Part shown: in pieces, positions 1-39,767 of the stretch | Position numbering within the stretch: the first letter of the stretch is position 1 | How the letters are laid out: each line of letters starts with the position of its first letter | Source of the DNA: a phage | Sequence record: PV935351.1 | Reading direction: 5' to 3' (one strand) | DNA length: 39,767 nt | The notes under the pieces: model-generated | Database searches by the model: none | Told to the model about the DNA's origin: nothing | The model's input: the letters and a program-made list of their open reading frames with translations, nothing else | Made by a program: the position numbers and the translations under genes

Positions 1-204
1 TCTCACAGTTCAAGAACCTCAAGTCTCCCCCCCTAGGCCCTCTTTCAGTCCAGACCAAAGGCCCTACCCATTACTGCTCCTTGCAGTCACAGCCAGTCTA
101 TCATAAGGTTGGACCGATGGTCAAGACGTTAGGTCGACGATAGGTCTAGGCTATGGCTTAGGGAAGGACGATAGGTAGAGGCTATAGGTCTTCTTTGAGT
201 CTCT
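1..204. repeat. left direct terminal repeat (DTR)
   Basis: Bases 1-204 are identical to 39564-39767 by direct comparison; typical of T7-like genome ends. Confidence 0.95.
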
Positions 205-234
205 ATCTGTATAGTGTTATAGTATAACATTACG

Positions 235-325
235 TCCTACACCTACAGTCTCACTAACCTACAGTCTCACTAACCTACAGTCTCAACCATAAGACACCAA
301 CACCTACAGTCAGAGACCTACGGTT
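235..325. repeat. short direct-repeat array just inside left DTR
   Basis: CCTACAGTCTCACTAA in three tandem copies (242-289, 16-bp period, third copy degenerate), plus CCTACAGTC at 303-311 and CCTACGGTT at 317-325. Confidence 0.8.
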
Positions 326-435
326 AATAGACACAAAGGCTATAGACTTAAGGTCTAAGACATGTTAGTCAAAGACTATATCCTCTTACACCATGGGGCC
401 GACGATAGCTTAATCAATATTATTTAAATAACCTA

Positions 436-466
436 TTGACTATAGGTCCAGACTATGGCCTAATAG
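436..466 (+). promoter_or_regulatory. candidate host sigma70 early promoter (weak match)
   Basis: TTGACT at 436-441 followed about 19 nt later by TAATAG; poor -10 match; lies in the early leader. Confidence 0.3.
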
Positions 467-575
467 CTTCCGTCAACACGACACGGCAACAACCGGATAG
501 TGAAGACGCCGGTCCGGTCCGGTTAAGTAGTCAGCCTGTAAGACATACGAACAACAGGCAACCGACAGAAAGTAG

Positions 576-605
576 TTGACAAGATGTAACGATAAGATGT
601 AAGAT
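576..605 (+). promoter_or_regulatory. candidate host sigma70 early promoter (T7 A3-like)
   Basis: TTGACA (576-581), 18-nt spacer, TAAGAT (600-605); the same -35/-10 hexamers as recalled for T7 A3. Confidence 0.5.
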
Positions 606-728
606 GTACCACATCGAAACAACGGTGATGACCAACACTGAAATGGTCTACCTGAAGTCCTCTGACTGAAGGGAATGCTCTTTAACAATCTGGATAAACT
701 CTTAATGTGCGCCGATAGCGACTAACTA

Positions 729-760
729 CAGGGCCTTTGAGTCTACATCTGAAGGCCCTG
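729..760 (+). other. stem-loop in gene 0.3 leader (possible RNase III site)
   Basis: CAGGGCCTT (729-737) and AAGGCCCTG (752-760) form a perfect 9-bp inverted repeat with a 14-nt loop, about 35 nt upstream of the gene 0.3 start. Confidence 0.5.
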
Positions 761-794
761 ACTGATAGTCACTAACAACTGAGAGGATATAACT

Positions 795-1304
795 ATGGAA
801 CGTAACGCTAACGCATACTATGAGCTGCTGGCTGCAACCGTTGAGCTGTTCAATGAGCGTATTCAGTGCGACGAAATAGCTGAAGGCGATGACTACAGCG
901 ATGCGCTACATGAGGTCGTAGACGGTAATGTTCCGCACTATTACCACGAGATTTTCACGGTGATGGCTGCTGATGGTATTGACCATGAGTTCGAAGACTC
1001 TGGGCTGATGCCTGAGACCAAGGACGTAACGCGTATACTACAAGCTCGCATCTATGAGGCACTGTATAACGATGTGTCTAATAGCTCTGACGTGGTCTGG
1101 TTTGAGGCTGAAGAGGAGGACGAAAAGGCTGAATATTGGGTAGTTGACACTAGAACAGGCGAGATAATTGATACAGCTGTATCAATTTACGAGGCTATTG
1201 CATGTGCAAAAGAACTATATGAGGAAGGTTTTCACATGCAGGTCGAAGACATCAACGATAACGTAGTGTTCGATCCTGAGGCTGCTGAGGAGGACTGCGA
1301 GTGA
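795..1304 (+). CDS. 0.3: Ocr-like DNA-mimic anti-restriction protein with C-terminal extension
   Basis: 169 aa; core [43 protein letters not shown] closely matches recalled T7 Ocr; about 55 extra acidic residues at the C-terminus; GAGG RBS. Confidence 0.85.
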
Positions 1305-1465
1305 TGGTAACTTATGGTCTCTGCCAGCACCACGTCTCCATCGCCAGGCTTATGGTCTTGACCGGGCGATTAACCCACGAGGAGTCTATGCGTCTCCTGA
1401 AGGTGCTCTATGAGCGCCGCAAACGTATGCACGATAGTCTACACGCTGAGGATAAACCACAATGA
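1304..1465 (+). CDS. small early protein, gp0.4-like
   Basis: 53 aa, ATG overlaps the gene 0.3 stop (TGATGG); GAGGAGG RBS; YGL...LLKVLYE pattern resembles recalled T7 gp0.4. Shorter than 60 aa, so absent from the ORF track. Confidence 0.5.
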   Translation: MVTYGLCQHHVSIARLMVLTGRLTHEESMRLLKVLYERRKRMHDSLHAEDKPQ

Positions 1466-1611
1466 AACGATACGCTATACACATTCCGGGATGGTGTTAC
1501 ACAATGACTTGCTACGGATACAACGAGAGAGACGCAAGAGCCCGCTTCCGTGACCAGCAAGGATTCGGTAAACGTCTGCCAAATGGTACGGCTATCTGGG
1601 AGATTGACTAA
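1462..1611 (+). CDS. hypothetical small early protein
   Basis: 49 aa (MKRYAIHIPGWCYTMTCYGYNERDARARF...), ATGA overlap with the upstream ORF, GAGG RBS. Confidence 0.45.
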   Translation: MKRYAIHIPGWCYTMTCYGYNERDARARFRDQQGFGKRLPNGTAIWEID

Positions 1612-1612
1612 C

Positions 1613-1738
1613 ATGTACCAGATAACTTATAGCAGTGAACAGGCGTTCTATGATGGGTGTTACGAGATGATGAAGCGTGGTGCTTGCTTCGTGGCTAATC
1701 ACCATGCGCTAACCATAACACTGACAGGTGGATACTGA
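1613..1738 (+). CDS. hypothetical small early protein
   Basis: 41 aa from ATG 1613 (MYQITYSSEQAFYDGCYEMMKRGACF...), GGGAG RBS; the track ORF 1550-1738 probably starts here. Confidence 0.4.
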   Translation: MYQITYSSEQAFYDGCYEMMKRGACFVANHHALTITLTGGY

Positions 1739-1808
1739 GTGATAGACGAGAGGTCATCTACTGATAGGTGGCCTCAAAGATTACCACTTACATTGATAGG
1801 ATTTAACT

Positions 1809-1913
1809 ATGAGTACTGCAATCATCTGGACCATCTCTGGCTTCGTAGCGTGGGGAATGTTTACTCTAGTCTGCAAACTACCGGTCCTTACTCAACTGTT
1901 ATGGGGCTTATGA
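1809..1913 (+). CDS. hypothetical small hydrophobic peptide
   Basis: 34 aa MSTAIIWTISGFVAWGMFTLVCKLPVLTQLLWGL, one predicted TM helix, AGGA upstream. Confidence 0.3.
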   Translation: MSTAIIWTISGFVAWGMFTLVCKLPVLTQLLWGL

Positions 1914-2113
1914 CTATGATATCTGCACTATTGATAGCCATAGGCTATGGACTTATCGCCTACGTGCTGGTGAGTGACATTAAAAAGGCGCGTAAAGTCT
2001 ACAAATTCAACTATGTACGTCTGGGCCGCTGGACCGTACGTCAACCTAACGGACGATTCATGCGCAACTTAGCGAACGTCTGGGATATAGCAACTATTGG
2101 GAGCAAACTGTAA
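1901..2113 (+). CDS. hypothetical small membrane protein (alternative GTG start at 1739)
   Basis: In-frame ATG at 1901 gives about 70 aa with hydrophobic segment MISALLIAIGYGLIAYVLV; the track's 1739 start is a GTG. Confidence 0.4.
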   Translation: MGLMTMISALLIAIGYGLIAYVLVSDIKKARKVYKFNYVRLGRWTVRQPNGRFMRNLANVWDIATIGSKL

Positions 2114-2505
2114 TGAACAAGTCAAATCGGGTACACGCACTGGACCAAATCATAACGCAACGCACATTCACTGATAAGAACGGCGTAGAGTGGAAGTATG
2201 TTGGAATGGACTCGCGTGGTCGCAACTACTGGGAGAAGACCGGGAGAAAGAGCGCTTATGTGCATCGTCGCTCGTCACACACCGTACGTCAACAGCAGGA
2301 GCGAGAGCGTGTACTTGAGGCACGACTCCGTGCCGAGGGCCATAAGTCTGAGCTGATGTGGCTGGTGTATGGTGGACGCCCAATCACTGACGATGGTAAA
2401 CTTCTGGTCTCAGGCTGGACGGCGAGAGACCAACGGTCAACCATCAAGCACACGACCAAAGGTGACTTCAGTCATCTCCACGCTAACCCACTGATATGCA
2501 AGTGA
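2113..2505 (+). CDS. hypothetical early protein
   Basis: 130 aa, basic; ATG overlaps the upstream stop (TAATG); GGGAG RBS; no motif recognised. Confidence 0.6.
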   Translation: MNKSNRVHALDQIITQRTFTDKNGVEWKYVGMDSRGRNYWEKTGRKSAYVHRRSSHTVRQQQERERVLEARLRAEGHKSELMWLVYGGRPITDDGKLLVSGWTARDQRSTIKHTTKGDFSHLHANPLICK

Positions 2506-2510
2506 TTCTG

Positions 2511-2533
2511 ACTTAACTATCACTATAGGACTC
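2511..2533 (+). promoter_or_regulatory. phage RNAP promoter upstream of the RNAP gene
   Basis: CTTAACTATCACTATAGGA, +1 G at 2528; -8 to -1 (TCACTATA) identical to the T7 promoter. Confidence 0.7.
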
Positions 2534-2602
2534 AAGGTCTAAGACTACAAGTGAAAGACCAAAGAGACTCTAAGTGAAAGACTAATAACAAGGACTTTAA
2601 GT

Positions 2603-5284
2603 ATGAGCGTCATCTCTATTGATAAACACGACTTCTCTGATGTGTCGAACGCCATTGAGCCGTTTAACCTGCTGGCAGACCACTACGGGCAAGACCTTGC
2701 AGTCAAACAGCTTCAGCTTGAGCATGAGGCATACACAGAAGGCGAGCGACGTTTCATCAAAAACCTTGAGCGACAGACTGAGCGCGGGGAACTGGCAGAC
2801 AATCAGGTCGCCAAGCCTTTGATGCAGACTCTGGTGCCTAAGATTGCGCAAGCAGTCAAGGAGTGGCACGAAGGCCAAGACGGGAAGCTGTCAACCTCTC
2901 GTCCTAGCGTAGCGTTCACCATGTTAAGCACCGAAGAGAAGGCCGTCAAGGACCGCTCTCTGCGTATCTCTTGCGAGTCTGCTGCGGTCATCATACTGAA
3001 GGTCATACTCTCCAAGCTGGTAAAGCCTGAAGGGATACCGATTACACCGATGGCCTCAGCGTTAGGTCGCACACTTGAGGACGAAATCCGCTTCGGTCGC
3101 ATCCGTGACAAGGAGAAGGAGCACTTCAAGAAGGCGATAGCTGAGAACCTGAACAAGCGAGCTGGGGCATCCTACAAGAAAGCCTACATGCAAGCGGTAG
3201 AGGCATCCATGCTGGAGCAAGGCCAACTGGAAGATGCGTGGGGGACTTGGAGTCCGACCGAAGCGGTACACGTTGGCATCAAGATGCTAGAGATTGTCAT
3301 CCAGTCCACACAACTGGTCGAGCTTAAGCGTTATGGTGCTGGCAATGCGGCGGCTGACGTTGAGATGGTCCACCTGTCAGACTTCTGGGTCAAGAAGATG
3401 GCACAACGAGGATTCAGCCTTGCGGGTATAGCTCCAGTCTACCAGCCTTGCGTCGTTCCACCTAAGCCGTGGACTGGTGTCGTAGGTGGTGGGTACTGGG
3501 CCAAAGGTCGCAGACCGCTACCCCTGATTCGCTTAGGGTCTAAATCAGCGGTGGCACGTTATGAAGACGTATACATGCCTGAAGTCTATGACGCTGTGAA
3601 TATCATCCAGAATACACCTTGGAAAGTGAACAAGAAGGTACTGGACGTGGTGAACATGGTCGAGAAGTTGAACAACACGCCTATTGATGACATCCCTCAG
3701 ATGGAGCCACTGAAGCCTGAAGACTATGCGGGTGAGACTGAGGAGGAACTCAAGGCATGGAAGAAGGCTGCTGCTGGTATCTATCGCCGCGAGAAGGCCC
3801 GACAGTCACGCAGATTATCACTGAGCTTTATCGTTAACCAAGCAAACAAGTTCTCTCAGTTCAAGGCCATCTGGTTCCCGTACAACATGGATTGGCGAGG
3901 TCGTGTCTACGCTGTCCCGATGTTCAACCCTCAGGGTAACGACATGCAGAAGGGTCTACTGACTCTGGCAGTCGGCAAGCCTATTGGTGCTGACGGTTTC
4001 AAATGGCTGAAGGTCCACGGTGCGAACTGTGCGGGTGTCGATAAAGTCACCTTCGAGGAGCGCATCAAGTGGGTGGAAGACAACCACGAAAACATCATTG
4101 CTGCTGCTAAGGCACCGATGGATAGTATTGAGTGGTGGGGCAAGTTAGACTCTCCGTTCTGTTTCCTCGCGTTCTGCTTCGAGTATGCTGGCGTAATGCA
4201 CCACGGCCTGTCTTACTCCTGCTCGCTGCCGATAGCGTTCGATGGGTCCTGCTCTGGTATTCAGCACTTCAGTGCGATGCTTCGTGACCACATCGGTGGA
4301 CATGCAGTAAACCTGACGCCATCCGGTAAGGTACAAGACATCTACCGCATTGTGTCTGACCGCATTGAGGAGGAGCTTAAAGTCCTGCTGATTACAGGTA
4401 CTGACAACGAGATGGACACTCACGAGGACAAGAAAACTGGTGAGAGTACCGAACGTATCAAGCTGGGGACACGAGAGCTGGCCCGTCAGTGGCTGACATA
4501 CGGTATGTCACGCAAGGTCACTAAGCGTTCAGTCATGACTCTGGCCTATGGGTCGAAAGAGTACGGCTTCGCAGACCAAGTTTATGAGGACATCGTGATG
4601 CCAGCGATTGACTCAGGGTCTGGCGCTATGTTCACCGAGCCTAGCCAAGCGTCTCGCTTCATGGCTAAGATGATTTGGGAAGCTGTGAGTGTGACCGTAG
4701 TTGCTGCGGTTGACGCGATGAAGTGGCTTCAAGGTGCTGCCAAGCTGCTGGCTGCTGAGGTGAAGGACAAGAAGACTGGAGAAATCCTGAAGCCTTGCCT
4801 TCCGGTACACTGGGTAACACCTGATGGTTTCCCGGTCTGGCAGGAATACCGCAAGAAGGATACCACTCGTCTGAACCTGATGTTCTTAGGGTCATTCAAC
4901 CTTCAACCTACGGTCAACAAAGGTATGAAGAAGGAGTTGGATAAGCACAAGCAGGAGTCAGGAATTAGCCCGAACTTCGTCCACTCACAAGATGGTAGCC
5001 ATCTCCGCAAGACTGTAGTCCACACTCACCGCAAGTATGGCGTGATGTCATTCGCAGTGATTCACGATAGCTTCGGGACCATCCCGGCTGACGCTGAGTA
5101 TCTGTTCCGTGGCGTCCGTGAGACAATGGTCGAGACCTACCGCGACAACGATGTGCTGCTTGACTTCTACGAGCAGTTTGAATACCAGCTTCACGAGAGC
5201 CAGCGCGACAAGTTGCCTGAGCTTCCGAAGAAAGGTAAACTAAATATCGAGGACATCTTGTCTTCAGACTTTGCATTCGCTTAA
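2603..5284 (+). CDS. 1: T7-type single-subunit DNA-directed RNA polymerase
   Basis: 893 aa; collinear with recalled T7 RNAP, ending in the shared FAFA terminus and including WFPYNMDWRGRVYA, LPIAFDGSCSGIQHFSAMLRD and HDSFGT. Confidence 0.98.
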   Translation: MSVISIDKHDFSDVSNAIEPFNLLADHYGQDLAVKQLQLEHEAYTEGERRFIKNLERQTERGELADNQVAKPLMQTLVPKIAQAVKEWHEGQDGKLSTSRPSVAFTMLSTEEKAVKDRSLRISCESAAVIILKVILSKLVKPEGIPITPMASALGRTLEDEIRFGRIRDKEKEHFKKAIAENLNKRAGASYKKAYMQAVEASMLEQGQLEDAWGTWSPTEAVHVGIKMLEIVIQSTQLVELKRYGAGNAAADVEMVHLSDFWVKKMAQRGFSLAGIAPVYQPCVVPPKPWTGVVGGGYWAKGRRPLPLIRLGSKSAVARYEDVYMPEVYDAVNIIQNTPWKVNKKVLDVVNMVEKLNNTPIDDIPQMEPLKPEDYAGETEEELKAWKKAAAGIYRREKARQSRRLSLSFIVNQANKFSQFKAIWFPYNMDWRGRVYAVPMFNPQGNDMQKGLLTLAVGKPIGADGFKWLKVHGANCAGVDKVTFEERIKWVEDNHENIIAAAKAPMDSIEWWGKLDSPFCFLAFCFEYAGVMHHGLSYSCSLPIAFDGSCSGIQHFSAMLRDHIGGHAVNLTPSGKVQDIYRIVSDRIEEELKVLLITGTDNEMDTHEDKKTGESTERIKLGTRELARQWLTYGMSRKVTKRSVMTLAYGSKEYGFADQVYEDIVMPAIDSGSGAMFTEPSQASRFMAKMIWEAVSVTVVAAVDAMKWLQGAAKLLAAEVKDKKTGEILKPCLPVHWVTPDGFPVWQEYRKKDTTRLNLMFLGSFNLQPTVNKGMKKELDKHKQESGISPNFVHSQDGSHLRKTVVHTHRKYGVMSFAVIHDSFGTIPADAEYLFRGVRETMVETYRDNDVLLDFYEQFEYQLHESQRDKLPELPKKGKLNIEDILSSDFAFA

Positions 5285-5298
5285 CAGGAGAGAGAGTT

Positions 5299-5514
5299 AT
5301 GAAATTTGCACACAAGCAGGCTGGAGTTAATGGTGGGACTCAAATCGTGACCGTAACAGAACACAACGGAAAGGGTCTGGTGAAGACCACGGTCATTCCT
5401 ACCGAAATGTCAAAGCAGCTTAACGTCCCATTCAAGACCCTCGTCTATCTTGTGGAATCCAGCCACGAGAAATACCTGAAAGACGCAGTGACCAAGCTGG
5501 AGCAGACCAAATGA
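5299..5514 (+). CDS. hypothetical protein
   Basis: 71 aa with a strong RBS (AGGAGAGAG); no motif recognised. Confidence 0.55.
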   Translation: MKFAHKQAGVNGGTQIVTVTEHNGKGLVKTTVIPTEMSKQLNVPFKTLVYLVESSHEKYLKDAVTKLEQTK

Positions 5515-5589
5515 CAGACCTACAGTTACTGGCCTTGTGGCTTGGAGCACTAGCAGTATTCACTTTAATCCAACGCAGAAGAGGTTAAC

Positions 5590-5612
5590 CCTAAACTATC
5601 ACTATAGGATTA
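5590..5612 (+). promoter_or_regulatory. phage RNAP promoter
   Basis: CTAAACTATCACTATAGGA, +1 G at 5607. Confidence 0.8.
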
Positions 5613-5662
5613 GACTCAAGGTCATGACTCAAAGTCGTGGCCTTCATGATTAACCCTAACTC
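5611..5662 (+). ncRNA. conserved structured RNA element, copy A (candidate RNase III site)
   Basis: TAGACTCAAGGTCAT, 11 variable nt, GTGGCCTTCATGATTAACCCTAACT; the same element recurs at 12952 and 36562. Confidence 0.55.
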
Positions 5663-5682
5663 ATTCAATCAGGAGCTACACC

Positions 5683-5862
5683 ATGTATCAGAACACTATC
5701 AACTTCGAGCGAATCCGTGAACGTCAGCAGACTGAAGACTACATTCCGAAGGGACGCAAGCTGAACAAGACCAAGCGTGGCGGCGGTGTCAAGGGTGCTT
5801 TCCGTAACGCTGAAGGCAAAGACTCTATGGTAAACCAAGAGAAGTATTTCGTAGGAGCGTAA
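5683..5862 (+). CDS. 1.1: gp1.1-like small basic protein
   Basis: 59 aa; KGRKLNKTKR matches recalled T7 gp1.1; GGAG RBS. Not in the ORF track (under 60 aa). Confidence 0.7.
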   Translation: MYQNTINFERIRERQQTEDYIPKGRKLNKTKRGGGVKGAFRNAEGKDSMVNQEKYFVGA

Positions 5863-5865
5863 GAC

Positions 5866-6117
5866 ATGAGTAAACGTTGGCTATTCGACGCATCCACGAG
5901 CCAGTGGTCAGCGGTAGGCCGGACTCACCGCGCGATGAGTGAGGCAGGACTTGATGTCCTAATGGATTACTCGCCGTTCCCCGGAAAAATTCTGGTCAGA
6001 GTAATTGAAGCAGATGGTGGGAGGCTTCTGGTCTCCAGAGAATTTACCGAAGATGAAATCTTTAACTGTGAGCAATGGTGCTTACAACAATTGAACGCTT
6101 ATAGGAGCTGGAAATAA
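5866..6117 (+). CDS. 1.2: gp1.2-like protein (T7 gp1.2 inhibits host dGTPase)
   Basis: 83 aa, same size and position as T7 gp1.2, ends ...NAYRSWK (T7 ends ...DWK). Confidence 0.7.
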   Translation: MSKRWLFDASTSQWSAVGRTHRAMSEAGLDVLMDYSPFPGKILVRVIEADGGRLLVSREFTEDEIFNCEQWCLQQLNAYRSWK

Positions 6118-7169
6118 TGACAACGACTATCAAAACTAACCCGCACCGCGCTGTAGATTACTCTGAGTCTGGCGTTAAGAAGGCACTGGAAGCAGCCGGG
6201 TCGCTTGAAGCTGAAGTGAAGTACGATGGCGTCCGGTTGAATCTTCCGGTCTTCCCTACTGGTGAGACCCAATGGTTGAGCCGTGAGTCTAAACCTCTCC
6301 CAGCCCTTAGCTGGTTGAACACTTCCGGTCAGGACATAGGAGCTACCAAAGCGAGCGACTGGCGGTGGTTCCTGAAGCAAGCTGGCTATGAAGGGACTGG
6401 TCTGATGATTGATGGCGAGGTCATGGTGAAAGGGGTTGACTTCAACACGTCTTCGGGCCTCATCCGCACGAAGTATGTCAAGTCTAAAAACTACGACTTC
6501 CACGATGGCGATTGGGACCTCAAGTCCAAGACTACTCAGTTCCGGCTGGACCGAGACCATATCAAGGTGGTCGTCTACGGTGTAGTGGACCTTAACGTCA
6601 TCCTTGACCCGAAAGCCGAAGGTCCTATCCATAGCGTCACACGCCTGAAGGCCGAAGCTATCGTCCCTCTCCTCCAGAAATACTTCCCGGAAATCGACTG
6701 GGTTCTGTCTGAGTCACACACGGTCTATGACCTTGAGTCGCTCAGCTCCCTGTACGAAGAGAAGCGGCTGGAAGGACATGAGGGTCTGGTAGTCAAGGAC
6801 CCGCTTGGTAAATACAAGCGTGGCAAGAAGTCAGGCATGTGGAAAATGAAGCCTGAGGAGACCATCGACGGGACCGTGTGTGGCCTAGTGTGGGGGACTC
6901 CGGGCAAGGCTAACGAAGGTAAGGTGATTGGCTTTGAGGTGCTGCTTGAGGATGGCATGGTGGTTAACGCTTGTGGCCTGACTGAAGAACAGAAGGATGA
7001 GTTTACGGAAGCCTGTAACACTGATACATATATCCTCGGTGAAATCAATCCATACGAAGGCTGGCAGTGTGAAGTCCTTTTCATGGAGAGGTTCCCTGAT
7101 GGCTCACTCCGTCACCCTAGCTTCAAGTGCTGGCGCGGGACGGAAGACAACCCGACCGTTAAGAGTTAA
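6117..7169 (+). CDS. 1.3: ATP-dependent DNA ligase
   Basis: 350 aa; adenylation motif I KYDGVR at residues 35-40; T7 gene 1.3 position. Confidence 0.95.
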   Translation: MTTTIKTNPHRAVDYSESGVKKALEAAGSLEAEVKYDGVRLNLPVFPTGETQWLSRESKPLPALSWLNTSGQDIGATKASDWRWFLKQAGYEGTGLMIDGEVMVKGVDFNTSSGLIRTKYVKSKNYDFHDGDWDLKSKTTQFRLDRDHIKVVVYGVVDLNVILDPKAEGPIHSVTRLKAEAIVPLLQKYFPEIDWVLSESHTVYDLESLSSLYEEKRLEGHEGLVVKDPLGKYKRGKKSGMWKMKPEETIDGTVCGLVWGTPGKANEGKVIGFEVLLEDGMVVNACGLTEEQKDEFTEACNTDTYILGEINPYEGWQCEVLFMERFPDGSLRHPSFKCWRGTEDNPTVKS

Positions 7170-7178
7170 CTAAACGTC

Positions 7179-7212
7179 AACCCAGTGGTCTCCGGACTGC
7201 TGGGTTTCTTTG
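7179..7212 (+). terminator. intrinsic terminator after ligase (TE-like early terminator)
   Basis: CCCAGTGG / CTGCTGGG stem (two G-U pairs) with an 8-nt loop, followed by TTTCTTTG. Confidence 0.65.
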
Positions 7213-7231
7213 CGTCTAGACCGTAGATAGA

Positions 7232-7254
7232 CCTAAACTATCACTATAGGACAA
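7232..7254 (+). promoter_or_regulatory. phage RNAP promoter
   Basis: CCTAAACTATCACTATAGGAC, +1 G at 7249. Confidence 0.8.
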
Positions 7255-7281
7255 CCATAACTTCGACCTAAGGAGGCCGAC

Positions 7282-7542
7282 ATGTTTAAGAACTTAATGT
7301 TCAACCGTTATACCAGTACCTTCCACCTGTCCAACAACCCGTTCGCTTGCATTAAGCGCAACGAGAAGCTGGACTACTTCGGGAAGGTCGTTAAGCTGTC
7401 ACCTACAGTCTACGCTCTGATTACTCAGGGTAAAGCTGAAGAGGCTCGCCAAAAACGTGAGACCAACGTACCTGTAGTCTACACCAAGTGGCCTCGCGTT
7501 CGTCTGTTTATTGAGTTCGTGAAGGAGGTGATCAATGGTTAA
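7282..7542 (+). CDS. hypothetical protein (gene 1.6 position)
   Basis: 86 aa; AAGGAGG RBS. Confidence 0.65.
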   Translation: MFKNLMFNRYTSTFHLSNNPFACIKRNEKLDYFGKVVKLSPTVYALITQGKAEEARQKRETNVPVVYTKWPRVRLFIEFVKEVING

Positions 7543-7975
7543 GGTGGGGGATACAGTTAAATATGTTGGACCAATTGGAGCCCACATGGGACGCTCCTGT
7601 GGCAAGGTGATAATGGTTAAGAATGAGCATGTGGCTGTTGTTAAGTGGCCCCATTCATCTGAACCACTCACTCACTCCATTAGTTCCTTAAGTATTACCA
7701 AGCAGGCGCAGTCCGAGCCGATAACCATAGGTCAGGAAGATAGCGTCCGTAAGCCATCTCACTATCAGGTCTTTGACGGTGTGGAATCCATTGAGATTAT
7801 CGCTCGGTCAATGACTGTCAGCGAGTTCCGTGGCTTCTGCATGGGTAACGTCCTTAAGTATCGACTCCGGGCTGGTAAGAAGTCCGAGCTGGCTACTATG
7901 GAGAAGGACCTAAACAAAGCAGCCTTCTACCAGGAGCTGTTCGACCTGCATAAAGGTAAGTGTTATGACGTCTAG
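7535..7975 (+). CDS. 1.7: gp1.7-like protein (nucleotide kinase family, C-terminal homology only)
   Basis: 146 aa; the C-terminal 80 aa (KPSHYQVFDGVESIEIIARSMTV...LKYRLRAGKKSELA...KCY) match recalled T7 gp1.7; the N-terminal 65 aa differ and lack the Cys-rich motifs. Confidence 0.75.
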   Translation: MVKVGDTVKYVGPIGAHMGRSCGKVIMVKNEHVAVVKWPHSSEPLTHSISSLSITKQAQSEPITIGQEDSVRKPSHYQVFDGVESIEIIARSMTVSEFRGFCMGNVLKYRLRAGKKSELATMEKDLNKAAFYQELFDLHKGKCYDV

Positions 7976-8387
7976 TGATTGCATTGACCATGACTACAAC
8001 TGCAAGAGCTACGCAAATGTGTATTCCAAAGCTCATGGTAGAAACTTTGGTCTTCACCGAATAGTTCTAGCGGAGAAGTTAGGAGTCGATGTGGCTGAAA
8101 TGAAGGGAGTAGCGATGCACTCTTGTGACAATAAGAGATGTGTCAATCCTGAACACTTACAGTTAGGGACCCAGAGTCAGAACGTACTGGATGCACACTC
8201 AAGAGGACTGGTAAACGTGGTGTCTGGAGAAAAGCACCCAATGATCAAGCTCACAGACGAGCAGATTGCATATGTTCTGGGTAGTACGCTAGGCGCGAGA
8301 GCGATTGGCAGAGAGCTGGGAGTTTCACATTCGTTAATAAGCAGGTTGAGAAATGGAAAAGCAAGAGCTTCCCAGCGAGTGGGCTGA
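7965..8387 (+). CDS. HNH homing endonuclease
   Basis: 140 aa; HNH core HSCDNKRCVNPEHLQLGTQSQN; C-terminal HTH-like segment; AT-richer with AGA/AGG codons. Confidence 0.8.
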   Translation: MTSSDCIDHDYNCKSYANVYSKAHGRNFGLHRIVLAEKLGVDVAEMKGVAMHSCDNKRCVNPEHLQLGTQSQNVLDAHSRGLVNVVSGEKHPMIKLTDEQIAYVLGSTLGARAIGRELGVSHSLISRLRNGKARASQRVG

Positions 8388-8460
8388 GAGAAAATTTGAG
8401 GAGACAGGTAACGTCGATTACCTTCATCTCTACAACCAATGGAAGGAGCGTGGTCTATGA
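8353..8460 (+). CDS. hypothetical small ORF (gene 1.8 position)
   Basis: 35 aa, overlaps the HNH gene end and the gene 2 start; no clear RBS. Confidence 0.25.
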
Positions 8461-8615
8461 CTGACGTAGAAAAGAAATACATCGTGGAGCTTGAGGGTCG
8501 CGTTCAGTCATTCGATGTTCCGGTGTACGCAAAGTCTCTTGAAGAGGCTACCCTGAAGTCCCAAGAGTATGAGGACGCGGGGTTTGTGGTCGGACGGATT
8601 CGTCCTGAGACCTAA
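8457..8615 (+). CDS. 2: gp2-like inhibitor of host RNA polymerase
   Basis: 52 aa [31 protein letters not shown]...[11 protein letters not shown]; resembles recalled T7 gp2; GGAAGGAG RBS. Confidence 0.75.
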
Positions 8616-8633
8616 ACTATCACTGTAGGACAG
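8611..8633 (+). promoter_or_regulatory. phage RNAP promoter (variant, G at -3)
   Basis: CCTAAACTATCACTGTAGGAC; overlaps the gene 2 stop; precedes the SSB gene. Confidence 0.6.
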
Positions 8634-8673
8634 ACGTCCAGTTAGTAACTTTAAAAATAGGAGATTTACACCG

Positions 8674-9372
8674 ATGGCTAAAGAGCAACTGAAGACTTTC
8701 ACCACTCCGGTAGCTGGTATCGTTGAGCCTTACGCATGGCTGAACAAAGCAGACACCAAGTTTAATGATCGCGGTGAGCATAAGGTTAACCTGACTTTCG
8801 ACCTGAGCAACCCGAAGGTCCGTAAGATGATTGATGTCTTACAGAAGATTCACGACGATGCGTATGCGAAAGCACTCGCAGACCACGAGAAGAACCCACC
8901 TCAGGTTCAGCGTGGCAAGAAGCCTATTGAACCACGAGAAGGCGACATGCCGTGGATTGAGAATGGTGACGGTACTGTTACCCTGAAGTTTAAATGCTTT
9001 GCGTCTTACCTGAAGGATGGTAAGTCAGAGCCTATCGTATTACGGTTCTACGACACCGATGCTAAGTTAATCCGTGACGTCCCGAATATTGGCGCTGGCT
9101 CAAAGCTGAAGGTCAAGTTTAAAGTCCTGCCGTTCAAGTGGAACGCTGCGACTGGTGCAAGCGTTAAGCTCCAGCTTGAGTCCTGCCTTCTGGTAGAACT
9201 GAAGGAATGGAAAGGTGATGGTTCTGGTGGAGATGGTGGCTGGGGTGATGATGAAGACCTAGGCACTGGCTACAAAGCGTCAACCGATGGTGACTTCGGT
9301 GACGATGACTTCGGTGACGATGGTTCCGAAGGCGGTGACGACTCCAACTCTGGTGGCGATTACGACTTCTAA
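8674..9372 (+). CDS. 2.5: single-stranded DNA-binding protein
   Basis: 232 aa; GKKP...EGDMPW and GASVKLQLES match recalled T7 gp2.5; acidic C-tail ending in Phe (GGDYDF). Confidence 0.95.
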   Translation: MAKEQLKTFTTPVAGIVEPYAWLNKADTKFNDRGEHKVNLTFDLSNPKVRKMIDVLQKIHDDAYAKALADHEKNPPQVQRGKKPIEPREGDMPWIENGDGTVTLKFKCFASYLKDGKSEPIVLRFYDTDAKLIRDVPNIGAGSKLKVKFKVLPFKWNAATGASVKLQLESCLLVELKEWKGDGSGGDGGWGDDEDLGTGYKASTDGDFGDDDFGDDGSEGGDDSNSGGDYDF

Positions 9373-9824
9373 TGGCCCAATGGTCTGCAAAACGGGGGCA
9401 CTCTGTGGGTGCCTACCGCTCTGGACTTGAAGCCAAGAACCAGCAGTGGCTGGAACAGAACGGCGTCAAAGCGGAGTACGAAAGCCATTATATCAACTAT
9501 GTGATTCCGGCTTCCGACCACAAGTACACACCAGATTTTATCCTTCCTAACGGTATTATCGTGGAGACCAAAGGTATCTTCGATAGTGATGACCGTAAGA
9601 AGCACCTTCTGGTACGAGAACAGCACCCAGAGTTAGACATTCGGTTCGTGTTCTCAAGTTCCCGCTCCAAGTTATACAAAGGGTCTCCGACCACGTATGG
9701 CGCATGGTGCGAAAAGAACGGCTATAAGTATGCCGACAAGTTTATCCCGGTTGAGTGGCTGAAAGAGGCGACTGTACGTCTTCCTTCCGGCATCCTCATC
9801 CCTAAGAAGAAAGGAGTTAAGTGA
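9372..9824 (+). CDS. 3: endonuclease I (Holliday junction resolvase)
   Basis: 150 aa; YVIPASDHKYTPDF...GIIVETKG...DDRKKHLLVREQHPELDIRFVFSSSRSKLYKGSPT matches recalled T7 gp3. Confidence 0.95.
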   Translation: MAQWSAKRGHSVGAYRSGLEAKNQQWLEQNGVKAEYESHYINYVIPASDHKYTPDFILPNGIIVETKGIFDSDDRKKHLLVREQHPELDIRFVFSSSRSKLYKGSPTTYGAWCEKNGYKYADKFIPVEWLKEATVRLPSGILIPKKKGVK

Positions 9825-10315
9825 TGACTCAGAAATATAGACTTAAAGTTAGCCGCTACGGGTGGCCTGAAGGTACTATCGTTACGAAATGTGCGAAAGA
9901 CCCGTACCCAACGCCATTATCGACTCTGGTAGAAACCTCCGAGCGTGGCACCTACAAGCACGGAGCAGAAGGGCATAACACGCAGCCTGATGGTATGTGG
10001 GGGGCATGGGTCTGTGATCATGAACTTGAGGAAATCAAGCCGGAAGAGAAACTCACTGGTGTACAGACCACTCAAGTCCTGCCAGCCTCAAGTGTCCCTC
10101 CTGTCACCGTTAAGCGTGAAGTCCTGACCATCGACAAGATTGGTGTAGGCCAGACGTTCATCGTCCACGGAAAGCCTGAAGAAGTTTATGTGAAGATTAG
10201 CAACTCACACGTCTTCAACCATAAGCGTCTCCAGATGCACACCACGGACGCACAACGCTTCACCCAGCACCTGAATCTAGTGGTCGTAGAAGTGGTGGTG
10301 TACAATGGTAAGTAA
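9824..10315 (+). CDS. hypothetical protein with no T7 counterpart at this position
   Basis: 163 aa from ATG 9824 (AAGGAG RBS; the track start at 9821 is a GTG); no motif recognised. Confidence 0.7.
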   Translation: MTQKYRLKVSRYGWPEGTIVTKCAKDPYPTPLSTLVETSERGTYKHGAEGHNTQPDGMWGAWVCDHELEEIKPEEKLTGVQTTQVLPASSVPPVTVKREVLTIDKIGVGQTFIVHGKPEEVYVKISNSHVFNHKRLQMHTTDAQRFTQHLNLVVVEVVVYNGK

Positions 10316-10763
10316 GGTACAGTTCAACCCACGGTCCCGTACTGACGCTATCTTCGTTCACTGTTCGGCTACCAAGCCAGATATGGACATCGGGGTAGAT
10401 ACCATCCGTATGTGGCACAAGCAGCAAGGCTGGCTGGACGTAGGCTACCACTTTATCATCAAGCGTGATGGCACTGTAGAAGAGGGTCGCCCGGTCAATG
10501 TCGTAGGGTCACACGTTAAGGATTGGAACTCCCGGTCCGTAGGAGTCTGCCTTGTAGGGGGAATTGACGCTAAGGGTCAGTTTGAAGCTAACTTCACTCC
10601 AGCCCAGATGAACTCCCTGCGCAACAAGCTGGCTGACCTGAAGTCCATGTATCCTCAGGCAGAAATCAAAGCACACCATGACGTAGCACCTAAGGCGTGT
10701 CCAAGTTTCGACTTGCAACGCTGGCTGTCTACTAATGAACTGGTCACTTCAGACCGTGGTTAG
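10305..10763 (+). CDS. 3.5: N-acetylmuramoyl-L-alanine amidase (T7 lysozyme)
   Basis: 152 aa; TDAIFVHCSATKP...WLDVGYHFIIKRDGTVEEGR...HHDVAPKACPSFDL...NELVTSDRG nearly identical to recalled T7 gp3.5. Confidence 0.97.
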   Translation: MVSKVQFNPRSRTDAIFVHCSATKPDMDIGVDTIRMWHKQQGWLDVGYHFIIKRDGTVEEGRPVNVVGSHVKDWNSRSVGVCLVGGIDAKGQFEANFTPAQMNSLRNKLADLKSMYPQAEIKAHHDVAPKACPSFDLQRWLSTNELVTSDRG

Positions 10764-10787
10764 TAAACTCTAAAGGAGAATAACTCG

Positions 10788-11003
10788 ATGATTAAACTTA
10801 TTGAATTTCTTGGTCGTCTGGTGGTGCGTGGTTATCGTCGTGCTGCGATACTGGAACGAAAGGTAGAAAAGAAGACTGCTGACAGTGCGGCTGATGCTGC
10901 TGCTCTGGCCGACAAGCTGACCATCGAGTCACTGGAAGCTGGCATGAAGGCTCGTCAGGCTGATACCAAAGCTGACCAATTGGCTCAGTTCTTCAAAGCC
11001 TAA
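10788..11003 (+). CDS. hypothetical protein
   Basis: 71 aa, hydrophobic N-terminus then Ala/Lys-rich helix; AAGGAGA RBS. Confidence 0.6.
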   Translation: MIKLIEFLGRLVVRGYRRAAILERKVEKKTADSAADAAALADKLTIESLEAGMKARQADTKADQLAQFFKA

Positions 11004-11021
11004 ACTATCACCTTAGGGATG
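10999..11021 (+). promoter_or_regulatory. degenerate phage-promoter-like sequence upstream of gene 4
   Basis: CTAAACTATCACCTTAGGGA; two changes at -4/-3 relative to the other promoters. Confidence 0.35.
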
Positions 11022-11041
11022 GGACCGCTAGTCCTGTCCCT
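11015..11041 (+). other. stable hairpin in the gene 4 leader
   Basis: AGGGATGGGA / TCCTGTCCCT 10-bp stem (two G-U pairs), 7-nt loop, followed by TTGTT. Confidence 0.5.
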
Positions 11042-11068
11042 TTGTTCGCATTTGTGATTAAGGAGTGA

Positions 11069-12948
<1,880 letters not shown>

Positions 12949-12951
12949 GTC

Positions 12952-12998
12952 TAGACTCAAGGTCATTCACATCGAGTGGCCTTTATGATTAGACTAAA
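12952..12998 (+). ncRNA. conserved structured RNA element, copy B (candidate RNase III site)
   Basis: TAGACTCAAGGTCAT, 9 variable nt, GTGGCCTTTATGATTAGACTAAAC. Confidence 0.55.
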
Positions 12999-13011
12999 CG
13001 GAGGATTAACC

Positions 13012-13413
13012 ATGTTTGATTGCATTGAGTGGACCGGGTGTCGAGATAGTTTCGGCTATGGTATGCGAAAGGTCAACGGGAAGGTCCGTAGACTACATCT
13101 GATAGCCTTCGAGGAGGCGAATGGTCCGATACCAGAGGGAATGGTCGTGAGGCACAAATGTGACAACCCTGCGTGCTACAATCCAGAACACTTGGAGCTG
13201 GGGACAAGGGCTGAGAACAATCACGATAGAGACGTTAGAGGTCGAACCGCTAAAGGCGTGCGACATGGAAGCTCTAAGCTTACACCTGAAATAGTACAAG
13301 AGGCCAAGGCTCTTTACGCAGTAGGTGGCTGGACTCACCGCTCATTAGGTAAGAAGTATGGAGTGGGTCACCGCACACTGGCTAGAGCAATTGGAGGAAA
13401 AACATGGACTTAA
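13012..13413 (+). CDS. HNH homing endonuclease
   Basis: 134 aa from ATG 13012 (GGAGG RBS); HKCDNPACYNPEHLELGTRAENNHD core; C-terminal HTH-like segment; AGA/AGG codons. Confidence 0.8.
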   Translation: MFDCIEWTGCRDSFGYGMRKVNGKVRRLHLIAFEEANGPIPEGMVVRHKCDNPACYNPEHLELGTRAENNHDRDVRGRTAKGVRHGSSKLTPEIVQEAKALYAVGGWTHRSLGKKYGVGHRTLARAIGGKTWT

Positions 13414-15572
13414 GTAACGTATATGGGTCTGACATCGAGACCAACGGTCTCCTTGATACAGTCTCCCAGTTTCACTGTGGGGTCCTGATTAACGCCGAGT
13501 CGAATGAGACCCTTAAGTATGGGGTAGCTCCGATGGTCGGTATCGTCGGTGGCTTCAAAGAGTATGTACAGAAGGTGGAAGAGATTGCCGCATCACCTGA
13601 TGGTATGCTGGTATTCCACAACGGTATCAACTATGACGTCCCGGCTATTGACAAGCTGAAGCGTCTGTACTTTGGGAAACGCTTTAACTTCCCGAAACAC
13701 AAGATGATTGATACCTTGGTGCTTGGGCGCTTGATGTATCCAAACATTAAGTTCTCAGACATGGGCGCAGTGAAAGCTGGTCGTCTGCCACCTAAGATGA
13801 TGGGACGCCAGTCTCTTGAGGCTTGGGGCTATCGTCTCGGTGAGATGAAAGGTGAGTACAAACACGATTACGTTGCCAAGTGCAAGGCTGAAGGTATCGA
13901 ATATAAGGCTGGGGACGAATGGTTGTTCCCATCTCAGGAGATGCTAGACTATAACGTTCAAGACGTTGTGGTCACACTGGCGTTGTTCAAGAAGTTCCTG
14001 ACTGACAAGTATTACTTCCAGTCTGAACAGTTCGCTTTCGACCAGATTTATGCGTTGCGTCTGGAACATGATGCTGCGTGGACCTGTGCGAAGATGGAAC
14101 GTAACGGCTATCCGATGAACACCGAGATGGTCGAAGGCTTATATCGTGAACTCACCGTCAAACGTGCAGAGTTGTTGGACAAGCTGCGTTCGACTTTCGG
14201 TAGCTGGTATGCACCAAAGGGAGGCAAGGAGTTCTTCAAGCACCCACGGACAGGCAAGGACCTTCCGAAGTATCCGCGAGTCGTGTATCCTAAGGTCGGG
14301 TCAGTATTCAAGAAGCCGAAGAACAAAGCTCAACGCTTAGGTCTGGAACCTTGCGAGTTCGACTCACGAGACACGATGGAGGGAGCGCCGTTCACACCTA
14401 TCACTTACGTTGAGTTTAATCCGGGAAGCGGGGACCACTTAGCGAAAGTCCTGATGGAGCGTGGCTGGGAGCCTGTGGACTTCACTGACACCGGGAAACC
14501 TGTAGTCGATGACGAGACGTTAGAACACGTTAAGTTACCAGACGAAGAGGCTCAGGCTTGCGTAGAGCTGGTCCGTGAGTACCTGGTAGTCCAGAAGCGC
14601 ATCGGTCAGGCTGCTGAAGGTAAGAACGCATGGTTGAAACTTGTAGGTCCAGACGGACGTATGCACGGTTCAATCAACCCATGCGGTGCAGTAACAGGAC
14701 GTGCGACTCATAGTTCACCAAACATGGCTCAGGTCCCTGCTAACGGTGCTCCGTATGGTGAGATTTGCCGGGGTGCTTTCGGTGCAGCTTGGAACAAGAC
14801 GGATGGTAAGCCAGACCCTTGGATTCAAGTGGGTGTGGATGCTTCAGGTCTTGAGCTTCGTTGTCTGGGGAACCGAGCGGCTCCGTTTGATGGTGGTGCC
14901 TATGCGAAGACTGTGGTAGAAGGCGACATCCACTGGGCCAACGCAGTAAACGCTGGGTTAGCACCTAACGTCCCACGCGATAAGGCGAACCACGACCATG
15001 ATGCTTTCCGTAACAACGCTAAGACGTTCATCTATGCGTTCCTGTATGGTGCAGGGGCCGCTAAGATTGGACTGATAGTAGGCGGTGGTAAGAAGGAAGG
15101 TTCAGCTCTCATGAAGAAATTCATTGAGGGTACACCAGCCATCAAAGACCTCAGGGAAGCTGTGAGTAGTACGTTAATCTCAGACTCTAAGTGGGTGGAC
15201 GGAGAGAACATCGTCAAGTGGAAACGCCGTTGGTTGCGTGGACTTGATGGTCGCCGTATCCACATCCGGTCGCCACACTCAGCACTGAACGCCTTACTTC
15301 AAGGCGATGGTGCGGTAGTCTGTAAGCACTGGATTGTCGAGACTGAACGTATGCTTGAAGAGGCAGGGTATGTTCACGGCTGGGAAGGAGACTTTGCGTA
15401 CATGGCATGGGTTCACGACGAATTGCAGATTGCGTGCCGTACTCAGGAGATTGCCGAAGAAGTAGTCAAGATTGCTCAACTTGCTATGCGTAAGGTGGGT
15501 GAGTTCTATAACTTTAAATGTGTCCTTGATACCGAAGGTAAGATTGGACCAACGTGGAAGGAGTGTCACTAA
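13404..15572 (+). CDS. 5: DNA polymerase (family A, T7 gp5 type)
   Basis: 722 aa; N-terminal exonuclease motif SDIETNGL; LEAWGYRLGEMKGEY, KTFIYAFLYGAG and YMAWVHDE match recalled T7 gp5. Confidence 0.98.
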   Translation: MDLSNVYGSDIETNGLLDTVSQFHCGVLINAESNETLKYGVAPMVGIVGGFKEYVQKVEEIAASPDGMLVFHNGINYDVPAIDKLKRLYFGKRFNFPKHKMIDTLVLGRLMYPNIKFSDMGAVKAGRLPPKMMGRQSLEAWGYRLGEMKGEYKHDYVAKCKAEGIEYKAGDEWLFPSQEMLDYNVQDVVVTLALFKKFLTDKYYFQSEQFAFDQIYALRLEHDAAWTCAKMERNGYPMNTEMVEGLYRELTVKRAELLDKLRSTFGSWYAPKGGKEFFKHPRTGKDLPKYPRVVYPKVGSVFKKPKNKAQRLGLEPCEFDSRDTMEGAPFTPITYVEFNPGSGDHLAKVLMERGWEPVDFTDTGKPVVDDETLEHVKLPDEEAQACVELVREYLVVQKRIGQAAEGKNAWLKLVGPDGRMHGSINPCGAVTGRATHSSPNMAQVPANGAPYGEICRGAFGAAWNKTDGKPDPWIQVGVDASGLELRCLGNRAAPFDGGAYAKTVVEGDIHWANAVNAGLAPNVPRDKANHDHDAFRNNAKTFIYAFLYGAGAAKIGLIVGGGKKEGSALMKKFIEGTPAIKDLREAVSSTLISDSKWVDGENIVKWKRRWLRGLDGRRIHIRSPHSALNALLQGDGAVVCKHWIVETERMLEEAGYVHGWEGDFAYMAWVHDELQIACRTQEIAEEVVKIAQLAMRKVGEFYNFKCVLDTEGKIGPTWKECH

Positions 15573-15730
15573 TGGCTAAAACTTATAGCGAGCAGGAGGT
15601 CAAAGACCTGATGCGGTCAGCTTGGTGGTGTGGACACGAGGAGTCTCGTTATAGTCCAAACCTCAGTGGACAGTGCAGTCGAGACATTCGTGAAATTCTG
15701 AAAGAACATAACGAAGAAGGAGAAGACTAA
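15572..15730 (+). CDS. hypothetical small protein
   Basis: 52 aa, ATG overlaps the gene 5 stop (TAATG), translationally coupled. Confidence 0.5.
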   Translation: MAKTYSEQEVKDLMRSAWWCGHEESRYSPNLSGQCSRDIREILKEHNEEGED

Positions 15731-16014
15731 TGGCTATTACTAAACGTATTCGTGTGAGTTTTGACCTGAAGATGGTTGTTAGCTCAAAGAGAGAAGATAC
15801 AGTGTGTCGCCAACTGGCTGAGATGACTAAAGCCTACGCTGATGGTGAGAAGCTGGATGGGCTTCAGATGGCTTTGGTCAAAGCAGCAATAGAGTCAGGC
15901 CCTGAGTCTGCCATTGAAATTGTCACCAAGAAGATCATCAAGGAGGAGCTGGTAGACGCCTTTGGTGAGGGTCAGTCCGGTGTGTCCAACCTGCGATTCG
16001 AGGTCAAGCAATGA
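15730..16014 (+). CDS. 5.5: gp5.5-like protein (T7 gp5.5 binds host H-NS)
   Basis: 94 aa; MAITKRIRVSFDL resembles the recalled T7 gp5.5 N-terminus (MAMTKRFKVSFDV). Confidence 0.75.
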   Translation: MAITKRIRVSFDLKMVVSSKREDTVCRQLAEMTKAYADGEKLDGLQMALVKAAIESGPESAIEIVTKKIIKEELVDAFGEGQSGVSNLRFEVKQ

Positions 16015-16220
16015 GTGAATACTTACGGGTCCTAGCGGCCCTTAAGTCCTGCCCGAAGACCTTCCAGTCCAACTATGTGCGCAACAATGCAGCACTGGTG
16101 GCTGAGGCTGCGAGTCGTGGACATCTGAGCTGTCTGTCTATGGACGGGCGTAACAACGGTGCGTGGGAGATTACCGCTGCCGGCACCAAGTTCCTGAACC
16201 AACACGGAGGCTGCCTGTGA
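16011..16220 (+). CDS. 5.7: gp5.7-like protein
   Basis: 69 aa; MSEYLRVLAALKSCPKTFQSNYVRNNAALVAEAASRGH near-identical to recalled T7 gp5.7. Confidence 0.9.
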   Translation: MSEYLRVLAALKSCPKTFQSNYVRNNAALVAEAASRGHLSCLSMDGRNNGAWEITAAGTKFLNQHGGCL

Positions 16221-17083
16221 GCGAAAAGAAAATAGCTCTTGTGTTAGATGGTGACTACTTAGTGTTTTCATCTATGGCTGCTGCTGAGGACGAGACTGAC
16301 TGGGGTGATGATATTTATACCCTTATCTGCGACCACGCCAAGGCTCGTCGTATCCTTGAGAACACCATCGCTGAAATCGTTAAGAAGCGCAAGGCGTGGA
16401 AAGACGCTAAGATTGTGATGTGCTTTACTGACGATAACAACTGGCGTAAGGACATTCTGCCTACCTATAAGGCCAACCGTAAAGGTTCTCGCAAGCCTGT
16501 AGGTTACAAGAAGTTCGTAGCCGAAGTGATGGCTGACCCACGGTTCAACAGCTTCCTGCGTCCTACGCTTGAAGGTGATGACTGTATGGGTATCATCGGG
16601 ACCCGACCTCAGATTGTCGGATGCGACCATGCGGTGCTGGTGTCCTGTGATAAGGACTTCAAGACAATCCCGAACTGTGAGTTCTTCTGGTTAACCACTG
16701 GTGAAATCCTGAGTCATACGACTGCTGAGGCAGACTACTGGCACATGGAGCAGACCATCAAGGGTGACACTACAGATGGCTACGGAGGTATTCCGGGGAT
16801 GGGTGAGGACACCACTCGCGCGTTCCTTTACGAGCCGTACTACTTCGTGCAGGAGAGCCGTGAGCTTAAGACTGGTAAGAACAAAGGCCAGATTAAGACT
16901 GAGTGGAAGAAGTATCCGAAGCGTGAAGACATGACGCTGTGGGACTGCATGGTTACACTGGCTGCTAAGGCCGGAATGACCGAGGAGGAACTTCTGGTCC
17001 AAGCTCAGGTCGCTCGTATTTGTCGAGCCTCTGACTATGACCCTAAGTACAAGGAGGTCATCCTATGGACACCATCCATGTAA
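16217..17083 (+). CDS. 6: 5'-3' exonuclease
   Basis: About 288 aa from GTG 16217 (GGAGG RBS 6 nt upstream); CDHAKARRILE, VSCDKDFKTIPNC, WDC...AKAGMTEEE match recalled T7 gp6. The track start at 16163 overlaps gene 5.7. Confidence 0.93.
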   Translation: MSEKKIALVLDGDYLVFSSMAAAEDETDWGDDIYTLICDHAKARRILENTIAEIVKKRKAWKDAKIVMCFTDDNNWRKDILPTYKANRKGSRKPVGYKKFVAEVMADPRFNSFLRPTLEGDDCMGIIGTRPQIVGCDHAVLVSCDKDFKTIPNCEFFWLTTGEILSHTTAEADYWHMEQTIKGDTTDGYGGIPGMGEDTTRAFLYEPYYFVQESRELKTGKNKGQIKTEWKKYPKREDMTLWDCMVTLAAKAGMTEEELLVQAQVARICRASDYDPKYKEVILWTPSM

Positions 17084-17157
17084 TTTACTGGGTCGGACTT
17101 CTGGCCCTTTACTGCATGTACAAGTGGTTCGGGTCGAACAACCGTCCTAAACACTGA
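17065..17157 (+). CDS. hypothetical small hydrophobic peptide (gene 6.3 position)
   Basis: 30 aa MDTIHVIYWVGLLALYCMYKWFGSNNRPKH; AAGGAGG RBS 8 nt upstream. Confidence 0.4.
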   Translation: MDTIHVIYWVGLLALYCMYKWFGSNNRPKH

Positions 17158-17209
17158 GTCTAACCGATAGTCATATCCTATCAATCCAACAGTCATCCAT
17201 AGGTGGAAC

Positions 17210-17232
17210 ACTAAACTATCACTATAGGGACT
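17210..17232 (+). promoter_or_regulatory. phage RNAP promoter
   Basis: CTAAACTATCACTATAGGGAC, +1 G at 17227; flanked by a 9-bp inverted repeat (17169-17177 / 17244-17252). Confidence 0.8.
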
Positions 17233-17293
17233 TTAGGACCTAAGATATGACTATAAGATAGACTTTAGTCTTAACTTAAAGAGGAGATTCAAG

Positions 17294-17566
17294 ATGGCTC
17301 TTAATGCTATTGAAAACGTTGTTAAGCAGTTACAGGAAGAAAGACTCGATGTCCCTAACATCTCCCAGTCTGCCATCCAGTTCCTGCACGTATTGTTCAA
17401 CGCAAGCTATGCTGAGAAGATGGGAGTTATCAGTCTCCTCAAGCAGCAAGGCTACAGCGATGCGTTCATTGCCGGGTTCATCAAGGGTCTCCAGTATTGT
17501 TCTGACACTCTCGACTCTGCGATTGCTATGCGTCGTGAGCTGAAAGATACCGTTCAGTTCGATTAA
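17294..17566 (+). CDS. 6.5: gp6.5-like hypothetical protein
   Basis: 90 aa; AGAGGAGA RBS; assigned by position after the promoter. Confidence 0.7.
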   Translation: MALNAIENVVKQLQEERLDVPNISQSAIQFLHVLFNASYAEKMGVISLLKQQGYSDAFIAGFIKGLQYCSDTLDSAIAMRRELKDTVQFD

Positions 17567-17580
17567 CTGTAGGAGGGACT

Positions 17581-17805
17581 ATGTGTTTCAGTCCAAAGAT
17601 TAGCACTCCGAAGCCTTCGGTCCAAGCGCCTGAACCAGCACCTCTGAGTGAGGAAGTTGCGTCAGTTGACATCGGGGCTGAATCGGATGTGGGCACCAAC
17701 GAGACCAAAGGTATCAAAGACCTGAAGGTCAAGAAGGAGTCTGCACCTAAAGATAAATCGTCAGTAAGTCGCGCTATGCGTAACTCTGGCGTCAACATGG
17801 GGTAA
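17581..17805 (+). CDS. 6.7: gp6.7-like virion protein
   Basis: 74 aa; MCFSPKI...EPAPL matches the recalled T7 gp6.7 N-terminus. Confidence 0.8.
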   Translation: MCFSPKISTPKPSVQAPEPAPLSEEVASVDIGAESDVGTNETKGIKDLKVKKESAPKDKSSVSRAMRNSGVNMG

Positions 17806-17809
17806 GACA

Positions 17810-18214
17810 ATGCTACCATATCTCAACTCACGCGAAGGTCGCCACATGTGCGCTTGTCGCCTCTGGGAAGACGGGCAGTCTAACTTCAAGTCATTCGAGG
17901 ACTTCAAGGCTCATACTTACCGTATGGCTGACGAGTTCGACGGTGAAGAATACACAATCTACGATGTATCAGGTCAACCAGTAGCGTATCTCTACATGCT
18001 GGCTACCGCATCTTGGCACAGACCGACTCCCGGTCTTGACCTTTCAATCGTCGCTATTCGTCGTGACTCGCAGTCCTCCCGCAAGGTTCTTGAGACTGTC
18101 AGACACATCATAGACGAAGAGTGCAAGCGTTGGGGTCTTGGCTGGTATTCTCGTGTCAAGCATGTTTCTGGGTCGGTAGACATCTTAACAACTAAGGAGA
18201 TTAACCGTGGGTAA
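17810..18214 (+). CDS. 7: gp7-like protein
   Basis: 134 aa; assigned by size and position (T7 gene 7 is 133 aa). Confidence 0.65.
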   Translation: MLPYLNSREGRHMCACRLWEDGQSNFKSFEDFKAHTYRMADEFDGEEYTIYDVSGQPVAYLYMLATASWHRPTPGLDLSIVAIRRDSQSSRKVLETVRHIIDEECKRWGLGWYSRVKHVSGSVDILTTKEINRG

Positions 18215-18455
18215 ATCAATCAGTAAGGCTTTCAAGAAAGTGGTTAAAAGTACGTTAGGGACAGTAGGTCTTGGCTCTGACGATGCACCTAAGGTTGTTG
18301 AGGCCCAGACCCCAGCAGCACCAGTGGAAGTACCGAACGATAAAGTGGAAGATGTGGATACCGAAGCAACCGCATCTGACGAGAAGAAAGTGAAGCGTTC
18401 AGGTAAGCGTAGCCTTCAGGTCTCTCGCACCTCTGGTGGCGGTATTTCTATTTAA
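18207..18455 (+). CDS. 7.3: gp7.3-like tail/adsorption protein
   Basis: 82 aa from GTG 18207 (AAGGAGA RBS); N-terminal MGK and C-terminal SGKRSLQVSRTSGGGISI match recalled T7 gp7.3 (...KKSLSVARSSGGGINI). Confidence 0.8.
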   Translation: MGKSISKAFKKVVKSTLGTVGLGSDDAPKVVEAQTPAAPVEVPNDKVEDVDTEATASDEKKVKRSGKRSLQVSRTSGGGISI

Positions 18456-18466
18456 GGAGGTGACTA

Positions 18467-20035
18467 ATGGCTGAACGTGAAGGGTTCGCTGCTGAAGGAG
18501 CCAAAGCGGTCTATGACCGCCTGAAGAACGGTAGACAGCCATATGAGACACGCGCTCAGAATTGTGCTGCTGTCACTATCCCGTCACTGTTTCCTAAGGA
18601 GTCCGACAACTCGTCTACTGAGTACACCACTCCGTGGCAAGCTGTAGGTGCTCGCTGTTTGAACAACTTGGCTGCAAAGCTGATGTTGGCGTTATTCCCT
18701 CAGTCACCGTGGATGCGACTTACAGTCTCCGAATATGAGGCTAAGACCTTGAGTCAGGACTCAGAGGCTGCTGCTCGTGTTGACGAGGGGCTTGCTATGG
18801 TCGAGCGTGTGTTGATGGCCTACATGGAGACAAACAGTTTCCGTGTGCCATTGTTCGAAGCTCTGAAACAGCTTATAGTCTCCGGTAACTGTCTGCTCTA
18901 CATTCCAGAGCCTGAACAGGGAACCTACAGTCCCATGCGAATGTACCGCTTAGTGTCTTACGTTGTTCAACGTGATGCGTTCGGTAACATCTTGCAGATT
19001 GTGACTCTCGACAAGGTAGCGTTTAGTGCTCTACCGGAAGACGTGAAGTCTCAACTCAACGCAGACGACTATGAGCCTGACACCGAGCTGGAAGTGTATA
19101 CGCACATTTACCGTCAGGACGACGAATATCTACGCTACGAGGAAGTGGAAGGCATTGAGGTAGCAGGGACCGATGGTTCTTACCCACTGACTGCCTGTCC
19201 ATACATCCCGGTACGAATGGTTCGACTGGACGGTGAAGACTATGGTCGCTCTTATTGCGAGGAGTATCTGGGAGACCTGAACTCGCTGGAGACGATTACA
19301 GAAGCTATCACCAAAATGGCTAAGGTAGCCTCCAAGGTGGTGGGCCTCGTTAACCCGAACGGTATCACGCAACCTCGTCGTCTGAACAAGGCGGCTACAG
19401 GTGAGTTCGTGGCTGGTCGCGTTGAGGACATCAACTTCCTGCAACTGACGAAAGGTCAGGACTTTACGATTGCCAAGTCGGTGGCTGATGCTATCGAGCA
19501 ACGTTTAGGCTGGGCCTTCCTTCTTAATAGTGCTGTTCAGCGTAATGCCGAGCGAGTCACTGCTGAAGAGATTCGTTACGTTGCTGGTGAACTGGAGGCG
19601 ACCTTAGGTGGCGTGTACTCTGTACAGTCACAAGAGCTTCAGTTACCTATCGTCCGTGTGCTGATGAACCAACTTCAGTCTGCTGGCATGATTCCTGACC
19701 TTCCGAAAGAAGCGGTTGAGCCTACGGTATCCACTGGTCTGGAAGCGTTAGGTCGTGGTCAGGACTTGGAGAAGCTAACTCAGGCAGTCAACATGATGAC
19801 CGGGCTACAGCCTCTGCAACAGGACCCAGACATTAACTTGCCCACCCTTAAGCTGCGACTGCTGAATGCCTTAGGCATTGATACTGCTGGTCTTCTGCTG
19901 ACTCAGGACGAAAAGATGCAACGTATTGCTGAACAATCCGCTCAAGGAGCTGTGGTCAACGGTGCGTCTGCTGCTGGTGCTAATATGGGCGCTGCTGTAG
20001 GTCAGGGAGCTGGTGAGGACATGGCTCAAGCCTAA
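18467..20035 (+). CDS. 8: head-to-tail connector (portal) protein
   Basis: 522 aa; PYETRAQNCA, TPWQAVGAR, YRLVSYVVQRDAFGN, ACPYIPVRMVRLDGEDYGRSY match recalled T7 gp8. Confidence 0.97.
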   Translation: MAEREGFAAEGAKAVYDRLKNGRQPYETRAQNCAAVTIPSLFPKESDNSSTEYTTPWQAVGARCLNNLAAKLMLALFPQSPWMRLTVSEYEAKTLSQDSEAAARVDEGLAMVERVLMAYMETNSFRVPLFEALKQLIVSGNCLLYIPEPEQGTYSPMRMYRLVSYVVQRDAFGNILQIVTLDKVAFSALPEDVKSQLNADDYEPDTELEVYTHIYRQDDEYLRYEEVEGIEVAGTDGSYPLTACPYIPVRMVRLDGEDYGRSYCEEYLGDLNSLETITEAITKMAKVASKVVGLVNPNGITQPRRLNKAATGEFVAGRVEDINFLQLTKGQDFTIAKSVADAIEQRLGWAFLLNSAVQRNAERVTAEEIRYVAGELEATLGGVYSVQSQELQLPIVRVLMNQLQSAGMIPDLPKEAVEPTVSTGLEALGRGQDLEKLTQAVNMMTGLQPLQQDPDINLPTLKLRLLNALGIDTAGLLLTQDEKMQRIAEQSAQGAVVNGASAAGANMGAAVGQGAGEDMAQA

Positions 20036-20053
20036 ACTATCACTATAGGAACT
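20031..20053 (+). promoter_or_regulatory. phage RNAP promoter
   Basis: CCTAAACTATCACTATAGGAAC, +1 G at 20048; the transcript 5' end (ATAGGAAC) can pair with GTTCCTAT at 20097-20104. Confidence 0.8.
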
Positions 20054-20131
20054 TAGACAAGATTCGCAAAGCATTAGGCCGGGTGAGACTCCCGGTCGGT
20101 TCCTATCATCAACTTAAAGGAGAATGACTCA

Positions 20132-21016
20132 ATGTCTCAATCAGTTTATGCCGAGTTCGGCGTTAGCTCTAATGCAATCACTGGTTCCGTTGAGGACCTG
20201 AACGAACACCAGAAGTCTATGCTTGAACAGGACGTAGCTGTTCGTGATGGCGATGACGCTATTACCTTCAAGCAACTGGAAGCCGAAAACGAAGAGGCGA
20301 CCGAAGAAGACGAGAACGTCGAAGAGACTGAGGGTGCTGAAGACAACGAGTCCGATGACGAAGAGTCTGAGACCGATGGTGAGCAGCCTGAGTTCATCGA
20401 ACTAGGTGATGCACCGAAAGAGCTTACCGAAAGTGTCACCGCTCTGGATGAAAACGAAGCTGCATTTGACGACATGGTGTCTTCTGCTGTAGAAGCTGGC
20501 AAGGTCACTGCTGATGAAATTACCGCTATCAAGGCTGAATACGCCAAGGACGGTAAGCTGTCTGACGCATCCTACGCTAAGTTGCAGGAAGCAGGTTACA
20601 CCAAGCGTTTCGTAGATTCGTTTGTCCGTGGTCAGGAAGCTCTTGCTGAACAGTATGCTGCTGGTGTGGTTCGCTACGCTGGTGGTGCTGAACAGTTTAA
20701 TCGCATCCTGTCACACCTTGAGTCCAACGACCCGTCAACTCGTGAAGCACTGGAAGCTGCTATCGTTCGTAAGGACATTGCGACTACCAAAGCTCTGCTG
20801 AATCTGGCTGGCAAGACTCTGGGTAAAGCTGTGGGTGTTAAACCTCAGCGTACCATCACCACTCAGGCTAAACCTGTGGTCGCACCTAAGGCTCCTCAGA
20901 CCGAAGCATTCAGCTCCAAGGCTGACATGATTAAGGCTATGAGTGACCCGCGATACCTGCGTGACGCTAAGTACACGATGGAAGTTCGCGCTAAGGTAGC
21001 TGCCTCAAGCCTGTAG
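20132..21016 (+). CDS. 9: capsid assembly (scaffolding) protein
   Basis: 294 aa, highly acidic; FGV, VAVRDGDDAI, GYTKRFVDSFVRGQEAL, KAMSDPRY match recalled T7 gp9. Confidence 0.95.
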   Translation: MSQSVYAEFGVSSNAITGSVEDLNEHQKSMLEQDVAVRDGDDAITFKQLEAENEEATEEDENVEETEGAEDNESDDEESETDGEQPEFIELGDAPKELTESVTALDENEAAFDDMVSSAVEAGKVTADEITAIKAEYAKDGKLSDASYAKLQEAGYTKRFVDSFVRGQEALAEQYAAGVVRYAGGAEQFNRILSHLESNDPSTREALEAAIVRKDIATTKALLNLAGKTLGKAVGVKPQRTITTQAKPVVAPKAPQTEAFSSKADMIKAMSDPRYLRDAKYTMEVRAKVAASSL

Positions 21017-21017
21017 G

Positions 21018-21040
21018 ACTAAACTATCACTATAGGGAGA
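21018..21040 (+). promoter_or_regulatory. phage RNAP promoter for the major capsid gene (phi10-like)
   Basis: CTAAACTATCACTATAGGGAGACC; +1 to +8 GGGAGACC as in T7 phi10; leader stem GGGAGACC / GGTTCCCC; RBS AGGAGA...CATATG. Confidence 0.9.
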
Positions 21041-21142
21041 CCAAGAGAAAGACTCAAGGTTCCCCTATTACTTCAGTCCATACGGATTGGGCGTACAGTA
21101 AGTAATATACTTTATCTTTCAATTGAATAGGAGAATTATCAT

Positions 21143-22186
21143 ATGGCAAACGTTCCGGGTCAGAAAGTAGGTACAGACCAAGGCAAAGGTAAATCTGGTT
21201 CCGACGCTCTGGCGTTGTTCCTGAAGGTCTTTGCTGGCGAAGTCCTGACCGCATTCACTCGCCGCTCTGTAACTGCTGACAAGCATATTGTCCGTACCAT
21301 TCAGAACGGTAAGTCTGCTCAGTTCCCGGTCATGGGTCGCACCTCTGGTGTGTATCTGGCTCCGGGTGAGCGACTGTCCGATAAGCGTAAAGGTATCAAA
21401 CATACCGAGAAAAATATTACCATTGATGGTCTGCTGACTGCCGATGTGATGATTTTCGACATTGAAGACGCGATGAACCACTACGACGTGGCTGGCGAGT
21501 ATTCCAACCAGTTGGGTGAAGCTCTGGCTATCGCTGCTGATGGTGCGGTGCTGGCTGAAATGGCGATCCTGTGTAACCTCCCGGCTGCATCCAACGAGAA
21601 CATCGCTGGTCTGGGCACTGCGTCCGTACTGGAAGTTGGTAAGAAAGCTAACCTCGGCACCCCGGCTAAACTGGGTGAAGCAATCATTGGTCAACTGACC
21701 ATTGCTCGTGCGAAGCTGACCTCCAACTACGTTCCTGCTGGCGACCGTTACTTCTACACCACGCCTGACAACTACTCTGCGATCCTCGCTGCTCTGATGC
21801 CGAACGCTGCTAACTATGCTGCGCTGATTGACCCAGAGACTGGTAACATCCGTAACGTGATGGGCTTCGTTGTTGTTGAAGTTCCGCATCTGGTACAGGG
21901 TGGTGCAGGTGAGACCCGTGGTGAAGATGGTATCACTATCGCTTCCGGTCAGAAACACGCATTCCCGGCGACTGCTGCTGGCGACGTTAAAGTTGCTATG
22001 GACAACGTTGTTGGCCTGTTCTCTCACCGTTCTGCTGTGGGTACTGTGAAGCTGCGTGACTTGGCGCTGGAACGTGACCGTGACGTCGATGCTCAGGGCG
22101 ACCTGATTGTTGGTAAATACGCTATGGGTCACGGCGGTCTGCGTCCTGAAGCGGCTGGCGCACTGGTTTTCAGTCCAGCGTCGTAA
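21143..22186 (+). CDS. 10: major capsid protein 10A
   Basis: 347 aa; DALALFLKVFAGEVLTAF, KSAQFPV, YLAPGE, KHTEKNITIDGLLTADV, DIEDAMNHYDV, LMPNAANYAALIDPE, HRSAVGTVKLRDLALER, KYAMGHGGLRPEAAGA match recalled T7 gp10A. Confidence 0.98.
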   Translation: MANVPGQKVGTDQGKGKSGSDALALFLKVFAGEVLTAFTRRSVTADKHIVRTIQNGKSAQFPVMGRTSGVYLAPGERLSDKRKGIKHTEKNITIDGLLTADVMIFDIEDAMNHYDVAGEYSNQLGEALAIAADGAVLAEMAILCNLPAASNENIAGLGTASVLEVGKKANLGTPAKLGEAIIGQLTIARAKLTSNYVPAGDRYFYTTPDNYSAILAALMPNAANYAALIDPETGNIRNVMGFVVVEVPHLVQGGAGETRGEDGITIASGQKHAFPATAAGDVKVAMDNVVGLFSHRSAVGTVKLRDLALERDRDVDAQGDLIVGKYAMGHGGLRPEAAGALVFSPAS

Positions 22187-22317
22187 GCACCTTTAGCCAA
22201 CCTAACGTCGCTACAGTAGCGGCTGTACCTGAAGAGGAGACTCTAACTCCTCAACAGAAAGCTGCGCGTACTCGTGCTGCGAACAGGGCCGCTAAACTGG
22301 CTGAGTCCAACAACTAA
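22165..22317 (+). CDS. 10: C-terminal extension of minor capsid protein 10B, reached by programmed -1 frameshift
   Basis: GGTTTTC (22165-22171), 5 codons before the 10A stop; the -1 frame stays open for 48 codons to TAA at 22315-22317. Confidence 0.6.
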   Translation, partial: GFQSSVVSTFSQPNVATVAAVPEEETLTPQQKAARTRAANRAAKLAESNN

Positions 22318-22321
22318 TTGA

Positions 22322-22361
22322 AACCCCTTGGGTGCCTTCGGGTGCTTGAGGGGTTTTTTTG
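22322..22361 (+). terminator. late terminator (Tphi-like)
   Basis: AACCCCTTGGG...CTTGAGGGGTTTTTTTG; GC-rich hairpin plus U7 tract, close to recalled T7 Tphi. Confidence 0.85.
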
Positions 22362-22373
22362 CTTAAAGTGAGG

Positions 22374-22469
22374 ATGATTATGTTTTACTTACTTACAGCC
22401 TTGGGACTATTTGTTAGTTTCTGGGCGATTATATTATTAACCGGACCATGCAGTCCTTACGACAGATAG
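22374..22469 (+). CDS. hypothetical small hydrophobic peptide between Tphi and gene 11
   Basis: 31 aa MIMFYLLTALGLFVSFWAIILLTGPCSPYDR; GTGAGGATG RBS; one predicted TM helix. Confidence 0.35.
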   Translation: MIMFYLLTALGLFVSFWAIILLTGPCSPYDR

Positions 22470-22477
22470 GAGGGAGT

Positions 22478-23044
22478 ATGGCTCAATACATTCCACTGAA
22501 TGCTAACGATGACTTAGACGCTATCAACGATATGTTAGCTGCTATCGGTGAACCGGCAGTCCTACAGCTTGACGAGGGGAACGCTGACGTCTCGAACGCC
22601 CAACGTATCCTGCATCGTGTCAATCGTCAGGTCCAAGCTAAAGGCTGGAACTTTAACATCAACGAAGCTGCTGTCCTGACACCTGATGTCCAAGACAATA
22701 GGATTCGATTCTTGCCGTCATACCTTCGTGTAATGACCGCTGGGGCCACCAGCTACTACAGCAACATGGGTGGATACCTGTACGACCTGTCCACTCAGTC
22801 GACCACTTTCACCGACCCTATCACGGTAGAGCTTGTGGAGATGAAGCCATTCTCAGAGATGCCTGTGGTCTTCAGGGACTACATCGTCACTAAAGCTAGC
22901 CGTGAGTTCAACGCTAAGTTCTTCGGTAGCCCAGAGTCTGAACTGTACCTTCGTGAGCAGGAAGCAGAACTCTATCAGCAGGTCATGGAATACGAGATGG
23001 ATACTGGTCGCTACAACATGATGTCCGACATTGGGAGAGACTAA
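22478..23044 (+). CDS. 11: tail tubular protein A
   Basis: 188 aa from ATG 22478 (AGGAGGGAG RBS); GEP, VMTAGATSYYSNMGGYLYD, IVTKASREFNAKFFG, EYEMD match recalled T7 gp11. Confidence 0.93.
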   Translation: MAQYIPLNANDDLDAINDMLAAIGEPAVLQLDEGNADVSNAQRILHRVNRQVQAKGWNFNINEAAVLTPDVQDNRIRFLPSYLRVMTAGATSYYSNMGGYLYDLSTQSTTFTDPITVELVEMKPFSEMPVVFRDYIVTKASREFNAKFFGSPESELYLREQEAELYQQVMEYEMDTGRYNMMSDIGRD

Positions 23045-25401
23045 TGCCACTAATTACTCAATCAATCAAGAACCTTAAGGGTGGCATTAGCCAACAGCCT
23101 GACATACTGAGGTTCTCAGACCAAGGCGAGTCACAGGTTAACTGCTGGTCATCAGAGAGTGATGGCCTCCAGAAGCGTCCACCTACAGTCTTCAAGCGAC
23201 GTCTTAACATCGACGTTGGGAGCAACCCTAAGTTCCACCTGATTAACCGTGATGAGCATGAGCAGTATTACATCGTGTTCAATGGGTCCAACATTCAGGT
23301 AGTTGACTTGAGTGGTAATCAATACTCAGTGTCAGGTGCGGTAGATTACGTTAAGTCCTCCAACCCACGAGATGACATCCGTGTCGTTACCGTGGCAGAC
23401 TATACGTTCGTCGTTAACCGTAAGGTTGTCGTCAAAGGTGGAAGCGAGAAGTCACACTCTGGTTATAACCGCAAAGCACGAGCTTTAATTAACCTGCGTG
23501 GTGGACAGTATGGTCGAACCCTTAAGGTGGGAATCAACGGTGGCGTTAAGGTATCGCATAAGCTACCAGCAGGTAATGATGCCGAGAATGACCCGCCTAA
23601 GGTGGACGCTCAAGCCATTGGTGCAGCTCTGAGAGACCTTCTTGTTACTGCCTACCCTACCTTCACGTTTGGCCTTGGGTCTGGATTCCTGCTAATCACA
23701 GCTCCTTCAGGGACCGATATTAACTCAGTGGAGACGGAGGATGGCTACGCTAACCAGCTAATAAGCCCAGTCCTAGACACTGTGCAGACAATCTCTAAGC
23801 TGCCTCTTGCGGCTCCAAATGGATACATCATTAAGATTCAAGGTGAGACCAACAGTAGCGCCGATGAATACTACGTGATGTATGACTCCAACACTAAGAC
23901 GTGGAAGGAGACAGTGGAGCCGGGAGTTGTCACTGGGTTCGATAACACCACAATGCCACACGCTCTGGTACGACAAGCTGATGGCTCCTTTGAGTTCAAG
24001 ACTCTGGATTGGTCCAAGCGTGGTTCTGGTAACGATGACACAAACCCTATGCCTAGCTTCGTGGATGCTGCGATTAATGATGTGTTCTTCTACAGGAACA
24101 GACTTGGGTTCTTGTCGGGTGAGAACGTAATCATGAGCCGTTCAGCCAGCTACTTTTCGTTCTTCCCTAAGAGTGTGGCGACACTGAGTGATGATGACCC
24201 TATTGATGTAGCTGTAAGTCACCCTCGAATCTCAATCCTTAAGTATGCCGTTCCGTTTAGCGAGCAGCTGCTACTTTGGTCGGATGAGGTTCAGTTCGTG
24301 ATGACAAGCTCTGGGGTCCTTACCTCGAAGTCTATCCAGCTTGATGTAGGCTCAGAGTTTGCCTTAGGCGACAATGCCAGACCGTTCGCTGTAGGACGCT
24401 CAGTCTTCTTCTCGGCTCCTCGTGGGTCATTCACCAGCATTAAGCGATACTTCGCTGTAGCTGATGTGTCTGATGTGAAGGATGCTGATGATACAACCGG
24501 TCACGTATTGTCCTACATCCCTAACGGGGTGTTTGATATTCAAGGTACAGGGACTGAGAACTACATCTGCGTCAACTCTACAGGTGCATACAACCGTATC
24601 TACATCTACAAGTTCTTGTTTAAGGATGGCGTACAACTTCAAGCCTCTTGGTCACACTGGGAGTTCCCTAAAGATGATAAGATTCTGGCGTCTGCCTCTA
24701 TTGGCTCTACCATGTTCATCGTTCGTCAGCATCAAGGAGGGGTAGACATTGAGCACCTTAAGTTCATCAAGGAGGCAACTGACTTCCCGTCAGAGCCATA
24801 TAGACTACACATTGACTCCAAGGTGTCTATGGTAATTCCAATTGGCTCATATAATGCTGACACCTATAAGACTACGGTTGACATTGGTGCTGCTTATGGT
24901 GGCAACGCTCCGTCTCCCGGTCGGTACTATCTGATTGACAGTCAGGGTGCTTATGTGGACCTTGGGGACTTGACCAGTATCTCTACTGTGATTACCCTCA
25001 ACGGCGATTGGTCAGGACGTACAGTGTTCATCGGACGGCCCTATCTGATGTCCTACAAGTTCTCACGGTTCCTGATTAAGATTGAAGATGATAGTGGCAC
25101 TCAGTCTGAAGACACTGGTCGTCTACAGCTTCGTCGGGCCTGGGTCAACTACAAGGACACTGGCGCTCTGAGACTCATTGTCAGAAACGGTGAGCGAGAG
25201 TTCGTTAACACCTTTAATGGGTACACCCTTGGTCAGCAAACCATAGGGACTACTAACATTGGTGACGGGCAGTATCGCTTCGCTATGAATGGTAACGCAT
25301 TAACCACGAGTCTAACCTTAGAGTCGGATTATCCTACCCCAGTGTCCATCGTTGGGTGTGGCTGGGAGGCGTCATACGCTAAGAAAGCTCGTTCCGTCTA
25401 A
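23044..25401 (+). CDS. 12: tail tubular protein B
   Basis: 785 aa; QSIKNLKGGISQQPDILR, HLINRDEHEQYY, VTVADYTFVVNR, RLQLRRAWVNY, GCGWE match recalled T7 gp12. Confidence 0.97.
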   Translation: MPLITQSIKNLKGGISQQPDILRFSDQGESQVNCWSSESDGLQKRPPTVFKRRLNIDVGSNPKFHLINRDEHEQYYIVFNGSNIQVVDLSGNQYSVSGAVDYVKSSNPRDDIRVVTVADYTFVVNRKVVVKGGSEKSHSGYNRKARALINLRGGQYGRTLKVGINGGVKVSHKLPAGNDAENDPPKVDAQAIGAALRDLLVTAYPTFTFGLGSGFLLITAPSGTDINSVETEDGYANQLISPVLDTVQTISKLPLAAPNGYIIKIQGETNSSADEYYVMYDSNTKTWKETVEPGVVTGFDNTTMPHALVRQADGSFEFKTLDWSKRGSGNDDTNPMPSFVDAAINDVFFYRNRLGFLSGENVIMSRSASYFSFFPKSVATLSDDDPIDVAVSHPRISILKYAVPFSEQLLLWSDEVQFVMTSSGVLTSKSIQLDVGSEFALGDNARPFAVGRSVFFSAPRGSFTSIKRYFAVADVSDVKDADDTTGHVLSYIPNGVFDIQGTGTENYICVNSTGAYNRIYIYKFLFKDGVQLQASWSHWEFPKDDKILASASIGSTMFIVRQHQGGVDIEHLKFIKEATDFPSEPYRLHIDSKVSMVIPIGSYNADTYKTTVDIGAAYGGNAPSPGRYYLIDSQGAYVDLGDLTSISTVITLNGDWSGRTVFIGRPYLMSYKFSRFLIKIEDDSGTQSEDTGRLQLRRAWVNYKDTGALRLIVRNGEREFVNTFNGYTLGQQTIGTTNIGDGQYRFAMNGNALTTSLTLESDYPTPVSIVGCGWEASYAKKARSV

Positions 25402-25408
25402 CTTATTG

Positions 25409-25458
25409 AAGGGCCTATAGATTTACCTTAACTATCACTATAGGGACTATAGGCCCTT
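25409..25458 (+). other. 12-bp perfect inverted repeat enclosing the gene 13 promoter (candidate RNase III site)
   Basis: AAGGGCCTATAG (25409-25420) / CTATAGGCCCTT (25447-25458), 26-nt loop containing promoter positions -17 to +3. Confidence 0.6.
25426..25448 (+). promoter_or_regulatory. phage RNAP promoter
   Basis: CCTTAACTATCACTATAGGGAC, +1 G at 25443. Confidence 0.8.
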
Positions 25459-25477
25459 AAGGTTATAAGGAGACTTT

Positions 25478-25954
25478 ATGTATATTCGCAAGGCTACGGA
25501 ACCAGATGTCCACTACTTTCTGCGGCATCTTTCAGCAGATGATGTTAATGAGTGCAAAGCAAACTACGGGTCAACCGTTGGTCTCTCTGAAAGACTGCTT
25601 AAGCACCTATCTCCGTCATCTGTGGTTTTAACGAACGGTGTAGGCGAAGTGTTTGCCTATGGTGGAAACCAAGGGGATAACGTATGGTTCTTGACTTCTG
25701 GTCTTGTCTATAAGCTGAGACCTAAAGAGAAGCGAGAGTTCATAAAGCGTATCTCTGAGTACAGGGACTTAATGTTAGACCAATACGGGACCATCTGGAA
25801 CTACGTGTGGTCAGGCACTAAGTCTCACATTAAATTCTTGAAGTTGCTTGGGGCTAAGTTCCATGATGATTGGACTGTAAGTCCGGTAACTGGTGAGCGT
25901 TTTCAACTATTCACTATCTCTAAGGAGGACGTATGTGCGAGCCAATTAGCATAG
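25478..25954 (+). CDS. 13: internal virion protein, gp13 position
   Basis: 158 aa; assigned by synteny between genes 12 and 14; GGAG RBS. No motif matched from memory. Confidence 0.7.
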   Translation: MYIRKATEPDVHYFLRHLSADDVNECKANYGSTVGLSERLLKHLSPSSVVLTNGVGEVFAYGGNQGDNVWFLTSGLVYKLRPKEKREFIKRISEYRDLMLDQYGTIWNYVWSGTKSHIKFLKLLGAKFHDDWTVSPVTGERFQLFTISKEDVCASQLA

Positions 25955-26520
25955 GCATGGGTGTACTGTCTGTAGCCGGGGCCACTATGTCCGCATCCCA
26001 GCAGGCCAAGGCCGAAGGTGCAGCAATTGACGCTCAGAACCGACAGGCTCAGGAAATGGTTAAGCAGATGAACTACTCTGACGCCAACCTGAAGATGCAG
26101 GAGCGAGACCTGAAGGAGCAGCAGATGGCTGAACTGACAGAGACAACGCTCAACGGTATCCGCAATCAGGGTATGGTCAGAGCTGCGGTGGCTGAGTCCG
26201 GTCTGGAAGGTAACTCTATGGACAGGATTGAACGTCAGGTAGAAGGAGATACCGTCAAAGAGCGGGCAGGGATTACCGAAAGTTACAACCGCGACTATGC
26301 GGCTATCTTCGGGAACCGTATCGCCAACATTGAGAACACCAAGTCTGCTATCCGTGGTCAAGGTAAAATCATCAAGACCAGCCCACTGGCCCATGCACTT
26401 AATGTTGCTAACGCCGGGATGCAAGGTTACGCCGCTGGTAAGTCAATCTCTGGAGCGTCCAGCTCTGGTGGTGCTGCACCAATTAGTGCTGCTAAAGGCA
26501 CACCTACAGGTCATAGCTAA
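25933..26520 (+). CDS. 14: internal virion protein B
   Basis: 195 aa; MC start, LEGNSMDRIERQVEG, NYNRDYAAIF, ISAAKGT resemble recalled T7 gp14. Confidence 0.9.
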   Translation: MCEPISIGMGVLSVAGATMSASQQAKAEGAAIDAQNRQAQEMVKQMNYSDANLKMQERDLKEQQMAELTETTLNGIRNQGMVRAAVAESGLEGNSMDRIERQVEGDTVKERAGITESYNRDYAAIFGNRIANIENTKSAIRGQGKIIKTSPLAHALNVANAGMQGYAAGKSISGASSSGGAAPISAAKGTPTGHS

Positions 26521-26531
26521 GAGGAGGACTA

Positions 26532-28814
26532 ATGGCTAGTAATATTGAATCAGCTCTGGCTAATCGTACTATGGGTCGTGGCAGAGCGCCGGGTAAAGCT
26601 ATCGCCGTAAACTATCAAGCAGCCAGCGTTCAGGCTCCGACTGGGGACTCCGGTCTGGCTCGTGCGTTAACCAACTTCGTTGAGTCCGGGACTGGATTGT
26701 ACAAGCAGTTCAAGGACGAGGAGAAGACCAGAGCTGACGAGCGGTCTAACGAGATTATCCGTAAACTGACACCTCAGCAAAGACGTGAGGCTATCCAGAA
26801 CGGAACACTGCTGTATCAGGACGACCCTTACGCTATGGAAGCACTTCGAGTCAAGACAGGTCGTAACGCTGCCTTTGCGGTGGATGACGAGATTAACGTT
26901 AAGATTCAGAACGGTGAGTTCCGTACACGTCAGGACATGGAAGAGTATCGCCACCAGCGACTTCAGGACGCCGCTAAGTCCTATGCTGAAGAGGCGGGTA
27001 TCAACCCTACAGACGAGTTCTTCCAGCGTGGGTTCAACGATAACATCACAGACCGCAACATCGCTATCTATGGGTCTTTCAATAAGTATTTCAGCAAGCA
27101 GTCTGAAGAGACAGCAATGTTGAACACTCGTATTGAGATGAACTCATTCCTGAACGATGGCGACCTGATGCGTTCACCTGAGTCTGGCAAGACATTCACG
27201 GCCTACCTTCGTGATGGACTGACTACTGCTGCTATACCCTCGGACCAGCGAGCGCGGGAGGTCATTACCCAGACGGTCCGTGACGCAATCCAGAAGTCAG
27301 GCGGCTCAAACTTCCTACAGCAAGTCCGTGGCGAGCGTATCACCCTTAACGGTGTTGACGCTACCATCGAAGAGATTGTAGGACCTGACGTCTTCAATGC
27401 TGCTATGGTTGAGGCCCAAGGTACTGAGTATAAACTGGTGGCTAAGTATCAGGAAGACTTGTCGTTAGGTGTTCAGTCTGCAATTCTTCAGGATGACCCA
27501 ACCATCGGTCTGGCCCAGATTCAGAAACTCAAGGAGCAGAACAACCTGCTTCAGCCGGGTGAAGAACTAACGCCTCAGCGTCAGATGCTTATTAATGCCG
27601 AAGCCAGCTTACTGGAAGCGGTCAAGCGTAAGTCCGCTGAACAGGCTAAGGAGAACACTAAGTTAATCCAGACCCAGAACAAGCAACTTGTCATCGACCA
27701 AGTGTATCAGCGACGTCTGGCTGGAGACAACGTGTCCACCAACTATGAGGACCTTCCGGTCTCTGAAGCCACAGGAGAGTTCAAGCGTTCAGACATGAAC
27801 AACTATGCGTCTTCTAAGCTACAGCAGATTGACCAGATGGACATCCCTGAGGCTGCTAAGGACGCCCAGAAGGTGGCATTGTTAAGAGCTGACACTAACA
27901 ACGGTCCGTTCCGTAATGCCTTCCAGACGCTTACTCAGGACGCCGCTGGTGAGTGGCAAGCTGCTGTCATCCGTGGACAGTACGACCCAGACAAGATGAA
28001 ACGCTTCGAGTCTCTTCGTCGTGCCTACACTCAGGACCCTTCAAGTTTCGCTGCTCTGTATCCTGACCAAGCTCAGTTGTTCTCTACGTTCGACCAGATG
28101 GACAAGATGGGTCTGGACCCTCAGACGATGATTGAAGCTGATAAGCAAGCTGCAAGTCAAAGCCGCGAGATGCGCATGGAGTCAGACAAGGCGTGGCAGG
28201 AGTTGAAGAACGACTCCAAGAACACCCAGTTGTCTCGCCTCCCAACGTCTCTGGACTCAAGTGCTCGTAAGGTCTGGGACTCATGGTACTATCGTACAGG
28301 TAACGCTGACGCTGCAACGCAGCAGACTCAACGCTGGCTGAATGAGAACACCGTAACGTTCCAGTCTGAAGGTTCTGATGGTAAGTCAATCGGCATGGTG
28401 TCCAAGCACCAGCTTATGGTCGGGGATAACCCAGAGTCGTGGCAGGTTGGTCGAGACATTATAGACACCGCCCGTAAGCAGCTCATTAAGACCAACCCTT
28501 GGGTAGTGAACTCTCAGTTGTCCGTTGTTGAACAGAACGGATCTATCTTCCTCCAAGACGCTACAGGGACTATTCGTATTCGCTACGATAAAGAACTTGT
28601 AGGTAAACTCTACCGCGAACAACAGCAGAAGGCACAAGATGCCGCATACGCTCAGGCAGAACGTGACGCTAACAAGCGAGCGCGTATCGTCGGGACTAAA
28701 GCTGCCGGTGACAAACGTCGAGCTGACCGAGAGGCCAACATCGAGAAGCGCGGAGGGATGTACAATGACGTCTCATTGGAGGGTATCGCAAACGTACTAA
28801 TCGGTAAGGAGTAA
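26532..28814 (+). CDS. 15: internal virion protein C
   Basis: 760 aa; size and position of T7 gp15 (747 aa); GAGGAGG RBS. Confidence 0.9.
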   Translation: MASNIESALANRTMGRGRAPGKAIAVNYQAASVQAPTGDSGLARALTNFVESGTGLYKQFKDEEKTRADERSNEIIRKLTPQQRREAIQNGTLLYQDDPYAMEALRVKTGRNAAFAVDDEINVKIQNGEFRTRQDMEEYRHQRLQDAAKSYAEEAGINPTDEFFQRGFNDNITDRNIAIYGSFNKYFSKQSEETAMLNTRIEMNSFLNDGDLMRSPESGKTFTAYLRDGLTTAAIPSDQRAREVITQTVRDAIQKSGGSNFLQQVRGERITLNGVDATIEEIVGPDVFNAAMVEAQGTEYKLVAKYQEDLSLGVQSAILQDDPTIGLAQIQKLKEQNNLLQPGEELTPQRQMLINAEASLLEAVKRKSAEQAKENTKLIQTQNKQLVIDQVYQRRLAGDNVSTNYEDLPVSEATGEFKRSDMNNYASSKLQQIDQMDIPEAAKDAQKVALLRADTNNGPFRNAFQTLTQDAAGEWQAAVIRGQYDPDKMKRFESLRRAYTQDPSSFAALYPDQAQLFSTFDQMDKMGLDPQTMIEADKQAASQSREMRMESDKAWQELKNDSKNTQLSRLPTSLDSSARKVWDSWYYRTGNADAATQQTQRWLNENTVTFQSEGSDGKSIGMVSKHQLMVGDNPESWQVGRDIIDTARKQLIKTNPWVVNSQLSVVEQNGSIFLQDATGTIRIRYDKELVGKLYREQQQKAQDAAYAQAERDANKRARIVGTKAAGDKRRADREANIEKRGGMYNDVSLEGIANVLIGKE

Positions 28815-28818
28815 CATA

Positions 28819-31800
28819 ATGGCGACTCGTGGTATTCGCAATAACAATCCTGGTAATATACGGGTAAGTAAGGACCAATGGGAAGGAATGACTGGAGATG
28901 ATGGCGCCTTCGTCACCTTCGATAGTCCAGAGTCTGGCGTCCGAGCTTTAGGTAAAAACCTGCTGTCCTACGGTCGCCAAGGTTATGACTCCATCGAGAA
29001 GATTATCAACCGATGGGCACCTCCTAACGAGAACGAAACTAAGGCTTATATTGACTCAGTGGTGGCTGCAACTGGTATTCCAGCTACCCAGAGTCTCGAC
29101 CTATCGAACCCGGACACCCTGTCTTCTCTGGCTCAAGCTATCAGCTTCCATGAGACAGGCTCCCGGTACGACCCTGAAGTCTATCAGAAGGGAGTCGCAC
29201 GAGCACTCAATGGCATTAGCCCAAAGACTCCACCAGTAAGCGCTAACGTATTTGACGCACTCACGGAAGGACTCAAGGCTAAACCTAAAGTAGCTCTTGG
29301 CGAGAACCTTCCGACCGCTGCTGGTCTAAACATTGAGGGTCAAGCACCTGAAGCTCCCAACGAATCGTTCGGTGAGATGTTCTATAAGTCTACTGGCGAG
29401 ACCATGCAGGAACGAGAGGATCGCTCTACGTGGTTCGGTTTCGGCTCGGCTACAGAAGCTGAAGTGAAGAACTCTATGGTCGGCGTGGCTATCCGCGCTG
29501 GTCAGACCGAGGACTCACTTGATGTCATTGGCGATGTGTTCAACCCTACCCGCTGGAACAACCATAAGTGGTCTCGTGAGGAGCTGGACCAGATTCGTAA
29601 CGCTGGAGTTCTCCCTCAGTATTACGGTGTCATTACTGGTGGCTCCCCTCAGAACCTGACCGAGCTTATTAACTTAGCGCTTGAGAACCAGAAGTTGGAC
29701 CAAGAGAAGGCCAAGGCTGGGACTGGTGCTCAGTTAGCTGCTGGTGTGATTGGCGCTGGTGTGGACCCTCTGACCTACGTTCCTATCGCTGGACAGATTG
29801 GTAAGGGTGGCAAGCTGGTCAACAAGATGTTCACCGTGGCTGCTCAATCTGGAGCACTTGCTGGTGTATCAGAGATGGCCCGTACCTCAGTGGCTGGTGG
29901 TGATGCTCATGTGGCTGAGGCTATCCTTGGCGGTGCTCTCTTCGGTGGCGGTATGACTGCTATCGCTGATGGCTTAGGCAGAGCCTTAGGCCGTAACACT
30001 AACGAGTTCGCTGGACCAGCCACACGTCTGGAAGCTCGTGAGACAGCCCGTAACGTTGATGGTCAGGACCTGTCTCGTCTACCTATTCAAGAAGGTGAGG
30101 AGACCTTTAGTTATCAAGGCGTTAAGTTCGCTGACGTTCCGAATGAGCCGGGTAGTGTACGACTGGAAGATGGTTCAATCCTGATTGGTGAAAACCCTCT
30201 GAACCCTAAGACACGTCAAGTCTTTGACGAAGTGATTGAGCCTGAACGGGCCGCTGCGGGTGTGAACCTTGGTGGTCTGACTGAGATTGGCCTGAAGCTG
30301 CTTCGGTCTGAGAACCCTGAGATTCGTGGAGTAGCTTCTGACTTAGTGCGTTCACCAACTGGTATGCAGTCTGGGGCCTCAGGTAAAATCGGGACCACTG
30401 CGTCTGACGTATTCGAGAGACTTCGTGCTGTTGACCATCGGTTCTACAACGACATCGACGATGCGGTTACTGAGGCACTGAAGGACCCGTACTTCCAGAC
30501 AGCATTCTGGCGAGACTCTGGAGCATTCCGTCAGGACATCTACCAGCGCGTGTCTATGGCTATCGAAGATGGCAGCGGAAACCTGAAGGCTGAACTGACT
30601 CCGGGAGAACTGAAAGTCTATGACCTGCTGAAGAACCAGTTTGACGCCAAGCGTGAGATGATGGAGAACCCGGCGATGTTTGGTCGTCCAGACGCTCAGT
30701 CTATCTTTCCGGGTAGCCGCTTCAAGGGAACCTACGTCCCTCATGTGTATAGCAAACAGATGAAGGAGCTGTACACCAAGGAGCTTGGGAGTCCAGAGGC
30801 GTTGCAGGAGGCCATCAAGAAGTCATGGTTGACCAGCTATGCGTCTCGACCTGAAGTCAAGAAACGCGTGGACGAGGCACTCTTAGAGTCTGACCCTACG
30901 TTGACTCCAGAGGGACTTGCTGCTGCGGTCGATAAGTACGCCAACGATAAGGCTTACGGTATCTCCCACACCGAGCAGTTCGAACGTTCATCCGTAATGG
31001 AAGAGAACATCAACGGTCTGGTTGGTCTGGAGAACAACAGCTTCCTTGAGGCTCGTAACCTGTTCGATAGCGATATGTCAATCGTCCTACCTAACGGTCA
31101 GACCTTCAGTGTCAACAACCTGCGTGAGTGGGACATGGACAAGATTGTCCCGGCCTACAACCGTCGAGTTAATGGCGATATTGCTATCATGGCTGGTACA
31201 GGCAAAACCACGAAGGACATGAAGGACTTGGTTGAGACCATGATGAACAAGGCTGGGGATGACGGTAAGTTGAAAGGTGAAGTATCTACCTTACGTGACA
31301 CCTTGAAGATTCTAACTGGTCGTGCTCGACGTGATGGTGCTGACGATGCAGCCTTCGCTACCGTGATGCGCACAATGACAGACCTATCGTTCTTCGCTAA
31401 GAATGCCTACATGGGTGTTCAGAACTTAACGGAGATTGGTGGTATGCTGGCTCGTGGCAACGTTCGTGCAATGCTGCATGGAGTCCCGATTTTCCGTGAC
31501 CTAGCCTTCCGTAACAAGAAGGTTGGGGCCTCAGAGATTAAGGACCTGCACAATGTTATCTTCGGTAAGGAACTGGATGACTCAATCCGTCCGTCTAAAC
31601 AGGATGTCATTGACCGTCTGCGATCTTACAGTGACCTCGGTCGTGGTACAGCTACAGCTCTGGGGACTGCCAAGTATTACACTGGCGAACTTGCAGTACG
31701 CTCTCCGTTCACTAAAGTCCTCAACGGTACGACCAACTACCTGTTAGATGCTGGACGTCAAGGCTTCCTGTCTGACATCGTTGAGCATAGCCTGACTGGT

Positions 31801-32706
31801 AGTAAGCGTAAGTTCGATGACCGCTGGCTGAAGACCGCTGGTATATCTGACGAGCAGTGGAATGGCATTAAGTCCCTAATCCGTGAGTCAGTGACTCGTG
31901 GTCCAGACGGGAAGTACACCATCAAGGATAAGAAGGCGTTCAGTCAGGACCCAAGGGCTATGGACCTATGGCGTATGGGTGATACCATCGCTGACGAAAC
32001 GTTACTACGTCCTCATAAGCTGTCCAACATGGACGCAAAGGCTTATGGTCCTATCGCTAAGACTGTCCTTCAGTTTAAGAACTTCGTCATCAAGTCCATC
32101 AATGGGCGAACCATGCGTACCTTCTATAACGCCACGAAGAACAACCGAGCGATTGACGCTGCACTATCGACCGTGATGTCTATGGGTCTGGCTGGTATCT
32201 ACTACATGGCTCAGGCGCACGTCAAGGCTTATGCTATGCAGGATGGTCGAGACCGTGACTACCTTAAGCAAGCTCTGGACCCGACGATGATTGGTTATGC
32301 GGCTCTGTCCCGTAGTTCACATCTGGGTGGACCACTTGGGGTAGCTAACATTCTGGGTGGCATCGCTGGGTATGAGGACACTAAGATGCTCCGTTCGTCT
32401 ATCCTACCTCGTTCGCCCACAGAGAAGCCTGAACGTGCCATCGCGTATGGTGCAGCTACAAGTGACCCTGTGATGAATGTTGTTGGTAACTTCTTGGAGC
32501 AGGTTCCAGCTTTCGGATATGCTGCTAACGTTGGTGCTTCGGCTTATAACTTGGCTGGCTACCTGAAGGCCGACACTCGGGTAAACGAGCGAGACTACAT
32601 GACCGGGATGTATAACACCTTCCGTGAACTGGTTCCGAACGACCCGATTACTCAGAAGTTGCTACTGGGAACGTTTGAGGAGCAAGGTATCCACATCAAG
32701 GACTAA
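28819..32706 (+). CDS. 16: internal virion protein D (ejection core) with a non-T7-type N-terminal domain
   Basis: 1295 aa; from about residue 200 collinear with recalled T7 gp16 (TWFGFG, VRSPTGMQSGASGK, RPEVKKRVDE, MPAYDRRVNGDIAIMG, LSRSS); the N-terminal 130 aa lack the T7 transglycosylase TESRF motif. Confidence 0.93.
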   Translation: MATRGIRNNNPGNIRVSKDQWEGMTGDDGAFVTFDSPESGVRALGKNLLSYGRQGYDSIEKIINRWAPPNENETKAYIDSVVAATGIPATQSLDLSNPDTLSSLAQAISFHETGSRYDPEVYQKGVARALNGISPKTPPVSANVFDALTEGLKAKPKVALGENLPTAAGLNIEGQAPEAPNESFGEMFYKSTGETMQEREDRSTWFGFGSATEAEVKNSMVGVAIRAGQTEDSLDVIGDVFNPTRWNNHKWSREELDQIRNAGVLPQYYGVITGGSPQNLTELINLALENQKLDQEKAKAGTGAQLAAGVIGAGVDPLTYVPIAGQIGKGGKLVNKMFTVAAQSGALAGVSEMARTSVAGGDAHVAEAILGGALFGGGMTAIADGLGRALGRNTNEFAGPATRLEARETARNVDGQDLSRLPIQEGEETFSYQGVKFADVPNEPGSVRLEDGSILIGENPLNPKTRQVFDEVIEPERAAAGVNLGGLTEIGLKLLRSENPEIRGVASDLVRSPTGMQSGASGKIGTTASDVFERLRAVDHRFYNDIDDAVTEALKDPYFQTAFWRDSGAFRQDIYQRVSMAIEDGSGNLKAELTPGELKVYDLLKNQFDAKREMMENPAMFGRPDAQSIFPGSRFKGTYVPHVYSKQMKELYTKELGSPEALQEAIKKSWLTSYASRPEVKKRVDEALLESDPTLTPEGLAAAVDKYANDKAYGISHTEQFERSSVMEENINGLVGLENNSFLEARNLFDSDMSIVLPNGQTFSVNNLREWDMDKIVPAYNRRVNGDIAIMAGTGKTTKDMKDLVETMMNKAGDDGKLKGEVSTLRDTLKILTGRARRDGADDAAFATVMRTMTDLSFFAKNAYMGVQNLTEIGGMLARGNVRAMLHGVPIFRDLAFRNKKVGASEIKDLHNVIFGKELDDSIRPSKQDVIDRLRSYSDLGRGTATALGTAKYYTGELAVRSPFTKVLNGTTNYLLDAGRQGFLSDIVEHSLTGSKRKFDDRWLKTAGISDEQWNGIKSLIRESVTRGPDGKYTIKDKKAFSQDPRAMDLWRMGDTIADETLLRPHKLSNMDAKAYGPIAKTVLQFKNFVIKSINGRTMRTFYNATKNNRAIDAALSTVMSMGLAGIYYMAQAHVKAYAMQDGRDRDYLKQALDPTMIGYAALSRSSHLGGPLGVANILGGIAGYEDTKMLRSSILPRSPTEKPERAIAYGAATSDPVMNVVGNFLEQVPAFGYAANVGASAYNLAGYLKADTRVNERDYMTGMYNTFRELVPNDPITQKLLLGTFEEQGIHIKD

Positions 32707-32724
32707 ACTATCACTATAGGAAAC
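32702..32724 (+). promoter_or_regulatory. phage RNAP promoter for the tail fibre gene
   Basis: CTAAACTATCACTATAGGAAAC, +1 G at 32719; overlaps the gene 16 stop. Confidence 0.8.
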
Positions 32725-32771
32725 TGGAGGCGCTACCATAGGTCTCCTTTTAATTCATAACAGGAGGCATA

Positions 32772-35700
32772 ATGTCCACGATTACACAATTCCCTTCAGG
32801 AAACACTCAGTACAGGATTGAGTTCGACTACCTAGCCAGAACGTTTGTGGTTGTTACGCTGGTGAATAGCTCTAACCCTACCATGAACCGTGTACTGGAA
32901 GTTGGTCGAGATTACCGATTCCTTAATCCAACGATGATTGAGATGTTGGTTGACCAATCAGGTTTCGACATCGTTCGTATTCACCGTCAGACTGGAACTG
33001 ACTTAGTGGTAGACTTCAGGAATGGCTCAGTGTTGACAGCTAGTGACCTGACCAATTCAGAGCTTCAGGCTATCCATATTGCAGAAGAAGGTCGAGACCA
33101 AACGGTTGACTTAGCGAAGGAATATGCCGATGCTGCTAGTAGCTCTGCTGGCAACGCTAAGGATAGCGAGGACGAAGCACGACGAATCGCTGAGAGTATC
33201 AGGGAAGCTGGTCTAATTGGCTATATTACCCGTCGCTCCTTCGAGAAAGGCTACAACGTTACAACATGGAGCGAGGTCCTGCTATGGGAAGAGGATGGTG
33301 ATTATTACCGCTGGGATGGTACGCTTCCAAAGAACGTTCCTGCTGGTTCAACTCCTGAAACTTCCGGTGGGATTGGATTAGGTGCGTGGGTTAGTGTTGG
33401 TGATGCTGCTTTAAGAAGTCAGATTTCAAACCCGGAGGGGGCAATACTCTACCCTGAATTACATAGAGCACGCTGGCTTGATGAAAAAGATGTGCGTGGT
33501 TGGGGTGCTAAAGGGGATGGTGTCACTGATGATACAGCAGCGTTAACGAGCGCATTAAGCGCCACACCTGTTGGACAAAAGGTTAATGGCAATGGGAAGA
33601 CATATAAGGTCACATCACTTCCTGACATTAGTCGCTTCATCAACACTCGTTTCGTTTATGAGCGCATTCCCGGACAACCTCTTTATTATGCCTCTGAAGA
33701 ATTTGTTCAGGGTGAGCTATTCAAAATAACTGACACCCCTTATTACAATGCGTGGCCTCAGGATAAAGCGTTCGTATATGAGAATGTGATATATGCACCT
33801 TACATGGGTAGCGATCGTCATGGTGTTAGTCGTCTGCATGTATCATGGGTTAAGTCTGGTGATGACGGTCAAACATGGTCTACTCCAGAGTGGTTAACTG
33901 ATCTGCATCCAGATTACCCTACAGTGAACTATCATTGTATGAGTATGGGTGTATGTCGCAACCGTCTGTTTGCCATGATTGAAACACGTACTTTAGCCAA
34001 GAACGCATTAACCAATTGTGCATTGTGGGATCGCCCCATGTCTCGTAGCCTGCATCTTACTGGTGGTATCACTAAAGCTGCAAATCAGCAATATGCAACA
34101 ATACATGTACCAGACCACGGACTATTCGTTGGTGATTTTGTTAACTTCTCTAATTCTGCGGTAACAGGTGTCTCCGGTGACATGACTGTTGCAACCGTAA
34201 TAGATAAGGACAACTTCACGGTTCTTACACCCAACCAGCAGACTTCAGATTTGAATAACGCTGGAAAGAATTGGCACATGGGTACTTCTTTCCATAAGTC
34301 GCCATGGCGTAAGACAGACCTTGGTCTAATCCCTCGTGTCACAGAGGTGCATAGCTTTGCTACTATTGATAACAATGGCTTTGTTATGGGTTATCATCAA
34401 GGCGATGTAGCTCCATGCGAAGTTGGACTTTTCTATTTCCCTGACGCTTTCAATAGCCCATCTAGTTATGTTCGTCGTCAGATACCATCTGAGTATGAAC
34501 CAGATGCGTCAGAGCCGTGCATCAAGTACTATGACGGTGTATTATACCTTATCACTCGTGGCACTCGTGGGGATAGACTGGGTAGCTCTTTGCATCGTAG
34601 TAGAGACATAGGTCAGACTTGGGAGTCGCTGAGATTTCCACATAATGTTCATCATACTACATTACCTTTTGCTAAAGTAGGGGATGACCTTATTATGTTT
34701 GGTTCAGAACGTGCAGAAAATGAATGGGAAGAAGGTGCGCAAGATGATCGTTACAAGGCATCTTATCCTCGCACCTTCTATGCACGCTTGAATGTAAACA
34801 ATTGGAATGCAGACGATATTGAATGGGTTAACATCACTGACCAGATTTATCAGGGCGGAATAGTTAACTCAGGTGTAGGCGTTGGTTCGGTAGTTGTGAA
34901 GGATAGTTACATCTACTACATGTTTGGTGGAGAGGACCATTTTAACCCATGGTCATATGGAGATAACTCAGCGAAGGATCCATTCAAAGCAGATGGTCAT
35001 CCCTCAGATTTGTATTGCTACAAAATGAAGATTGGCCCAGACAATCGTGTTTCAAGGGATTTCAGGTATGGTGCTGTACCTAACAGAGCTGTTCCCGTGT
35101 TTTTTGATACGAATGGGATTCGCACTGTTCCTGCGCCAATTGAATTTACAGGGGATTTAGGTTTAGGTCATGTGACCATTAGAGCCAGCACCAGTAGTAA
35201 CATTCGCTCTGAAGTTTTAATGGAAGGTGAATATGGGTTTATCGGAAAATCTATACCGACTGATAACCCGGCAGGGCAGCGCACTATATTTTGCGGAGGC
35301 GACAGTACCAGTTCTTCTTCTGGTGCACAGATTACGCTTTATGGTGCAAATAACACCGACTCAAAGCGAATAGTTTACAATGGTGCTGAGCATCTGTTCC
35401 AGACTGCTGACGTTAAGCCTTATAACGATAACGTCACTGCGCTTGGTGGGCCTAGCAACCGTTTCACCACTGCATACCTCGGAAGCAACCCTATTGTTAC
35501 TTCTAACGGGGAGAGGAAAACAGAGCCGGTAGTTTTTGATGATGCTTTCCTTGATGCCTGGGGTGATGTTCACTACATCATGTACCAGTGGTTGGATGCT
35601 GTTCAACTGAAAGGCAATGATGCTCGTATTCACTTCGGTGTTATTGCTCAGCAAATTCGTGATGTATTCATTGCGCATGGTCTGATGGACGAAAACAGTA

Positions 35701-35966
35701 CGAATTGTCGTTATGCTGTTCTGTGCTATGACAAGTATCCACGGATGACCGATACGGTATTTTCGCACAATGAAATCATTGAACACACTGACGAGGAGGG
35801 TAATGTCACTACTACGGAAGAACCTGTATACACCGAGGTGGTTATTCACGAAGAGGGTGAGGAGTGGGGTGTTCGGCCTGACGGAATTTTCTTTGCTGAA
35901 GCCGCTTATCAGAGAAGAAAACTGGAAAGAATCGAAGCCAGACTTTCTGCTCTTGAACAGAAGTAA
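32772..35966 (+). CDS. 17: tailspike endosialidase (endo-N-acetylneuraminidase) with gp17-like N-terminal adaptor and C-terminal chaperone domain
   Basis: 1064 aa; N-terminus MSTITQFPSGNTQYRIEFDYLARTF... is gp17-like; two Asp-boxes SGDDGQTW and SRDIGQTW; matches the endoNF precursor of phage K1F as I recall it; AT-richer from about 33420. Confidence 0.92.
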   Translation: MSTITQFPSGNTQYRIEFDYLARTFVVVTLVNSSNPTMNRVLEVGRDYRFLNPTMIEMLVDQSGFDIVRIHRQTGTDLVVDFRNGSVLTASDLTNSELQAIHIAEEGRDQTVDLAKEYADAASSSAGNAKDSEDEARRIAESIREAGLIGYITRRSFEKGYNVTTWSEVLLWEEDGDYYRWDGTLPKNVPAGSTPETSGGIGLGAWVSVGDAALRSQISNPEGAILYPELHRARWLDEKDVRGWGAKGDGVTDDTAALTSALSATPVGQKVNGNGKTYKVTSLPDISRFINTRFVYERIPGQPLYYASEEFVQGELFKITDTPYYNAWPQDKAFVYENVIYAPYMGSDRHGVSRLHVSWVKSGDDGQTWSTPEWLTDLHPDYPTVNYHCMSMGVCRNRLFAMIETRTLAKNALTNCALWDRPMSRSLHLTGGITKAANQQYATIHVPDHGLFVGDFVNFSNSAVTGVSGDMTVATVIDKDNFTVLTPNQQTSDLNNAGKNWHMGTSFHKSPWRKTDLGLIPRVTEVHSFATIDNNGFVMGYHQGDVAPCEVGLFYFPDAFNSPSSYVRRQIPSEYEPDASEPCIKYYDGVLYLITRGTRGDRLGSSLHRSRDIGQTWESLRFPHNVHHTTLPFAKVGDDLIMFGSERAENEWEEGAQDDRYKASYPRTFYARLNVNNWNADDIEWVNITDQIYQGGIVNSGVGVGSVVVKDSYIYYMFGGEDHFNPWSYGDNSAKDPFKADGHPSDLYCYKMKIGPDNRVSRDFRYGAVPNRAVPVFFDTNGIRTVPAPIEFTGDLGLGHVTIRASTSSNIRSEVLMEGEYGFIGKSIPTDNPAGQRTIFCGGDSTSSSSGAQITLYGANNTDSKRIVYNGAEHLFQTADVKPYNDNVTALGGPSNRFTTAYLGSNPIVTSNGERKTEPVVFDDAFLDAWGDVHYIMYQWLDAVQLKGNDARIHFGVIAQQIRDVFIAHGLMDENSTNCRYAVLCYDKYPRMTDTVFSHNEIIEHTDEEGNVTTTEEPVYTEVVIHEEGEEWGVRPDGIFFAEAAYQRRKLERIEARLSALEQK

Positions 35967-36099
35967 TAAACAAACCCTTTTGCCCTTAAGTTGGTTGGGT
36001 AGATGTTAGAAGGTTGGGGGAGGTAGAGGCTAACTACACACTAACCAACGTATGTAACAACTTTGGGTCATGGACGACCCGCTTTAAACTGGAGGTTTT

Positions 36100-36297
36100 A
36101 TGATTGAGTTAGACTTCAAGAATGAGGTCCTTAAAGCCTCTCCTATCGTCGGGACCGCTGCGGCTGATGGTGCCAGTCGGTTCTTCTTCGGACTTACGCT
36201 GAACGAATGGTTCTACGTTGCAGCTATCGCGTACACCGTTGTCCAGATTGGTGTGCTAGTCTACAAAACGATTAAAGGAGGCGGTGGTAAAACATGA
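36100..36297 (+). CDS. 17.5: holin
   Basis: 65 aa; FFFGLTLNEWFYVAAIAYTVVQIG nearly identical to recalled T7 gp17.5. Confidence 0.93.
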   Translation: MIELDFKNEVLKASPIVGTAAADGASRFFFGLTLNEWFYVAAIAYTVVQIGVLVYKTIKGGGGKT

Positions 36298-36557
36298 CGC
36301 AGATGGACTTAGAGAAGTTCCTCTTAATGCTAGATACTGAACGTGCTCGACTCATGCTGCAAGACCTGCGGGATGACACTAAGCGTTCACCTCAGCTCTA
36401 CAACGCCATTGAGAAGCTGCTTGCTCGTCACAACTTTGTGTTAAGCAAGGTGTCTGTTGACGAGAAGACGCTCGCTGATATGGAGGCCCTTAACGCAGAG
36501 TACGATAAGGTGCTCTCCGCTACGGAAGATAATGACACCGGGTATGGTGTTCAATAA
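36294..36557 (+). CDS. 18: terminase small subunit
   Basis: 87 aa; size and position of T7 gp18. Confidence 0.85.
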   Translation: MTQMDLEKFLLMLDTERARLMLQDLRDDTKRSPQLYNAIEKLLARHNFVLSKVSVDEKTLADMEALNAEYDKVLSATEDNDTGYGVQ

Positions 36558-36561
36558 GTGT

Positions 36562-36611
36562 TAGACTCAAGGTCATTACTATATGTAGTGGCCTTTATGG
36601 TTAACACTAAC
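36562..36611 (+). ncRNA. conserved structured RNA element, copy C (candidate RNase III site)
   Basis: TAGACTCAAGGTCAT, 11 variable nt, GTGGCCTTTATGGTTAACACTAACT; sits where T7 has the R18.5 site. Confidence 0.6.
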
Positions 36612-36658
36612 TAGTGGAGGCGACTCTACGTGAAATCTGATAAACCGGGAGGGCAACT

Positions 36659-37108
36659 ATGCTCGAATTTTTAAAGAGAGCGGCTCCGTGGTTACTTGCA
36701 GCAGTGATGTTTGCTGGTGGCTACCACACCGCTAACAATAAGTGGGAGGCTAAGGTCAATGCAGAATACACCTCGAATCTTAAGGCATCGGAAGATACAA
36801 GGCTTGCTGTCCAAGCTGAAGTCAACAAAGTGTCCAAACGGTTTCAGGACGAAATGTCCTCGCTGGAAGGCAGCACTGATAGGATTATTGCTGACCTTAA
36901 GTCTGACAATAAGCGGCTGCTCATCCGAGTCAAACCTACGAGTGGAACCACGCAAAGTGACGGTCGATGCTTCATTGATGGTTACGCCGAACTTGACGAA
37001 CGAGATGCTAAACGTCTTATCACCATCGGAGTGAAAGGAGACAAGTGGATTAAGGCCCTTCAAGACACTGTGATAGCCTTACAGCAAGAGAAGGAGGTGA
37101 CGCATTGA
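36659..37108 (+). CDS. 18.5: i-spanin (Rz-like)
   Basis: 149 aa; N-terminal TM helix ([14 protein letters not shown]), coiled-coil periplasmic region. Confidence 0.9.
36759..37034 (+). CDS. 18.7: o-spanin (Rz1-like lipoprotein) embedded in the +1 frame of gene 18.5
   Basis: About 91 aa; lipobox LTISGC; PRWKAALIG...SGC..SES...VDASLMV.PNLT.EMLNV matches recalled T7 gp18.7. Confidence 0.85.
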   Translation: MQNTPRILRHRKIQGLLSKLKSTKCPNGFRTKCPRWKAALIGLLLTLSLTISGCSSESNLRVEPRKVTVDASLMVTPNLTNEMLNVLSPSE

Positions 37109-38868
37109 GTAAAGACTTAGTGGCGCGTCAGGCGCTAATGACTACCCGTATGAAGGCAGACTTCGTGTTCTTCCTGTTCGTCCTGTGGAAAGCTCTTAGC
37201 CTACCAGTACCAACCAGATGCCAGATAGATATGGCCCGCAAGCTATCGGCTGGGGACAACAGGCGTTTCATCCTACAGGCGTTCCGTGGTATCGGGAAGT
37301 CCTTCATTACGTGTGCATTCGTAGTCTGGAAACTATGGAACAACCCAGACTTGAAGTTCATGATTGTGTCGGCCTCAAAGGAACGAGCCGATGCGAACTC
37401 CATCTTCATCAAGCGAATCATCGACCTCATGCCTCAGCTTCGGGAACTCAAACCTAAGCAGGGGCAGCGAGATGCGGTTATCAGCTTCGACGTTGGACCA
37501 GCCAAGCCAGACCACTCACCTTCGGTTAAGTCCGTTGGTATCACTGGTCAGTTGACTGGTAGTCGTGCTGACCTCCTGATTGCCGATGACGTGGAGGTTC
37601 CAAACAACTCGGCGACTCAGGCTGCACGAGACCGTCTGTCAGAGCTTGTAAAAGAGTTCGACGCTATCCTGAAGCCGGGAGGTACAATCATCTATCTGGG
37701 TACTCCTCAGAACGAGATGACCTTATATCGTGAGCTGGAAGGCCGTGGATACACCACTACCATCTGGCCCGCTCGCTACCCACGCGATAAGAAGGACTGG
37801 CAGTCTTACGGCGACCGTCTGGCACCGATGCTTCAGGCAGAGCTTGAAGAGGACCCTGAGTCCTTCTACTGGCGTCCGACAGATGAAGTACGATTCGATG
37901 ATACGGACCTGAAGGAACGTGAGCTGTCCTATGGTAAAGCTGGCTTCGCTCTACAGTTCATGCTTAACCCGAACCTGAGTGATGCTGAGAAGTACCCTCT
38001 GAAGCTCCGTGACCTTATCGTAGCCGACTTGGACCCAGCGTCTAGCCCAATGGTATACCAATGGCTTCCTAACCCTCAGAACAAGCGTGAGGACGTTCCT
38101 AACGTTGGACTCATGGGTGACTCATACCACACGTATCAGACTGTAGGTTCTGCCTTCAGTTCGTACACCCAGAAGATTCTGGTCATTGACCCTAGTGGTC
38201 GTGGTAAGGATGAAACTGGCTATGCGGTACTATATCAGCTCAACGGCTACATCTTCGCTATGGAAGTTGGAGGTATGCGTGGTGGTTATGAGGACTCTAC
38301 GCTGGAAGCCTTGGCTAAGATTGGTCGTAAGTGGAAGGTCAACGAATACGTCATTGAGGGTAACTTCGGTGATGGTATGTACCTTGAGCTATTCAAGCCT
38401 GTAGCTGCCCGTATCCATCCTGCGGCTGTAACTGAAGTGAAGAGTAAGGGTCAGAAAGAACTCCGCATCTGTGACGTTCTGGAGCCTATCATGGGGTCTC
38501 ACCGACTTATCGTCAACGCTGCTGCTATCGTCCAAGACTACCAGACAGCCTCTGACAAGGATGGTGTGCGTAACCCTATCTACTCTCTCTTCTACCAGAT
38601 GACCCGTATCTCTCGTGAACGTGGAGCCTTGGCACACGATGACCGACTTGATGCGCTGGCTATCGGTGTACAGTTCTTCGTTGAGTCTATGGCTAAGGAT
38701 GCCAACAAAGGCGAACGTGAAGTCACTGAGGAGTGGCTGGAGGAACAGATGGAGAATCCACGGAAAGGCTTCGAGTCCATCCACACTGAGTTCTGGGACA
38801 ATGGGGTCCGGGTAACTCACGATACGGACGACGAGCTGGGACTAGGGTCCTACGTTACGTTCCACTAG
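37105..38868 (+). CDS. 19: terminase large subunit
   Basis: 587 aa from TTG 37105 (AAGGAGG RBS); [82 protein letters not shown] match recalled T7 gp19. Confidence 0.97.
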
Positions 38869-38877
38869 CTGAATGAA

Positions 38878-38926
38878 TAACTATAGGCGAAAGCTGCATG
38901 AATAAGCAGTTAGTAACCTATAGTTA
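38878..38926 (+). other. 10-bp perfect inverted repeat downstream of gene 19
   Basis: TAACTATAGG (38878-38887) / CCTATAGTTA (38917-38926), 29-nt spacer; the arms resemble the promoter 3' half (ACTATAGG). Confidence 0.5.
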
Positions 38927-38962
38927 CTACCAGTCTAACCTACTGTTTTATAAGGAGTTTGG

Positions 38963-38985
38963 ACTTAACTATCACTATAGGGAAG
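38963..38985 (+). promoter_or_regulatory. phage RNAP promoter near the right end (phiOR-like)
   Basis: CTTAACTATCACTATAGGGAAG, +1 G at 38980. Confidence 0.8.
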
Positions 38986-39165
38986 ACCCCCGGTTACTTA
39001 TAGTATTACTGTAGTGAATATACATATGCAGACTTTATGCAAGACCTTAGGAGGCAGACTCCGAGTTCTTACCTAAGGCTTGCACCGATGGAAGGAGGGT
39101 GATATTAATCATAATCCCTCCAATACAGATAGTCACCGACCATAGATACAGGAGGTATGTAGCAT

Positions 39166-39324
39166 ATGGCAAAGACCAAAGCTGTACTTAAAGCTCTGGC
39201 GACCAATCGAGCTACATACAGGTTTCTTGCTGCTGTTCTACTTGCTGCTGGCGTTACTGCTGGAAGTCAGTGGGTCGGGTGGGTCGAGACTCTCGTATGT
39301 TCTCTGGTGTCTCAGTGTAATTAA
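39166..39324 (+). CDS. 19.5: gp19.5-like small membrane protein
   Basis: 52 aa; TYRFLAAVLLAAG...SLVSQCN resembles recalled T7 gp19.5; AGGAGG RBS. Confidence 0.7.
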   Translation: MAKTKAVLKALATNRATYRFLAAVLLAAGVTAGSQWVGWVETLVCSLVSQCN

Positions 39325-39357
39325 CGCAATCATGGTAACGATTCATGAGCGGAAGAC

Positions 39358-39399
39358 CTAAGGTCAGTACGTGGATACAGACCCACTCTACTGACCTTA
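39358..39399 (+). other. 12-bp perfect inverted repeat near the right end
   Basis: CTAAGGTCAGTA (39358-39369) / TACTGACCTTAG (39388-39399), 18-nt spacer; about 165 bp left of the right DTR. Confidence 0.6.
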
Positions 39400-39486
39400 G
39401 CTACTGTAGTCAAGGACTTTAGGTAACACCTTAAGAGAAGCTCACTTAGGGTCATCCTACTTATTGGTCTATCCTAGTGTCGCCTG

Positions 39487-39526
39487 ACCTACGGTCCTTG
39501 ACCTACAGTGGCTGAGGCCTACAGTA
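39487..39526. repeat. short repeat array just inside right DTR
   Basis: ACCTACGGTC (39487-39496), ACCTACAGTG (39501-39510), CCTACAGTA (39518-39526); same motif and orientation as the left-end array. Confidence 0.75.
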
Positions 39527-39563
39527 GTGACGATGAGTTTTGGACCAAAAGTTTGAGACCACA

Positions 39564-39767
39564 TCTCACAGTTCAAGAACCTCAAGTCTCCCCCCCTAGG
39601 CCCTCTTTCAGTCCAGACCAAAGGCCCTACCCATTACTGCTCCTTGCAGTCACAGCCAGTCTATCATAAGGTTGGACCGATGGTCAAGACGTTAGGTCGA
39701 CGATAGGTCTAGGCTATGGCTTAGGGAAGGACGATAGGTAGAGGCTATAGGTCTTCTTTGAGTCTCT
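39564..39767. repeat. right direct terminal repeat (DTR)
   Basis: Identical to bases 1-204. Confidence 0.95.

Follow-up and report, generated by a model that had tools for sequence, protein, structure and literature searches.

Results

Gene content and order

The window, meaning the whole stretch of 39,767 bases analysed here, carries about 50 genes that cover 92% of the sequence, and every feature described below lies on the + strand. The sequence-only reading had claimed that every T7 core gene is present in canonical order on one strand, and tblastn searches with T7 proteins bear this out: core genes 1, 2, 2.5, 3, 3.5, 4, 5, 6 and 8-19 are all present in T7 order, with every match on the + strand and at ascending coordinates. 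The early and replication matches comprised 0.3, 1, 1.3, 1.6, 1.7, 1.8, 2, 2.5, 3, 3.5, 4, 5, 5.7 and 6, the late matches comprised 6.5, 6.7, 7.3, 8-16, 17.5, 18, 18.5/18.7, 19 and 19.5, and the match to T7 gene 17 was confined to its N-terminal part. Pfam supported these gene identities, and PHROG profile searches added genes resembling 1.2, 5.5 and 7. Searches with T7 proteins and profiles detected no homologue of genes 0.7 (kinase) or 5.9, neither of which is a core gene, and the genome yielded no tRNA or Rfam match. G (10597) exceeds C (9254) on the + strand, as expected because transcription is one-directional.

The early region includes gene 0.3 (795..1304), for an Ocr-like anti-restriction DNA mimic (Pfam ocr, E = 8e-31; 95% to K1F, 61% to T7), and gene 1 (2603..5284), for the single-subunit RNA polymerase (Pfam RNA_pol, E = 3e-106; 98% to K1F, 62% to T7 gp1). 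The gene 1.2-type dGTPase inhibitor (5866..6117; phrog_6515, E = 2e-38) is the EcoDS1/ZG49 allele, 94% to ZG49 and with no match in K1F, HAO1, YIO1 or Mt1B1_P3. It is followed by a divergent gene 1.3 ATP-dependent DNA ligase (6117..7169; Pfam DNA_ligase_A_M and DNA_ligase_C; 70% to K1F), a nucleotide kinase-like gene 1.7 (7535..7975; 69% to the C-terminal part of T7 gp1.7) and a T7 gp2.8-like HNH homing endonuclease (7965..8387; Pfam HNH_3, phrog_59). K1F, HAO1 and Mt1B1_P3 lack the latter gene at this locus, whereas Salmonella phage CHRF_10022 carries it there at 93%.

Downstream lie gene 2, the host RNA polymerase inhibitor (8457..8615; a T7 gp2 match, 94-98% to relatives), gene 2.5, the ssDNA-binding protein (8674..9372; Pfam SBB_T7, E = 1e-72), gene 3, endonuclease I (9372..9824; Pfam Phage_endo_I, E = 2e-81), a conserved Kayfunavirus gene (9821..10315) that matched phrog_16385, of the function category unknown, and nothing in the Pfam search, gene 3.5, an amidase/lysozyme (10305..10763; Pfam Amidase_2; 69% to T7), and gene 4, the primase/helicase (11072..12772; Pfam Helic-prim_T7_N, Toprim_2 and DnaB_C). 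A second HNH homing endonuclease (12976..13413; Pfam HNH_3, E = 2e-17), resembling T7 gp7.7 (48%) and YIO1 gp23 (84%), abuts gene 5. The gene 5 DNA polymerase itself is uninterrupted (13404..15572; Pfam DNA_pol_A). Beyond it come a 5.5-like gene of the H-NS inhibitor family (15730..16014; phrog_1452, E = 2e-24), gene 5.7 (16011..16220; 77% to T7 gp5.7), gene 6, the 5'-3' exonuclease (16217..17083; Pfam 5_3_exonuc_N; 51% to T7), and genes 6.5 (17294..17566) and 6.7 (17581..17805), each a T7 tblastn match.

Virion assembly is represented by a gene 7-like host range/adsorption protein (17846..18214; phrog_2746, E = 8e-46), gene 7.3 (18207..18455; T7 tblastn match), the gene 8 portal or head-tail connector (18467..20035; Pfam Head-tail_con, E = 4e-97) and the gene 9 scaffolding protein (20132..21016; Pfam Phage_T7_Capsid). 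Gene 10 (21143..22317; Pfam Gp10A-like) encodes the major capsid protein 10A, which terminates at 22186, and is predicted to yield also the minor capsid protein 10B, which would arise by a -1 frameshift at GGTTTTC (22165) and end at 22317; the slippery site and the extension are homologous to those of T7 10B. Then follow the tail tubular proteins A (gene 11, 22478..23044; Pfam Tube) and B, the nozzle (gene 12, 23044..25401; Pfam Phage_nozzle, 1097 bits), gene 13 (25478..25954; Pfam Phage_T7_Gp13), and the internal virion proteins B (gene 14, 25933..26520; Pfam T7_gp14), C (gene 15, 26532..28814; 47% to T7 gp15) and D (gene 16, 28819..32706; 53% to T7 gp16). Lysis and packaging genes comprise the class II holin gene 17.5 (36100..36297; Pfam Phage_holin_2_2), the small terminase subunit gene 18 (36294..36557; Pfam DNA_Packaging_2), the Rz-like spanin gene 18.5 (36659..37108) with gene 18.7 embedded at 36759-37034 (49% and 52% to T7), and the large terminase subunit gene 19 (37105..38868; Pfam Terminase-T7_RNaseH-like; 65% to T7, 98% to K1F); gene 19.5 (39166..39324), matched by T7 tblastn and in relatives, completes the set.

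The tailspike

Gene 17 (32772..35966) encodes an endosialidase tailspike that shares 1033 of 1064 residues (97%) with K1F gp17 and matches PDB entries 1V0E and 3GVK. Its architecture joins a T7-tail adaptor to a beta-propeller/barrel, a stalk and an S74 chaperone (Pfam Phage_T7_tail, End_N_terminal, End_beta_propel, End_beta_barrel, End_tail_spike and Peptidase_S74). Residue 549 is arginine in every other endosialidase checked (CGC/CGA in relatives) and cysteine here (TGC, 34416..34418), through a single C-to-T change. R549 is listed as a catalytic residue with very low tolerance of substitution (PMC13564897), and the R549C change raises doubt as to whether the tailspike encoded by this particular genome would be fully active. 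This replacement of a catalytic arginine by cysteine, in the tailspike that degrades the capsule, is the sole oddity of an otherwise ordinary genome.

Promoters, terminator and hairpins

Eleven phage promoters match CTAAACTATCACTATAGG, against 0.02 expected, and all read rightwards on the + strand. Those at 5591..5608 (phi1.1-like), 7233..7250, 17211..17228 (phi6.5-like), 20032..20049 (phi9-like), 21019..21036 (phi10-like) and 32703..32720 (phi17-like) fit the consensus exactly; those at 2512..2529 (directly 5' of gene 1), 8612..8629 (phi2.5-like) and 25427..25444 (phi13-like) have one mismatch, and that at 11000..11017 has two. The last, at 38964..38981, lies 583 bases before the right terminal repeat and is phiOR-like, its EcoDS1 homologue being annotated phiOR. 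Two candidate host (sigma-70) early promoters lie at 436..472 (TTGACT...TAATAG), whose EcoDS1 homologue at 469-505 is annotated 'host RNAP promoter', and at 576..605 (TTGACA-18-TAAGAT, 10/12 matches), a consensus match only.

A T-phi-type terminator hairpin with a 17-pair stem (22320..22357; fold -25.4 kcal/mol, z = -4.1) is followed by a T-run. Candidate RNase III-type processing hairpins occur at 5605..5665 (repeat families D6 and D8; -20.2 kcal/mol, z = -4.4), 12940..13000 (families D8 and D15; z = -4.4) and 36556..36616 (family D6, 85% to 5610-5661; z = -4.0). Homology with T7 and K1F is the basis for the roles proposed for the repeats, promoters and hairpins.

Genome ends

The identical 204-base ends claimed in the sequence-only reading were recovered exactly: on self-comparison, bases 1-204 equal 39564-39767, and 204 is the longest prefix equal to a suffix. 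A chance origin is excluded because the match is exact over 204 bases. The left direct terminal repeat (DTR; 1..204) opens with TCTCACAGT and its inner boundary reads ...GAGTCTCT|ATCTGT, both as in T7, K1F, EcoDS1, Mt1B1_P3 and Milel; the right DTR (39564..39767) is preceded by TTTGGACCAAAAGTTTGAGACCACA, the same bases that precede the right repeat in K1F, EcoDS1, Milel and Mt1B1_P3. The short repeat CCTACRGT occurs 19 times in the genome, against 2.7 expected genome-wide, and eight of the 19 copies flank the DTRs: five just inside the left one (242..324, an array that includes a 16-base tandem x2.8 at 241-285) and three just before the right one (39488..39525). The terminal repeat of T7 is likewise flanked by short-repeat arrays, and the right-hand array here is similar in position.

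Discussion

Taken together, these features make it very probable that the window holds the full linear genome of an E. coli podophage, T7-type and strictly lytic, of the genus Kayfunavirus, with genuine 204-base DTRs at its ends, so that the earlier reading of the genome is supported overall. By analogy with T7, host RNA polymerase would read the left end from the sigma-70 candidates at 436 and 576, yielding Ocr and the phage RNA polymerase, and the latter would transcribe the remainder rightwards from the 11 K1F-type promoters seen in the sequence. The T-phi hairpin 3' of the capsid gene would attenuate this transcription, and the RNase III-type hairpins would serve as transcript cut sites. 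A replisome made up of the products of genes 2.5, 4, 5 and 6 would copy the linear DNA; through the terminal repeats, daughter molecules would join end-to-end as concatemers with one repeat copy per junction, which the terminase (genes 18 and 19) would cut, duplicating the repeat during packaging. Because packaging duplicates the one junction repeat, both copies carried by a virion genome would be identical. The K1F-type endosialidase tailspike would bind the host's K1 capsule of polysialic acid, which such a tailspike would normally digest.

It could be argued that the genome is real but that its identical ends are an assembly or circularisation overlap, or were pasted on by a depositor, and give no evidence of physical terminal repeats. 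Many related records are indeed circularly permuted with one repeat copy (that of phiHAO1-1 begins at genome position 128, inside the repeat), an artefact would also yield two perfectly identical copies, and a circular assembly that a depositor or program had rotated to a homologous start, with the repeat appended, would give identical ends as well. However, an arbitrary circularisation breakpoint would fall on the family-conserved TCTCACAGT start with odds of about 1 in 39,563, and an artefact would further need to stop precisely on the conserved ...GAGTCTCT|ATCTGT boundary; the repeat length also fits the repeats of Mt1B1_P3 and Milel but for 2 bases. Even a repeat appended by homology would leave the implied biology standing. 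The placement of the boundaries as in T7, K1F, EcoDS1 and Mt1B1_P3 is therefore evidence against a circularisation artefact, which we regard as improbable, and the DTR, genuine in appearance, begins and ends at the conserved termini of the T7 family. Nothing was found in favour of a prophage, a phage-plasmid or a piece of some larger element, and such readings of the window are far less credible still. Searches of 5,426 complete E. coli genomes and of 72,556 plasmids gave no match to positions 1-12000, the gene map holds no integrase, repressor or host flank, and the gene set spans ocr to gene 19.5 between both repeats. As judged from its sequence, the window is thus most readily taken for what had been proposed, a whole linear phage genome.

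The further proposal that this is phage K1F or a very close relative stands at the level of the genus, the tailspike and the promoters, but not for K1F itself. The two phages share 98% of RNA polymerase, primase and terminase residues, the promoter sequence, the relative places of the promoters and the genome length class. Nevertheless, whole-genome alignment gave 93.7% identity to K1F over 93.7% of the genome, an identity x coverage of 87.9%, and because this lies under the 95% species threshold, the phage is not K1F at species level. Nothing in K1F corresponds to nine segments of 97-460 bases, and the phages also differ in their gene 1.2 allele, ligase, 5.5-like gene and both HNH genes; conversely, gene 5 of K1F is a joined CDS split by an HNH gene that is missing here. 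It is therefore very unlikely that the window is K1F or another strain of its species, Kayfunavirus K1F.

On sequence grounds, the phage is a member of Kayfunavirus (the K1F genus, Studiervirinae, Autographiviridae) infecting E. coli, and within that genus a distinct species-level lineage. Its nearest records, slightly closer than K1F, are phiYIO1-1 (90.6%), Mt1B1_P3 (89.9%) and phiHAO1-1 (89.9%), and T7 stands at 23% (all identity x coverage, whole genome). Among 50,697 phage records, the best match to the left half reached only 92% coverage at 93% identity, and no identical genome or protein was found in any collection searched. It is in its early genes, its ligase and its two HNH homing endonucleases that the phage differs; exchange of early-gene alleles and of homing endonucleases chiefly sets this genome apart.

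The promoter upstream of gene 1 is kept in K1F (2478-2492), whereas the annotation of the T7 record has no T7 promoter at that place. Run-off sequencing has put the terminal repeats of K1F-group phages at 183-190 bases, with 179 bases in K1F and up to 230-242 in others of the wider group (PMC4925675). The T7 repeat is 160 bases long and has the same ...CT|ATCTGT inner boundary; in EcoDS1, the homologous 178 bases were annotated by the depositors as 'terminal repeat' and 'concatemeric junction'. The DTR described here is separated from that of K1F (178/179 bases) by a 24-base indel, and it belongs instead to the 202-204-base class, together with those of Mt1B1_P3 and Milel, each 202 bases long.

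Taxonomic placement

The window is a relative of phage K1F within the genus Kayfunavirus which, as judged from nucleotide alignment, is distinct at the species level and is not K1F itself. Megablast against 50,697 phage records placed it in Kayfunavirus, and intergenomic similarity, approximated as BLASTN identity multiplied by coverage, was 87.9% to K1F (93.7% identity over 93.7% coverage), 90.6% to phiYIO1-1, 89.9% to both phiHAO1-1 and Mt1B1_P3, 81% to Milel, and 23% to T7. The ICTV boundaries lie at a nucleotide similarity over the genome of at least 70% for a genus and at least 95% for a species. Thus, similarity to K1F and to the other Kayfunavirus records (81–91%, against 23% for T7) falls within the genus range, and similarity to K1F falls below that of the species Kayfunavirus K1F. 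The sequence-only reading had pointed to K1F or a very close relative; whole-genome alignment against K1F and T7 supports the kinship at the rank of genus but not the identity with K1F.

Among the same 50,697 records, the best match to the left 20 kb of the window reached 92% coverage at 93% identity, so that no record is able to reach the 95% species line. In addition, an exact 40-mer at the junction of gene 1.7 and its HNH neighbor was missing from IMG/VR, the exact gp17, RNA polymerase, HNH, and ligase proteins were missing from a collection of 15 billion proteins, and no phage record was 100% identical over the 121 bases around codon 549 of gene 17. Genes 11–19, in the right 17 kb, are 96–97% identical to those of K1-specific relatives, and the foci of divergence are the early region at 1.4–2.4 kb, gene 1.2, the ligase, two HNH genes, and a 5.5-like gene. 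Gene 1.2 is an EcoDS1/ZG49-type allele of the dGTPase inhibitor, and the ligase is 70% identical to that of K1F. Both HNH genes encode free-standing endonucleases, one gp2.8-like (7965–8387) and missing from K1F, the other gp7.7-like (12976–13413) and adjoining the polymerase gene, and two gaps that rank among the largest in the K1F alignment are due to them.

Genome ends

The first and last 204 bases of the window (1–204 and 39564–39767) had been described as identical, and the match is indeed exact, with 204 bases being the longest shared prefix and suffix (recovered also as a repeat family, D2). The window starts with TCTCACAGT, as do T7, K1F, EcoDS1, Mt1B1_P3, and Milel. At its inner edge, marked here by a slash, the left repeat reads ...GAGTCTCT/ATCTGTAT, the equivalent position in T7 being ...GTCCCT/ATCTGT, and the 25 bases preceding the right repeat are the same in K1F, EcoDS1, Milel, and Mt1B1_P3. 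In the EcoDS1 record, the depositors labelled the homologous 178 bases ‘terminal repeat’ and placed a ‘concatemeric junction’ at 177–184. The edges lie on boundaries that are conserved in the family, and an overlap left by arbitrary circularisation would hardly ever fall on them. Where the repeat sits thus speaks strongly for real ends, and it is from this position that we infer the physical termini. T7-like phages have linear dsDNA genomes of about 40 kb with short direct terminal repeats at fixed ends; in the window the repeat is present, its boundaries are homologous to the termini of T7, K1F, and EcoDS1, and a linear molecule with fixed ends is predicted.

Terminal repeats in Kayfunavirus come in two length classes, one of 202–204 bases (the window, Mt1B1_P3, Milel, and phiYIO1-1) and one of 178 bases (K1F and EcoDS1), which result from the presence or absence of a 24-base segment, ATTACTGCTCCTTGCAGTCACAGC, at 69–92. 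In both copies of the repeat, a C-run (27–34 and 39590–39597) reads CCCCCCCT in the window versus CCCCAT in five of five aligned relatives or, in fuller form, CCCCCCCTAGG (27–33) versus CCCCATAGG in all five; the first 45 bases of the repeat are otherwise invariant across these genomes. The two extra bases account for a repeat of 204 rather than 202 bases, and may reflect either genuine variation or an error in calling the homopolymer. The K1F repeat was published as 179 bases, run-off sequencing has given repeats of 183–190 bases in the K1F group, and those of other T7-like phages reach 230–242 bases (PMC4925675), so that a length of 204 bases is unremarkable. In that paper, run-off Sanger sequencing was applied to phages SH1–SH5.

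The motif CCTACRGT occurs 19 times across the genome, against 2.7 expected, and eight of these copies, all on the + strand, lie in two arrays adjoining the repeats: five copies immediately to the right of the left repeat (242–324) and three immediately to the left of the right repeat (39488–39525). The T7 repeat likewise has short-repeat arrays beside it, which the CCTACRGT arrays resemble in position, and a role as a packaging or junction-processing signal is possible. If replication proceeds as in T7, the terminal repeats would let replicated linear molecules link up as concatemers in which each junction holds a single repeat, and the terminase (gp18/gp19) would cut at these junctions; packaging would then duplicate the repeat, which would account for the identity of the two copies. 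This role of terminal repeats in concatemer formation and packaging follows the summary in PMC4925675.

Gene content and expression signals

When the T7 proteome was compared with the window by tblastn, matches were found for genes 0.3, 1, 1.3, 1.6, 1.7, 1.8, 2, 2.5, 3, 3.5, 4, 5, 5.7, 6, 6.5, 6.7, 7.3, 8–16, 17.5, 18, 18.5/18.7, 19, and 19.5, and for the N-terminal ~120 residues only of gene 17. All lie on the + strand and are collinear with T7, their coordinates climbing steadily. Pfam provided support for the RNA polymerase, ligase, T7-type SSB, endonuclease I, amidase, primase/helicase, family-A DNA polymerase, exonuclease, portal, scaffold, capsid, tail tube, nozzle, gp13, gp14, holin, and both terminase subunits, and PHROG profiles added genes resembling 1.2, 5.5, and 7. 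The canonical, one-strand order of T7 core genes that had been recognized in the sequence is thus borne out; the window has no equivalent of the T7 gene 0.7 kinase or of gene 5.9. Around 50 genes span 92% of the sequence, which has a G+C content of 49.9% and an excess of G over C on the + strand (10597 versus 9254), as expected where nearly all genes are read rightwards. In the interval between endonuclease I and the amidase, a gene of 164 aa (9821–10315) is kept across Kayfunavirus (phrog_16385) and has no Pfam match.

Hallmarks of the Autographiviridae and Studiervirinae are evident in this arrangement, including the conserved early, DNA-metabolism, and structural order on one strand and a single-subunit, DNA-dependent RNA polymerase of the phage's own, encoded by gene 1 (2603–5284; Pfam RNA_pol, E = 3e-106) and 62% identical to T7 gp1 over its full length. 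Minus-strand ORFs lie antisense to known genes and lack conservation. The ORF at 21119–22132 (− strand; 337 aa, 348 stop-free codons), antisense to the capsid gene, was rejected as a gene because the same frame is open for only 187–191 codons in T7 and K1F, and it is probably an artefact of codon usage. The same open frame occurs opposite the capsid gene of phiYIO1-1.

As a sequence pattern, the dispersed phage-specific promoters of these taxa are also present: 11 sites on the + strand match CTAAACTATCACTATAGG with at most two mismatches, against 0.02 expected, and the core AACTATCACTATAGG is found at homologous positions in K1F, phiHAO1-1, phiYIO1-1, Milel, and Mt1B1_P3. One such site (2512–2529), ~75 bases upstream of gene 1, is kept in K1F and other relatives, which suggests that gene 1 may be positively autoregulated in Kayfunavirus; the T7 record, unlike the window, has no phage promoter annotated directly upstream of gene 1. 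A phiOR equivalent lies at 38964, and a search that allowed up to three mismatches revealed no phiOL-like promoter close to the left end. A 17-pair hairpin and T-run 3′ of gene 10 form the equivalent of T-phi, three related bulged hairpins are candidate RNase III sites, and gene 10 keeps the slippery site GGTTTTC together with an extension in the −1 frame that shares homology with T7 10B. Scans for sigma-70 promoters and terminators were no richer than in shuffled sequence, and promoters and terminators were retained only where homology or a strong fold backs them. Two sigma-70 promoter candidates lie to the left of gene 0.3, one of them the homologue of a host promoter annotated in EcoDS1.

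A prophage origin was rejected, in agreement with the sequence-only reading, since the window contains no integrase or repressor and its first 12 kb (1–12000) had no match among 5,426 complete E. coli genomes and 72,556 plasmids. Scans of the whole window for tRNA and tmRNA genes and for Rfam families at gathering thresholds each returned 0. For practical purposes the window can be handled as a complete genome in the correct orientation, and that earlier interpretation stands with two refinements, namely that the phage is not K1F itself and that its physical ends are those deduced from the repeat.

The tailspike and residue 549

Gene 17 (32772–35966, +) encodes a protein of 1064 aa in which all six Pfam domains of the endoNF-type architecture score above threshold (T7-tail adaptor, endosialidase N-terminal, beta-propeller, beta-barrel, stalk, and S74 chaperone) and the cleavage/maturation serine, S911, is present. 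It aligns gap-free with K1F gp17 at 97% identity and matches PDB entries 1V0E, 3GVK, and 3GW6. By homology, its identity as an endosialidase is not in doubt; its full catalytic competence is. For K1F gp17, a study by deep mutational scanning names five key catalytic residues, H350, R549, E581, R596, and R647, and describes them as ‘highly intolerant to substitution’ (PMC13564897); the window keeps four of the five, residue 549 being Cys.

Codon 549 (34416–34418) is TGC in the window, CGC in six relatives, and CGA in five; relative to the CGC allele, this is a single C-to-T change, and it is the sole difference from SR04 over the surrounding 121 bases. Every other homologue examined has Arg at this position, including the phi92 endosialidase (PDB 4HIZ), 13 prophage-type endosialidases of ~66% identity, and eight IMG/VR and metagenome contigs, which makes Cys private to the window; the Cys-coding pattern itself had no match in IMG/VR. 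Among the sources of these codon readings are metagenome contigs with K1F-type endosialidases, namely L021 (ERZ809152 NODE-200, 38,335 bases) and L022/L023, which served solely for reading codon 549. A homologous-protein search with the beta-propeller, which informs the conservation of R549 rather than close variants, returned only prophage-type endosialidases of 65–79% identity and no K1F-type clusters.

The R549C change could be a base-call error. The window is not otherwise error-prone: across 11 core proteins it has 28 private substitutions, compared with 24–63 in five relatives, and no core gene is broken, so that an unusually error-prone sequence was rejected. The change could also be a rarity that is tolerated, or it could be a real loss of polysialic-acid cleavage. 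For such a loss there is a precedent in phage PK1A2, which bears on the reading of R549C: substitutions in its endosialidase abolish cleavage while polysialic-acid binding is kept, the mutant was propagated on a host with a much-reduced capsule, and binding-only endosialidase phages are thus viable on low-capsule hosts (PMC5715158). We regard it as possible, albeit doubtful, that R549C is real and cripples cleavage, in a natural or culture-adapted phage whose endosialidase would act mainly as a capsule-binding adhesin, or whose hosts would be thin-capsuled or acapsular. If so, the phage would be the Kayfunavirus counterpart of the binding-only PK1A2 mutant, in a genome that is otherwise that of an ordinary new Kayfunavirus species.

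Significance and comparison with known phages

There is little new biology in the genome as a whole: textbooks already cover T7-type genomes with their terminal repeats, as well as the endosialidase of K1F, and public Kayfunavirus genomes number in the hundreds. What is new is a species-level lineage of a well-known kind, with R549C as its one surprise. A lineage unseen in the collections searched that carries a K1-capsule depolymerase is relevant to phage-therapy catalogues directed at neonatal-meningitis E. coli, and R549C, if real, would offer a cheap natural test of the amount of cleavage that K1 phages need for infection.

K1F (Kayfunavirus K1F; NC_007456/DQ111067) shares with the window a genus-level backbone, gene order, terminal sequence, core proteins that are 95–100% identical, and a gp17 of equal length. 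It differs in its gene 1.2 allele, in a diverged 1.7 region and 5.5-like gene, in a gene 5 that is split by an HNH gene and is continuous in the window, and in a terminal repeat that is 178 bases in the record versus 204 in the window, owing to the 24-base indel and the C-run change. The nearest whole-genome relatives found, phiYIO1-1 (PP079210), Mt1B1_P3 (MT496969), and phiHAO1-1 (PP079211), all below 95%, share the endosialidase tailspike at 96–98% and are mosaic relative to the window in the 1–2.5 kb early region, in genes 1.2/1.3, and in homing endonucleases. Mt1B1_P3 has a long-class repeat of 202 bases with the same boundaries as the window, and phiYIO1-1 has additional endonuclease genes near gene 19 that are missing from it. 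The window aligns to all of the terminal repeat (1–178), concatemeric junction, host promoters, and phiOR annotated in another Kayfunavirus, EcoDS1 (EU734172), except that the third annotated host promoter (764–800) falls in a stretch missing from the window; its gene 1.2 allele belongs to the family found in the window, but its repeat, unlike that of the window, is of the 178-base class.

T7 (NC_001604) resembles the window in its short terminal repeat with a TCTCACAGT start and a ...CT/ATCTGT inner boundary, its early, middle, and late order on one strand, its own RNA polymerase and promoter core ...CACTATAGG, T-phi downstream of gene 10, a GGTTTTC frameshift site for 10A/10B, and phiOR ~550–580 bases ahead of the right repeat. 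At 23% nucleotide similarity, however, its proteins are 32–77% identical, it has the gene 0.7 kinase and 5.9, its promoter specificity region is CGACT rather than AACTAT, and its tail fibre is replaced in the window, beyond the first ~120 residues, by the endosialidase tailspike. PK1A2 (mutPK1A2, MG004687), finally, is a K1E-like Vectrevirus of another subfamily, which retains Arg at the position corresponding to 549.

Follow-up and report, generated by a model that had tools for sequence, protein, structure and literature searches.

Paired short-repeat arrays beside the terminal repeats of a K1F-type Kayfunavirus and their possible role at the concatemer junction

Organization of the genome ends

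The window (the whole stretch of DNA analysed, 39,767 bp) is a complete, correctly oriented T7-like genome of a K1F-type Kayfunavirus. Its first kilobase is 83–96% identical to many Kayfunavirus genomes, the top match being Escherichia phage Zappy (96%), and T7-type genes for the small and large terminase subunits are present together with an exact 204-bp direct repeat at the two ends. This terminal repeat (TR) begins TCTCACAGT, as do the TRs of T7 and K1F. Coding sequence extends from the start of the ocr-like gene 0.3 at 795 to the end of gene 19.5 at 39324. The genome carries about a dozen copies of the phage's own promoter, CCTAAACTATCACTATAGGGA. The features on which the analysis turns, all on the + strand, are these:

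1–204, +: left TR, identical over its entire 204 bp to 39564–39767
205–211, +: ATCTGTA, the counterpart of the class II pause signal, directly after the TR
236–325, +: left array (pattern search, repeat finding and direct reading)
236–242, +: half copy CCTACAC of the left array, overlapping the first full unit
241–250, 257–266, 273–282 and 302–311, +: left-array units ACCTACAGTC
286–295, +: degenerate left-array unit ACCATAAGAC, which maintains the register of about 15 bp and occupies the sole double-length gap
316–325, +: left-array unit ACCTACGGTT
36294–36557, +: gene 18, small terminase subunit (Pfam PF11123 DNA_Packaging_2, E = 3e-12)
37105–38868, +: gene 19, large terminase subunit, the nuclease/ATPase responsible for cutting at the TR boundaries
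38963–38983, +: last promoter for the phage RNA polymerase, phiOR-like (2 mismatches to the consensus)
39358–39400, +: hairpin with a perfect 12-bp stem, CTAAGGTCAGTA / TACTGACCTTAG, and a 19-nt loop (inverted-repeat search)
39401–39424, +: inverted near-copies of the array motif, able to pair with the right array (inverted-repeat search)
39487–39526, +: right array (pattern search and direct reading)
39487–39496, +: right-array unit R1, ACCTACGGTC
39501–39510, +: right-array unit R2, ACCTACAGTG
39517–39526, +: right-array unit R3, GCCTACAGTA
39529–39563, +: near-invariant 35-bp block GACGATGAGTTTTGGACCAAAAGTTTGAGACCACA, abutting the right TR
39564–39767, +: right TR, the same 204 bp as 1–204

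In a head-to-tail concatemer the order at the junction is gene 19.5, hairpin, right array, 35-bp block, TR, ATCTGTA, left array.

The 10-bp motif ACCTACAGTC is arrayed just inside each TR in one shared orientation. Exact matches to CCTACRGT, located by pattern search and by direct reading, start at 242, 258, 274, 303 and 317 on the left and at 39488, 39502 and 39518 on the right, all on the + strand. The first-pass annotation had listed five to six copies of CCTAC(A/G)GT on the left, three of them tandem 16-bp units, and three copies on the right in the same orientation: the right-hand count is as described, the left-hand count corresponds to five exact copies plus the overlapping half copy, and the tandem units form a perfect repeat, which Tandem Repeats Finder reports as 2.8 copies of ACCTACAGTCTCACTA at 241–285 with 100% match. 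The distance from the TR to the first full left copy is 38 bp and that from the last right copy to the right TR is also 38 bp. The arrays sit within 40–120 bp of both TR boundaries, that is, beside the terminase cut sites, and since all coding sequence is confined to 795–39324 both are non-coding.

The arrays are not a product of chance. Over the whole genome and both strands CCTACRGT occurs 19 times against 2.7 expected, and none of 100 dinucleotide shuffles reaches 19; in 400 genomes generated by a first-order Markov model the mean number of + strand matches is 1.2 and the maximum is 2 per 100 bp, compared with the 5 observed. The three tandem units represent a single duplication history, and the copies at 242, 303 and 317, together with all of the right copies, differ in flanking context. 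Beyond the motif itself, similarity between the left and right flanks does not rise above shuffled controls. Because the flanks are alike in the motif only, the arrays are not copies of one segment, and for the same reason the idea that they are relics of a duplication was discarded.

CCTACRGT is also found within genes. Between 795 and 39324 the + strand carries eight matches against 2.8 in synonymous-codon shuffles (0 of 300 reach eight), and the full 10-mer occurs three times on the coding strand against 0.09. A genome-wide role for the motif was nevertheless rejected: within T7 the motif of its own arrays, CCTAAAG, shows no enrichment (6 against 4.4), T7 shares the excess of CCTACRGT although its arrays use another motif, and an unrelated control heptamer, CATCAAG, likewise exceeds the null in the window (17 against 6.9), which means that the synonymous-codon null is poorly calibrated. 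The interior excess is probably unrelated to the arrays. One interior minus-strand match, at 8622–8629, is the reverse complement of a variant phage promoter, CCTAAACTATCACTGTAGGAC, which lies at 8611–8631 and has G for A at −3. Two other repeats were observed in the genome: GACTCAAGGT(C) on the + strand at 2529, 5613, 12954, 21051 and 36564, in three cases within about 35 bp downstream of a phage promoter, and GAGACCAAAGGT, with three occurrences. Both may be shared transcript leaders or processing sites.

The arrays are embedded among other junction elements. ATCTGTA occupies the place taken in T7 by ATCTGTT (161–167, after a 160-bp TR) and in T3 by the same heptamer at 232, after a 231-bp TR; ATCTGTAT stands at this position in all Kayfunavirus junctions. 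At the T7 concatemer junction ATCTGTT is the class II pause signal, with termination 6–8 nt downstream (bioRxiv 10.1101/2021.01.11.426313). From sequence likeness pausing is predicted at ATCTGTA as well, its seventh base being A where T7 has T. On the other side of the TR, nearly every column of the 35-bp block is conserved in an alignment of 21 distinct sequences, and the block resembles ACCATAAAAATCTGAGTGACTA of T7 and ACCACAAAAATCTGAATGGGTA of T3 at the equivalent place. It contains a small palindrome, TTTTGG-A-CCAAAA.

The hairpin is centred about 185 bp left of the right TR, just past gene 19.5. Among 24 Kayfunavirus sequences its stem is invariant, with one inner pair changed from GC to AU, and the loop exists in two unrelated versions; the corresponding position in T7 and T3 is taken by an imperfect palindrome (in T7 at 39568–39608, about 190 bp left of the TR). 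As to the nature of the hairpin, a processing site, a terminator-like element and a site of DNA fold-back are all conceivable. Immediately beyond it, within 39401–39424, CTACTGTAG is the reverse complement of CTACAGTAG, and GACTTTAGGT is the reverse complement of a T7-type unit, ACCTAAAGTC. Further upstream, the phiOR-like promoter transcribes toward the right array, the TR and the pause site, and phiOR of T7 and T3 is annotated at the equivalent position; the promoter at 38963 is followed by a degenerate copy at 38997. From the left array to gene 0.3 (205–794) there is no promoter for the phage polymerase, the first one being at 2511.

Several promoter-like and repeated sequences were noted around the left end. 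At 195–223 a sigma-70 extended −10-like site (TTGAGT and TATAGT separated by 17 bp, the −10 hexamer being preceded by TG) spans the end of the TR and ATCTGTA and points into the left array; E. coli RNA polymerase has been reported to use the terminator at the T7 concatemer junction as a strong promoter of the extended −10 type (bioRxiv 10.64898/2026.02.12.705533). On the − strand a leftward sigma-70-like site (TTGACC, 18 bp, TAGACT, with TG) lies within the TR, at 95–124 and again at 39658–39687; T3 has its annotated leftward promoter, A0, at this place. A family of GACGATAGGTC-type units occupies 125–191 of the TR, including an 11-bp tandem at 125–146, and a fourth related copy at 438–462 shares bases with the first strong early promoter-like site (TTGACT at 436). 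Rfam covariance models gave no match at gathering score anywhere in the window, and a tRNA scan of it found nothing.

Conservation of the arrays among relatives

The junction region (right end, one TR, left end) was compared among 24 Kayfunavirus genomes, four of them IMG/VR contigs, from phages of Escherichia, Salmonella, Enterobacter, Klebsiella, Cronobacter, and Dickeya or Pectobacterium. Since assembly has left the ends of most database genomes collapsed or permuted, TR length in the relatives is for the most part the distance from the conserved TR start to ATCTGT rather than a measured end. The first-pass annotation had suggested a motif search at equivalent positions in T7-like genomes, on the view that absent or displaced arrays in close relatives, together with a lack of any packaging phenotype, would speak against the proposed role; both arrays proved to be present, and positionally conserved, in all 24. 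Two to three copies lie within about 80 bp left of the TR and three to eight within about 200 bp right of it, and inverted copies are absent from the array regions of all 24 junctions. Neighboring copies are spaced 14–16 bp apart, or 29–32 bp across a degenerate unit.

An information profile built from 97 distinct instances defines the unit. Positions that formed no part of the search pattern carry high information (A at −1, T at +7 and, in left arrays, C at +8), while the spacers carry almost none: the unit is thus A-CCTACAG-T-C. The C at +8 is poorly kept on the right, where it is found in 10 of 29 instances. Conservation of a purifying kind therefore acts on the motif and leaves the spacers free, and the retention of the motif while spacers, spacing and copy number change argues for function.

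The two arrays differ in how they vary. On the right, the doublet formed by R1 and R2, GACCTACGGTC-CTT-GACCTACAGT, is invariant in 21 distinct Kayfunavirus sequences and keeps a constant distance from the TR, also where the phages have unrelated DNA upstream; R3 is variable and often lost in the same alignment. On the left, the number of tandem units is fluid, with six in Zappy compared to three here and a range of three to six among genomes that are 95–96% identical, and the distance from the pause element to the first copy ranges from 24 to 106 bp among the 24 genomes.

Equivalent arrays stand on both sides of the TR in T7 and T3, which bears out the T7 analogy drawn in the first-pass annotation. 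T7 carries CCTAAAG eight times at 175–338, just right of its 160-bp TR, and CCTAAGG or CCTAAAG four times at 39621–39706, immediately before the right TR. The layout is repeated in T3 with CCTAAAG and a second variant, CCTGTAG, each on both sides of the TR. The T7 arrays were reportedly named SRL and SRR by Dunn and Studier in 1983. To our knowledge no function has been assigned to them since the genome was sequenced, and the searchable literature yielded no accessible account that describes them or that tests, for such arrays in any T7-like phage, binding, deletion or need in packaging.

More distant T7-like contigs from IMG/VR, with terminases 66–72% identical to that of the present phage, carry CCTAATG or CATCAAG on both sides of a TR whose end is marked by ATCTGT. 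One of these contigs (L062) is a relative of Pseudomonas phage Phi-S1, another (L038) matches the annotated terminal repeat of an Aeromonas phage over 31 bp, and a sequence search with a third (L032) gave no match. The junction of L038 (5085–5700 of that contig) is a far more elaborate form of the common layout: before the TR CATCAAG recurs every 12 bp, and after it TGTTTATCAT recurs every 11 bp, in about ten copies interleaved with ATCTGT. When all were compared against all, heptamers repeated on the left side turned up on the right side solely within their own lineage group, and always in unchanged orientation. Sharing of the motif between left and right is thus specific to each lineage.

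A predicted role for the arrays and its alternatives

Two observations bear on what the arrays may do. The combination of a selected core, free spacers, a regular register, strict polarity and an expandable copy number is that expected of reiterated protein-binding sites, and the location of the arrays at the junction brings the maturation machinery under suspicion. The reader is likelier to be encoded by the phage than by the host, given that T7, T3 and K1F-type phages all grow on E. coli and that their motifs differ. We consider it about an even bet (a probability near 0.5) that the arrays are binding sites for a phage-encoded oligomer, most plausibly the gene 18 product (gp18) acting with the gene 19 product (gp19), which would organize the concatemer junction. 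A role in concatemer processing or packaging, as the first-pass annotation had proposed, is suggested by position and conservation.

What is known of T7 and T3 makes gp18 the candidate trans-acting reader. In these phages gp18 recognizes pacB in concatemers and gp19 cuts at pacC (PMC9860248); an RNA polymerase-lysozyme complex paused at the junction recruits both proteins, and packaging specificity has been traced to gp19 and to DNA within 5% of the termini (PMC3276506). The gp18 proteins of T3 and T7 are 93% identical and interchangeable (PMC3276506). The pair also shares CCTAAAG, and as the motif is common to both, yet cross-packaging is poor, CCTAAAG is not the main determinant of specificity between them. 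In the present genome gp18 shares 52% identity with T7 gp18 across 62 aligned residues, and the gene 19 product, which matches the T7 terminase RNaseH-like domain (Pfam PF22530, E = 6e-38), is 65% identical to T7 gp19: these values are compatible with co-divergence of arrays and terminase, though no proof of it.

If this reading is correct, each unit of about 10 bp (A-CCTACAG-T-C), set in a register of about 15 bp, would bind one subunit of the oligomer. The right doublet, with its fixed geometry, and the invariant 35-bp block would load terminase for the initiating cut, from which packaging would proceed right to left; the left array, variable in copy number and reached last by the motor, would position or slow the complex for the terminal cut on the far side of the TR. 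The left array would in this sense be comparable to cosQ of lambda and the right array to cosB. Some features sit less easily with binding by an oligomer. A register of 14–16 bp is a non-integral number of helical turns, and conservation of the right array might serve DNA or RNA structure, the array being one arm of an inverted repeat. The range of 24 to 106 bp between pause element and left array better fits a loose landing pad than a precise part of a machine, and plasmid-transduction work in T7 and T3 is said to place the essential pac sequences near the TR, with the arrays at most accessory.

The arrays might instead serve replication of the ends, as priming sites for the gp4 primase or, on the right, through fold-back priming across the TR; in the latter version the right array, its inverted partner and the hairpin would prime synthesis such that each cut genome gains its own TR. 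We think this unlikely. The recognition site of T7 primase has the core GTC, in the form (G/T)(G/T)GTC on the template strand, and left units do end in GTC, but the units of this genome read CAGTC, CGGTC, CAGTG and CAGTA, the units of T7 end in GT, GC or GA, the C required at +8 is the base that right arrays fail to keep, and recognition by primase would leave the conservation of ACCTA unexplained: the information profile puts conservation on the wrong bases, and identity as primase sites was rejected. As to fold-back, 39340–39563 folds well beyond shuffled controls (z = −3.4 as DNA, −4.7 as RNA), the conserved hairpin, some 185 bp left of the TR, occupies the place of the T7/T3 palindrome, and in 22–24 of 24 relatives pairing is possible between the right array and the inverted copies at 39401–39424, both arms being almost invariant. 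The left array, however, has neither such a fold (z = −0.39) nor an inverted partner, and the long-range stem shows no covariation in the 24 relatives, three single changes being uncompensated; the stem was for this reason not adopted, and it is retained here as a rival. A role in transcription, either as decoy or roadblock sites that strengthen the pause of the phage RNA polymerase at the junction or as parts of a promoter for the host polymerase at the leading end, appears less probable still. The left array starts 25–30 bp downstream of the class II-like pause element, the sigma-70-like site at 195–223 overlaps that element as reported for the T7 junction, and the tandem unit CCTACAGTCTCACTA matches 12 of 15 bases in the upstream half of the phage's own promoter, CCTAAACTATCACTA. 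Yet the promoter-like part, TCTCACTA, is spacer that is missing from most copies and from all of those on the right, the motifs of T7 and T3 are unlike the upstream promoter halves of those phages, the right array precedes the pause, and promoter-like matches near the arrays are not clearly above shuffled expectation. When the genome was scanned with the consensus (−17 to +3), no array position came within 6 mismatches; identity as pseudo-promoters was rejected, the likeness being confined to the spacer of the tandem units and to the upstream half, with TATAGGG lacking.

A function of their own could also be denied to the arrays, which would then be slippage-prone, microsatellite-like DNA or leftovers of shifts in the TR boundary, homogenized by recombination between ends. 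Rapid change by whole units, from three to six in genomes 95–96% identical, is what this would produce, and T7 and T3 carry their own heptamer within the TR too; against it, the core is retained where spacers have diverged, R1 and R2 are invariant in 21 distinct sequences from hosts as different as Escherichia, Cronobacter and Dickeya, the left and right flanks have only the motif in common, orientation is never inverted in 24 genomes, and independent lineages with different motifs share an identical layout. We judge absence of function to be about as improbable as a role in transcription. It is very improbable, finally, that a host DNA-bending protein binds the arrays and shapes the junction in the manner of IHF at lambda cosB: although lambda offers a precedent for reiterated sites beside a terminase cut site, T7, T3 and K1F-type phages have different motifs on their common host, E. 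coli, and the motif matches no host-factor consensus known to us.

To return to recognition by phage-encoded terminase, a stronger version is that the arrays are address labels particular to each lineage, in which a ring or filament of gp18 reads the units, in their register of about 15 bp, to either side of the junction and the motif has co-evolved with gp18 and gp19. We hold this version to be doubtful, if somewhat less so than the replication alternative. Were it true, T7-like phages in a mixed infection would be unable to process one another's concatemers. The initiating cut would then be set by the right doublet and the terminal cut made more or less efficient by the expandable left array, and exchange of the motif would re-programme packaging specificity.

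The comparison defines a 10-bp unit, a register of about 15 bp, an invariant right doublet fixed relative to the cut site and an expandable left array; that different lineages have different motifs, always common to both sides, makes the question of function experimentally concrete. If the arrays are sites for terminase or a maturation factor, they would offer handles with which to engineer packaging specificity in T7-like transducing particles and therapeutic phages, and would aid in placing genome ends in circularly permuted database records. Should they prove dispensable, an old loose end would be settled too.

Comparison with known systems

Iterons, as found at plasmid and phage origins, are similar in consisting of direct repeats with a core of about 10 bp, a regular spacing of about 15 bp and a variable copy number. 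The present arrays differ in being paired across the TR and in being without an adjacent initiator gene, an AT-rich unwinding element or a phage promoter of the T7-origin type.

A further likeness is to the packaging sites of other terminases. The lambda cos site consists of cosQ, cosN and cosB, with reiterated R sites that are bound by the small terminase subunit gpNu1. In lambda cos, as in pacL and pacR of SPP1, reiterated short elements flank the terminase cut site, and distinct elements serve initiation and termination. The likeness does not extend to homology of sequence or protein. Lambda R sites are moreover of mixed orientation, with an intervening IHF site, whereas the arrays here have a single orientation, and the two cuts here bracket a repeat of about 200 bp that needs to be duplicated.

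With pacB and pacC of T3 and T7 the arrays share a place at the concatemer junction, on the right-end side of the TR, in a region read by gp18 and gp19 (PMC9860248; PMC3276506). The left array, on the other hand, lies on the opposite side of the TR from pacB, and the 35-bp block at 39529–39563 appears a better candidate than the arrays for the core packaging or cleavage signal of the pacB/pacC kind.

It is the short-repeat arrays of T7 and T3 themselves that provide the closest comparison. In all three phages ATCTGT(T/A) directly adjoins the TR and leads into an array of a motif of about 7–10 bp. The motif recurs, without change of orientation, in a shorter array that comes after gene 19.5 and a palindrome and before the right TR, and it has the form CCT-NNN-G. 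The differences are of detail: CCTACAG or CCTACGG here as against CCTAAAG in T7 (5–6 of 7 bases in common), a register of about 15 bp rather than about 13 bp, a TR free of copies where those of T7 and T3 contain three, the lack, beyond the left array, of a phage promoter like the phiOL of T7 and T3, and A rather than T as the last base of the pause element. Exact identity of the heptamer is not needed for membership of the class, since T3 itself carries the second variant CCTGTAG. Arrays of this class were already known beside the TRs of T7 and T3, and what is new here is the variant of the motif. On the strength of sequence and layout, the arrays are the Kayfunavirus counterparts of the T7 and T3 arrays, and belong to a feature found across the T7 group.

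Follow-up and report, generated by a model that had tools for sequence, protein, structure and literature searches.

A predicted C-terminal mini-domain in the long-form Ocr protein of a K1F-like phage

Ocr is the archetypal DNA mimic; its homodimer resembles a bent 24-bp stretch of B-DNA, inhibits type I restriction-modification (R-M) and BREX systems, and is sensed by PARIS. It is also a reference trigger or target in studies of BREX, PARIS, Ronin, and type III R-M, nearly all of which concern the 117-amino-acid (aa) protein of T7 (gp0.3; structure 1S7Z). As far as the literature found goes, functional work on Ocr has been carried out on T7 Ocr and SP6 gp5 only. The activity of T7 Ocr requires E59, D62, E64, E66, D67, and D73 (mature numbering; the Mut3/Mut12 positions), and neutralizing these residues abolishes it (PMC3439906). 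Replacement of F54 with Val leads to escape from sensing by PARIS and EcoR22I (PMC12707154; bioRxiv 2023.04.06.535777). Truncation of T7 Ocr at residue 99 leaves it fully active against EcoKI, both in the cell and in vitro (PMC3439906), and a C-terminal tag on Ocr is tolerated in pull-down assays (PMC11464382).

The window, which is the whole stretch of DNA that was analysed (39,767 nt), is the complete linear T7-type genome PV935351.1 of a K1F-like, T7-family phage. Its nucleotide identity to Kayfunavirus phages is ~90-92% across the first 8 kb. The tailspike combines its endosialidase domains with the T7 tail-fibre N-terminal adaptor and a C-terminal chaperone domain; like K1F, this is a K1-capsule-specific phage. 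The features of the genome ends, the early region, and the tailspike are as follows:

1-204 and 39564-39767: exact direct terminal repeat of 204 bp, beginning TCTCACAG
576..605, plus strand: site resembling a sigma-70-type early promoter (TTGACA, 18-nt spacer, TAAGAT), 5' of the ocr gene
716..775, plus strand: stable RNA stem-loop just 5' of the ribosome-binding site
781..787, plus strand: Shine-Dalgarno-like GAGAGGA read from the sequence, with the ATG 7 nt further on
795..1304, plus strand: coding sequence of the gene 0.3 homologue (long-form Ocr), 169 aa, ATG start, TGA stop at 1302-1304
1304..1465, plus strand: next early gene, K1F gp0.35 homologue, 53 aa, ATG at 1304
32772-35966, plus strand: tailspike, 1064 aa, with the full endosialidase domain set

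Close to the left terminal repeat, on its inner side, there are three 16-nt units in tandem (CCTACAGTCTCACTAA-like) that start at positions 242, 258, and 274, and a fourth unit, CCTACAGTC, lies at 303, so that the tandem-unit region spans 242-311.

The 169-aa gene is the first substantial open reading frame (ORF) from the left end of the genome and is syntenic with K1F 0.3. The ORF, its stop codon, and the peptide strings quoted in an earlier note, made from the letters of this DNA, were all found to be exact. K1F gp0.3 (CAJ29342.1, deposited as 'putative ocr protein') is 95.3% identical over the full length; it is the same gene, with essentially no difference. The upstream promoter-like site agrees with 10 of 12 consensus positions in a consensus scan, which is a match to consensus only. 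By analogy with T7 class I transcription, this site would be an early promoter for the host RNA polymerase, and the ORF would be transcribed early by that polymerase on entry. The RNA fold of positions 700-800 has an energy of -27.4 kcal/mol (z = -2.9 against shuffles). Its stem-loop occupies the position of the R0.3 RNase III site of T7 and is presumably processed by RNase III. At the other end of the gene, the Ocr stop and the next ATG overlap as TGATG (1302-1306). This overlap and the ...EEDCE C-terminus before the stop recur in K1F and in 77 long-form phage records. Relatives of the 53-aa downstream product have a precomputed match to PF26807 (Phage_T7_GP04), and a Pfam search with the PV935351.1 copy returned no match.

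Within the long-form protein, the following parts are distinguished:

795..1082, plus strand: Ocr DNA-mimic domain, residues 1-96, assigned from Pfam, PDB, and Foldseek matches and conserved acidic residues
1083..1130, plus strand: linker, residues 97-112, with a conserved VVWFE motif and, after it, an acidic, indel-rich spacer
1131..1277, plus strand: C-terminal mini-domain, residues 113-161 (EYWVVD...VVFDP), ~49 aa, predicted beta-beta-alpha-beta-beta
1138-1140, plus strand: GGG run, the site of a +1 G insertion in a relative
1278..1304, plus strand: acidic tail, residues 162-169 (EAAEEDCE), and stop; the ...EEDCE ending is common to short-form relatives

The product had been described in the earlier note as an Ocr-like DNA mimic, and this description holds for residues 1-96. 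Pfam ocr (PF08684) matches residues 7-96 with an E-value of 8e-31 and a score of 106.9 bits (cut-off 25), covering profile positions 5-94 of 101, and PHROG 2568 ('ocr-like anti-restriction') matches with an E-value of 6e-56. A phmmer search of the PDB returned T7 Ocr (1s7z/2y7c), with E-values of 4e-26 to 5e-26 across residues 8-111. Foldseek with the full-length model placed 1s7z first (E 5e-4, probability 1.0, 53% identity) and 8zek_B, a chain of the BrxX-Ocr complex, second, with no further probable matches; the N-terminal domain of this model is of moderate quality (pLDDT 49-85). Compared with T7 Ocr, 49/87 positions (56%) are identical at residues 8-94, and 41/59 (69%) at residues 36-94. 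Identity drops to 4/17 at residues 95-111, where acidity is the only shared trait. The close alignment previously claimed for the first 110 aa therefore reaches slightly too far, since it ends at residues ~94-96. All six positions of the T7 Mut3/Mut12 patch are acidic (D60, D63, E65, E67, D68, and E74), and F54 is retained. The net charge of residues 1-99 is -18, compared with -17 in T7, and the whole 169-aa protein has a net charge of -38 and a pI of ~4.05. The dN/dS of the Ocr domain is 0.18 (Nei-Gojobori, 12 genes). The likeness to T7 Ocr hence covers the Pfam family, the acidic patch, F54, the position as first early gene, and a pI of ~4. Every sequence-level mark of family membership was found, and at that level residues 1-96 are a true Ocr domain.

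The two proteins differ beyond this domain. The 117 aa of T7 Ocr end in a helical extension and a disordered acidic tail, whereas in PV935351.1 the residues corresponding to ~97-117 of T7 are replaced by the linker, the 49-aa domain, and the 8-aa tail. The report of a C-terminal extension that T7 Ocr lacks is thus borne out, with a net extra length of 52 aa. In the linker, W102 of the VVWFE motif is invariant in the long-form alignment. The spacer that follows has nine residues in most long forms and 9-10 in 103 of 116 clusters, with a range of 2-20; in the cultured phage CLB_P1 it has two.

The mini-domain alone was modelled by AlphaFold with a pLDDT of 88.5 and a pTM of 0.72 (five models, 86-88.5). 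In the full-length monomer, it was modelled as beta(114-118)-beta(124-128)-alpha(131-143)-beta(148-151)-beta(157-159) with a pLDDT of 79-84, and the secondary structure agrees between the two predictions. The full-length model has a pTM of 0.47, and its pLDDT falls below 50 at linker residues 107-110. The structure prediction proposed in the earlier note, for the full protein and for the extension, thus gives a compact mini-domain in both cases, and the models rule out the disordered extension that the note had named as a possible refutation. The alignment block of the mini-domain opens with EYWVVDxxTGxII..A..L..A...A..., and W115, A134, G145, H147, and V150-P161 are invariant or nearly so. 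The beta3-turn-beta4 hairpin of 13 residues is identical in 65 of the 116 cluster representatives and near-identical in the remainder, and the adjoining helix sorts into distinct alleles. The dN/dS is 0.37 for the mini-domain and 0.20 for the linker and tail (Nei-Gojobori, 12 genes). The former value indicates that the mini-domain is translated and under purifying selection, evolving about twice as fast as Ocr. The tail usually reads AAEEDCE among long forms. Two cysteines were also observed in this part of the protein: Cys137 (1203-1205) in the mini-domain helix is more than 90% conserved in the K1F-type, and Cys168 (1296-1298) in the terminal ...EEDCE is kept in most long forms and also in short forms.

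The extension had been called acidic, which is correct for the K1F-type allele and does not extend to the family. In PV935351.1, the net charge is -5 in the linker, -10 over the 49 aa of the mini-domain, and -5 in the tail, and the acidity of this mini-domain per residue equals that of Ocr. Among the 116 representatives, the charge of the mini-domain core ranges from 0 to -9 with a median of -4, compared with -12 to -21 for the Ocr domain. The K1F-type allele, as found in PV935351.1, is the most acidic.

Long-form Ocr is widespread. Of 573 Ocr-containing phage records, 77 cover at least 80% of the 169-aa query. When the last 70 residues were used as the query, 72 phage records were recovered, and every match lay within an Ocr gene. 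The long-form architecture was also found in more than 100 metagenomic clusters at 90% identity. Kayfunavirus long forms (K1F, CLB_P1, LM33_P1, SH3, Hafnia yong1, and Providencia EPr2) are two-module proteins of 162-173 aa at the same position with 76-95% identity. Their records are labelled Ocr, anti-restriction protein, 'hypothetical protein', or, wrongly, 'protein kinase'. Several Ocr records are mislabelled 'protein kinase' or 'N4-like RNA polymerase', and these labels are evident annotation errors propagating among Kayfunavirus genomes. More diverged long forms occur in Ebrios, Stenotrophomonas IME15, and Aeromonas T7-like phages (nine records) and in Kosakonia phage Kc166A (183 aa). Their C-domains are 27-34% identical to that of PV935351.1 and their Ocr domains 57-73%. 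These types share the pattern W-x-V ... G ... A ... G-x4-VED ... P followed by an acidic tail, and they lack the DxNDN turn and the EEDCE tail. The comparison of these sequences indicates that the fusion of Ocr with the mini-domain is old and that the C-domain diverges faster. In Aeromonas phage KFSA9 and Escherichia phage Ebrios, the early region encodes long-form Ocr together with a SAM-degrading enzyme or methyltransferase, which places two anti-restriction strategies side by side.

Short forms among the relatives are 108-117 aa long. Those of phiYIO1-1, PE3-1, K1E (gp3), SP6 (gp5), and Klebsiella Przondovirus have an Ocr domain that is 80-96% identical, including VVW[FYW]E. Some share the ...EEDC(E/DD) ending, and all are without the 49-aa domain. 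SP6 gp5 inhibits BREX without such a domain (PMC11341690). The phiYIO1-1 form is 96% identical at residues 1-103 and ends in ...EAEESDEEDCE; it equals the long form minus EYW...DPAAAEE exactly, with the gap lying between two acidic repeats, and from its sequence looks like a precise excision of the mini-domain. PE3-1 and K1E gp3 end just past the VVW[FY]E acidic stretch, and the Klebsiella Przondovirus Ocr (e.g., PCCM_1119) ends in ...EEDCDD.

The mini-domain can also be uncoupled from Ocr or fused further. One additional G at the GGG run splits the gene into a 117-aa Ocr, equal in length to T7 Ocr, and an overlapping 59-aa C-domain ORF, which starts at an ATG lying outside the reading frame of the long form. 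This split allele comes from three Logan metagenome runs of one project (SRR33193082-84; positions 4001-4020 of locus L001) and could be a real 'gene fission' or a shared error. One relative (P0120) is truncated at residue 122. In a 167-aa metagenomic form (P0111), an in-frame deletion joins the C-domain (to ...GRHLK) with the C-terminal half of the product of the next gene (AVYEGHKRIHDSLHAEDK). This deletion form, present on seven contigs of up to 38.9 kb, is a further sign of a deletion hotspot at the junction. As judged from these alleles, the mini-domain is discrete, old, repeatedly lost or uncoupled, and conditionally dispensable.

Searches for relatives of the mini-domain gave no family in Pfam, PHROG, NCBIfam, or the PDB, where hits to a single sequence and, for the PDB, to two profiles were noise only. 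An exhaustive HMMER search with the 60-aa C-terminal segment against 1.84 billion representative proteins returned a single match, a 3046-aa eukaryote-type cadherin-repeat protein, 14 times via its DxNDN-containing segment. Long-form Ocr itself did not appear in these results, presumably because short-form cluster heads represent it. The beta3-beta4 turn (1248-1277) carries DxNDN, the same string as the cadherin inter-repeat Ca2+-binding motif. A cadherin relation was rejected as a probable chance match, as DxNDN is missing in the Ebrios-type and Kc166A-type domains. An EF-hand or cadherin-like metal site at the DINDN turn was likewise rejected, because the subtypes do not share the turn and because it has neither the Gly nor the Glu expected of an EF-hand. 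Word-indexed searches with the mini-domain and its alignment found no independent family and returned only two ORF fragments, both belonging to frameshifted or truncated relatives. Foldseek of the mini-domain on BFVD gave nothing at E <= 1e-3, and many small uncharacterised phage proteins (45-95 aa) had TM-scores of 0.6-0.79. The ClpS adaptor, the T4 Dmd antitoxin, and the anti-CRISPR AcrIF9 are small alpha/beta proteins of similar fold. Identity as a ClpS-like adaptor was rejected, since neither sequence membership nor the N-degron binding pocket was found, and identity as a Dmd antitoxin or AcrIF9-type inhibitor was rejected for lack of detectable homology. The fold of the mini-domain is a common small alpha/beta topology and assigns no function. 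No stand-alone or non-Ocr-fused mini-domain was found in 50,697 phage records, in IMG/VR (three loci, all Ocr fusions), or in 185,579 species genomes, and there is no paralogue elsewhere within PV935351.1. The literature found by full-text search contained no description of the long-form C-terminal domain. The gene is already in databases, with K1F gp0.3 long deposited and dozens of later genomes following, and the mini-domain is apparently undescribed.

The earlier note had offered two roles for the extension, a longer DNA-mimic surface or a second function. The former is less favoured now, in view of the unconserved charge, the variable linker, and the activity of T7 Ocr ending at residue 99; a putative second function is plausible. 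We prefer to read the protein as Ocr that carries an accessory binding module on a tether, so that each dimer has two modules, with a host factor as their target, and we give this reading an even chance. Residues 1-96 would then form an orthodox Ocr that, by homology, dimerizes into a rigid acidic rod mimicking bent B-DNA. Residues 113-161 would form an autonomous mini-domain set within Ocr's acidic tail, with a flexible acidic linker before it and the ...EEDCE end after it, and each dimer would carry two of them on flexible tethers. The tether looks flexible owing to the low model confidence of the linker and its variation in length from 2 to 20. The mini-domain would most likely act as an accessory protein-binding module through its near-invariant hairpin and faster-evolving helix face; a conserved hairpin beside a helix with distinct alleles is a pattern that suits a protein-recognition surface. 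Candidates for the bound host factor are an Ocr sensor and a second component of defence. Core anti-restriction activity would not need the mini-domain, which would be conditionally dispensable. The unconserved charge and the flexible-looking tether argue that it probably adds no DNA-mimic surface. Against the binding module, a truly independent anti-defence module would be expected alone or otherwise fused more often. Moreover, the acidity of the K1F-type and the 9-10-residue linkers in 103 of 116 clusters may leave a fixed-geometry, charge-based role for this allele.

False read-through, which the earlier note had listed as a possible refutation, would require a mistake in sequencing or assembly where Ocr truly stops, and the existence of relatives with short forms would agree with it. 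It is ruled out by the frame and stop conserved in many independent genomes. K1F, 76 further phage records, and the metagenomic clusters share the architecture, and it is accompanied by purifying selection, a confident fold, and the conserved stop/start overlap with the next gene, so that the probability of an artefact is negligible. Another explanation is an extended DNA mimic. Here, the acidic linker, domain, and tail would lengthen the charged rod at both dimer ends and imitate flanking DNA, which we consider unlikely; the associated proposal of better or broader binding to type I R-M (e.g., the HsdR motor region), to BREX, or to further defences that bind DNA is unlikely to the same degree. 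The entire extension is acidic in PV935351.1, the acidic flanks are conserved, and the linker has 9-10 residues in most clusters, all of which suit this explanation. However, the charge of the core is not conserved across the family, whereas that of the Ocr domain always is strongly negative. The linker is of low confidence, and phages with as few as 2 (CLB_P1) and as many as 20 linker residues are viable. The C-terminal tail of T7 Ocr is dispensable in vitro and in vivo (PMC3439906), and the best-conserved element of the extension is a specific hairpin sequence rather than charge.

Two further explanations leave the DNA-mimic surface aside. The mini-domain could shield Ocr by masking it from, or by blocking, the death-triggering systems that detect it, such as PARIS AriA, Ronin, and type III EcoR22I. 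Several systems are known to sense Ocr (PMC12707154; PMC11464382; bioRxiv 2023.04.06.535777), and F54, the residue through which PARIS and EcoR22I are escaped, is unchanged here, so that another route of evasion would be useful. The mini-domain also changes at twice the rate of Ocr and has been lost repeatedly, as an arms-race module would be expected to do. In contrast, the mini-domain has no similarity to known inhibitors, and PARIS recognises diverse small acidic proteins (PMC11464382), so that added acidic mass might raise detection; shielding is judged quite improbable. A structural accessory without a target of its own, which stabilises, solubilises, or oligomerises Ocr or guards it against proteolysis, would explain why the mini-domain occurs only in fusion with Ocr. 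Its generic fold and the viability of phages without it point the same way. However, the Ocr proteins of T7, SP6, and Klebsiella phages work or persist without a mini-domain, and from a passive stabiliser one would not expect a near-invariant surface hairpin of 13 residues next to a helix face that diversifies into distinct alleles. This explanation is seriously doubtful.

The tethered binding module with a host target is thus retained as the preferred reading. The mini-domain may also be a new self-contained anti-defence module, either an inhibitor or decoy for an Ocr-sensing system (PARIS, Ronin, or a type III EcoR22I-like system) or an inhibitor of another defence; this idea is rather unlikely. 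If it is true, one early protein would disable restriction together with the backup immunity that punishes anti-restriction, and the split allele and repeated losses would stem from hosts where the module brings no benefit or is itself detected.

The therapeutically used coliphage genus Kayfunavirus (K1F, CLB_P1, LM33_P1, and others) carries a longer Ocr with a conserved domain that is predicted to fold. A target of its own would make the mini-domain a new small module of anti-defence, and the protein an example of such functions fused in one early product. If it has no target, the results obtained with T7 Ocr would transfer directly to Kayfunavirus phages. Matched long, short, and split alleles exist naturally; therefore, either answer would be cheap to obtain.

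Follow-up and report, generated by a model that had tools for sequence, protein, structure and literature searches.

Early region of the Kayfunavirus genome PV935351.1: six small genes and an R0.5-type hairpin in a K1F-type layout that lacks the gp0.7 kinase

Positions 795-2505 of sequence record PV935351.1 are very probably the early (class I) operon of a complete K1F-like phage genome, a reading that takes in the gene-by-gene assignments and the account of the kinase given below. The window is the whole 39,767-nt sequence. The early region has the ordinary Kayfunavirus layout and its features are already known. Six plus-strand ORFs of 53, 49, 41, 34, 65-70 and 130 aa (ORFs A to F, Table 1), closely spaced or overlapping, lie between gene 0.3 and gene 1. 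The ORF coordinates confirm the preliminary description, made from the sequence alone, in which six tightly coupled small ORFs of these sizes were listed.

The 39,767-nt sequence is a complete Kayfunavirus genome of the K1F/EcoDS1/CR44b type with a 204-bp terminal repeat at its ends. E. coli Kayfunavirus phages are 93-95% identical to its first 25 kb. The early region was matched by 273 phage records with Kayfunavirus on top, the best single record spanning only 85% of positions 700-2700. The gene order is shared with curated relatives and identity to K1F and EcoDS1 is high, as found for K1F-type early regions. The order is 0.3, 0.35, 0.6, 0.38, phi promoter and gene 1 in EcoDS1, and 0.3, 0.35, 0.36, 0.37, 0.38 and gene 1 in K1F; the early region of CLB_P1 has gp0.351 as an insertion. 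The presence or absence of early genes was compared in a matrix of 13-17 loci. The layout is standard in K1F, EcoDS1, CR44b, CLB_P1 and others and is no peculiarity of this genome.

Host RNA polymerase would initiate from A-type promoters around 436-472 and 576-605, as judged by homology to T7, T3 and EcoDS1, the second being a promoter-like site with the arrangement TTGACA-18-TAAGAT. Host transcription would then run rightward over gene 0.3, the six short genes and gene 1. All six ORFs are located 5' of the first phage promoter (phi), in agreement with their previous reading as early genes. The core of the phi promoter is present in 10 plus-strand copies in the genome versus 0.01 by chance.

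Table 1. Coordinates of early-region features and of the gp2-type inhibitor gene in the 39,767-nt window.
Feature	Positions	Strand	Evidence and remarks
Host (sigma-70) early promoter, A-type, predicted	436..472	+	92% identity to EcoDS1 annotated host RNAP promoter 469-505; function from homology
Gene 0.3, Ocr DNA mimic, 169 aa, K1F-type with C-terminal extension	795..1304	+	Pfam ocr E 8e-31; phrog_2568; 95% identity to K1F gp0.3
ORF A, 53 aa, K1F/EcoDS1 gp0.35, Pfam Phage_T7_GP04 (T7 gp0.4 family)	1304..1465	+	phrog_5058 E 2e-21; 71-82% identity to EcoDS1 and K1F gp0.35
ORF B, 49 aa, soluble basic mini-protein (phrog_13225)	1462..1611	+	phrog_13225 E 5e-33; ATGA overlap with A
ORF C, 41 aa, CLB_P1 gp0.351 family (phrog_33188)	1613..1738	+	begins 1 nt past B; 110 phage records
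T7 R0.5-type RNase III processing hairpin, putative: lower stem, internal loop, upper stem	1737..1789	+	z = -2.3; homology
ORF D, 34 aa, predicted single-pass membrane peptide, CR8 gp0.705 family	1809..1913	+	KD19 1.82 at residues 4-22
ORF E, 65 aa (70 aa from ATG 1901), K1F gp0.37 / '0.6', CR8 gp0.71, T3 gp0.6 family	1916..2113	+	phrog_2385 E 3e-32
ORF F, 130 aa, gp0.38 orphan family	2113..2505	+	TAATG overlap with E; phrog_7066 E 1e-40, residues 44-130
First phage-RNAP promoter (phi)	2511..2533	+	100% identity to EcoDS1 annotated 'phi'; end of strictly host-transcribed block
Gene 1, single-subunit RNA polymerase, 893 aa	2603..5284	+	ORF list; N-terminal 133 aa 97-100% identical to Kayfunavirus RNAPs
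gp2-type host RNA polymerase inhibitor	8439..8615	+	Pfam RNA_pol_inhib E 2.6e-19

Neither a whole gp0.7 kinase gene nor a fragment of one was detected in the 39.8-kb genome by tblastn or HMM searches, in which the full-length gp0.7 proteins of T7, T3 and Sarma103 were included. The best tblastn match of T7 gp0.7 to the whole genome had an E value of 1.3. A gp0.7 profile HMM built from five kinases was run with filters off against 662 six-frame segments of at least 30 aa and gave a best E value of 1.4, and in positive controls it recovered 60-aa kinase remnants of control phages at E values of 3e-23 and 9e-15. These results uphold the claim of the preliminary description that there is no gp0.7 kinase, which was to fall if a profile search found a kinase domain elsewhere; none was found. 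A PHROG scan of ten other selected ORFs also revealed no gp0.7 kinase (phrog_2828 or phrog_15752), the sole kinase match among the ten being a gp1.7-type nucleotide kinase at 7535-7975. No segment matched the C-terminal host shut-off domain of T7 gp0.7 as a separate gene, and none of ORFs A to F was similar to either half of gp0.7, in the tblastn and HMM searches. The genome encodes a gp2-type inhibitor; therefore, a shut-off factor independent of gp0.7 is present. The kinase tblastn was also negative in 10 typical Kayfunavirus loci, and gene 0.7 was reported missing in the genome paper for CR44b of 2014 (PMC4038870). The absence of gp0.7 is a published trait of the genus and is not novel.

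The segment at 1737-1789 contains the sequence blocks and the fold of RNase III sites of the T7 group and is a putative cleavage site. The hairpin aligns with the R0.5 region of T7 and with the T3 stem-loop annotated 'RNase III recognition site R0.5', sharing with both the blocks GTGATAGAC, AGGTC, GTGGCC and GATTA and a two-stem fold with an internal loop at an identity of 63-72%. The stop codon of the upstream gene is inside the 5' arm in T7 R0.5 and here, whereas T3 R0.5 comes straight after gene 0.3 and three genes lie in between in this genome. The consensus fold of 15 sites, which include the annotated T3 R0.3 and R0.5 sites, showed compensatory changes in 8 of 19 pairs. A search of Rfam over positions 1-6200 returned nothing, and no Rfam family fits the hairpin. 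The nucleotide identity of the hairpin is 92-98% in all Kayfunavirus loci, whichever genes flank it. Processing at this site would split the small genes into an A-B-C group and a D-E-F group.

The distribution of the kinase among relatives suggests that gp0.7 is an optional cassette beside the R0.5-type hairpin in this phage group. In CR8, R0.5-type hairpins at 1805-1862 and 2598-2657 are located on either side of gene 0.7 and are followed by homologues of D, E and F. The order in MBBL139, which is classified as Kayfunavirus, is C, hairpin, 244-aa kinase, hairpin, E and F. In Enterobacter phage B1, the equivalent slot is occupied by a kinase of 243 aa (PMC12785254). Kinase fragments are retained in ST17 and ST15, and a single hairpin with no trace of the kinase is found in this genome and ten typical Kayfunavirus genomes. 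A kinase cassette next to or between RNase III-type hairpins hints at how cassettes of early genes are exchanged.

It is possible, though doubtful, that the absence is ancestral, in which case the K1F lineage was always without gene 0.7 and the short kinase of 243 aa found in MBBL139, B1, EP1 and CR8 was gained horizontally into the hairpin-flanked slot, the reverse of a loss in the lineage of this genome. The lone hairpin and zero kinase remnant in this genome and its 10 typical relatives are consistent with such a history, as is the identity of just 35-39% between the short kinase and the kinases of T7 and T3. The kinase-bearing MBBL139 is also the most divergent of those examined, with an RNA polymerase N-terminus at 92% versus 97-100% in the others. 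However, the fragments in ST17 and ST15 indicate that deletion happens inside the genus, and the gene is present in T7, T3 and CR8 alike at an equivalent place.

The small ORFs had been described as present instead of the kinase, a claim that did not hold since for every ORF family there is another phage in which it accompanies a gp0.7 kinase. Co-occurrence was found for the A family in T7, B in Yersinia phage phiYe-F10, C in Sarma103 and MBBL139, D in CR8, E in T3, CR8, Sarma103 and MBBL139, and F in CR8 and MBBL139. Because CR8 and MBBL139 have homologues of D, E and F beside an intact kinase, these three are not alternatives to it. The same arrangement speaks against the proposal that at least one small protein, above all gp0.38 (ORF F), took over the shut-off or regulatory role of gp0.7 and left the kinase dispensable. 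Such a replacement would fit the location of F directly 5' of the gene 1 promoter, the slot of 0.7 in T7 and T3, its basic character (pI 10.2) and its strongly conserved C-terminal domain, which was present in each of 10 typical Kayfunavirus loci. It is nevertheless quite unlikely, given that the kinase of phage B1 is accompanied by a list of proteins of matching sizes, that no ORF resembles either half of gp0.7 and that gp2 is encoded. An optional kinase cassette is the reading adopted here.

ORFs A to F are judged from sequence comparison to be real genes. Each of them also occurs in the genomes of other phages, so that they are more than chance frames. A purine-rich, Shine-Dalgarno-like stretch (GAGG, GGAG, AGGA or GGGG) is located approximately 8-15 nt 5' of each. 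Non-synonymous changes are rarer than synonymous changes in all six, the pooled pN/pS versus homologues being 0.08 for B, 0.15 for C, 0.29 for E, 0.35 for F, 0.40 for D, where the value derives from 3 comparisons, and 0.44 for A, the least constrained of the six. The values for the reference genes were 0.21 for Ocr and 0.04 for the N-terminus of the RNA polymerase. A reading of some ORFs, above all the 34-aa D and the 41-aa C, as chance frames in a conserved leader or spacer instead of genes is very improbable, for although both are very short and D has no PHROG match, three comparison sequences only and a clear artefact ORF beside it, D keeps in CR8 the exact 34 aa and a 'KLPV.TQ' motif at 47% identity in the only frame that stays open, the other two being stopped, C is found in 110 records and is 76% identical to its Sarma103 counterpart at a pN/pS of 0.09, and every ORF has a Shine-Dalgarno-like sequence and near or overlapping stop and start codons.

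The artefact adjoining D, a 124-aa GTG ORF (1739-2113), was rejected as a gene; it begins inside the RNA hairpin, and its frame is shut after approximately 20 codons in CR8, K1F and MBBL139. This ORF is annotated as 'ORF' in EcoDS1 and as 0.41 in CR44b and is the conserved hairpin read as protein.

Public annotations exist for all six ORFs, as hypothetical proteins. Their proposed standing as candidates for new functions is retained weakly for B to F, which like most early mini-proteins of phages carry no functional assignment. All six families are already present in public phage genomes. Literature on counter-defence and accessory screens in Autographiviridae yielded nothing about these families, and a literature search with peptide strings of A, E and F found no paper.

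ORF A is best placed in the T7 gp0.4 family as a divergent representative, in agreement with the previous claim that the first ORF resembles gp0.4. The ATG of ORF A overlaps the stop codon of Ocr (TGATG), and its position right after gene 0.3 and length of approximately 50 aa fit the family. Protein P0121 matches ORF A with 100% identity at 100% coverage and is tagged PF26807.1 (Phage_T7_GP04), as are 15 further homologues, and 43 homologues of T7 gp0.4 carry PF26807 too; the Pfam membership of ORF A is the precomputed annotation of the identical protein, not a model score of its own. An hhalign comparison of the ORF A family with the T7 gp0.4 family gave a probability of 82% and an E value of 1e-5, and T7 gp0.4 matches phrog_5058 at an E value of 9e-5. 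T7 gp0.4 likewise starts over the stop codon of gene 0.3, has the same length and Pfam tag, and shares with ORF A the motifs Y-G-L, G and LK.LYE..K. The two are, however, just approximately 37% identical in 41 aligned columns, a plain BLAST comparison falls short of significance (E value of 0.45) and the PHROGs differ (7202 versus 5058). ORF A returned nothing in a PDB search.

T7 gp0.4 is an inhibitor of FtsZ that blocks cell division through FtsZ binding. The product of ORF A most likely blocks cell division via FtsZ in the same way, as its family membership suggests. Infection by K1F was reported to cause mislocalisation of FtsZ by an unidentified factor, and K1F was said to lack 0.4 (PMC9372555). 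The assignment of gp0.35 to the T7 gp0.4 family makes it a direct candidate for the factor left open by that 2022 study, and the chances that gp0.35 is the FtsZ-mislocalising factor of K1F-type phages are judged to be about even.

ORF B was found in 89 phage records, including T3-like phages of Yersinia, Klebsiella and Citrobacter, 150-kb myoviruses and one Pseudomonas phage, and in two of ten typical Kayfunavirus loci examined; a search of the PDB with ORF B returned nothing. ORF C is annotated gp0.351 in CLB_P1. The results suggest that B and C are soluble mini-proteins that shuttle among unrelated phages as cassettes.

The description of several of the ORFs as hydrophobic applies to D and E and not to the rest, these two being the only hydrophobic ones. 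Matches to ORF D come from 36 phage records and retain the length of 34 aa, at an identity of 100% in LM33_P1 and 47% in CR8; ORF D had no match to a PHROG. It occupies the slot right after the hairpin, where T7 gp0.5 and K1F gp0.36 are also small and hydrophobic with no detectable similarity to D. In the comparison of D with T7 gp0.5, tblastn gave an E value of 3.6 and the PHROG assignments differed, so that the two share only the post-R0.5 position and hydrophobic character. A fusion of D and E via frameshift or readthrough was ruled out, the relative frames of D and E being different here and in CR8.

The conserved start of ORF E is at 1916, and in-frame ATGs at 1901 and 1910 explain the length of about 70 aa given previously. 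The protein shares 91-94% identity with its EcoDS1 and K1F counterparts and 80% with CR8 gp0.71. ORF E can also be assigned as a homologue of T3 gp0.6, a point absent from the preliminary description, with 40% identity over 60 aa and a BLASTP E value of 4e-9. The T3 gene 0.6 protein has 65 aa, an N-terminal hydrophobic helix, a T-V-R-x-x-N-G-R-F motif and a location 3' of R0.5, all as in ORF E. A predicted N-terminal membrane helix (KD19 2.35 at residues 1-19) and a basic tail (pI 10.8) suggest that ORF E is a membrane anchor with a basic tail. To our knowledge, no function has been assigned to T3 gp0.6. ORF E is unrelated to T7 gp0.6A, an inhibitor of MreB; T7 gp0.6A had no tblastn match in the region and belongs to phrog_8393, to which none of the window ORFs was assigned. 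A search of the PDB with ORF E returned nothing.

ORF F is 83% identical to EcoDS1 gp0.38 and is comprised of a conserved 84-aa C-terminal domain and a variable 46-aa N-terminal module. As in the gp0.38 family, the C-terminal domain of approximately 84 aa ends in GDFSHLHANPLICK, and the alignment revealed a G-D-F-S-H-L motif in this domain that is invariant or nearly so. The family was found in 223 phage records, with the long N-terminus in 18 only. Searches against Pfam, NCBIfam and PDB sequences gave nothing significant, and a search of 5.8 billion sequences returned only hypothetical proteins of the Kayfunavirus type without Pfam domains. An exhaustive search of 1.84 billion representatives with a profile yielded 15 matches, approximately 13 of them clusters of the family; two long matches, to zinc-finger and PKD-repeat proteins, were judged spurious. 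The remote homology search that had been proposed for this 130-aa protein therefore revealed no relative outside its own family. The AlphaFold model is of low confidence (pLDDT 58, pTM 0.27), with values below 50 in the conserved C-terminal half. No exact copy of the gp0.38 of this genome was present in public assemblies, and a literature search for 'gp0.38' found no paper. The protein appears to be a basic orphan confined to the K1F/CR8 clade. That gp0.38, possibly together with the membrane proteins D and E that always come before it, represents a novel type of early effector for host takeover or anti-defence is unlikely, and as a clade-restricted orphan under purifying selection it is a reasonable target for toxicity and interaction screening.

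The early region is closest in organization to those of K1F (NC_007636), EcoDS1 (EU734172), CLB_P1 and CR44b, which likewise contain gene 0.3, gp0.35, an R0.5-type hairpin, a small hydrophobic peptide, gp0.37, gp0.38, phi and gene 1, likewise lack gene 0.7, and encode proteins at identities of 64-95%. This genome differs in having the accessory cassettes B and C, D and the long-N-terminus gp0.38 together, a combination absent from every single locus examined: B and C are paired in PDP351P4 and Aba_01KA, D occurs in LM33_P1 and CR44b, and EcoDS1 and SEA1f have the long-N-terminus gp0.38. In the Citrobacter phage CR8 (Caroctavirus), the D, E and F block (gp0.705, gp0.71 and gp0.38) is directly 5' of the gene 1 promoter, as here. 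CR8 has R0.5-type hairpins too, but two of them, around a 242-aa kinase-only gp0.7, and is without B and C, whereas this genome has B and C, one hairpin and no kinase.

The window is bounded by an exact 204-bp direct terminal repeat (1-204 and 39564-39767) and so constitutes the whole linear genome. The gene order is fully T7-like, and a phage promoter core (TAAACTATCACTATAGGA, close variants included) occurs in 10 copies on the + strand against 0.01 expected by chance. A megablast search with nucleotides 700-2700 returned 273 phage records with Kayfunavirus (K1F group) as the top matches, and E. coli Kayfunavirus phages, among them phiYIO1-1, HC12 and IME177, matched 91-93% of the first 25 kb at 93-95% identity. 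Together, these sequence features identify the window as the complete genome of a K1F-like phage in the Studiervirinae.

The five or six small ORFs reported in the preliminary description between gene 0.3 and gene 1 were confirmed as six, here designated ORFs A-F. All precede the first phage promoter and are thus class I genes read by the host RNA polymerase, which would transcribe the early block. The ORF junctions (TGATG, ATGA, a 1-nt gap and TAATG) are consistent with translational coupling, and a purine-rich Shine-Dalgarno-like stretch precedes every start by ∼8-15 nt. The Ocr encoded in the window is the 169-aa K1F form with a C-terminal extension of ∼59 aa past the acidic run. Neither the 110-aa form of EcoDS1 and CR44b nor the 117-aa Ocr of T7 has this extension, and forms with and without it both circulate in the genus.

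Features of the window and of comparison loci. Coordinates for other phages are those of their own loci.
Feature	Locus	Coordinates	Strand	Remarks
Host promoter	window	436-472		92% identity to host promoter annotated in EcoDS1
Near-consensus sigma-70 site	window	576-605		
Gene 0.3, Ocr	window	795-1304		Pfam ocr E 8e-31; 95% identity to K1F gp0.3
ORF A	window	1304-1465	+	53 aa
ORF B	window	1462-1611	+	49 aa
ORF C	window	1613-1738	+	41 aa
Two-stem hairpin	window	1737-1789		z = -2.3
ORF D	window	1809-1913	+	34 aa; post-hairpin slot
ORF E	window	1916-2113	+	65 aa; 70 aa from upstream in-frame ATG 1901
ORF F	window	2113-2505	+	130 aa
First phage promoter	window	2511-2533		100% identical to promoter annotated in EcoDS1
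Gene 1, RNA polymerase	window	2603-5284		
HNH homing-endonuclease-type gene	window	7965-8387		class II region; the two HNH genes match phrog_59, 1872 and 6254
gp2-type host RNA polymerase inhibitor	window	8439-8615		
HNH homing-endonuclease-type gene	window	12985-13413		class II region
Post-hairpin slot, gp0.705	CR8			
Post-hairpin slot, gp0.36	K1F	1840-2007		
Post-hairpin slot, gp0.5	T7	1496-1639		
Post-hairpin slot, other version	MBBL139	∼2486-2575		
Post-hairpin slot, other version	ST15	∼2005-2130		
Cysteine-rich gene	LM33_P1	1439-1666		between two hairpins
Cysteine-rich gene	Aba_01KA	2199-2420		between E and F

The window carries no trace of a gp0.7 protein kinase, whose absence had been proposed. 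A tblastn search of the whole window with T7 gp0.7 found nothing (best E 1.3), and an HMM built from the gp0.7-type kinases of T7, T3, CR8, Sarma103 and MBBL139 found no kinase domain among all 662 six-frame segments of ≥30 aa with filters off (best E 1.4). As a positive control, the same HMM detected kinase remnants of 35-60 residues in two control phages with E values of 3e-23 and 9e-15. A PHROG scan of ten other selected ORFs identified a ligase, the two HNH endonucleases, gp2.5, an exonuclease, a spanin and others, the sole "kinase" being a gp1.7-type nucleotide kinase (7535-7975). With the gp2-type protein, the window encodes a host RNA polymerase inhibitor that does not depend on gp0.7. 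No kinase was found by tblastn in ten typical Kayfunavirus loci (EcoDS1, K1F, CR44b, LM33_P1, CLB_P1, EPr2, SEA1f, KKP_3263, PDP351P4 and Aba_01KA), and its absence is an already published trait of the genus. Early-region genes are labelled "protein kinase" in the GenBank records of LM33_P1 (LT594300), IME177, CY1 and ZH4. The LM33_P1 gene so labelled is Ocr (ocr-like in RefSeq) and its locus had no match to the kinase HMM. The labels seem to be misannotations and could mislead searches for gp0.7.

The proposal that the small ORFs sit in place of the kinase did not hold, since every family is found alongside a gp0.7 kinase in some phage: A in T7 itself, B in Yersinia phage phiYe-F10 where it adjoins genes 0.6, 0.65 and 0.7, C in Rahnella phage Sarma103 and in MBBL139, D, E and F in CR8, E in T3, and E and F in MBBL139. 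The Kayfunavirus Enterobacter phage B1 is listed with a 41-aa protein, a 243-aa protein kinase and proteins of 53, 64 and 108 aa ahead of the RNA polymerase (PMC12785254). Among the ten kinase-less loci, ORF A and the C-terminal domain of ORF F are present in all ten and ORF E in nine, missing only from CR44b; ORFs B, C and D are each present in only some. Each small ORF is an independent accessory cassette of a mosaic. Two Kayfunavirus early regions encode the same cysteine-rich protein of ∼73-75 aa (CTxHKF...CDxCGQEA) at different sites, which again points to mobile cassettes; the window lacks this protein. Staphylococcus aureus as the host of "Staphylococcus phage MBBL139" (OR786095.1) looks doubtful given its Kayfunavirus class and an RNA polymerase, E and F that are 80-92% identical to enterobacterial phage proteins; the host name of "Acinetobacter phage vB_Aba_01KA" looks equally doubtful.

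The hairpin between ORFs C and D is conserved at 92-98% identity in every Kayfunavirus locus irrespective of the flanking genes, and can be aligned both to the T7 R0.5 region and to the T3 stem-loop annotated "RNase III recognition site R0.5". A simple hairpin motif also recovered T3 R0.3, the T7 R1.1 region and a second copy in the window at ∼5605-5660, and the consensus fold of 15 such sites showed compensatory changes in 8 of 19 pairs. RNase III would cut at the R0.5-type hairpin. Copies flank gene 0.7 in CR8 (1805-1862 and 2598-2657), followed by D, E and F, and lie on either side of the kinase in MBBL139 (∼1614-1672 and 2415-2470). The hairpins of LM33_P1 (1370-1426 and 1727-1785) flank the unrelated 75-aa cysteine-rich gene. 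In ST17 and ST15, all that remains of the kinase is N- or C-terminal fragments upstream of the downstream hairpin. From these arrangements we infer that hairpin repeats delimit a dispensable kinase cassette and that the window represents the kinase-less arrangement. Optional early genes are found between direct repeats of T7-type RNase III hairpins, and such repeats may be recombination boundaries for cassette exchange.

ORFs A-F are under purifying selection. The pN/pS ratios, pooled from codon-level comparison of each ORF with homologues in 13 related loci, were 0.44, 0.08, 0.15, 0.40, 0.29 and 0.35 for A to F respectively, compared with 0.21 for Ocr and 0.04 for the RNA polymerase N-terminus by the same method, and third positions held most differences. 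Homologues of ORF B occur in 150-kb myoviruses (CR3, phiTE and others; 48-57% protein identity) and in a Pseudomonas phage (39%), a spread that would be hard to explain unless the ORF is protein-coding. The CR8 counterpart of ORF D retains the exact length and the KLPV.TQ motif at 47% identity with the other two frames closed. A 124-aa ORF with a GTG start inside the hairpin (1739-2113) was rejected as a gene, the frame closing after ∼20 codons in CR8, K1F and MBBL139; the conservation of its first 25 codons is due solely to the RNA hairpin that they form. The "unknown product ORF" of EcoDS1 (1493-1636), "0.41" of CR44b (1333-1551) and phrog_36394, the last seeded by the GTG-start ORF of the hairpin, are probably the same artefact.

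ORF B belongs to phrog_13225 (E 5e-33; 89 phage records), ORF C is gp0.351 of CLB_P1, annotated there as "inserted compared to K1F" (110 records), and ORF D belongs to the CR8 gp0.705 family (36 records). ORF E belongs to phrog_2385 and is K1F gp0.37 ("0.6" in the other K1F record) and CR8 gp0.71; T3 gp0.6 is 40% identical (E 4e-9). Sequence comparison found no relation of ORF E to T7 gp0.6A. Of the several ORFs described as hydrophobic, only D and E proved so, each with one predicted membrane helix that would insert in the inner membrane, whereas A, B and F encode soluble basic proteins. A small hydrophobic peptide is encoded directly downstream of the R0.5-type hairpin in every phage where the slot was read; similarity of ORF D to T7 gp0.5 or K1F gp0.36 was not detectable.

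ORF F is gp0.38 of EcoDS1 and K1F and was found in 223 records. Conservation is high over its last 84 residues, where G-D-F-S-H-L shows little or no variation; just 18 of the 223 records have residues 1-46, which form a variable module. The N-terminus (2113-2250) is modular, at least three forms being found on the same C-terminal domain: the 46-aa "FTDKNGVEWKYVG.DSRGRNYWEKTG" module, a short "SKSYGINLVHALDADLNLL" form and no N-terminal module. CR8 gp0.38 contains an internal 17-aa tandem duplication. Remote-homology searches, which had been suggested for this protein, led to no family other than gp0.38 itself. No significant match came from sequence searches of Pfam, NCBIfam or PDB. A word-indexed search of 5.8 billion proteins gave 141 relatives, all of them lacking a Pfam domain and a functional name, and the complete contigs among their sources (∼39-40 kb) are T7-like genomes in size. 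When 1.84 billion cluster representatives were searched exhaustively with a profile, 15 proteins were returned, ∼13 of them genuine (57-122 aa); two long matches, zinc-finger and PKD-repeat proteins, were judged spurious. The AlphaFold model was poor (pLDDT 58; conserved half <50). gp0.38 is a true orphan family and, as an early protein that would act on a host target, a modest lead.

ORF A matched phrog_5058 (E 2e-21) and is 71-82% identical to gp0.35 of EcoDS1 and K1F; the CR44b counterpart is named "0.4". Pfam PF26807 (Phage_T7_GP04) is carried by a database protein 100% identical to ORF A and by all its homologues, and likewise by 43 of 43 homologues of T7 gp0.4, the FtsZ inhibitor. T7 gp0.4 itself matches phrog_5058 (E 9e-5), and profile-profile comparison of the two families gave 82% probability (E 1e-5, 41 columns). 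Mislocalisation of FtsZ on K1F infection has been reported, and the authors of that study found "no 0.4" by BLAST and left the factor unidentified (PMC9372555, 2022). The statement there that K1F lacks gene 0.4 contrasts with the placement of K1F gp0.35 and its window homologue inside Phage_T7_GP04. With this assignment gp0.35 is the obvious candidate for the K1F factor, a modest lead, and ORF A would inhibit FtsZ like T7 gp0.4, with which it shares position and length. The observations of the preliminary description were thus confirmed, and of its interpretation the resemblance of the first ORF to gp0.4 was correct but the replacement of the kinase was not. Nothing in the early region departs from that of a standard phage kind already sequenced and annotated.

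Follow-up and report, generated by a model that had tools for sequence, protein, structure and literature searches.

A phage-type promoter immediately upstream of the RNA polymerase gene is conserved in Kayfunavirus and would make gene 1 a natural autogene

Can the RNA polymerase of a T7-like phage transcribe its own gene from a phage promoter placed directly before it? The spacer in front of gene 1 in PV935351.1 raises this question, and a sequence-only reading had suggested that it might, noting a full match to the phage promoter 75 nt upstream of gene 1 that would let the polymerase amplify its own transcription. We confirmed the match itself: CTTAACTATCACTATAGGA lies at 2512–2530 on the + strand, with the predicted start at G2528 and the ATG of gene 1 at 2603. 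The proposed self-amplification is plausible from the layout of the locus, since a member of the phage promoter family stands directly before gene 1 and no terminator is predicted in the leader or in the gene.

The window, by which we mean the whole stretch of 39,767 bp analyzed here (PV935351.1), begins and ends with an exact direct terminal repeat of 204 bp (1–204 and 39564–39767). This repeat, together with the relatives of the sequence, identifies the window as a complete linear genome of a T7-like phage. Just inside the left terminal repeat, at about 235–315 on the − strand, we observed an array of short repeats with GACTGTAGGT (e.g., GAGACTGTAGGTTAGTGA, several copies), which resembles the repeat arrays of T7-like phages near the concatemer junction. 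Gene 1 (2603–5284, + strand) encodes a T7-type single-subunit RNA polymerase of 893 aa (Pfam RNA_pol, 2.8e-106, and RPOL_N) that shares 64% identity with the enzymes of T7 and T3. Over the 1.6 kb surrounding this gene, the window is about 92–95% identical to the listed Kayfunavirus phages of Escherichia, Salmonella, Citrobacter, and Klebsiella, and a 341-nt query centered on the promoter showed at most 97% identity with Kayfunavirus phages. By sequence, the phage is a K1F-like member of the genus Kayfunavirus (Studiervirinae). An Ocr homolog is encoded in the early region at 795–1304. The ORFs directly 5′ of gene 1 (1739–2113 and 2113–2505) gave no Pfam match, and no gp0.7-type kinase was found there; a kinase gene ahead of gene 1 is carried by Dev2, P7124, and CR8.

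Taken from −17 to +6, the predicted promoter for the phage RNA polymerase is ACTTAACTATCACTATAGGACTC at 2511–2533 (+ strand), with +1 assigned to G2528 by analogy with T7 numbering. It is intergenic: the preceding ORF stops at 2505, gene 1 starts with the ATG at 2603, and the predicted +1 is 75 nt from this ATG. Genome-wide, ten sites were found at up to three mismatches, all on the + strand, compared with 0.01 in shuffled sequence, and they occupy the positions expected from the T7 map. Following the gene 1 site, the next phage promoter is located 3′ of gene 1 and a 71-aa ORF (5590–5612, +1 at 5607); the others are at 7232–7254 (+1 at 7249), 8611–8633 (an CACTGTAGG variant, +1 at 8628), 17210–17232 (+1 at 17227), 20031–20053 (+1 at 20048), 21018–21040 (with a GGGAGA start, +1 at 21035), 25426–25448 (+1 at 25443), 32702–32724 (+1 at 32719), and 38963–38985, which is the phiOR position (+1 at 38980). 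The 5607 promoter is directly followed by a canonical T7/T3 R1.1-type RNase III hairpin, GACTCAAGGTCATGACTCAAAGTCGTGGCCTTCATGATTAAC, at 5612–5655, and then by a homolog of gp1.1 (5683–5862, 45% identical to T7 gp1.1). At the opposite side of gene 1, no phiOL-like phage promoter was detected, with no site of at least 8 bits in positions 1–2500.

With a leave-one-out weight matrix, the gene 1 site scored 31.8 bits, within the range of the other nine promoters (29.3–36.1 bits), from which it differs by 0 to 3 mismatches. This score is the third lowest among the ten, and the initially transcribed sequence at 2528 is GGACTC, as opposed to the GGGAGA of the strongest sites, so the gene 1 promoter may be of modest strength. 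A GGA start and a score in the middle to lower part of the family range point to a class II-like promoter. In consensus, position, and specificity match, the site has the sequence properties of a “phi” promoter of the T7 group of phages.

An eleventh, weaker promoter-like site, CCTAAACTATCACCTTAGGGATG, was observed at 11000–11022 (+1 at 11016, 25.3 bits). It directly precedes a 566-aa ORF at 11072, which holds the primase/helicase position according to the annotation of Ro45lw, and Ro45lw has a similar variant in the same place.

Public annotation of the site is uneven. The identical 23 bp of EcoDS1 (EU734172, 2244–2266) are annotated as “promoter, phi”, and EcoDS1 shares the spacer and the distance to gene 1 with the window, showing no substantive difference. 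The homologous site of CR8 (NC_023548, 3356–3378) is annotated as a “predicted promoter”, and the GenBank records of K1F, Dev2, and Ro45lw leave the gene 1 promoter unannotated. In PE3-1 (KJ748011, 2874–2896), the identical 23 bp are labeled “host RNAP promoter”; because they do not differ from the phage consensus site, this label is probably an annotation error. The gene 1 promoter is real, ordinary, and already in public records, and is not new. Among the records of related phages, OP272491 (Enterobacter phage 02_vB_Eclo_IJM) lists 130 short CDSs with the polymerase in five pieces, a fragmentation that suggests many frameshift sequencing errors.

In the searchable literature, we found no transcript 5′-end or in vitro data for Kayfunavirus and no statements on a promoter “upstream of gene 1”, and we found no published functional test of the gene 1 promoter in relatives. 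A K1F-type promoter has been matched with a T7 polymerase that carries the recognition loop of K1F, as stated in the passage of PMC11880802 that cites Temme et al.

The distribution of the site was assessed in 80 IMG/VR contigs encoding related polymerases, where loci with a polymerase at least 88% identical were counted as Kayfunavirus-type. All 20 Kayfunavirus-type loci carried the promoter at −75, −76, or −81 of gene 1, and the reference genomes that we checked all had it as well. Of about 58 T7-, T3-, Berlin-, and K11-type loci, none had a phage promoter at 400 nt or less from gene 1, and most of them possessed a phiOL-type site 1.1–3.4 kb upstream of the gene. CR8, a Citrobacter phage of the sister genus Caroctavirus with a 78% identical polymerase, has a promoter at −93 of gene 1, located in the same spacer as that of the window but bearing CR8’s own specificity. 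Since the relatives share the site and the T7, T3, Berlin, and K11 types lack it, we regard a promoter in this position as a trait of the clade (Kayfunavirus and Caroctavirus) and not as a peculiarity of PV935351.1.

Across ten Kayfunavirus genomes, the region from −17 to +12 is nearly invariant save for a specificity switch and single changes at −13, −3, and −2; about 10 nt just 5′ of the promoter and the middle of the leader are variable, with indels. In the Dev2/Ro45lw/P7124 sub-clade, the gene 1 promoter differs from the other promoters of the respective genomes in having −2A (CACTAAAGG), and the leader is 6 nt longer and rearranged. The −2A form may be an attenuated variant.

The specificity switch, in the region from −12 to −8, concerns CtuP_B1 (Cronobacter), 02_vB_Eclo_IJM (Enterobacter, Eclo_IJM02), and contig L029, which use AACCCTCACTATAGG genome-wide and carry the same version before gene 1, corresponding to a change from AACTAT to AACCCT. 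The specificity-loop residues of the polymerases of these AACCC lineages were read in CtuP_B1 and L029; in both enzymes, T7 position 748 is occupied by D and position 756 by R, matching T3. The polymerases of the window and of Ro45lw have N at both positions. In CR8, AAGGTACACTATAGG (AAGGTA type) is present at all five sites found (5/5), the gene 1 site included. Because the site tracks the specificity of the polymerase at each change, it appears to have been retained as the target of that polymerase, and we regard this co-variation as strong evidence that the gene 1 site is a functional target of its polymerase. With the loop residues read in CtuP_B1 and L029, the wholly switched, T3-like promoter sets of CtuP_B1, Eclo_IJM02, and L029 represent a natural polymerase/promoter specificity switch within one genus.

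The leader of the predicted phage-polymerase transcript of gene 1 comprises 75 nt (2528–2602, + strand) and is A-rich and purine-rich, with 63% A+T and 70% purine, which is within the top 1–4% of genome windows. Its A+T content lies at the 96th to 99th percentile, with other promoter leaders of the genome equal or richer. A Shine-Dalgarno sequence AAGGA is located at 2590–2594 (+ strand), 8 nt before the ATG, and the last 15 nt of the leader together with the ATG (AGGACTTTAAGTATG) are identical to the ribosome-binding region of T7 gene 1.1.

A direct repeat had also been noted in the leader. The repeat is real, consisting of exact 11-mers AAGTGAAAGAC at 2549–2559 and 2572–2582; the second copy had been placed at 2574–2584, which is off by 2. 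These 11-mers form the core of an imperfect 21-nt direct repeat (2542–2562 and 2565–2585, + strand) that is 86% identical by sequence comparison, and a degenerate third unit is found at 2529–2547. An exact 11-nt repeat occurred in 0.19% of composition-matched shuffles of the leader and in 10 of the 1588 genome windows of 75 nt; about six other places in the genome have such a repeat. Both copies are kept in the K1F-type relatives, and the Dev2/Ro45lw type keeps one exact copy only.

No significant structure was detected in the leader, with fold z-scores of 0.10 (2528–2620) and −0.50 (2440–2620). The fold energy was −15.2 kcal/mol for the 93 nt at 2528–2620 and −11.3 kcal/mol for the 75-nt leader alone, while T3 RNase III sites of 49–54 nt reach about −19 kcal/mol. 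In a consensus fold of nine relatives, the only pairing was long-range, a stem of 9 bp (−4.3 kcal/mol) that is invariant and shows no covariation, and Rfam gave no match anywhere in the window. The leader opens with ACTCAAGGTC at 2530–2539, which is the 5′-arm motif of T7/T3 RNase III sites. We rejected an RNase III site R1 or a structured leader at this position, given the missing GGCCTT partner, the z-scores, and the lack of covariation.

How does this arrangement differ from that of T7? The sequence-only reading had described T7 gene 1 as transcribed only by the host RNAP, with the first phage promoter downstream of it, which is imprecise: phiOL is annotated in the RefSeq records of T7 (405) and T3 (366–388), ahead of all early genes. 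As the left-most phage promoter, upstream of gene 1, phiOL likewise allows the phage polymerase to transcribe that gene. Judged from the genomes, the true contrast with T7 is the position of the promoter and not its presence or absence. In T7 and T3, phiOL lies at the left end, before A1–A3 and about 2.6–2.8 kb upstream of gene 1, whereas the promoter of the window is only 75 nt away from it. In the spacer between gene 0.7 and gene 1, T7 and T3 have promoter C, a minor E. coli promoter, to which T3 adds the RNase III site R1; Kayfunavirus has no phiOL, and its gene 1 spacer contains a phage promoter.

Comparable arrangements have been described in other phages. LUZ100, a distant Pseudomonas phage with temperate features, shares a phage-polymerase promoter immediately before its polymerase gene; there, ONT-cappable-seq located the start of phi1 (PMC10134795), whereas the start in the window is predicted. 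The authors suggest a positive feedback loop in which read-through by the host polymerase primes the system and the phage enzyme then amplifies its own transcription (PMC10134795), with a MarR-type repressor proposed to gate the loop. No lysogeny module like that of LUZ100 is encoded in the examined region of the window. In phiA318, the promoter predicted ahead of the kinase and polymerase genes has been interpreted in terms of autoregulation (PMC4099482), and in phiKMV-type phages the phage promoters follow the polymerase gene (PMC10914365). In engineered T7 autogenes and in mutants with a relocated gene 1, the polymerase gene stands behind its own promoter, as in the window, but these constructs are artificial, whereas the Kayfunavirus arrangement is natural and conserved across the genus. 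An engineered T7 autogene with the polymerase gene downstream of its own promoter was reportedly constructed by Dubendorff and Studier in 1991.

A promoter at this place could also be functional and yet serve mainly in DNA replication, as a counterpart of the T7 phi1.1B/T3 phi1.05 origin cassette: its transcripts would prime or open a primary or secondary origin, and gene 1 would be self-transcribed only incidentally. This account is compatible with an autogene, and we consider it unlikely. Within T7 1–6600, the best match of the leader is 5966–6009, the phi1.1B leader ending in the identical AGGACTTTAAGTATG; this match covers the 3′ half of the leader and scores 39, compared with 21.2 ± 2.3 (maximum 30) for shuffles. 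In T7, this segment belongs to the primary replication origin. However, the similarity is mostly ribosome-binding region, ACTTTAAG-type motifs are common in the leaders of this genome (20 near-matches), and the 63% A+T of the leader is below the 71% of the T7 leader and is equaled or exceeded by other leaders of the window. In T3, the primary origin is annotated directly after phi1.05, and the leader there shares the AAGGTCT and TTTAAGAC motifs. Kayfunavirus is also devoid of phiOL, which is the secondary origin of T7, and in the window the single promoter after gene 1 is followed by the RNase III-type hairpin and not by an A/T-rich leader. Slightly more doubtful still is the scenario in which the phi1.1B/origin-leader cassette, located after gene 1 in T7, now stands before gene 1 in Kayfunavirus and Caroctavirus, with phiOL lost. 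The T7 phi1.1B leader does resemble that of the window, as a promoter with an A/T-rich leader ending in AGGACTTTAAGTATG, but it precedes gene 1.1, downstream of gene 1. The ORF directly after gene 1 in the window (5299–5514), tried as a candidate for gene 1.1, was rejected, having no similarity to T7 gp1.1, and the 83-aa ORF at 5866–6117 showed no similarity to T7 gp1.2. The true gp1.1 homolog lies downstream of the 5607 promoter, which weakens a simple move of the cassette, and its leader differs from that of T7 gene 1.1. If the cassette had indeed moved, one element would act as both autogene switch and replication origin, coupling the amplification of the polymerase to the start of DNA replication.

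It is very improbable that the site is non-functional or vestigial (e.g., a recombination relic), with gene 1 expressed from host promoters alone as in the textbook T7 scheme. Such a reading could draw on the literature search, in which no experimental initiation data turned up, and on the records of several relatives that leave the site unannotated (K1F, Dev2, and Ro45lw), but position and sequence are conserved in all relatives examined, and the site has switched specificity along with the remaining promoter set three times; these joint switches speak against a relic free of selection. Least probable of all is that the site acts as a host sigma-70 promoter and corresponds to promoter C, the minor E. 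coli promoter in the equivalent spacer of T7 and T3. The PE3-1 label agrees with it, yet a consensus scan found no sigma-70-like hexamer pair on the + strand near 2450–2600, and the 23 bp match the phage consensus and are identical to the “phi” site of EcoDS1.

We consider it likely that the site is a functional promoter for the phage’s own polymerase and transcribes gene 1. Once the leading genome end has entered the cell, the host sigma-70 polymerase would initiate at 436–472 (+ strand), which has 3 mismatches to EcoDS1 469–505, the first “host RNAP promoter” there, and at a second sigma-70-like early promoter predicted by a consensus scan at 576–605 (+ strand; TTGACA, 18 nt, TAAGAT). We infer that the 436–472 promoter is the source of the first gene 1 transcripts. 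The host polymerase would read through the small early genes into gene 1, giving the first phage polymerase molecules; this read-through is expected from the T7 paradigm and because no terminator intervenes, the consensus scan having detected nothing that resembles a terminator on the + strand between the left end and the end of gene 1, including 2528–5284. The phage polymerase would then start at G2528 and produce a transcript consisting of the unstructured, A-rich 75-nt leader with a good ribosome-binding site, gene 1, and the downstream genes. As neither a terminator nor a sigma-70 promoter is predicted in or near the leader, transcripts from 2528 would have to cross gene 1. With its cognate promoter directly 5′ and no predicted terminator between, gene 1 has the layout of an autogene, and the phage enzyme can very probably transcribe its own gene. 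Gene 1 would be both early (host-transcribed) and middle (self-transcribed), that is, a natural autogene.

Such an autogene would amplify polymerase synthesis and sustain the supply after the host polymerase is stopped by the gp2 homolog, a predicted host-RNAP inhibitor (8439–8615, + strand; Pfam RNA_pol_inhib, 2.6e-19). By its role in T7, this protein would stop the host polymerase from transcribing gene 1, and the 2528 promoter would be the source that remains. T7 lysozyme inhibits T7 RNAP, and the T7 class II promoters are the class most sensitive to this inhibition. The gp3.5 amidase/lysozyme homolog of the window (10305–10763, + strand; Pfam Amidase_2, 1.3e-16) would probably damp the loop in the way that T7 lysozyme acts on T7 class II promoters, and a class II-like promoter combined with lysozyme sensitivity would provide a built-in brake. 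What the sequences show is that the site belongs to the promoter family, is conserved, and varies together with polymerase specificity, and that no terminator is predicted; we infer that transcription begins at 2528, that the host polymerase primes the loop, and that lysozyme damps it.

Whether the phage gains from such feedback is a separate matter. According to the part of PMC3737178 that discusses Endy et al. 2000, T7 with gene 1 behind T7 promoters departed from the predictions of simple feedback models, and given the behavior of these relocation mutants, a fitness benefit should not be assumed. Faster genome entry as the purpose of the promoter was rejected by reasoning: gene 1 must be internalized and translated before any phage polymerase exists, and in T7 the promoters just 3′ of gene 1 would already be inside by then.

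Overall, the value of these results lies in confirmation and in a clearer account of the lineages that carry the arrangement, and not in discovery. They indicate that the textbook T7 rule, by which the polymerase gene is a purely host-transcribed early gene, would fail for a whole genus of T7-like phages. Work on the K1 capsule and on phage therapy makes use of Kayfunavirus phages, and synthetic biology has adopted their polymerase/promoter pair. An autogene of this kind, natural and conserved, would be a useful comparison for models of T7 expression timing and for the design of self-amplifying orthogonal polymerase circuits.

Follow-up and report, generated by a model that had tools for sequence, protein, structure and literature searches.

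Eleven T7-like promoter sequences of probable K1F-class specificity in a Kayfunavirus coliphage genome

Repeats resembling T7 promoters are scattered between positions 2511 and 38985 of the phage record PV935351.1. A first-pass annotation had counted eleven of them and had proposed that they carry a specificity region of their own, poorly recognised across the two phages. This raises the question of whether the repeats are promoters and, if so, which polymerase reads them and how far they are separated from the T7 system.

Genome placement

The window, that is, the whole stretch of 39,767 nucleotides analysed here, is a complete Kayfunavirus (K1F-like) coliphage genome of 39.8 kb. Nucleotide comparisons showed that many Kayfunavirus records match each half of the window with 93-97% identity over 90-100%, and the K1F-like nucleotide similarity is accompanied by the T7-like gene order and the direct terminal repeats of this genus, with a 204-bp direct terminal repeat found in the window. 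Two HNH endonucleases are encoded. A Tphi-like terminator hairpin with a 17-bp stem followed by a T run lies on the + strand in the gap between genes 10 and 11 (22320-22357), matching the position of Tphi in T7, and closes the phi10 unit. An Rfam scan of the window gave no match.

Promoter sites in the window

The motif ACTATCACTATA occurs nine times in the window, on the + strand only (0.00 expected from shuffles), and its -8 to -1 part TCACTATA occurs exactly nine times (1.19 expected). A weight matrix spanning -17 to +6 was derived from these nine exact-motif sites, which score 34.5-37.6 bits when the whole window is scanned. The matrix adds two + strand sites far above background, phi2.5 with 29.3 bits and phi4 with 24.9 bits. 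The next best site (17239-17261, 12.5 bits) has a G at -7 and an A at +1 and was rejected as a twelfth promoter. All remaining scores are at most 6.7 bits, and the top score of the - strand is 6.6 bits. Thus, the earlier count of eleven is right, the scan of the whole window adding none, and the range 2511-38985 runs exactly from the first site's -17 to the last site's +6. A search with the T7 consensus 23-mer, allowing up to three mismatches, found no site in the window.

All eleven sites are on the + strand, co-oriented with the genes and located between genes or at gene ends, and the next start codon follows at a distance of 33-259 nt. The first site, phi1 (ACTTAACTATCACTATAGGACTC, 2511-2533, +1 at 2528), has the exact motif with a score of 34.5 bits and is followed 75 nt downstream by the RNA polymerase (RNAP) gene. 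The promoter after gene 1 (CCTAAACTATCACTATAGGATTA, 5590-5612, +1 at 5607) occupies the position of T7 phi1.1A/B, and phi1.6 (CCTAAACTATCACTATAGGACAA, 7232-7254, +1 at 7249) is followed by gene 1.6, which begins 33 nt on. The two variant sites are phi2.5 (CCTAAACTATCACTGTAGGACAG, 8611-8633, +1 at 8628) and phi4 (CCTAAACTATCACCTTAGGGATG, 10999-11021, +1 at 11016). Both phi6.5 (ACTAAACTATCACTATAGGGACT, 17210-17232, +1 at 17227) and phi13 (CCTTAACTATCACTATAGGGACT, 25426-25448, +1 at 25443) were identified by the exact motif and the matrix. Phi9 (CCTAAACTATCACTATAGGAACT, 20031-20053, +1 at 20048) overlaps the end of gene 8, phi10 (ACTAAACTATCACTATAGGGAGA, 21018-21040, +1 at 21035) precedes the major capsid gene, and phi17 (ACTAAACTATCACTATAGGAAAC, 32702-32724, +1 at 32719) precedes the endosialidase tailspike gene. 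The last site, phiOR (ACTTAACTATCACTATAGGGAAG, 38963-38985, +1 at 38980), begins with 21 nt that are the minimal promoter of the Ro45lw RNAP (PMC12272871).

The consensus of the eleven sites is MCTWAACTATCACTATAGGR. Positions -16, -15, -13 to -5, -2, -1, +1 and +2 are invariant in all of them, and -4 and -3 are also invariant among the nine canonical sites. As noticed in the first pass, -12 to -9 is ACTA in 11 of 11 sites, and the block extends to ACTAT at -12 to -8, again in every site. The further claim that TCACTATA at -8 to -1 is common to all of them holds for nine sites and fails for two: phi2.5 has TCACTGTA, with a G at -3, and phi4 has TCACCTTA, with a C at -4 and a T at -3.

Comparison with T7 promoters

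The T7 promoters, read from NC_001604, confirm CGAC at -12 to -9, in contrast to ACTA in the window. An additional divergence, beyond what had been described, lies at -17 to -14, where T7 has TAAT and the window has MCTW, with -16 (C) and -15 (T) fixed. The two sets otherwise resemble each other in the 23-bp promoter length, the core TCACTATAGG, initiation with G and the same gene positions, and in both the late promoters are identical and the early ones deviant. The sites are syntenic one-to-one with T7 phi1.1, phi1.5/1.6, phi2.5, phi3.8, phi6.5, phi9, phi10, phi13, phi17 and phiOR, and the promoter directly upstream of gene 1 is extra relative to T7. T7 has 17 promoters compared with 11 in the window, which is without equivalents of phiOL, phi1.3, phi4c, phi4.3 and phi4.7. 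Scored with a T7 promoter matrix, the sites of the window reach -3.7 to -27.6 bits, whereas the T7 promoters themselves score 26.5-40.4 bits. Conversely, the window matrix gives the T7 promoters -3.5 to -17.6 bits.

Conservation among K1F-like phages

Phage K1F (AM084414 and DQ111067) is about 95% identical to the window over the genome and shares the endosialidase tailspike. Its genome repeats all eleven sites at corresponding gene positions, the TCACTGTA and TCACCTTA variants among them. Its gene 5 is split by an annotated homing-endonuclease insertion, and that of the window is unsplit. The two phages have single-base differences in four of the eleven sites (phi1.6 at -12, phi4 at -17, phi9 at +6 and phiOR at +3 to +6). 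The two K1F GenBank records contain no promoter annotation. The record of Citrobacter phage CR44b (HG818823) lists a 23-bp "predicted promoter" feature of near-identical sequence at each of the same eleven positions. CR44b differs from the window in host and tail fibre, and the promoters are predictions in both. Site by site, phi1 of the window is identical in K1F and annotated as a predicted promoter in CR44b. The phi2.5 variant recurs in K1F and in the annotated promoter of CR44b, and the phi4 variant recurs in both phages. At -12 of phi1.6, K1F and CR44b have a G, unlike the window. The motif set, its placement and its conservation are direct observations, as are the polymerase residues described below. 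The "own" specificity is a property of the whole genus Kayfunavirus and not of this phage alone.

The same repeat was interpreted as promoters in phage Sparklingdew (PMC13298934). The purified RNAP of Ro45lw transcribes from ACTTAACTATCACTATAGGGA, with the +1 G mapped by sequencing (PMC12272871). This minimal promoter is the window phiOR from -17 to +4, although Ro45lw is a different phage isolate. Its RNAP is listed at 894 aa, compared with an open reading frame of 893 aa plus stop in the window (PMC12272871).

RNA polymerase and its recognition loops

Gene 1 (2603-5284, + strand) encodes a single-subunit RNAP of 893 aa, identified by alignment to T7 RNAP and by its PDB match. It is 64% identical to T7 RNAP from end to end, matches PDB 1CEZ/1QLN over the full length with E = 0 and retains D537, K631, Y639, H811 and D812 of the T7 enzyme. 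The K1F RNAP is 98.4% identical, differing at 14 of 893 residues.

The peptide GFPVWQEYRKKDTTRLNL, quoted in the first pass as marking the specificity-loop region, is present at residues 742-759 (nt 4826-4879). The specificity loop itself, YRKKDTTRLNLMFLGSFNLQPTVNKGMKKELD (4847-4942, + strand), covers residues 749-780, aligned with T7 739-770. The proposed comparison of this loop with T7 showed Ser in place of Q754 (S764) and Asn in place of R756 (N766), whereas R746 (R756), N748 (N758) and Q758 (Q768) are kept. K1F RNAP likewise has N, N and Q at T7 positions 748, 756 and 758, corresponding to N758, N766 and Q768 of the window RNAP. Residue 775 in the distal specificity loop is Met in the window RNAP and Thr in K1F and CR44b. 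In T7 RNAP, N748 reads -11/-10. It is conserved here despite the changes at both -11 and -10 relative to T7, indicating that the three key positions explain the residue-to-base logic incompletely.

The AT-rich recognition loop of T7 RNAP faces -17 to -13 of the promoter. Its equivalent in the window RNAP (2879-2911, + strand) is strongly diverged and longer by one residue, reading DGKLSTSRPSV in the alignment vs. KAK-RGKRPT in T7. A recent coupling study names R746, N748, R756 and Q758 as the four hydrogen-bonding residues, with 748, 756 and 758 coupled to specificity. It defines nine specificity clusters, K1F among them, from these three residues and five promoter bases (Zhu 2025, PMC11880802).

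Proposed recognition mechanism

If recognition proceeds as in T7, which is most likely, the major groove would receive the specificity loop around -12 to -7, -17 to -13 would be contacted by the AT-rich recognition loop, the TATA block (-4 to -1) would melt, and transcription would start at the G of GGR. The core from -8 to +2, TCACTATAGG, is common to both phages, the recognition block being ACTAT here and CGACT in T7. The ACTAT block co-varies with the Arg-to-Asn change at T7 R756, the residue that reads -9, and with the Gln-to-Ser change at Q754, and the -17 to -14 block (MCTW vs. TAAT) co-varies with the different AT-rich loop. The polymerase and its promoters therefore form a specificity class of their own, the K1F class known from the literature. 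The repeats are thus very probably eleven K1F-class Kayfunavirus promoters that are read by the phage's own RNAP, and little cross-use with T7 promoters is expected. Initiation at the +1 G from this sequence and orthogonality determined by the loop are taken from the literature and would apply here by analogy, and we infer how this particular enzyme behaves and how the sites rank in strength. Phi2.5 and phi4, with changes at -4/-3, lie in the early/middle, class II-like region and are probably less strong, like the class II variants of T7.

Discrimination from T7 and alternative explanations

The expectation of poor cross-recognition is supported, by analogy, by an engineered pair in which Q744-I761 of T7 RNAP were replaced by the K1F loop and -12 to -7 of the T7 promoter by the K1F consensus. 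The resulting pair was active, and the same loop sequence class together with the -12 to -7 block confers selectivity (Temme 2012, PMC3458549). For this class, the kind of experiment proposed in the first pass has thus in essence been published. The pair was called highly orthogonal to T7, as was each RNAP of the set, yet these orthogonality data stem from a T7 scaffold with only the K1F loop and T7 flanking promoter sequence and not from the native enzyme, which differs in the AT-rich loop and at -17 to -13. A variant of the engineered K1F-type RNAP is known as K1FR (PMC4299498).

Weak discrimination, in which the window RNAP and T7 RNAP substantially use each other's promoters, has to be considered: the promoter core from -8 to +2 matches that of T7, and of the four base-contacting residues three (N748, Q758 and R746) are retained. 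The T3/K1F/N4 set of Temme et al. was later judged to have only limited orthogonality, its non-cognate pairs being still relatively active (PMC11880802), and a background signal was ascribed to promoter-dependent cross-reactivity of T7 RNAP (PMC12272871). However, the block contacted by the loop differs at four consecutive bases and -17 to -14 at four more, the matrix cross-scores are negative both ways, R756, the contact for -9, is replaced, and Temme et al. described each RNAP as highly orthogonal (PMC3458549). Substantial cross-use is therefore unlikely on this evidence. A second alternative is that discrimination from T7 occurs mainly through -17 to -13 and the AT-rich loop rather than through -12 to -9 and the specificity loop. 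The invariant C (-16) and T (-15), both A in T7, and the divergence of the one-residue-longer AT-rich loop are consistent with this. However, the swaps of Q744-I761 and -12 to -7 sufficed for an active and selective pair with T7 -17 to -13 kept (PMC3458549), and the coupling analysis puts the specificity signal in the loop (PMC11880802), which leaves this explanation slightly less probable than the first. It is most improbable that the repeats are another dispersed element, such as targets of the homing endonucleases, recombination signals or packaging signals: the window encodes the two HNH enzymes and the promoter role here is sequence-based, but the 10-bp core is identical to that of the T7 promoter, the copies are co-oriented with genes, 33-259 nt before start codons at T7 promoter positions, and an identical 21-mer drives in vitro transcription by a Kayfunavirus RNAP (PMC12272871).

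With the sites taken as K1F-class promoters, the window yields a correct transcription map for a new K1F-like phage. The promoter class is already known, its recognition sequence being the published K1F one; the observation thus holds but is unremarkable, and its significance for this window itself is small. The RNAP and its promoters fall in a class that synthetic biology already uses as a T7-orthogonal partner. The native class departs from T7 in two promoter blocks (-17 to -14 and -12 to -9) and two protein loops, whereas the engineered versions depart in one of each.

K1F-type promoters outside the genome

K1F-type promoters are also present on integrative islands of ~6.4 kb in enterobacterial chromosomes, including those of E. 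coli, Shigella, Citrobacter, Leclercia, Buttiauxella and Enterobacter. Most of them are paired, at a distance of ~27 bp, with another T7-group-like promoter whose specificity is different and often of the T3 type. Downstream are a conserved non-coding stretch, a Rha-like gene and two further genes, and the slot adjacent to the integrase is often occupied by the anti-T7 defence gene RAZR/PD-T7-4. The tRNA-Gly island, carried for example by E. coli CFSAN064035, has a 17-nt att repeat and three sites (A, B and C) where transcripts may start. The islands cannot be regarded as previously undescribed: Chen and Schneider reportedly published islands with tandem T7-like promoters, and the satellite idea, in 2006. 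The only additions to that description are the pairing of K1F-type with T3-type promoters, the link to RAZR and the interpretation as an arms race.

Searches with a 329-aa island protein gave no match in Pfam, PHROG, NCBIfam, PADLOC or PDB sequences, hhalign showed no similarity to the capsid protein of the window, and the AlphaFold2 model (pLDDT 38.6) was too low for use. Short contigs with this protein were considered as excised islands, but the one examined is an ordinary chromosome fragment. For the non-coding stretch, Rfam returned nothing except tRNA, and comparison with the phage collection gave no match.

Since mobile islands of the host carry K1F-class promoters, promoter specificity would be exploitable by other genetic elements. 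It is conceivable, though doubtful, that Kayfunaviruses induce or help the islands via their RNAP and that the pressure of eavesdropping contributes to the divergence of promoter specificity among T7-group phages that co-circulate.

Matches of the promoter 18-mer in Flavobacteriaceae (n = 10) were rejected as promoters; their flanks are homologous, and they represent a coincidence within one conserved gene. In IMG/VR, the exact 18-mer is present in several copies per contig in ~20 further contigs of 39-40.5 kb.

Promoter set of the genome

A weight matrix covering -17 to +6 of the nine canonical sites retrieved 11 clear sites in the window, the number that the first-pass annotation had counted by eye when it proposed such a scan. 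The extent of the set also agrees, running from -17 of the first site (2511) to +6 of the last (38985). The canonical sites score 34.5-37.6 bits. The two variant sites stand well above background and are located before gene 2.5 (phi2.5, 8611-8633, + strand, +1 at 8628, CCTAAACTATCACTGTAGGACAG, 29.3 bits) and gene 4 (phi4, 10999-11021, + strand, +1 at 11016, CCTAAACTATCACCTTAGGGATG, 24.9 bits). The next-best sequence reaches 12.5 bits at 17239-17261, and all others score 6.7 bits or less, with a best value of 6.6 bits on the minus strand. ACTATCACTATA occurs nine times in the window, always on the plus strand (none expected), and TCACTATA exactly nine times (1.2 expected).

The consensus of the window sites is MCTWAACTATCACTATAGGR. 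All 11 sites carry ACTA at -12 to -9, where the 17 annotated T7 promoters read CGAC, as had been claimed. The further claim that all 11 share TCACTATA with T7 is true of nine, a small error in an otherwise real observation. The two sets also diverge at -17 to -14 (MCTW in the window vs. TAAT in T7), a difference that the annotation did not mention.

Every site lies 3′ of one gene and 33-259 nt ahead of the next, and two of them overlap the final codons of genes 8 and 16. The sites match the T7 positions phi1.1, phi1.5/1.6, phi2.5, phi3.8, phi6.5, phi9, phi10, phi13, phi17 and phiOR. An extra predicted phage-type promoter (2511-2533, + strand) is located 75 nt 5′ of the RNA polymerase (RNAP) gene 1. 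This promoter is conserved in coliphage K1F (Kayfunavirus K1F) and annotated in Citrobacter phage CR44b; immediately ahead of its gene 1, T7 carries no promoter other than an E. coli one. A promoter at this position would provide positive feedback on the polymerase. In contrast to T7 with its phiOL, the window has no comparable phage promoter near its left end.

K1F shares all 11 sites at unchanged positions, both variants included, and the public CR44b record marks 23-bp "predicted promoter" features of near-identical sequence at precisely these 11 positions. The exact 18-mer CTWAACTATCACTATAGG is present in several copies per contig in ~20 more IMG/VR contigs of 39-40.5 kb, and its eight copies in Kayfunavirus Sparklingdew were interpreted as promoters (PMC13298934). 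In vitro, the purified RNAP of Kayfunavirus Ro45lw initiated transcription on ACTTAACTATCACTATAGGGA at a +1 G that was mapped by sequencing (PMC12272871); this 21-mer is identical to -17 to +4 of the window phiOR.

The changes in the two variants fall at -4/-3 in the melting region (TCACTGTA before gene 2.5 and TCACCTTA before gene 4) and are identical in K1F and CR44b. Both sites resemble T7 class II promoters, which are the weaker ones, and are probably weak as well. The degenerate sequence at 17239-17261 (CCTAAGATATGACTATAAGATAG) begins 29 nt 3′ of phi6.5, and both K1F and CR44b retain it. With G at -7 and A at +1, it is unlikely to be a promoter and may be a decayed duplicate.

RNA polymerase and its specificity loop

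Gene 1 (2603-5284, + strand) encodes a single-subunit RNAP of 893 residues with 64% full-length identity to T7 RNAP and matches to the PDB entries of the T7 enzyme at E = 0. D537, K631, Y639, H811 and D812 are all kept in the alignment with T7 RNAP, and the K1F enzyme differs from that of the window at 14 positions. The specificity loop aligns to residues 749-780 (nt 4847-4942, + strand). Comparison of this loop with that of T7, which the annotation had also proposed, showed that R746, N748 and Q758 are retained, R756 is replaced by Asn and Q754 by Ser, and the distal part is rewritten. R756 of T7 RNAP reads -9, and the loss of this arginine matches the change from C:G to A:T at -9. N748 is unchanged despite the new bases at -11 and -10, where a simple residue-base scheme fails. 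Four residues, R746, N748, R756 and Q758, form hydrogen bonds to promoter bases in the T7 complex, and promoter specificity across T7-like enzymes is coupled to positions 748, 756 and 758 (PMC11880802).

The equivalent of the AT-rich recognition loop is one residue longer than in T7 (DGKLSTSRPSV vs. KAK-RGKRPT), and a different loop fits the different -17 to -14 block. Residue 775 (nt 4925-4927), in the distal specificity loop at the position of T7 K765, is Met in the window and Thr in K1F and CR44b, the sole loop difference from K1F.

Cross-recognition of T7 promoters

The window sites score -3.7 to -27.6 bits under the T7 matrix, under which T7's own promoters score 26.5-40.4 bits, and the T7 sites score -3.5 to -17.6 bits under the window matrix. 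Temme et al. replaced Q744-I761 of T7 RNAP with the K1F loop and -12 to -7 of the T7 promoter with the K1F consensus; the K1F pair gave 17-fold induction, and the set was termed highly orthogonal (PMC3458549). Segall-Shapiro et al. used the same pair again (PMC4299498). Zhu et al. placed K1F among nine specificity clusters and reported that the earlier set kept relatively high non-cognate activity (PMC11880802). The cross-scores, negative in both directions, and the orthogonality of the K1F chimera thus support the interpretation that T7 promoters are poorly recognized, which for the native enzyme is a prediction. The interpretation is sound, and the transcription experiment suggested for it is already largely published for the K1F class. 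What was observed is the already known K1F promoter class, common to the whole genus, in public annotation since 2014 and in synthetic biology use since 2012.

K1F-type promoters in enterobacterial islands

The IMG/VR scan also returned three non-Kayfunavirus contigs. One of these, L068 (L-numbers denote loci from public genomes and contigs retrieved for comparison), corresponds to an E. coli chromosomal element found in 168 of the 5,426 complete genomes of this species. The island in E. coli CFSAN064035 (L101, NZ_CP031134, 6539-12929) is a 6.37-kb tRNA-Gly integrative element with a 17-nt direct repeat of the 3′ end of tRNA-Gly at its borders. It contains, in order, a tyrosine integrase, a DUF4145 protein matching PD-T7-4 (E = 1e-102), a non-coding stretch of ~920 bp, and a Rha/Ant-like gene with two genes of no detectable family. 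PD-T7-4 is RAZR, an abortive-infection RNase that protects against T3 and T7 (PMC13017515; PMC9519451). The RAZR slot of such islands can hold another cargo gene. Related islands are also present at L068, L102, L104, L112, L117, L118, L120, L124 and L125.

Three T7-group promoter-like sites, all directed toward the downstream genes, occupy the ~920-bp stretch; two are K1F-type, and the third, of another type, lies ~30 bp 5′ of the first K1F-type one. Across the islands, the K1F-type site usually has a partner ~27 bp away, a T7-group-like site of other specificity that is either T3-type (ACCCTCACTATAGGG) or a related variant with ACCT, ACCCC or ACCCAC at -12 to -8. In several islands, two such pairs occur ~560 bp apart. 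The T3-type variant recurs in other 40-kb phage contigs and is a real phage promoter type. The ~540 nt separating the two promoter clusters are nearly invariant across genera and matched no Rfam family and no phage; a single lineage shows a few compensatory changes of base pairs, too little for a claim of RNA structure.

When a single genome of each bacterial species was scanned, the K1F 18-mer had nine copies in Enterobacteriaceae (E. coli, two Shigella, two Citrobacter, Pseudocitrobacter, Leclercia, Buttiauxella and Enterobacter). Of these, eight are adjacent to this integrase or to genes of the island. The ninth, in Pseudocitrobacter faecalis (NZ_QNRL01000018, L110/L078; L110 ~2300-2352), is a K1F-type site with an inverted imperfect copy, CCCTATAAGTGATAG, ahead of it. 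Its context is unlike the islands, and the locus has no homology to island genes and no match to any island protein. The exact 18-mer CTAAACTATCACTATAGG in Flavobacteriaceae (L103, L105, L107, L111, L115, L116, L119, L121 and L123) was rejected as a promoter; it lies inside one conserved sequence with homologous flanks, a chance match spread by homology. Exact-match scans of large collections therefore need a check of the flanks.

The islands are not new; they correspond to the islands with tandem T7-like promoters that Chen and Schneider published in 2006. That paper reportedly proposed them as satellites of T7-like helper phages, and they may respond to the phage of the window. Their link to RAZR, their explicit pairing of K1F-type with T3-type sites and their prevalence in E. 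coli had no match in the other papers compared.

Genome and related records

The 39,767-bp window has 49.9% G+C, and its two 204-bp ends are identical. Over 90-100% of its length, each half is 93-97% identical to dozens of Kayfunavirus records, and nucleotide identity to K1F is ~95%. All large open reading frames are on the plus strand in the T7 order, and the tailspike of 1064 residues (32772-35966, + strand) has a complete endosialidase domain set. Judging from the identical ends, the Kayfunavirus matches, the gene order and the endosialidase tailspike, the window is the complete genome of a K1F-like phage of the Studiervirinae that is specific for the K1 capsule.

Two HNH homing-endonuclease open reading frames are present (7965-8387 and 12976-13413). 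Gene 5, encoding DNA polymerase (13404-15572), is a single uninterrupted frame of 722 residues, whereas both K1F records annotate it as a join of two pieces flanking a homing-endonuclease gene. A strong hairpin with a 17-bp stem followed by a T run (22320-22357) separates the capsid gene from gene 11, at the position that Tphi holds in T7.

The T7-type RNAP of such phages is labelled "N4-like RNA polymerase" in many RefSeq and PHROG-based annotations, and near-identical phage records are assigned to Acinetobacter, Enterococcus, Providencia and Klebsiella hosts. The label and the host assignments both look like artefacts of annotation or attribution.

Follow-up and report, generated by a model that had tools for sequence, protein, structure and literature searches.

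The locus lies in a phage genome sequence of 39,767 nucleotides (record PV935351.1), which was analysed over its whole length and is referred to here as the window. Nucleotide matches to the region round positions 5299 to 5514 assign the window to Kayfunavirus, the K1F-like members of the T7 subfamily Studiervirinae; 217 phage genomes match this region at 80-99% nucleotide identity, and they are overwhelmingly Kayfunavirus phages of Escherichia, Salmonella and Enterobacter. The early context consists of an ocr-like gene, the phage RNA polymerase gene (gene 1), a dGTPase-inhibitor homologue and a ligase gene. Two small overlapping open reading frames, ORF71 and ORF25, follow gene 1 and precede a phage promoter, a hairpin and the homologue of T7 gene 1.1. 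The features of the locus, all on the plus strand, are the following.

2603 to 5284, plus strand: gene 1, T7-type single-subunit RNA polymerase of 893 aa (ORF list; annotated as RNA polymerase in relatives)
5286 to 5294, plus strand: Shine-Dalgarno region of ORF71, AGGAGAGAG, with its AGGAG core 8 nt before the ATG (sequence)
5299 to 5514, plus strand: ORF71, 71 sense codons from ATG at 5299 to TGA at 5512-5514 (sequence, PHROG 8082, pN/pS, AlphaFold2)
5499 to 5502, plus strand: GGAG within the 3′-end of ORF71, 8 nt before the ORF25 ATG (sequence)
5511 to 5588, plus strand: ORF25, 25 codons from ATG at 5511 to TAA at 5586-5588, encoding MTDLQLLALWLGALAVFTLIQRRRG (sequence, conservation, pN/pS)
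5590 to 5612, plus strand: phage RNA polymerase promoter CCTAAACTATCACTATAGGATTA, -17 to +6, with +1 at G5607 (recurrent core ACTATCACTATAGG; T7 and T3 analogues)
5618 to 5644, plus strand: 5′-terminal hairpin of 12 bp in the transcript from this promoter (predicted fold energy -21.5 kcal/mol; z -2.5)
5683 to 5862, plus strand: T7 gene 1.1 homologue of 59 aa, named '1.15' in K1F (PF08200, E 1e-10; phrog_4383)

An earlier note, made from the letters of the sequence, had placed a 71-aa ORF directly after the RNA polymerase gene and had remarked that T7 has none there. The coordinates are exact, with the start codon 14 nt past the gene 1 stop (TAA, 5282-5284), and the stretch from gene 1 to the next promoter measures only 26 nt in T7 and 12 nt in T3, with no ORF in either. 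The same note described the ribosome-binding site of ORF71 as strong, a description that does not hold: its predicted duplex with the anti-Shine-Dalgarno sequence (-7.4 kcal/mol) is ordinary for this genome, where neighbouring genes range from -5 to -13 kcal/mol. The corresponding value for ORF25 is -5.6 kcal/mol, like those of the RNA polymerase and ocr-like genes. Among relatives, an AGGAG or AAGGAGG element stands at the position that matches the Shine-Dalgarno sequence of ORF71 in the window. ORF71 also follows gene 1 directly in K1F, pO2, LS3, vB_EcoP_F, ST34, Kc166A and two further relatives (L032 and L034), and one extra ORF intervenes between them in some others. The 25-aa hydrophobic ORF that had been listed as possible proves to be real and conserved, but the end given for it (5586) has to be corrected to 5588 with the stop codon or 5585 without it. 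It does lie ahead of the gene 1.1 promoter, which starts 1 nt past its end, and the gene 1.1 homologue is the next gene (42.3 bits against PF08200, for which the cutoff is 21), followed in turn by the dGTPase-inhibitor homologue and the ligase. The window has separate genes for gp1.2 and gp2 homologues, and the early region of this phage group holds no ORF large enough for a kinase of the T7 gp0.7 type.

Gene 1 is the upstream cistron of a transcription unit that it has in common with ORF71. A phage promoter core is present upstream of gene 1 (2516-2529), and no terminator or processing signal was found between gene 1, ORF71 and ORF25. The promoter core ACTATCACTATAGG occurs in eight exact copies in the window and in ten copies when two mismatches are allowed; with up to three mismatches there are 14 matches, as against 3.4 expected by chance. 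The copy at 5590-5612 is the equivalent of T7 phi1.1A and T3 phi1.1, and the T7 and T3 records have annotated promoters at the analogous place. Directly after phi1.1 the T3 record lists R1.1, an RNase III site, and by analogy the hairpin at 5618-5644 is likely a candidate RNase III site like R1.1 of T7 and T3; cleavage there would set the 3′ boundary of a gene 1-ORF71-ORF25 message. An Rfam search of positions 5000-6200 (E up to 1) gave no match. The three genes would be carried on one early message, from which ORF71 and ORF25 would be translated early in infection. The stop codon of ORF71 and the start codon of ORF25 overlap in the tetranucleotide ATGA, and translation of ORF25 may be coupled to that of ORF71 by termination and reinitiation at this ATGA, assisted by the GGAG 8 nt upstream. 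A -1 frameshift fusion of ORF71 to ORF25 was considered and rejected, as the sequence has no slippery heptamer.

Family and predicted fold of ORF71

As a gene ORF71 is nothing new. The homology search that the earlier note had proposed identifies it as K1F gene 1.1, a catalogued hypothetical protein of PHROG 8082 that is already annotated: residues 1-66 align with positions 1-66 of the 66-position phrog_8082 profile (E 6.2e-42), and identity to K1F gp1.1 (CAJ29348) is 91.5% over 71 aa. K1F gp1.1, PHROG 8082 and gp1.1 of Cronobacter phage Dev2 belong to the same family, and ORF71 shows no substantive difference from them. To judge by the profile matches, the K1F name 'gp1.1' is positional only: ORF71 has no Pfam match to the T7 gene 1.1 family (PF08200, Phage_1_1), of which the next gene is the homologue. 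ORF71 and ORF25 both gave zero matches in Pfam, NCBIfam, PADLOC and a PDB sequence profile search, neither protein was found by exact look-up in a collection of 15 billion sequences, and the literature searched contained no discussion of the function of K1F gp1.1.

ORF71 was detected by tblastn in 220 phage records, the most distant at about 35-45% identity, and DNA encoding the C-terminus of the RNA polymerase, used as a marker for the same set of phages, in 219; the agreement of the two counts implies that ORF71 is a core gene of the genus. The family comprises a 71-aa class, a 66-aa class with a different C-terminal helix, and divergent copies of 39-59% identity. When 1.84 billion representative proteins were searched exhaustively with an HMM, only 15 matched ORF71. 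The genuine matches are all phage proteins, 39-77 aa long and in several cases truncated, and each of the five whose contig was looked up lies just downstream of an RNA polymerase gene, one of them behind an extra small ORF. With E values as low as 4e-10, three long matches (P0134, P0137 and P0138) are repeat proteins of the Big_2, cadherin and SLH types, and since they share only a repeated beta-hairpin motif (G..VTVT...GKG...V.V.P) with the family they are not homologues of ORF71. ORF71 is without detectable relatives beyond Kayfunavirus-like phages.

Conservation of the frame in relatives, on which the earlier note had made its reading depend, is borne out for both ORFs. The 71-aa frame is kept in about 220 records, and pN/pS over codons 2-46 in 27 distinct sequences is 0.29 in frame as against 1.3 and 1.8 in the other two frames, a pattern of substitution indicating that ORF71 is under purifying selection; the 25-aa frame is kept at every locus examined, with values of 0.22-0.33. 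Together, conservation and pN/pS rule out that either ORF is spurious. The phage Penshu1 carries a CAA to TAA change at codon 15 of ORF71 (Q15*) with ORF25 intact, an allele which, unless it is a sequencing error, suggests that ORF71 is accessory and dispensable in the laboratory. With a mass of 7.9 kDa and a pI of 9.5 (9.5-10.3 across the family), ORF71 would be a soluble basic protein.

Structure prediction, which the earlier note had also put forward, gave a confident model and no significant match in the PDB. The AlphaFold2 model of ORF71, built from a 23-sequence alignment, has a pLDDT of 93.9 and consists of strands at residues 3-10, 13-22 and 25-34, a short helix at 37-41 and a long helix at 45-69; a family member of 42% identity is modelled with the same topology (pLDDT 92.3). 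The protein is therefore confidently predicted to be a three-stranded sheet with a long amphipathic C-terminal helix, and the fold is an orphan. Foldseek searches of the PDB with the ORF71 models returned nothing below E 0.6, and in a viral structure library the sole significant match was the family itself, followed by weak analogues that are uncharacterised small phage proteins, several of them presumably from T7-like phages. Matches to XLF/XRCC4, RadD and ribosomal proteins were discarded as partial or as superposing with an rmsd above 13 Å. Double-stranded RNA-binding domains matched with partial coverage and E above 1, and this identity was rejected because the model opens with strand 3-10 and lacks the N-terminal helix of the alpha1-beta1-beta2-beta3-alpha2 order.

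The only PDB entries to match over the whole length with a TM-score of at least 0.5, in both searches, are two crystal forms of Rv1738 from Mycobacterium tuberculosis (4wsp and 4wpy). For the two ORF71 models the TM-score against these entries is 0.55-0.58 when normalised to the query and 0.43-0.51 when normalised to the target, with non-significant E values of 1.3-1.6 and probabilities of 0.54-0.60; hibernation factors come next, at TM-scores of about 0.46-0.48. Rv1738, which bears a basic belt and is similar to the hibernation-promoting factors of ribosomes, forms a homodimer whose protomers each have three strands and one long helix (PMC12928254). The protomer topology of Rv1738 and of HPF/RaiA is like that of the ORF71 model, and Rv1738 and ORF71 are both small and basic. 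In contrast to Rv1738, ORF71 has the extra short helix at 37-41, and the two have no sequence similarity: a search of all PDB sequences with the ORF71 profile gave zero matches at E up to 10 and so no sequence link to Rv1738. The likeness to Rv1738 is best regarded as resemblance and not membership, and as a lead and not a result.

Coding evidence for ORF25

ORF25 is predicted to form a single transmembrane helix at residues 4-20 (Kyte-Doolittle 17-residue mean 2.2) followed by a basic QRRRG tail. In the inner membrane the short N-terminus would face outwards and the QRRRG tail would be cytoplasmic. Its DNA is present in 222 phage records, and the frame is intact in every locus examined: the 30 loci first fetched (one of them, L015, with a GTG start), four divergent metagenomic contigs and the IMG/VR copies; a fifth divergent metagenomic contig ended too near the gene to show ORF25. 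None of about 15 Kayfunavirus GenBank records inspected annotates it, and one annotates instead a wrong-frame 38-aa ORF that runs across the promoter. Its length of 78 nt is under the usual thresholds of gene callers. A tblastn search of the phage collection with the 25-aa peptide gave no match, probably owing to the low-complexity filter or to the short length of the query. Apart from chance matches out of frame, a degenerate DNA pattern of the start and tail of ORF25 found copies in IMG/VR only from Kayfunavirus and CR8.

Substitutions in ORF25 fall mainly at third codon positions, and pN/pS is 0.33 in frame compared with 1.27 and 0.91 out of frame. Two distant copies illustrate this pattern. 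In one divergent locus (L031) the upstream ORF shares only some 35% identity with ORF71; here codons 2-20 of ORF25 differ at 17 nucleotides, with second positions untouched, and 24 of 25 residues are kept. Citrobacter phage CR8 (Caroctavirus), which has neither ORF71 nor gp1.05, carries ORF25 behind an unrelated 45-aa ORF, again with a stop/start overlap; this copy differs by 16 changes, all of them outside second positions, and shares 22 of 25 residues. Other divergent copies are those of Kc166A (MSDSLWLVIWLALLVVYIIRQRRRG), L035 (MTQLTLLVIWLAVLAVVIISQRRRG) and L034 (VTDNQLWLTLWSAFLITFIVFQRRRG, 26 aa with a GTG start), and in the distant copies the length, hydrophobic core and terminal QRRRG are retained. 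When mutations were placed at random at equal density, an open and equally hydrophobic ORF25 survived in 0.01-0.3% of trials for Kc166A and L035, and in 2-8% of trials for closer copies. An RNA element in place of a peptide gene is ruled out by a predicted structure over 5480-5600 that is no better than that of shuffled sequences (z +1.09) and by the empty Rfam search. That ORF71 and ORF25 form an obligate pair is weakened by CR8, with its unrelated 45-aa ORF, and by Penshu1, where ORF71 is stopped and ORF25 intact. On the evidence of these substitution patterns, ORF25 is a genuine, separately selected and unannotated gene.

ORF25 and the gp1.05 protein

Many Kayfunaviruses have, 4-8 nt past ORF25, an ORF of 130-164 aa with the PF25755 domain, which is that of the T3 gene 1.05 protein. 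For comparison of gp1.05, 80 regions downstream of the RNA polymerase gene were fetched from IMG/VR. In other genera of T7-like phages the polymerase gene is followed first by one for a single protein of 163-187 aa, a long form (phrog_6440) composed of an N-terminal membrane helix (e.g. MTYSIVVTILLIIVTALF...), a coiled coil and the PF25755 Phage_T3_1_05 domain; T3 has only a 90-aa PF25755 domain. A Kayfunavirus gp1.05 of 156 aa aligns with residues ~52-183 of the long form (1e-13) and is without the membrane helix, and the lengths of ORF25 and this protein (25 and 156 aa) together come close to the 186 aa of the long form. ORF25 occupies the position of the long-form membrane helix, directly before the coiled-coil and PF25755 module of Kayfunavirus relatives, and both ORF25 and the long gp1.05 proteins start with MT, continue with about 17-20 hydrophobic residues and then have basic residues. 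Unlike the long form, ORF25 is a separate ORF whose frame relative to gp1.05 varies, and it lies upstream, not downstream, of the local phage promoter. In relatives ORF25 and the PF25755 module are separated by a stop codon, and a fusion of the two by frameshifting or read-through was considered: a 4-nt spacer would suit a +1 frameshift, but the spacer from the ORF25 stop to the gp1.05 ATG is 4, 5 or 6 nt among relatives, and this variation excludes a conserved recoding fusion.

These observations would be explained if ORF25 were the detached membrane anchor of a gp1.05-type protein, separated from the body by gene fission. Between ORF25 and the long-form helix only the MT(Y) start and a loose A-[VL]-F-x-x-[IA]-x-R likeness can be recognised, in segments too short and too hydrophobic for statistics. 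The detached anchor is the simplest reading, drawn from position and architecture only, as 25 hydrophobic residues cannot prove homology. The window itself has no PF25755 gene, and its junction of GAGGTTAACCCTA with AACTATCAC is the one expected if gp1.05 was deleted between ACCCTA repeats, which lie on either side of it in two relatives (L014 and L030); from this junction it appears that the window has lost the gp1.05 part.

Loss of the gp1.05 body raises the alternative that ORF25 has no function here, and is either the relic of a split gp1.05 gene or a stretch kept for nucleotide-level signals such as the gp1.05 ribosome-binding site, the sequence upstream of the promoter or a recombination joint. 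The codons of the tail do contain AGAAGAGG, the Shine-Dalgarno sequence for gp1.05 in relatives, so that the conservation of QRRRG may be partly nucleotide-level, with AGAAGAGG doubling as the gp1.05 ribosome-binding site. ORF25 also ends 1 nt before the promoter, is annotated in none of the public records inspected, and in one relative (L006) carries a charged A8D change. Frequent recombination in the genus could moreover have carried an intact ORF25 into gp1.05-less genomes without local selection. Set against these points, the third-position bias and the pN/pS of 0.22-0.33 extend across the whole hydrophobic core and not the tail alone, the region has no RNA structure, the frame is intact at every inspected locus, and CR8 keeps ORF25 without ORF71 or gp1.05. 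Constraint is also equal in genomes without gp1.05 (pN/pS 0.22, 12 distinct sequences) and with it (0.27, 15 sequences), and for this reason ORF25 seems to have a role of its own. A non-functional ORF25 is accordingly considered unlikely, and the reading of ORF25 as a functional gene is preferred; in genomes that lack gp1.05 it would act alone at the membrane, under continued selection.

Proposed roles and comparison with known systems

Taken as a whole, the locus is best explained as two genuine genes on a coupled early message, with ORF25 the detached anchor of a gp1.05-type protein and ORF71 a binder of a host macromolecule, an explanation to which a probability of about 0.55 is assigned. 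Its most speculative step is that ORF71 would neutralise a host macromolecule early in infection, as the class I small proteins of T7 do; nearly all of those that have been characterised bind and neutralise such a target. Among target classes, RNA or the ribosome is preferred for ORF71, by way of a homodimer like that of Rv1738 and HPF, a suggestion that is drawn from structural analogy and is, taken by itself, rather improbable. For ORF25 an action at the membrane is envisaged, for example exclusion or interference with a membrane-bound host factor. The conjunction in which ORF25 is a fission-derived inner-membrane microprotein with its own function, possibly to exclude superinfecting phages or to interfere with a membrane-bound host factor, and ORF71 is an Rv1738/HPF-like dimer that silences or reprograms host ribosomes early in infection, is unlikely as a combined statement.

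Two other accounts of ORF71 compete with an RNA or ribosome target. ORF71 may instead inhibit, as a stoichiometric binder, either a host protein or an anti-phage defence, like T7 Ocr, gp0.4, gp1.2, gp2, gp5.7 and gp5.9, and most characterised class I and II small proteins of T7 act in this way. Its place in the early accessory region, between the ocr-like gene and the dGTPase inhibitor, agrees with this account, as do the restriction of the family to one phage genus and close kin (15 matches among 1.84 billion representatives), the natural nonsense allele of Penshu1, and the distinct allelic classes of the C-terminal helix (71-aa, 66-aa and divergent), which an arms race predicts. The N-terminal two thirds of ORF71 are nevertheless rather strongly conserved, which is atypical of fast arms-race genes; the protein resembles no known anti-defence or inhibitor protein, and its basic character sets it apart from acidic DNA mimics, Ocr and gp5.9 among them. 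A host protein or defence target has a chance, still short of even, that is at least as good as that of RNA or the ribosome. A basic protein (pI 9.5-10.3) might also be a DNA-binding factor at the adjacent promoter and primary-origin region, or an antagonist or mimic of a nucleoid protein. ORF71 adjoins the region in which T3, according to its record, has its primary replication origin, and the primary origin of T7 is in that region too; among the weak structural neighbours of ORF71 are a phage protein annotated as Lsr2 and double-stranded RNA-binding folds. These matches are far from significance, the double-stranded RNA-binding fold requires an N-terminal helix that ORF71 does not have, and no DNA-binding motif or family was found in it, so that this account is very unlikely. 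Binding of a host macromolecule is retained as the general reading for ORF71.

For ORF71 the new elements are a confident orphan fold, a genus-wide distribution and, as a testable lead, the possibility of an Rv1738/HPF-like basic dimer. ORF25 matters slightly more, being the less known and more interesting element and one missed by gene callers. The main value of the analysis is that a 'possible' 25-aa ORF is shown to encode a conserved, unannotated microprotein with a predicted membrane helix and a plausible origin by fission. About 220 records carry its sequence, and several such phages have been proposed for therapy. With a fission origin plausible, ORF25 would be a clean natural case of a membrane anchor that was split from the body of its protein and then kept alone. 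It also offers a simple system for the role of a bare phage transmembrane peptide early in infection, and it bears on what the gp1.05 family does at the membrane.

Known systems provide partial parallels for both proteins. The T7 class I proteins (gp0.4, gp1.2, gp2 and others) are, like ORF71, early, shorter than 100 aa, accessory and co-transcribed with gene 1, but ORF71 has no kinship with them in sequence or fold. ORF25 has the dimensions of small membrane peptides such as the type I toxins TisB and ShoB and the regulators AcrZ and MgtS, being about 25 residues long with a single hydrophobic helix and charge at one end. A lysis peptide of the holin or spanin kind is not indicated, since ORF25 is encoded among the early genes, between gene 1 and gene 1.1 and ahead of the ligase, and not in a late lysis cassette. 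Unlike the type I toxins it has neither an antisense RNA nor a toxin context, and it matches them in size and hydrophobicity only. ORF25 differs from all four peptides in belonging to the early operon of a lytic phage, where its translation would be coupled to that of the gene before it.

Small genes between gene 1 and gene 1.1

Small accessory genes have a hot spot in the interval between gene 1 (RNA polymerase) and gene 1.1. In some Kayfunaviruses (L002, L007, L040 [EcoDS1], L077 and L087) an additional 76-aa ORF (phrog_28104) lies between gene 1 and the homologue of ORF71, the 71-aa ORF that directly follows gene 1 in the window, and L034 carries an 86-aa ORF in the same place. The ORF71 position of Caroctavirus CR8 (a Citrobacter phage; L039 1068-1205) is occupied by a 45-aa ORF that had no match in the PHROG comparison and that overlaps the start of the homologue of ORF25, the downstream 25-aa ORF, by TAATGA. 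The ORF71 homologue of Escherichia phage Penshu1 (MK903281; L004 1598-1813) is interrupted by a nonsense codon, Q15* (CAA to TAA), reflecting either a sequencing error or a knockout that arose naturally. That record annotates a 55-aa product that starts internally, and ORF25 is intact.

At least one GenBank record (MZ234022.1, L038) leaves the real 25-aa ORF unannotated and lists as a CDS a 38-aa GTG ORF in another frame (446-562, equivalent to window 5537-5653). This CDS spans the phage promoter and the hairpin, and is probably a mis-annotation.

Many Kayfunaviruses encode a gp1.05-type protein (PF25755) between ORF25 and the promoter, and the gene is polymorphic in the genus, being present in some members and absent in others. 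It is missing from the window at 5586-5612, where the junction, set against the relatives L014, L030, L010 and others, has the appearance of a clean deletion with ACCCTA microhomologies at its ends.

Neighboring genes

No ORF of more than 170 aa is found 5' of gene 1 (window 1-2600), a region with an ocr-like gene (795-1304) followed by several small ORFs. A T7 gp0.7-type protein kinase, about 359 aa in T7, thus seems to be missing from the early region of the window. Further downstream, a 140-aa HNH endonuclease ORF (7965-8387, phrog_59), flanked by a nucleotide-kinase-like gene (7535-7975) and a homologue of the gp2 RNAP inhibitor, is probably a homing endonuclease insertion. Among relatives, at least four or five alleles that look unrelated to one another occupy the gene 1.2 slot (window 5866-6117 and the corresponding position of L005-L030).

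Alleles of the gene 1.2 slot (N-terminal sequence, length)
MSKRWLFDAS..., 83 aa; the window's own, 5866-6117, phrog_6515 dGTPase inhibitor
MGRLYSGNLNAF..., 87 aa
MGMFSRAHSGNL..., 95 aa
MNHYELKDFAK..., 86-91 aa
MFEGSLTDQMHL..., 75 aa

Transcription signals and comparison with T7 and T3

The phage promoter core recurs without mismatch at 2516-2529, about 75 nt 5' of the RNA polymerase gene, and on the basis of this match gene 1, ORF71 and ORF25 may also be transcribed by the phage polymerase; significant structure was not found in the 5' leader downstream of the core (z -0.26). The promoter's upstream half is present a second time, in degenerate form (TTAACCCTAACTCATTCAATCAGGAG, 5648-5673), 3' of the hairpin and 5' of gene 1.1; this copy recalls the phi1.1A/phi1.1B pair of T7 but is without the CACTATAGG core. 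Directly 3' of the ligase stop, a terminator-like hairpin followed by TTTCTTTG (7178-7212) occupies the same place as the early terminator TE of T7 and T3.

In other T7-like genera (IMG/VR loci L110 and L115-L148), the gene after the RNAP gene lies about 80-160 nt 3' of the RNAP stop and encodes a 163-187 aa protein (phrog_6440) with an N-terminal membrane helix, then a coiled coil and then the T3 gp1.05 domain; T3 retains the 90-aa gp1.05 domain alone.

Follow-up and report, generated by a model that had tools for sequence, protein, structure and literature searches.

The DNA analysed here, hereafter the window, is 39,767 bp long and is the complete genome of a T7-like phage of the genus Kayfunavirus (K1F group). 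A 2-kb piece of it is 91–93% identical to Escherichia phages pO2 and EcoDS1, and over a 25-kb piece the identity to K1F-like Escherichia phages (Kayfunavirus), phiYIO1-1 and phiHAO1-1 among them, is about 96%. Gene order in the window is that of T7 (Table 1). The ORFs between ocr and gene 1 are all small and match PHROGs of unknown function, and the T7/T3 gene 0.7 protein kinase has no detected homologue in the early region (795–2505). The phage promoter core AACTATCACTATAGGR is present in eleven copies, each 5' of a gene block: a search with the promoter 16-mer, allowing up to 3 mismatches, gave 12 matches versus 0.23 expected by chance, and the 11 of these 12 that precede genes were read as promoters. 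At the two ends, 11-mers are shared between positions 1 to about 180 and 39564–39767, always 39,563 bp apart; this indicates a direct terminal repeat, and the window is therefore the whole linear genome with T7-type ends. The EcoDS1 record carries an annotated terminal repeat of 178 bp. Just inside the left terminal repeat (240–285), ACCTACAGTCT occurs three times at a 16-bp period (241, 257 and 273), and further exact 11-mer copies lie at 7401 and 23181 and, on the minus strand, at 38138; the repeats may represent a T7-like left-end repeat array.

Table 1. Genes, promoter and hairpins of the window that are discussed in the text
Feature	Position	Strand	Remarks
R0.3-like weak member	709–781	+	22.1 bits, E 0.004; immediately 5' of gene 0.3
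ocr-like gene 0.3	start 795
R0.5-like weak member, GAGUGAUAGACGAGAGGUCAUCUACUGAUAGGUGGCCUCAAAGAUUACCACUUAC	1730–1796	+	30.4 bits, E 3e-5
RNA polymerase gene	2603–5284
71-aa ORF			3' of RNA polymerase gene, 5' of copy 1
Phage RNA polymerase promoter core AACTATCACTATAGGA	5594–5609	+	directly 5' of copy 1
R1.1-type hairpin (copy 1)	5605–5658	+	model match, fold, alignment with T7 and T7M R1.1
Gene 1.1 homologue, 59 aa	start 5683
Ligase gene	6117–7169
Primase/helicase gene	11072–12772
Small gene 5' of copy 2	end 12948
R4.7-type hairpin (copy 2)	12948–12995	+	model match, fold, pair probabilities, T7 sequence
HNH endonuclease gene	13012–13413
DNA polymerase gene	13404–15572
Tail spike gene, 1064 aa	32772–35966
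Small terminase gene 18	36294–36557
R18.5-type hairpin (copy 3)	36557–36608	+	model match, fold, T7 R18.5 identity
Rz-like spanin gene 18.5	36659–37108
Large terminase gene	37105–38868

The pattern TAGACTCAAGGTCAT-N(8-12)-GTGGCCTTYATGRTTA has exactly three matches in the window, all on the + strand (5611–5652, 12952–12991 and 36562–36603), and none in 100 dinucleotide-preserving shuffles. A first-pass annotation of this DNA had reported an element occurring three times, at 5611, 12952 and 36562, with 9–11 variable nucleotides in its centre, and both statements are borne out, the variable cores measuring 11, 9 and 11 nt in copies 1, 2 and 3, respectively. The gene map likewise agrees with its placement of the copies in the intergenic leaders before gene 1.1, the HNH/DNA polymerase block and gene 18.5: copy 1 lies between the 71-aa ORF and the gene 1.1 homologue, copy 2 between a small gene and the HNH endonuclease and DNA polymerase genes, and copy 3 between the small terminase and the Rz-like spanin genes. 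The copies are 71–80% identical among themselves, that is, as similar to each other as to their orthologues. A search with the 3' half by itself gave a single additional loose match in the window, at 1768. Transcripts from the promoter preceding copy 1 would start inside the lower stem of that copy, the predicted +1 being G5607.

All three copies fold into one shared architecture composed of a lower stem, an asymmetric internal loop, an upper stem and a small terminal loop. The lower stem has 7–10 bp of variable sequence and the internal loop opposes ACUC to YAUGR, while the upper stem, 10–11 bp long, is made of AAGGUCAU paired with GUGGCCUU, including two U-G wobbles, and of 2–3 additional, variable pairs closed by a loop of 3–5 nt. 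The three copies and the three corresponding T7 sites have the same architecture in MFE and centroid folds (z -2.9 to -4.3), and the pair probabilities of the hairpins are 0.98–1.0. In copy 1 (-20.2 kcal/mol, z -4.3), the lower stem pairs UAGG.UUAG (5605–5613) with UUAA.CCUA (5650–5658), the internal loop sets ACUC (5614–5617) opposite CAUGA (5645–5649), and the upper stem pairs 5618–5628/29 with 5633/34–5644 around a loop at about 5629–5633. In copy 2 (-22.0 kcal/mol, z -3.25), GGUCUAG (12948–12954) pairs with UUAGACU (12989–12995), ACUC faces UAUGA, and the upper stem (12959–12968 with 12974–12983) is closed by the loop ACAUC. In copy 3 (-23.4 kcal/mol, z -3.4), AGUGUUAG (36557–36564) pairs with UUAACACU (36601–36608), ACUC faces UAUGG, and the upper stem (36569–36579 with 36585–36595) is closed by the loop UAUAU.

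The variable core thus turns out to be the distal 2–3 pairs and the loop of one continuous 10–11 bp helix and not a separate hairpin. The distal pairs are G-C, A-U and C-G in copy 1, U-A and C-G in copy 2, and U-A, A-U and C-G in copy 3; they differ between copies yet stay paired, and the compensatory change previously ascribed to the central pairs therefore holds. Only one of the three core hairpins that had been proposed along with it stands: GAC and GTC do pair, with a probability of about 1, whereas CAC/GTG and ACTA/TAGT are ruled out as hairpins, having a probability of 0.000 in the ensemble because their register differs from that of the real helix.

The same motif is found in T7 at the same three gene junctions, as AACTCAAGGTCATTCGCAAGAGTGGCCTTTATGATTG (5857–5895) 3' of promoter phi1.1A, CCTCAAGGTCGCCAAAGTGGTGGCCTTCATGAAT (13866–13897) before gene 4.7 and ACTCAAGGCCACTACAGATAGTGGTCTTTATGGAT (36826–36862) before gene 18.5. 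In the GenBank record of T7M (JX421753, T3-like), ten stem-loops carry the label 'RNase III recognition site', and the records of T3 (NC_003298) and T7M annotate the homologues of the three copies as RNase III recognition sites R1.1, R4.7 and R18.5. In both phages promoter phi1.1 is followed by R1.1, matching positions 5594–5658 of the window. Among the T7 sites, copy 3 is closest to R18.5 (73% identity). The T7 records NC_001604 and V01146 list promoters and no RNase III features, the records of K1F and EcoDS1 carry no annotation of such sites, a literature search found nothing on RNase III in Kayfunavirus, and the Kvp1 paper makes no mention of RNase.

No Rfam family was matched at gathering score in a scan of the whole window, and a covariance model was therefore built here, on a MAFFT alignment of 13 sites (the three window copies, the three T7 sites and seven T7M sites). 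This alignment is collinear, with the invariant columns AAGG.C and GUGG.CU. RNAalifold extracts from it 19 pairs, 10 of which show compensatory changes, mostly in the lower stem; by pair counts, 94.3% of cells are paired versus 78.3% in shuffles and 30–48% in slid controls. Across 80 RNA-polymerase-anchored IMG/VR loci, the model gave 200 matches. The 150 best of these comprise 107 distinct sequences, in which 93.9% of cells are paired and 13 of the 19 pairs undergo double-sided changes (287 such cells versus 93 in shuffles). The alignment behind these values, having been fitted to the model, is biased towards the structure, but the 13-site MAFFT alignment agrees with it. Folding and covariance analysis with homologues included, the check that the first-pass annotation had attached to its claim of selection on RNA structure, hence reveals a conserved and covarying fold. 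As to the site of covariation, some of it is in the distal pairs, as claimed, but most is in the lower stem, which that annotation did not contain.

These data also bear on a DNA-level reading, in which the repeats would act as a protein-binding or replication-origin element, or as a recombination hotspot common to T7-like phages, the RNA fold being incidental. The primary replication origin of T3 and T7M is indeed in the same region, downstream of gene 1, and copies that resemble each other as much as their orthologues, with identical 40-nt blocks, could support recombination. However, all 200 of the 200 model matches are on the transcribed strand, and the reverse strand of copy 3 scores 9.9 bits only. 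Furthermore, G-U wobbles are conserved at several positions where they cannot pair on the complementary strand, on which they would become C-A mismatches, or in a DNA cruciform; the compensatory substitutions of the lower stem keep pairing, not sequence; and the annotated T3/T7M origin is a segment distinct from R1.1. The wobble pairs and the strand bias therefore rule out a DNA-level palindrome, and a role of the repeats as DNA is extremely unlikely.

The covariance model matches copies 1, 2 and 3 at 5598–5665 (63.4 bits, E 1e-13), 12939–13004 (61.9 bits) and 36549–36616 (65.2 bits). These scores of 62–65 bits are the same as those of T7's own sites, the T7M sites scoring 54–69 bits. The model also recovers T7 hairpins that were not in the seed, in the R0.3, R0.5, R1, R1.3 and R6.5 regions (846–908, 1421–1486, 3094–3156, 6401–6466 and 18495–18581). 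The T7 cleavage coordinates, which I take to be 890, 1468, 3138, 6448 and 18563, each fall within one of these non-seed matches, and the R18.5 cut is presumably at 36856 (Dunn & Studier 1983); a literature search for the exact T7 coordinates found nothing. In the K1F genome, the model detects the same three strong sites together with three weak early ones. More broadly, BLAST with the 73-nt element hit 808 phage records, with hosts that include Klebsiella, Escherichia, Salmonella, Yersinia, Vibrio and others. Of 80 terminase-anchored loci, 12 carry the R18.5-type element, and all of these are relatives with a terminase identity of about 69% or more. In this set it is absent from several loci at 66–74% terminase identity, and also from T7-like contigs that are more distant and mostly environmental. 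IMG/VR was also scanned for the exact pattern TCAAGGTC-N(8-26)-TGGCCTT; the matches listed were mostly single chance matches in unrelated contigs, and the scan was not used.

The common gene junctions, the column-by-column alignment, scores of 62–65 bits and the T3/T7M annotation uphold the equivalence to T7 R1.1, R4.7 and R18.5 that had been proposed from position. Judging from the sequence, the three elements are very probably RNase III processing signals of polycistronic mRNAs, orthologous to these T7 sites. Such elements have long been known, with annotated examples in T3 and T7M, and the window copies add members to the kind.

Alternatively, the copies might be intrinsic (rho-independent) terminators or attenuators, a G+C-containing hairpin followed by UUUAUG stopping host or phage RNA polymerase between gene blocks. 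Like an intrinsic terminator, each has a stable upper stem and then 2–3 U, and the homologue of the 36562 element in Escherichia phage vB_EcoA_ASO2B (Kayfunavirus; MZ726794.1, 36793–36829) is annotated 'rho-independent terminator; discovered using WebGeSTer and TranstermHP'. Unlike in an intrinsic terminator, however, the tails UUCAUGAUUA, UUUAUGAUUA and UUUAUGGUUA contain no U-run and pair into the lower stem, and a conserved internal loop next to a covarying lower stem is left unexplained. In addition, a terminator scan of positions 1–20000 did not call copies 1 and 2, and copy 1 lies 10 nt 3' of a phage promoter and 5' of the gene which this promoter serves. The homologous T7 elements are, moreover, accepted RNase III sites, R1.1 being a standard substrate of the enzyme (PMC1540722). 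The terminator reading was rejected on the missing U-tract, the paired tail and the negative scan for copies 1 and 2, and has very little probability left; the label in MZ726794.1 is probably a mis-annotated RNase III hairpin.

Inspection of the copies against the rules established on T7 R1.1 relates their conserved positions to RNase III reactivity. On that substrate, the minimum helix between the cut and the loop measures 11 bp (Pertzev & Nicholson 2006, PMC1540722). A 4-bp proximal box (G-C, A-U/U-A, A-U, A-U/U-A) and a 2-bp distal box (U-A, U-G) are required, and the sequence of the loop is of no importance (PMC1540722). In substrates of this class, internal loops restrict cleavage to one bond and the 3' hairpin is protective (PMC1540722). 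All three copies have G-C, A-U and A-U at positions 1–3 of the proximal box, which lies at the loop-proximal end of their upper stem, and an upper helix of 10–11 bp plus a C-U or C-C apposition adjoining the internal loop. The apposition next to the presumed cut is C-C, not C-U, in copy 1 and in T7 R4.7. Copies 2 and 3 contain the distal box (U-A and U-G), and the upper stem of copy 2 (AAGGUCAUUC/GAGUGGCCUU) is that of T7 R1.1, base for base. In copy 1, U-G is followed by G-C where R1.1 has U-A, a deviation comparable to that of T7 R4.7.

RNA elements of this shape might also have another main role, as uncut stabilisers of 3' ends, as translational operators of the gene downstream or as sites bound by a phage protein. 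T7 can grow in the absence of RNase III (PMC6938266), bulge or loop motifs and a G-C pair at position 4 of the proximal box can uncouple RNase III binding from cleavage (PMC1540722), and each element lies 25–60 nt upstream of a start codon. Against this, there is no antideterminant G-C pair next to the predicted cut in the copies, and copy 2 shares its entire upper stem with R1.1. A single gene-specific operator is disfavoured because the downstream genes differ in kind, and a non-cleavage role in general is not favoured, and is indeed highly improbable, because the conserved positions are mapped determinants of RNase III reactivity.

If the copies are processing signals, as I favour, the following course of events may be proposed by homology with T7. 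In the + strand transcript, each copy would fold into a quasi-continuous helix of ~20 bp broken by the asymmetric internal loop. The host E. coli RNase III dimer would recognise the conserved upper stem through its dsRNA-binding and nuclease domains, with the AAGG/CCUU end as its proximal box and the U-G/U-A pairs close to the loop as its distal box. Since the internal loop removes the second scissile bond, a single cut would be made, on the 3' side of the internal loop; by homology it is predicted after the U of YAU^GR, i.e. after U5647 (CAU^GA), U12986 and U36598. The upstream mRNA would then end in a stable hairpin shielding it from 3'-to-5' exonucleases, and the downstream mRNAs (genes 1.1–1.3; HNH and DNA polymerase; genes 18.5–19) would gain a 5'-monophosphate end and leaders of 35, 25 and 60 nt before the start codon. 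The 60-nt leader predicted for copy 3 compares with 61 nt in T7 if the T7 cut is at 36856. Cleavage, its exact position and its effects on mRNA stability and translation are thus all predictions by analogy. T7 mRNAs are processed at ten such sites and T7 grows without RNase III (PMC6938266); the sites would therefore tune expression and not be essential.

Two weaker members of the family, both with the architecture of the three copies, emerged in the early region when the covariance model was run with filters off (Table 1). The R0.5-like member is intergenic, 5' of a 34-codon hydrophobic ORF (1809–1913), has a lower stem, an internal loop and an 11-bp upper stem (z -2.25), and has equivalents in K1F and EcoDS1. 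The R0.3-like member combines an upper stem CAGGGCCUU...AAGGCCCUG with a longer loop and a lower stem GCGACUA/UAGUCAC (-27.4 kcal/mol, z -3.0). The model search revealed no member before gene 1, where T7 and T3 have R1, and no match in the window for R1.3-like or R6.5-like members; folding upstream of the ligase gene and in the surroundings of the promoter at 17214 gave nothing convincing.

The first-pass annotation had further noted the element's core, GACTCAAGGTC, at 2529 and a degenerate version of it at 345. The words are present at both places, but they lack the 3' half and have no covariance-model match, and were rejected as elements; folds there are no better than those of shuffles (z -0.16 and -1.13), and no stable fold was found in 2526–2600 or 340–365. 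As a separate observation, GACTYAAGGTCTAAGAC is present both at 2529, 3' of the promoter before gene 1 (2526–2600), and at 345 (340–365), and AAGTGAAAGAC is repeated at 2549 and 2573.

Two other hairpins of the + strand deserve mention. At 11015–11041, an 11-bp hairpin GGGAUGGGACC...GGUCCUGUCCC is followed by CCCUUUGUUC (z -3.9) and starts near the predicted +1 of a promoter-like site (11003–11018); its architecture and tail match those of R3.8, an RNase III site annotated in T7M. At 25409–25458, before gene 13, a 12-bp stem GAAGGGCCUAUAG / CUAUAGGCCCUU (z -3.8) encloses the phage promoter 25430–25445, such that the full stem is present in read-through transcripts only; this is the same design as that of the R13 stem-loop annotated in T7M.

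The 11-mer GACTCAAGGTC is also found on the minus strand, inside genes, at 6729 and 18745. Within the ligase gene, ATGACCTTGAGTC (6727–6739, +) is a perfect reverse complement of GACTCAAGGTCAT, the 13-nt 5' arm of the elements. By chance, such a match would be expected about 0.001 times. It does not continue into the flanks; it recurs at the same position in 14 related loci of Kayfunavirus and is absent from K1F. The second antisense copy, of 11 nt, lies in gene 8 (18745–18755). These antisense matches may be coincidences of coding sequence.

The T7 gene 0.7 kinase stimulates RNase III. One might imagine that in K1F-like phages, in which no homologue of this kinase was detected, the family has shrunk to three copies, near-optimal and almost identical, whose uniformity is maintained by intragenomic gene conversion or by selection for a role beyond processing, such as titrating host RNase III or serving as portable 3'-stabiliser modules exchanged between phages. 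This idea is a long shot; if it were true, the 13-nt antisense match at 6727–6739 could be a long-range pairing partner instead of a chance occurrence.

The elements imply no new biology, and their value lies in annotation: K1F-group records, including the K1F and EcoDS1 references, carry no annotation of these sites. Assigning them to RNase III puts right the transcript maps for a group of phages that serve in therapy of K1 E. coli and in engineering, and shows which intergenic hairpins to keep when a genome is refactored. The covariance model, for its part, detects the family in T7-like phages of enterobacteria and of Vibrio.

When set beside known systems, the copies form one aligned family with the T3/T7M stem-loops R0.3, R0.5, R1, R1.1, R1.3, R4.7, R6.5 and R18.5, and the order promoter phi1.1, R1.1, gene 1.1 is that of T3 and T7M. 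The latter phages have seven or eight strong members; in the window there are three, with two weak ones besides, and, unlike in T3/T7M, no member is detectable before gene 1 or the ligase gene (R1 and R1.3). With E. coli RNase III substrates the copies share an 11-bp helix from cut to loop, the proximal-box pairs and a non-Watson-Crick position 4, and differ from them in the G-C that replaces the distal-box U-A in copy 1; their 3–5 nt loops are not GNRA tetraloops. The likeness to T7 R1.1, R4.7 and R18.5, which belong to a family of ten T7 sites, extends to the core ACUCAAGGUCAY...GUGGCCUUYAUGR, the three gene junctions and the fold. In contrast, the lower-stem sequences differ from those of the T7 sites yet pair, the distal 2–3 pairs and the loops differ as well, and copy 2 precedes an HNH endonuclease gene where T7 has gene 4.7. 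All window copies have UAG...UUA at the top of their lower stem, and they vary less among themselves than do the three sites of T7, for which cleavage is established; for the phage of the window, cleavage is predicted by homology with them.
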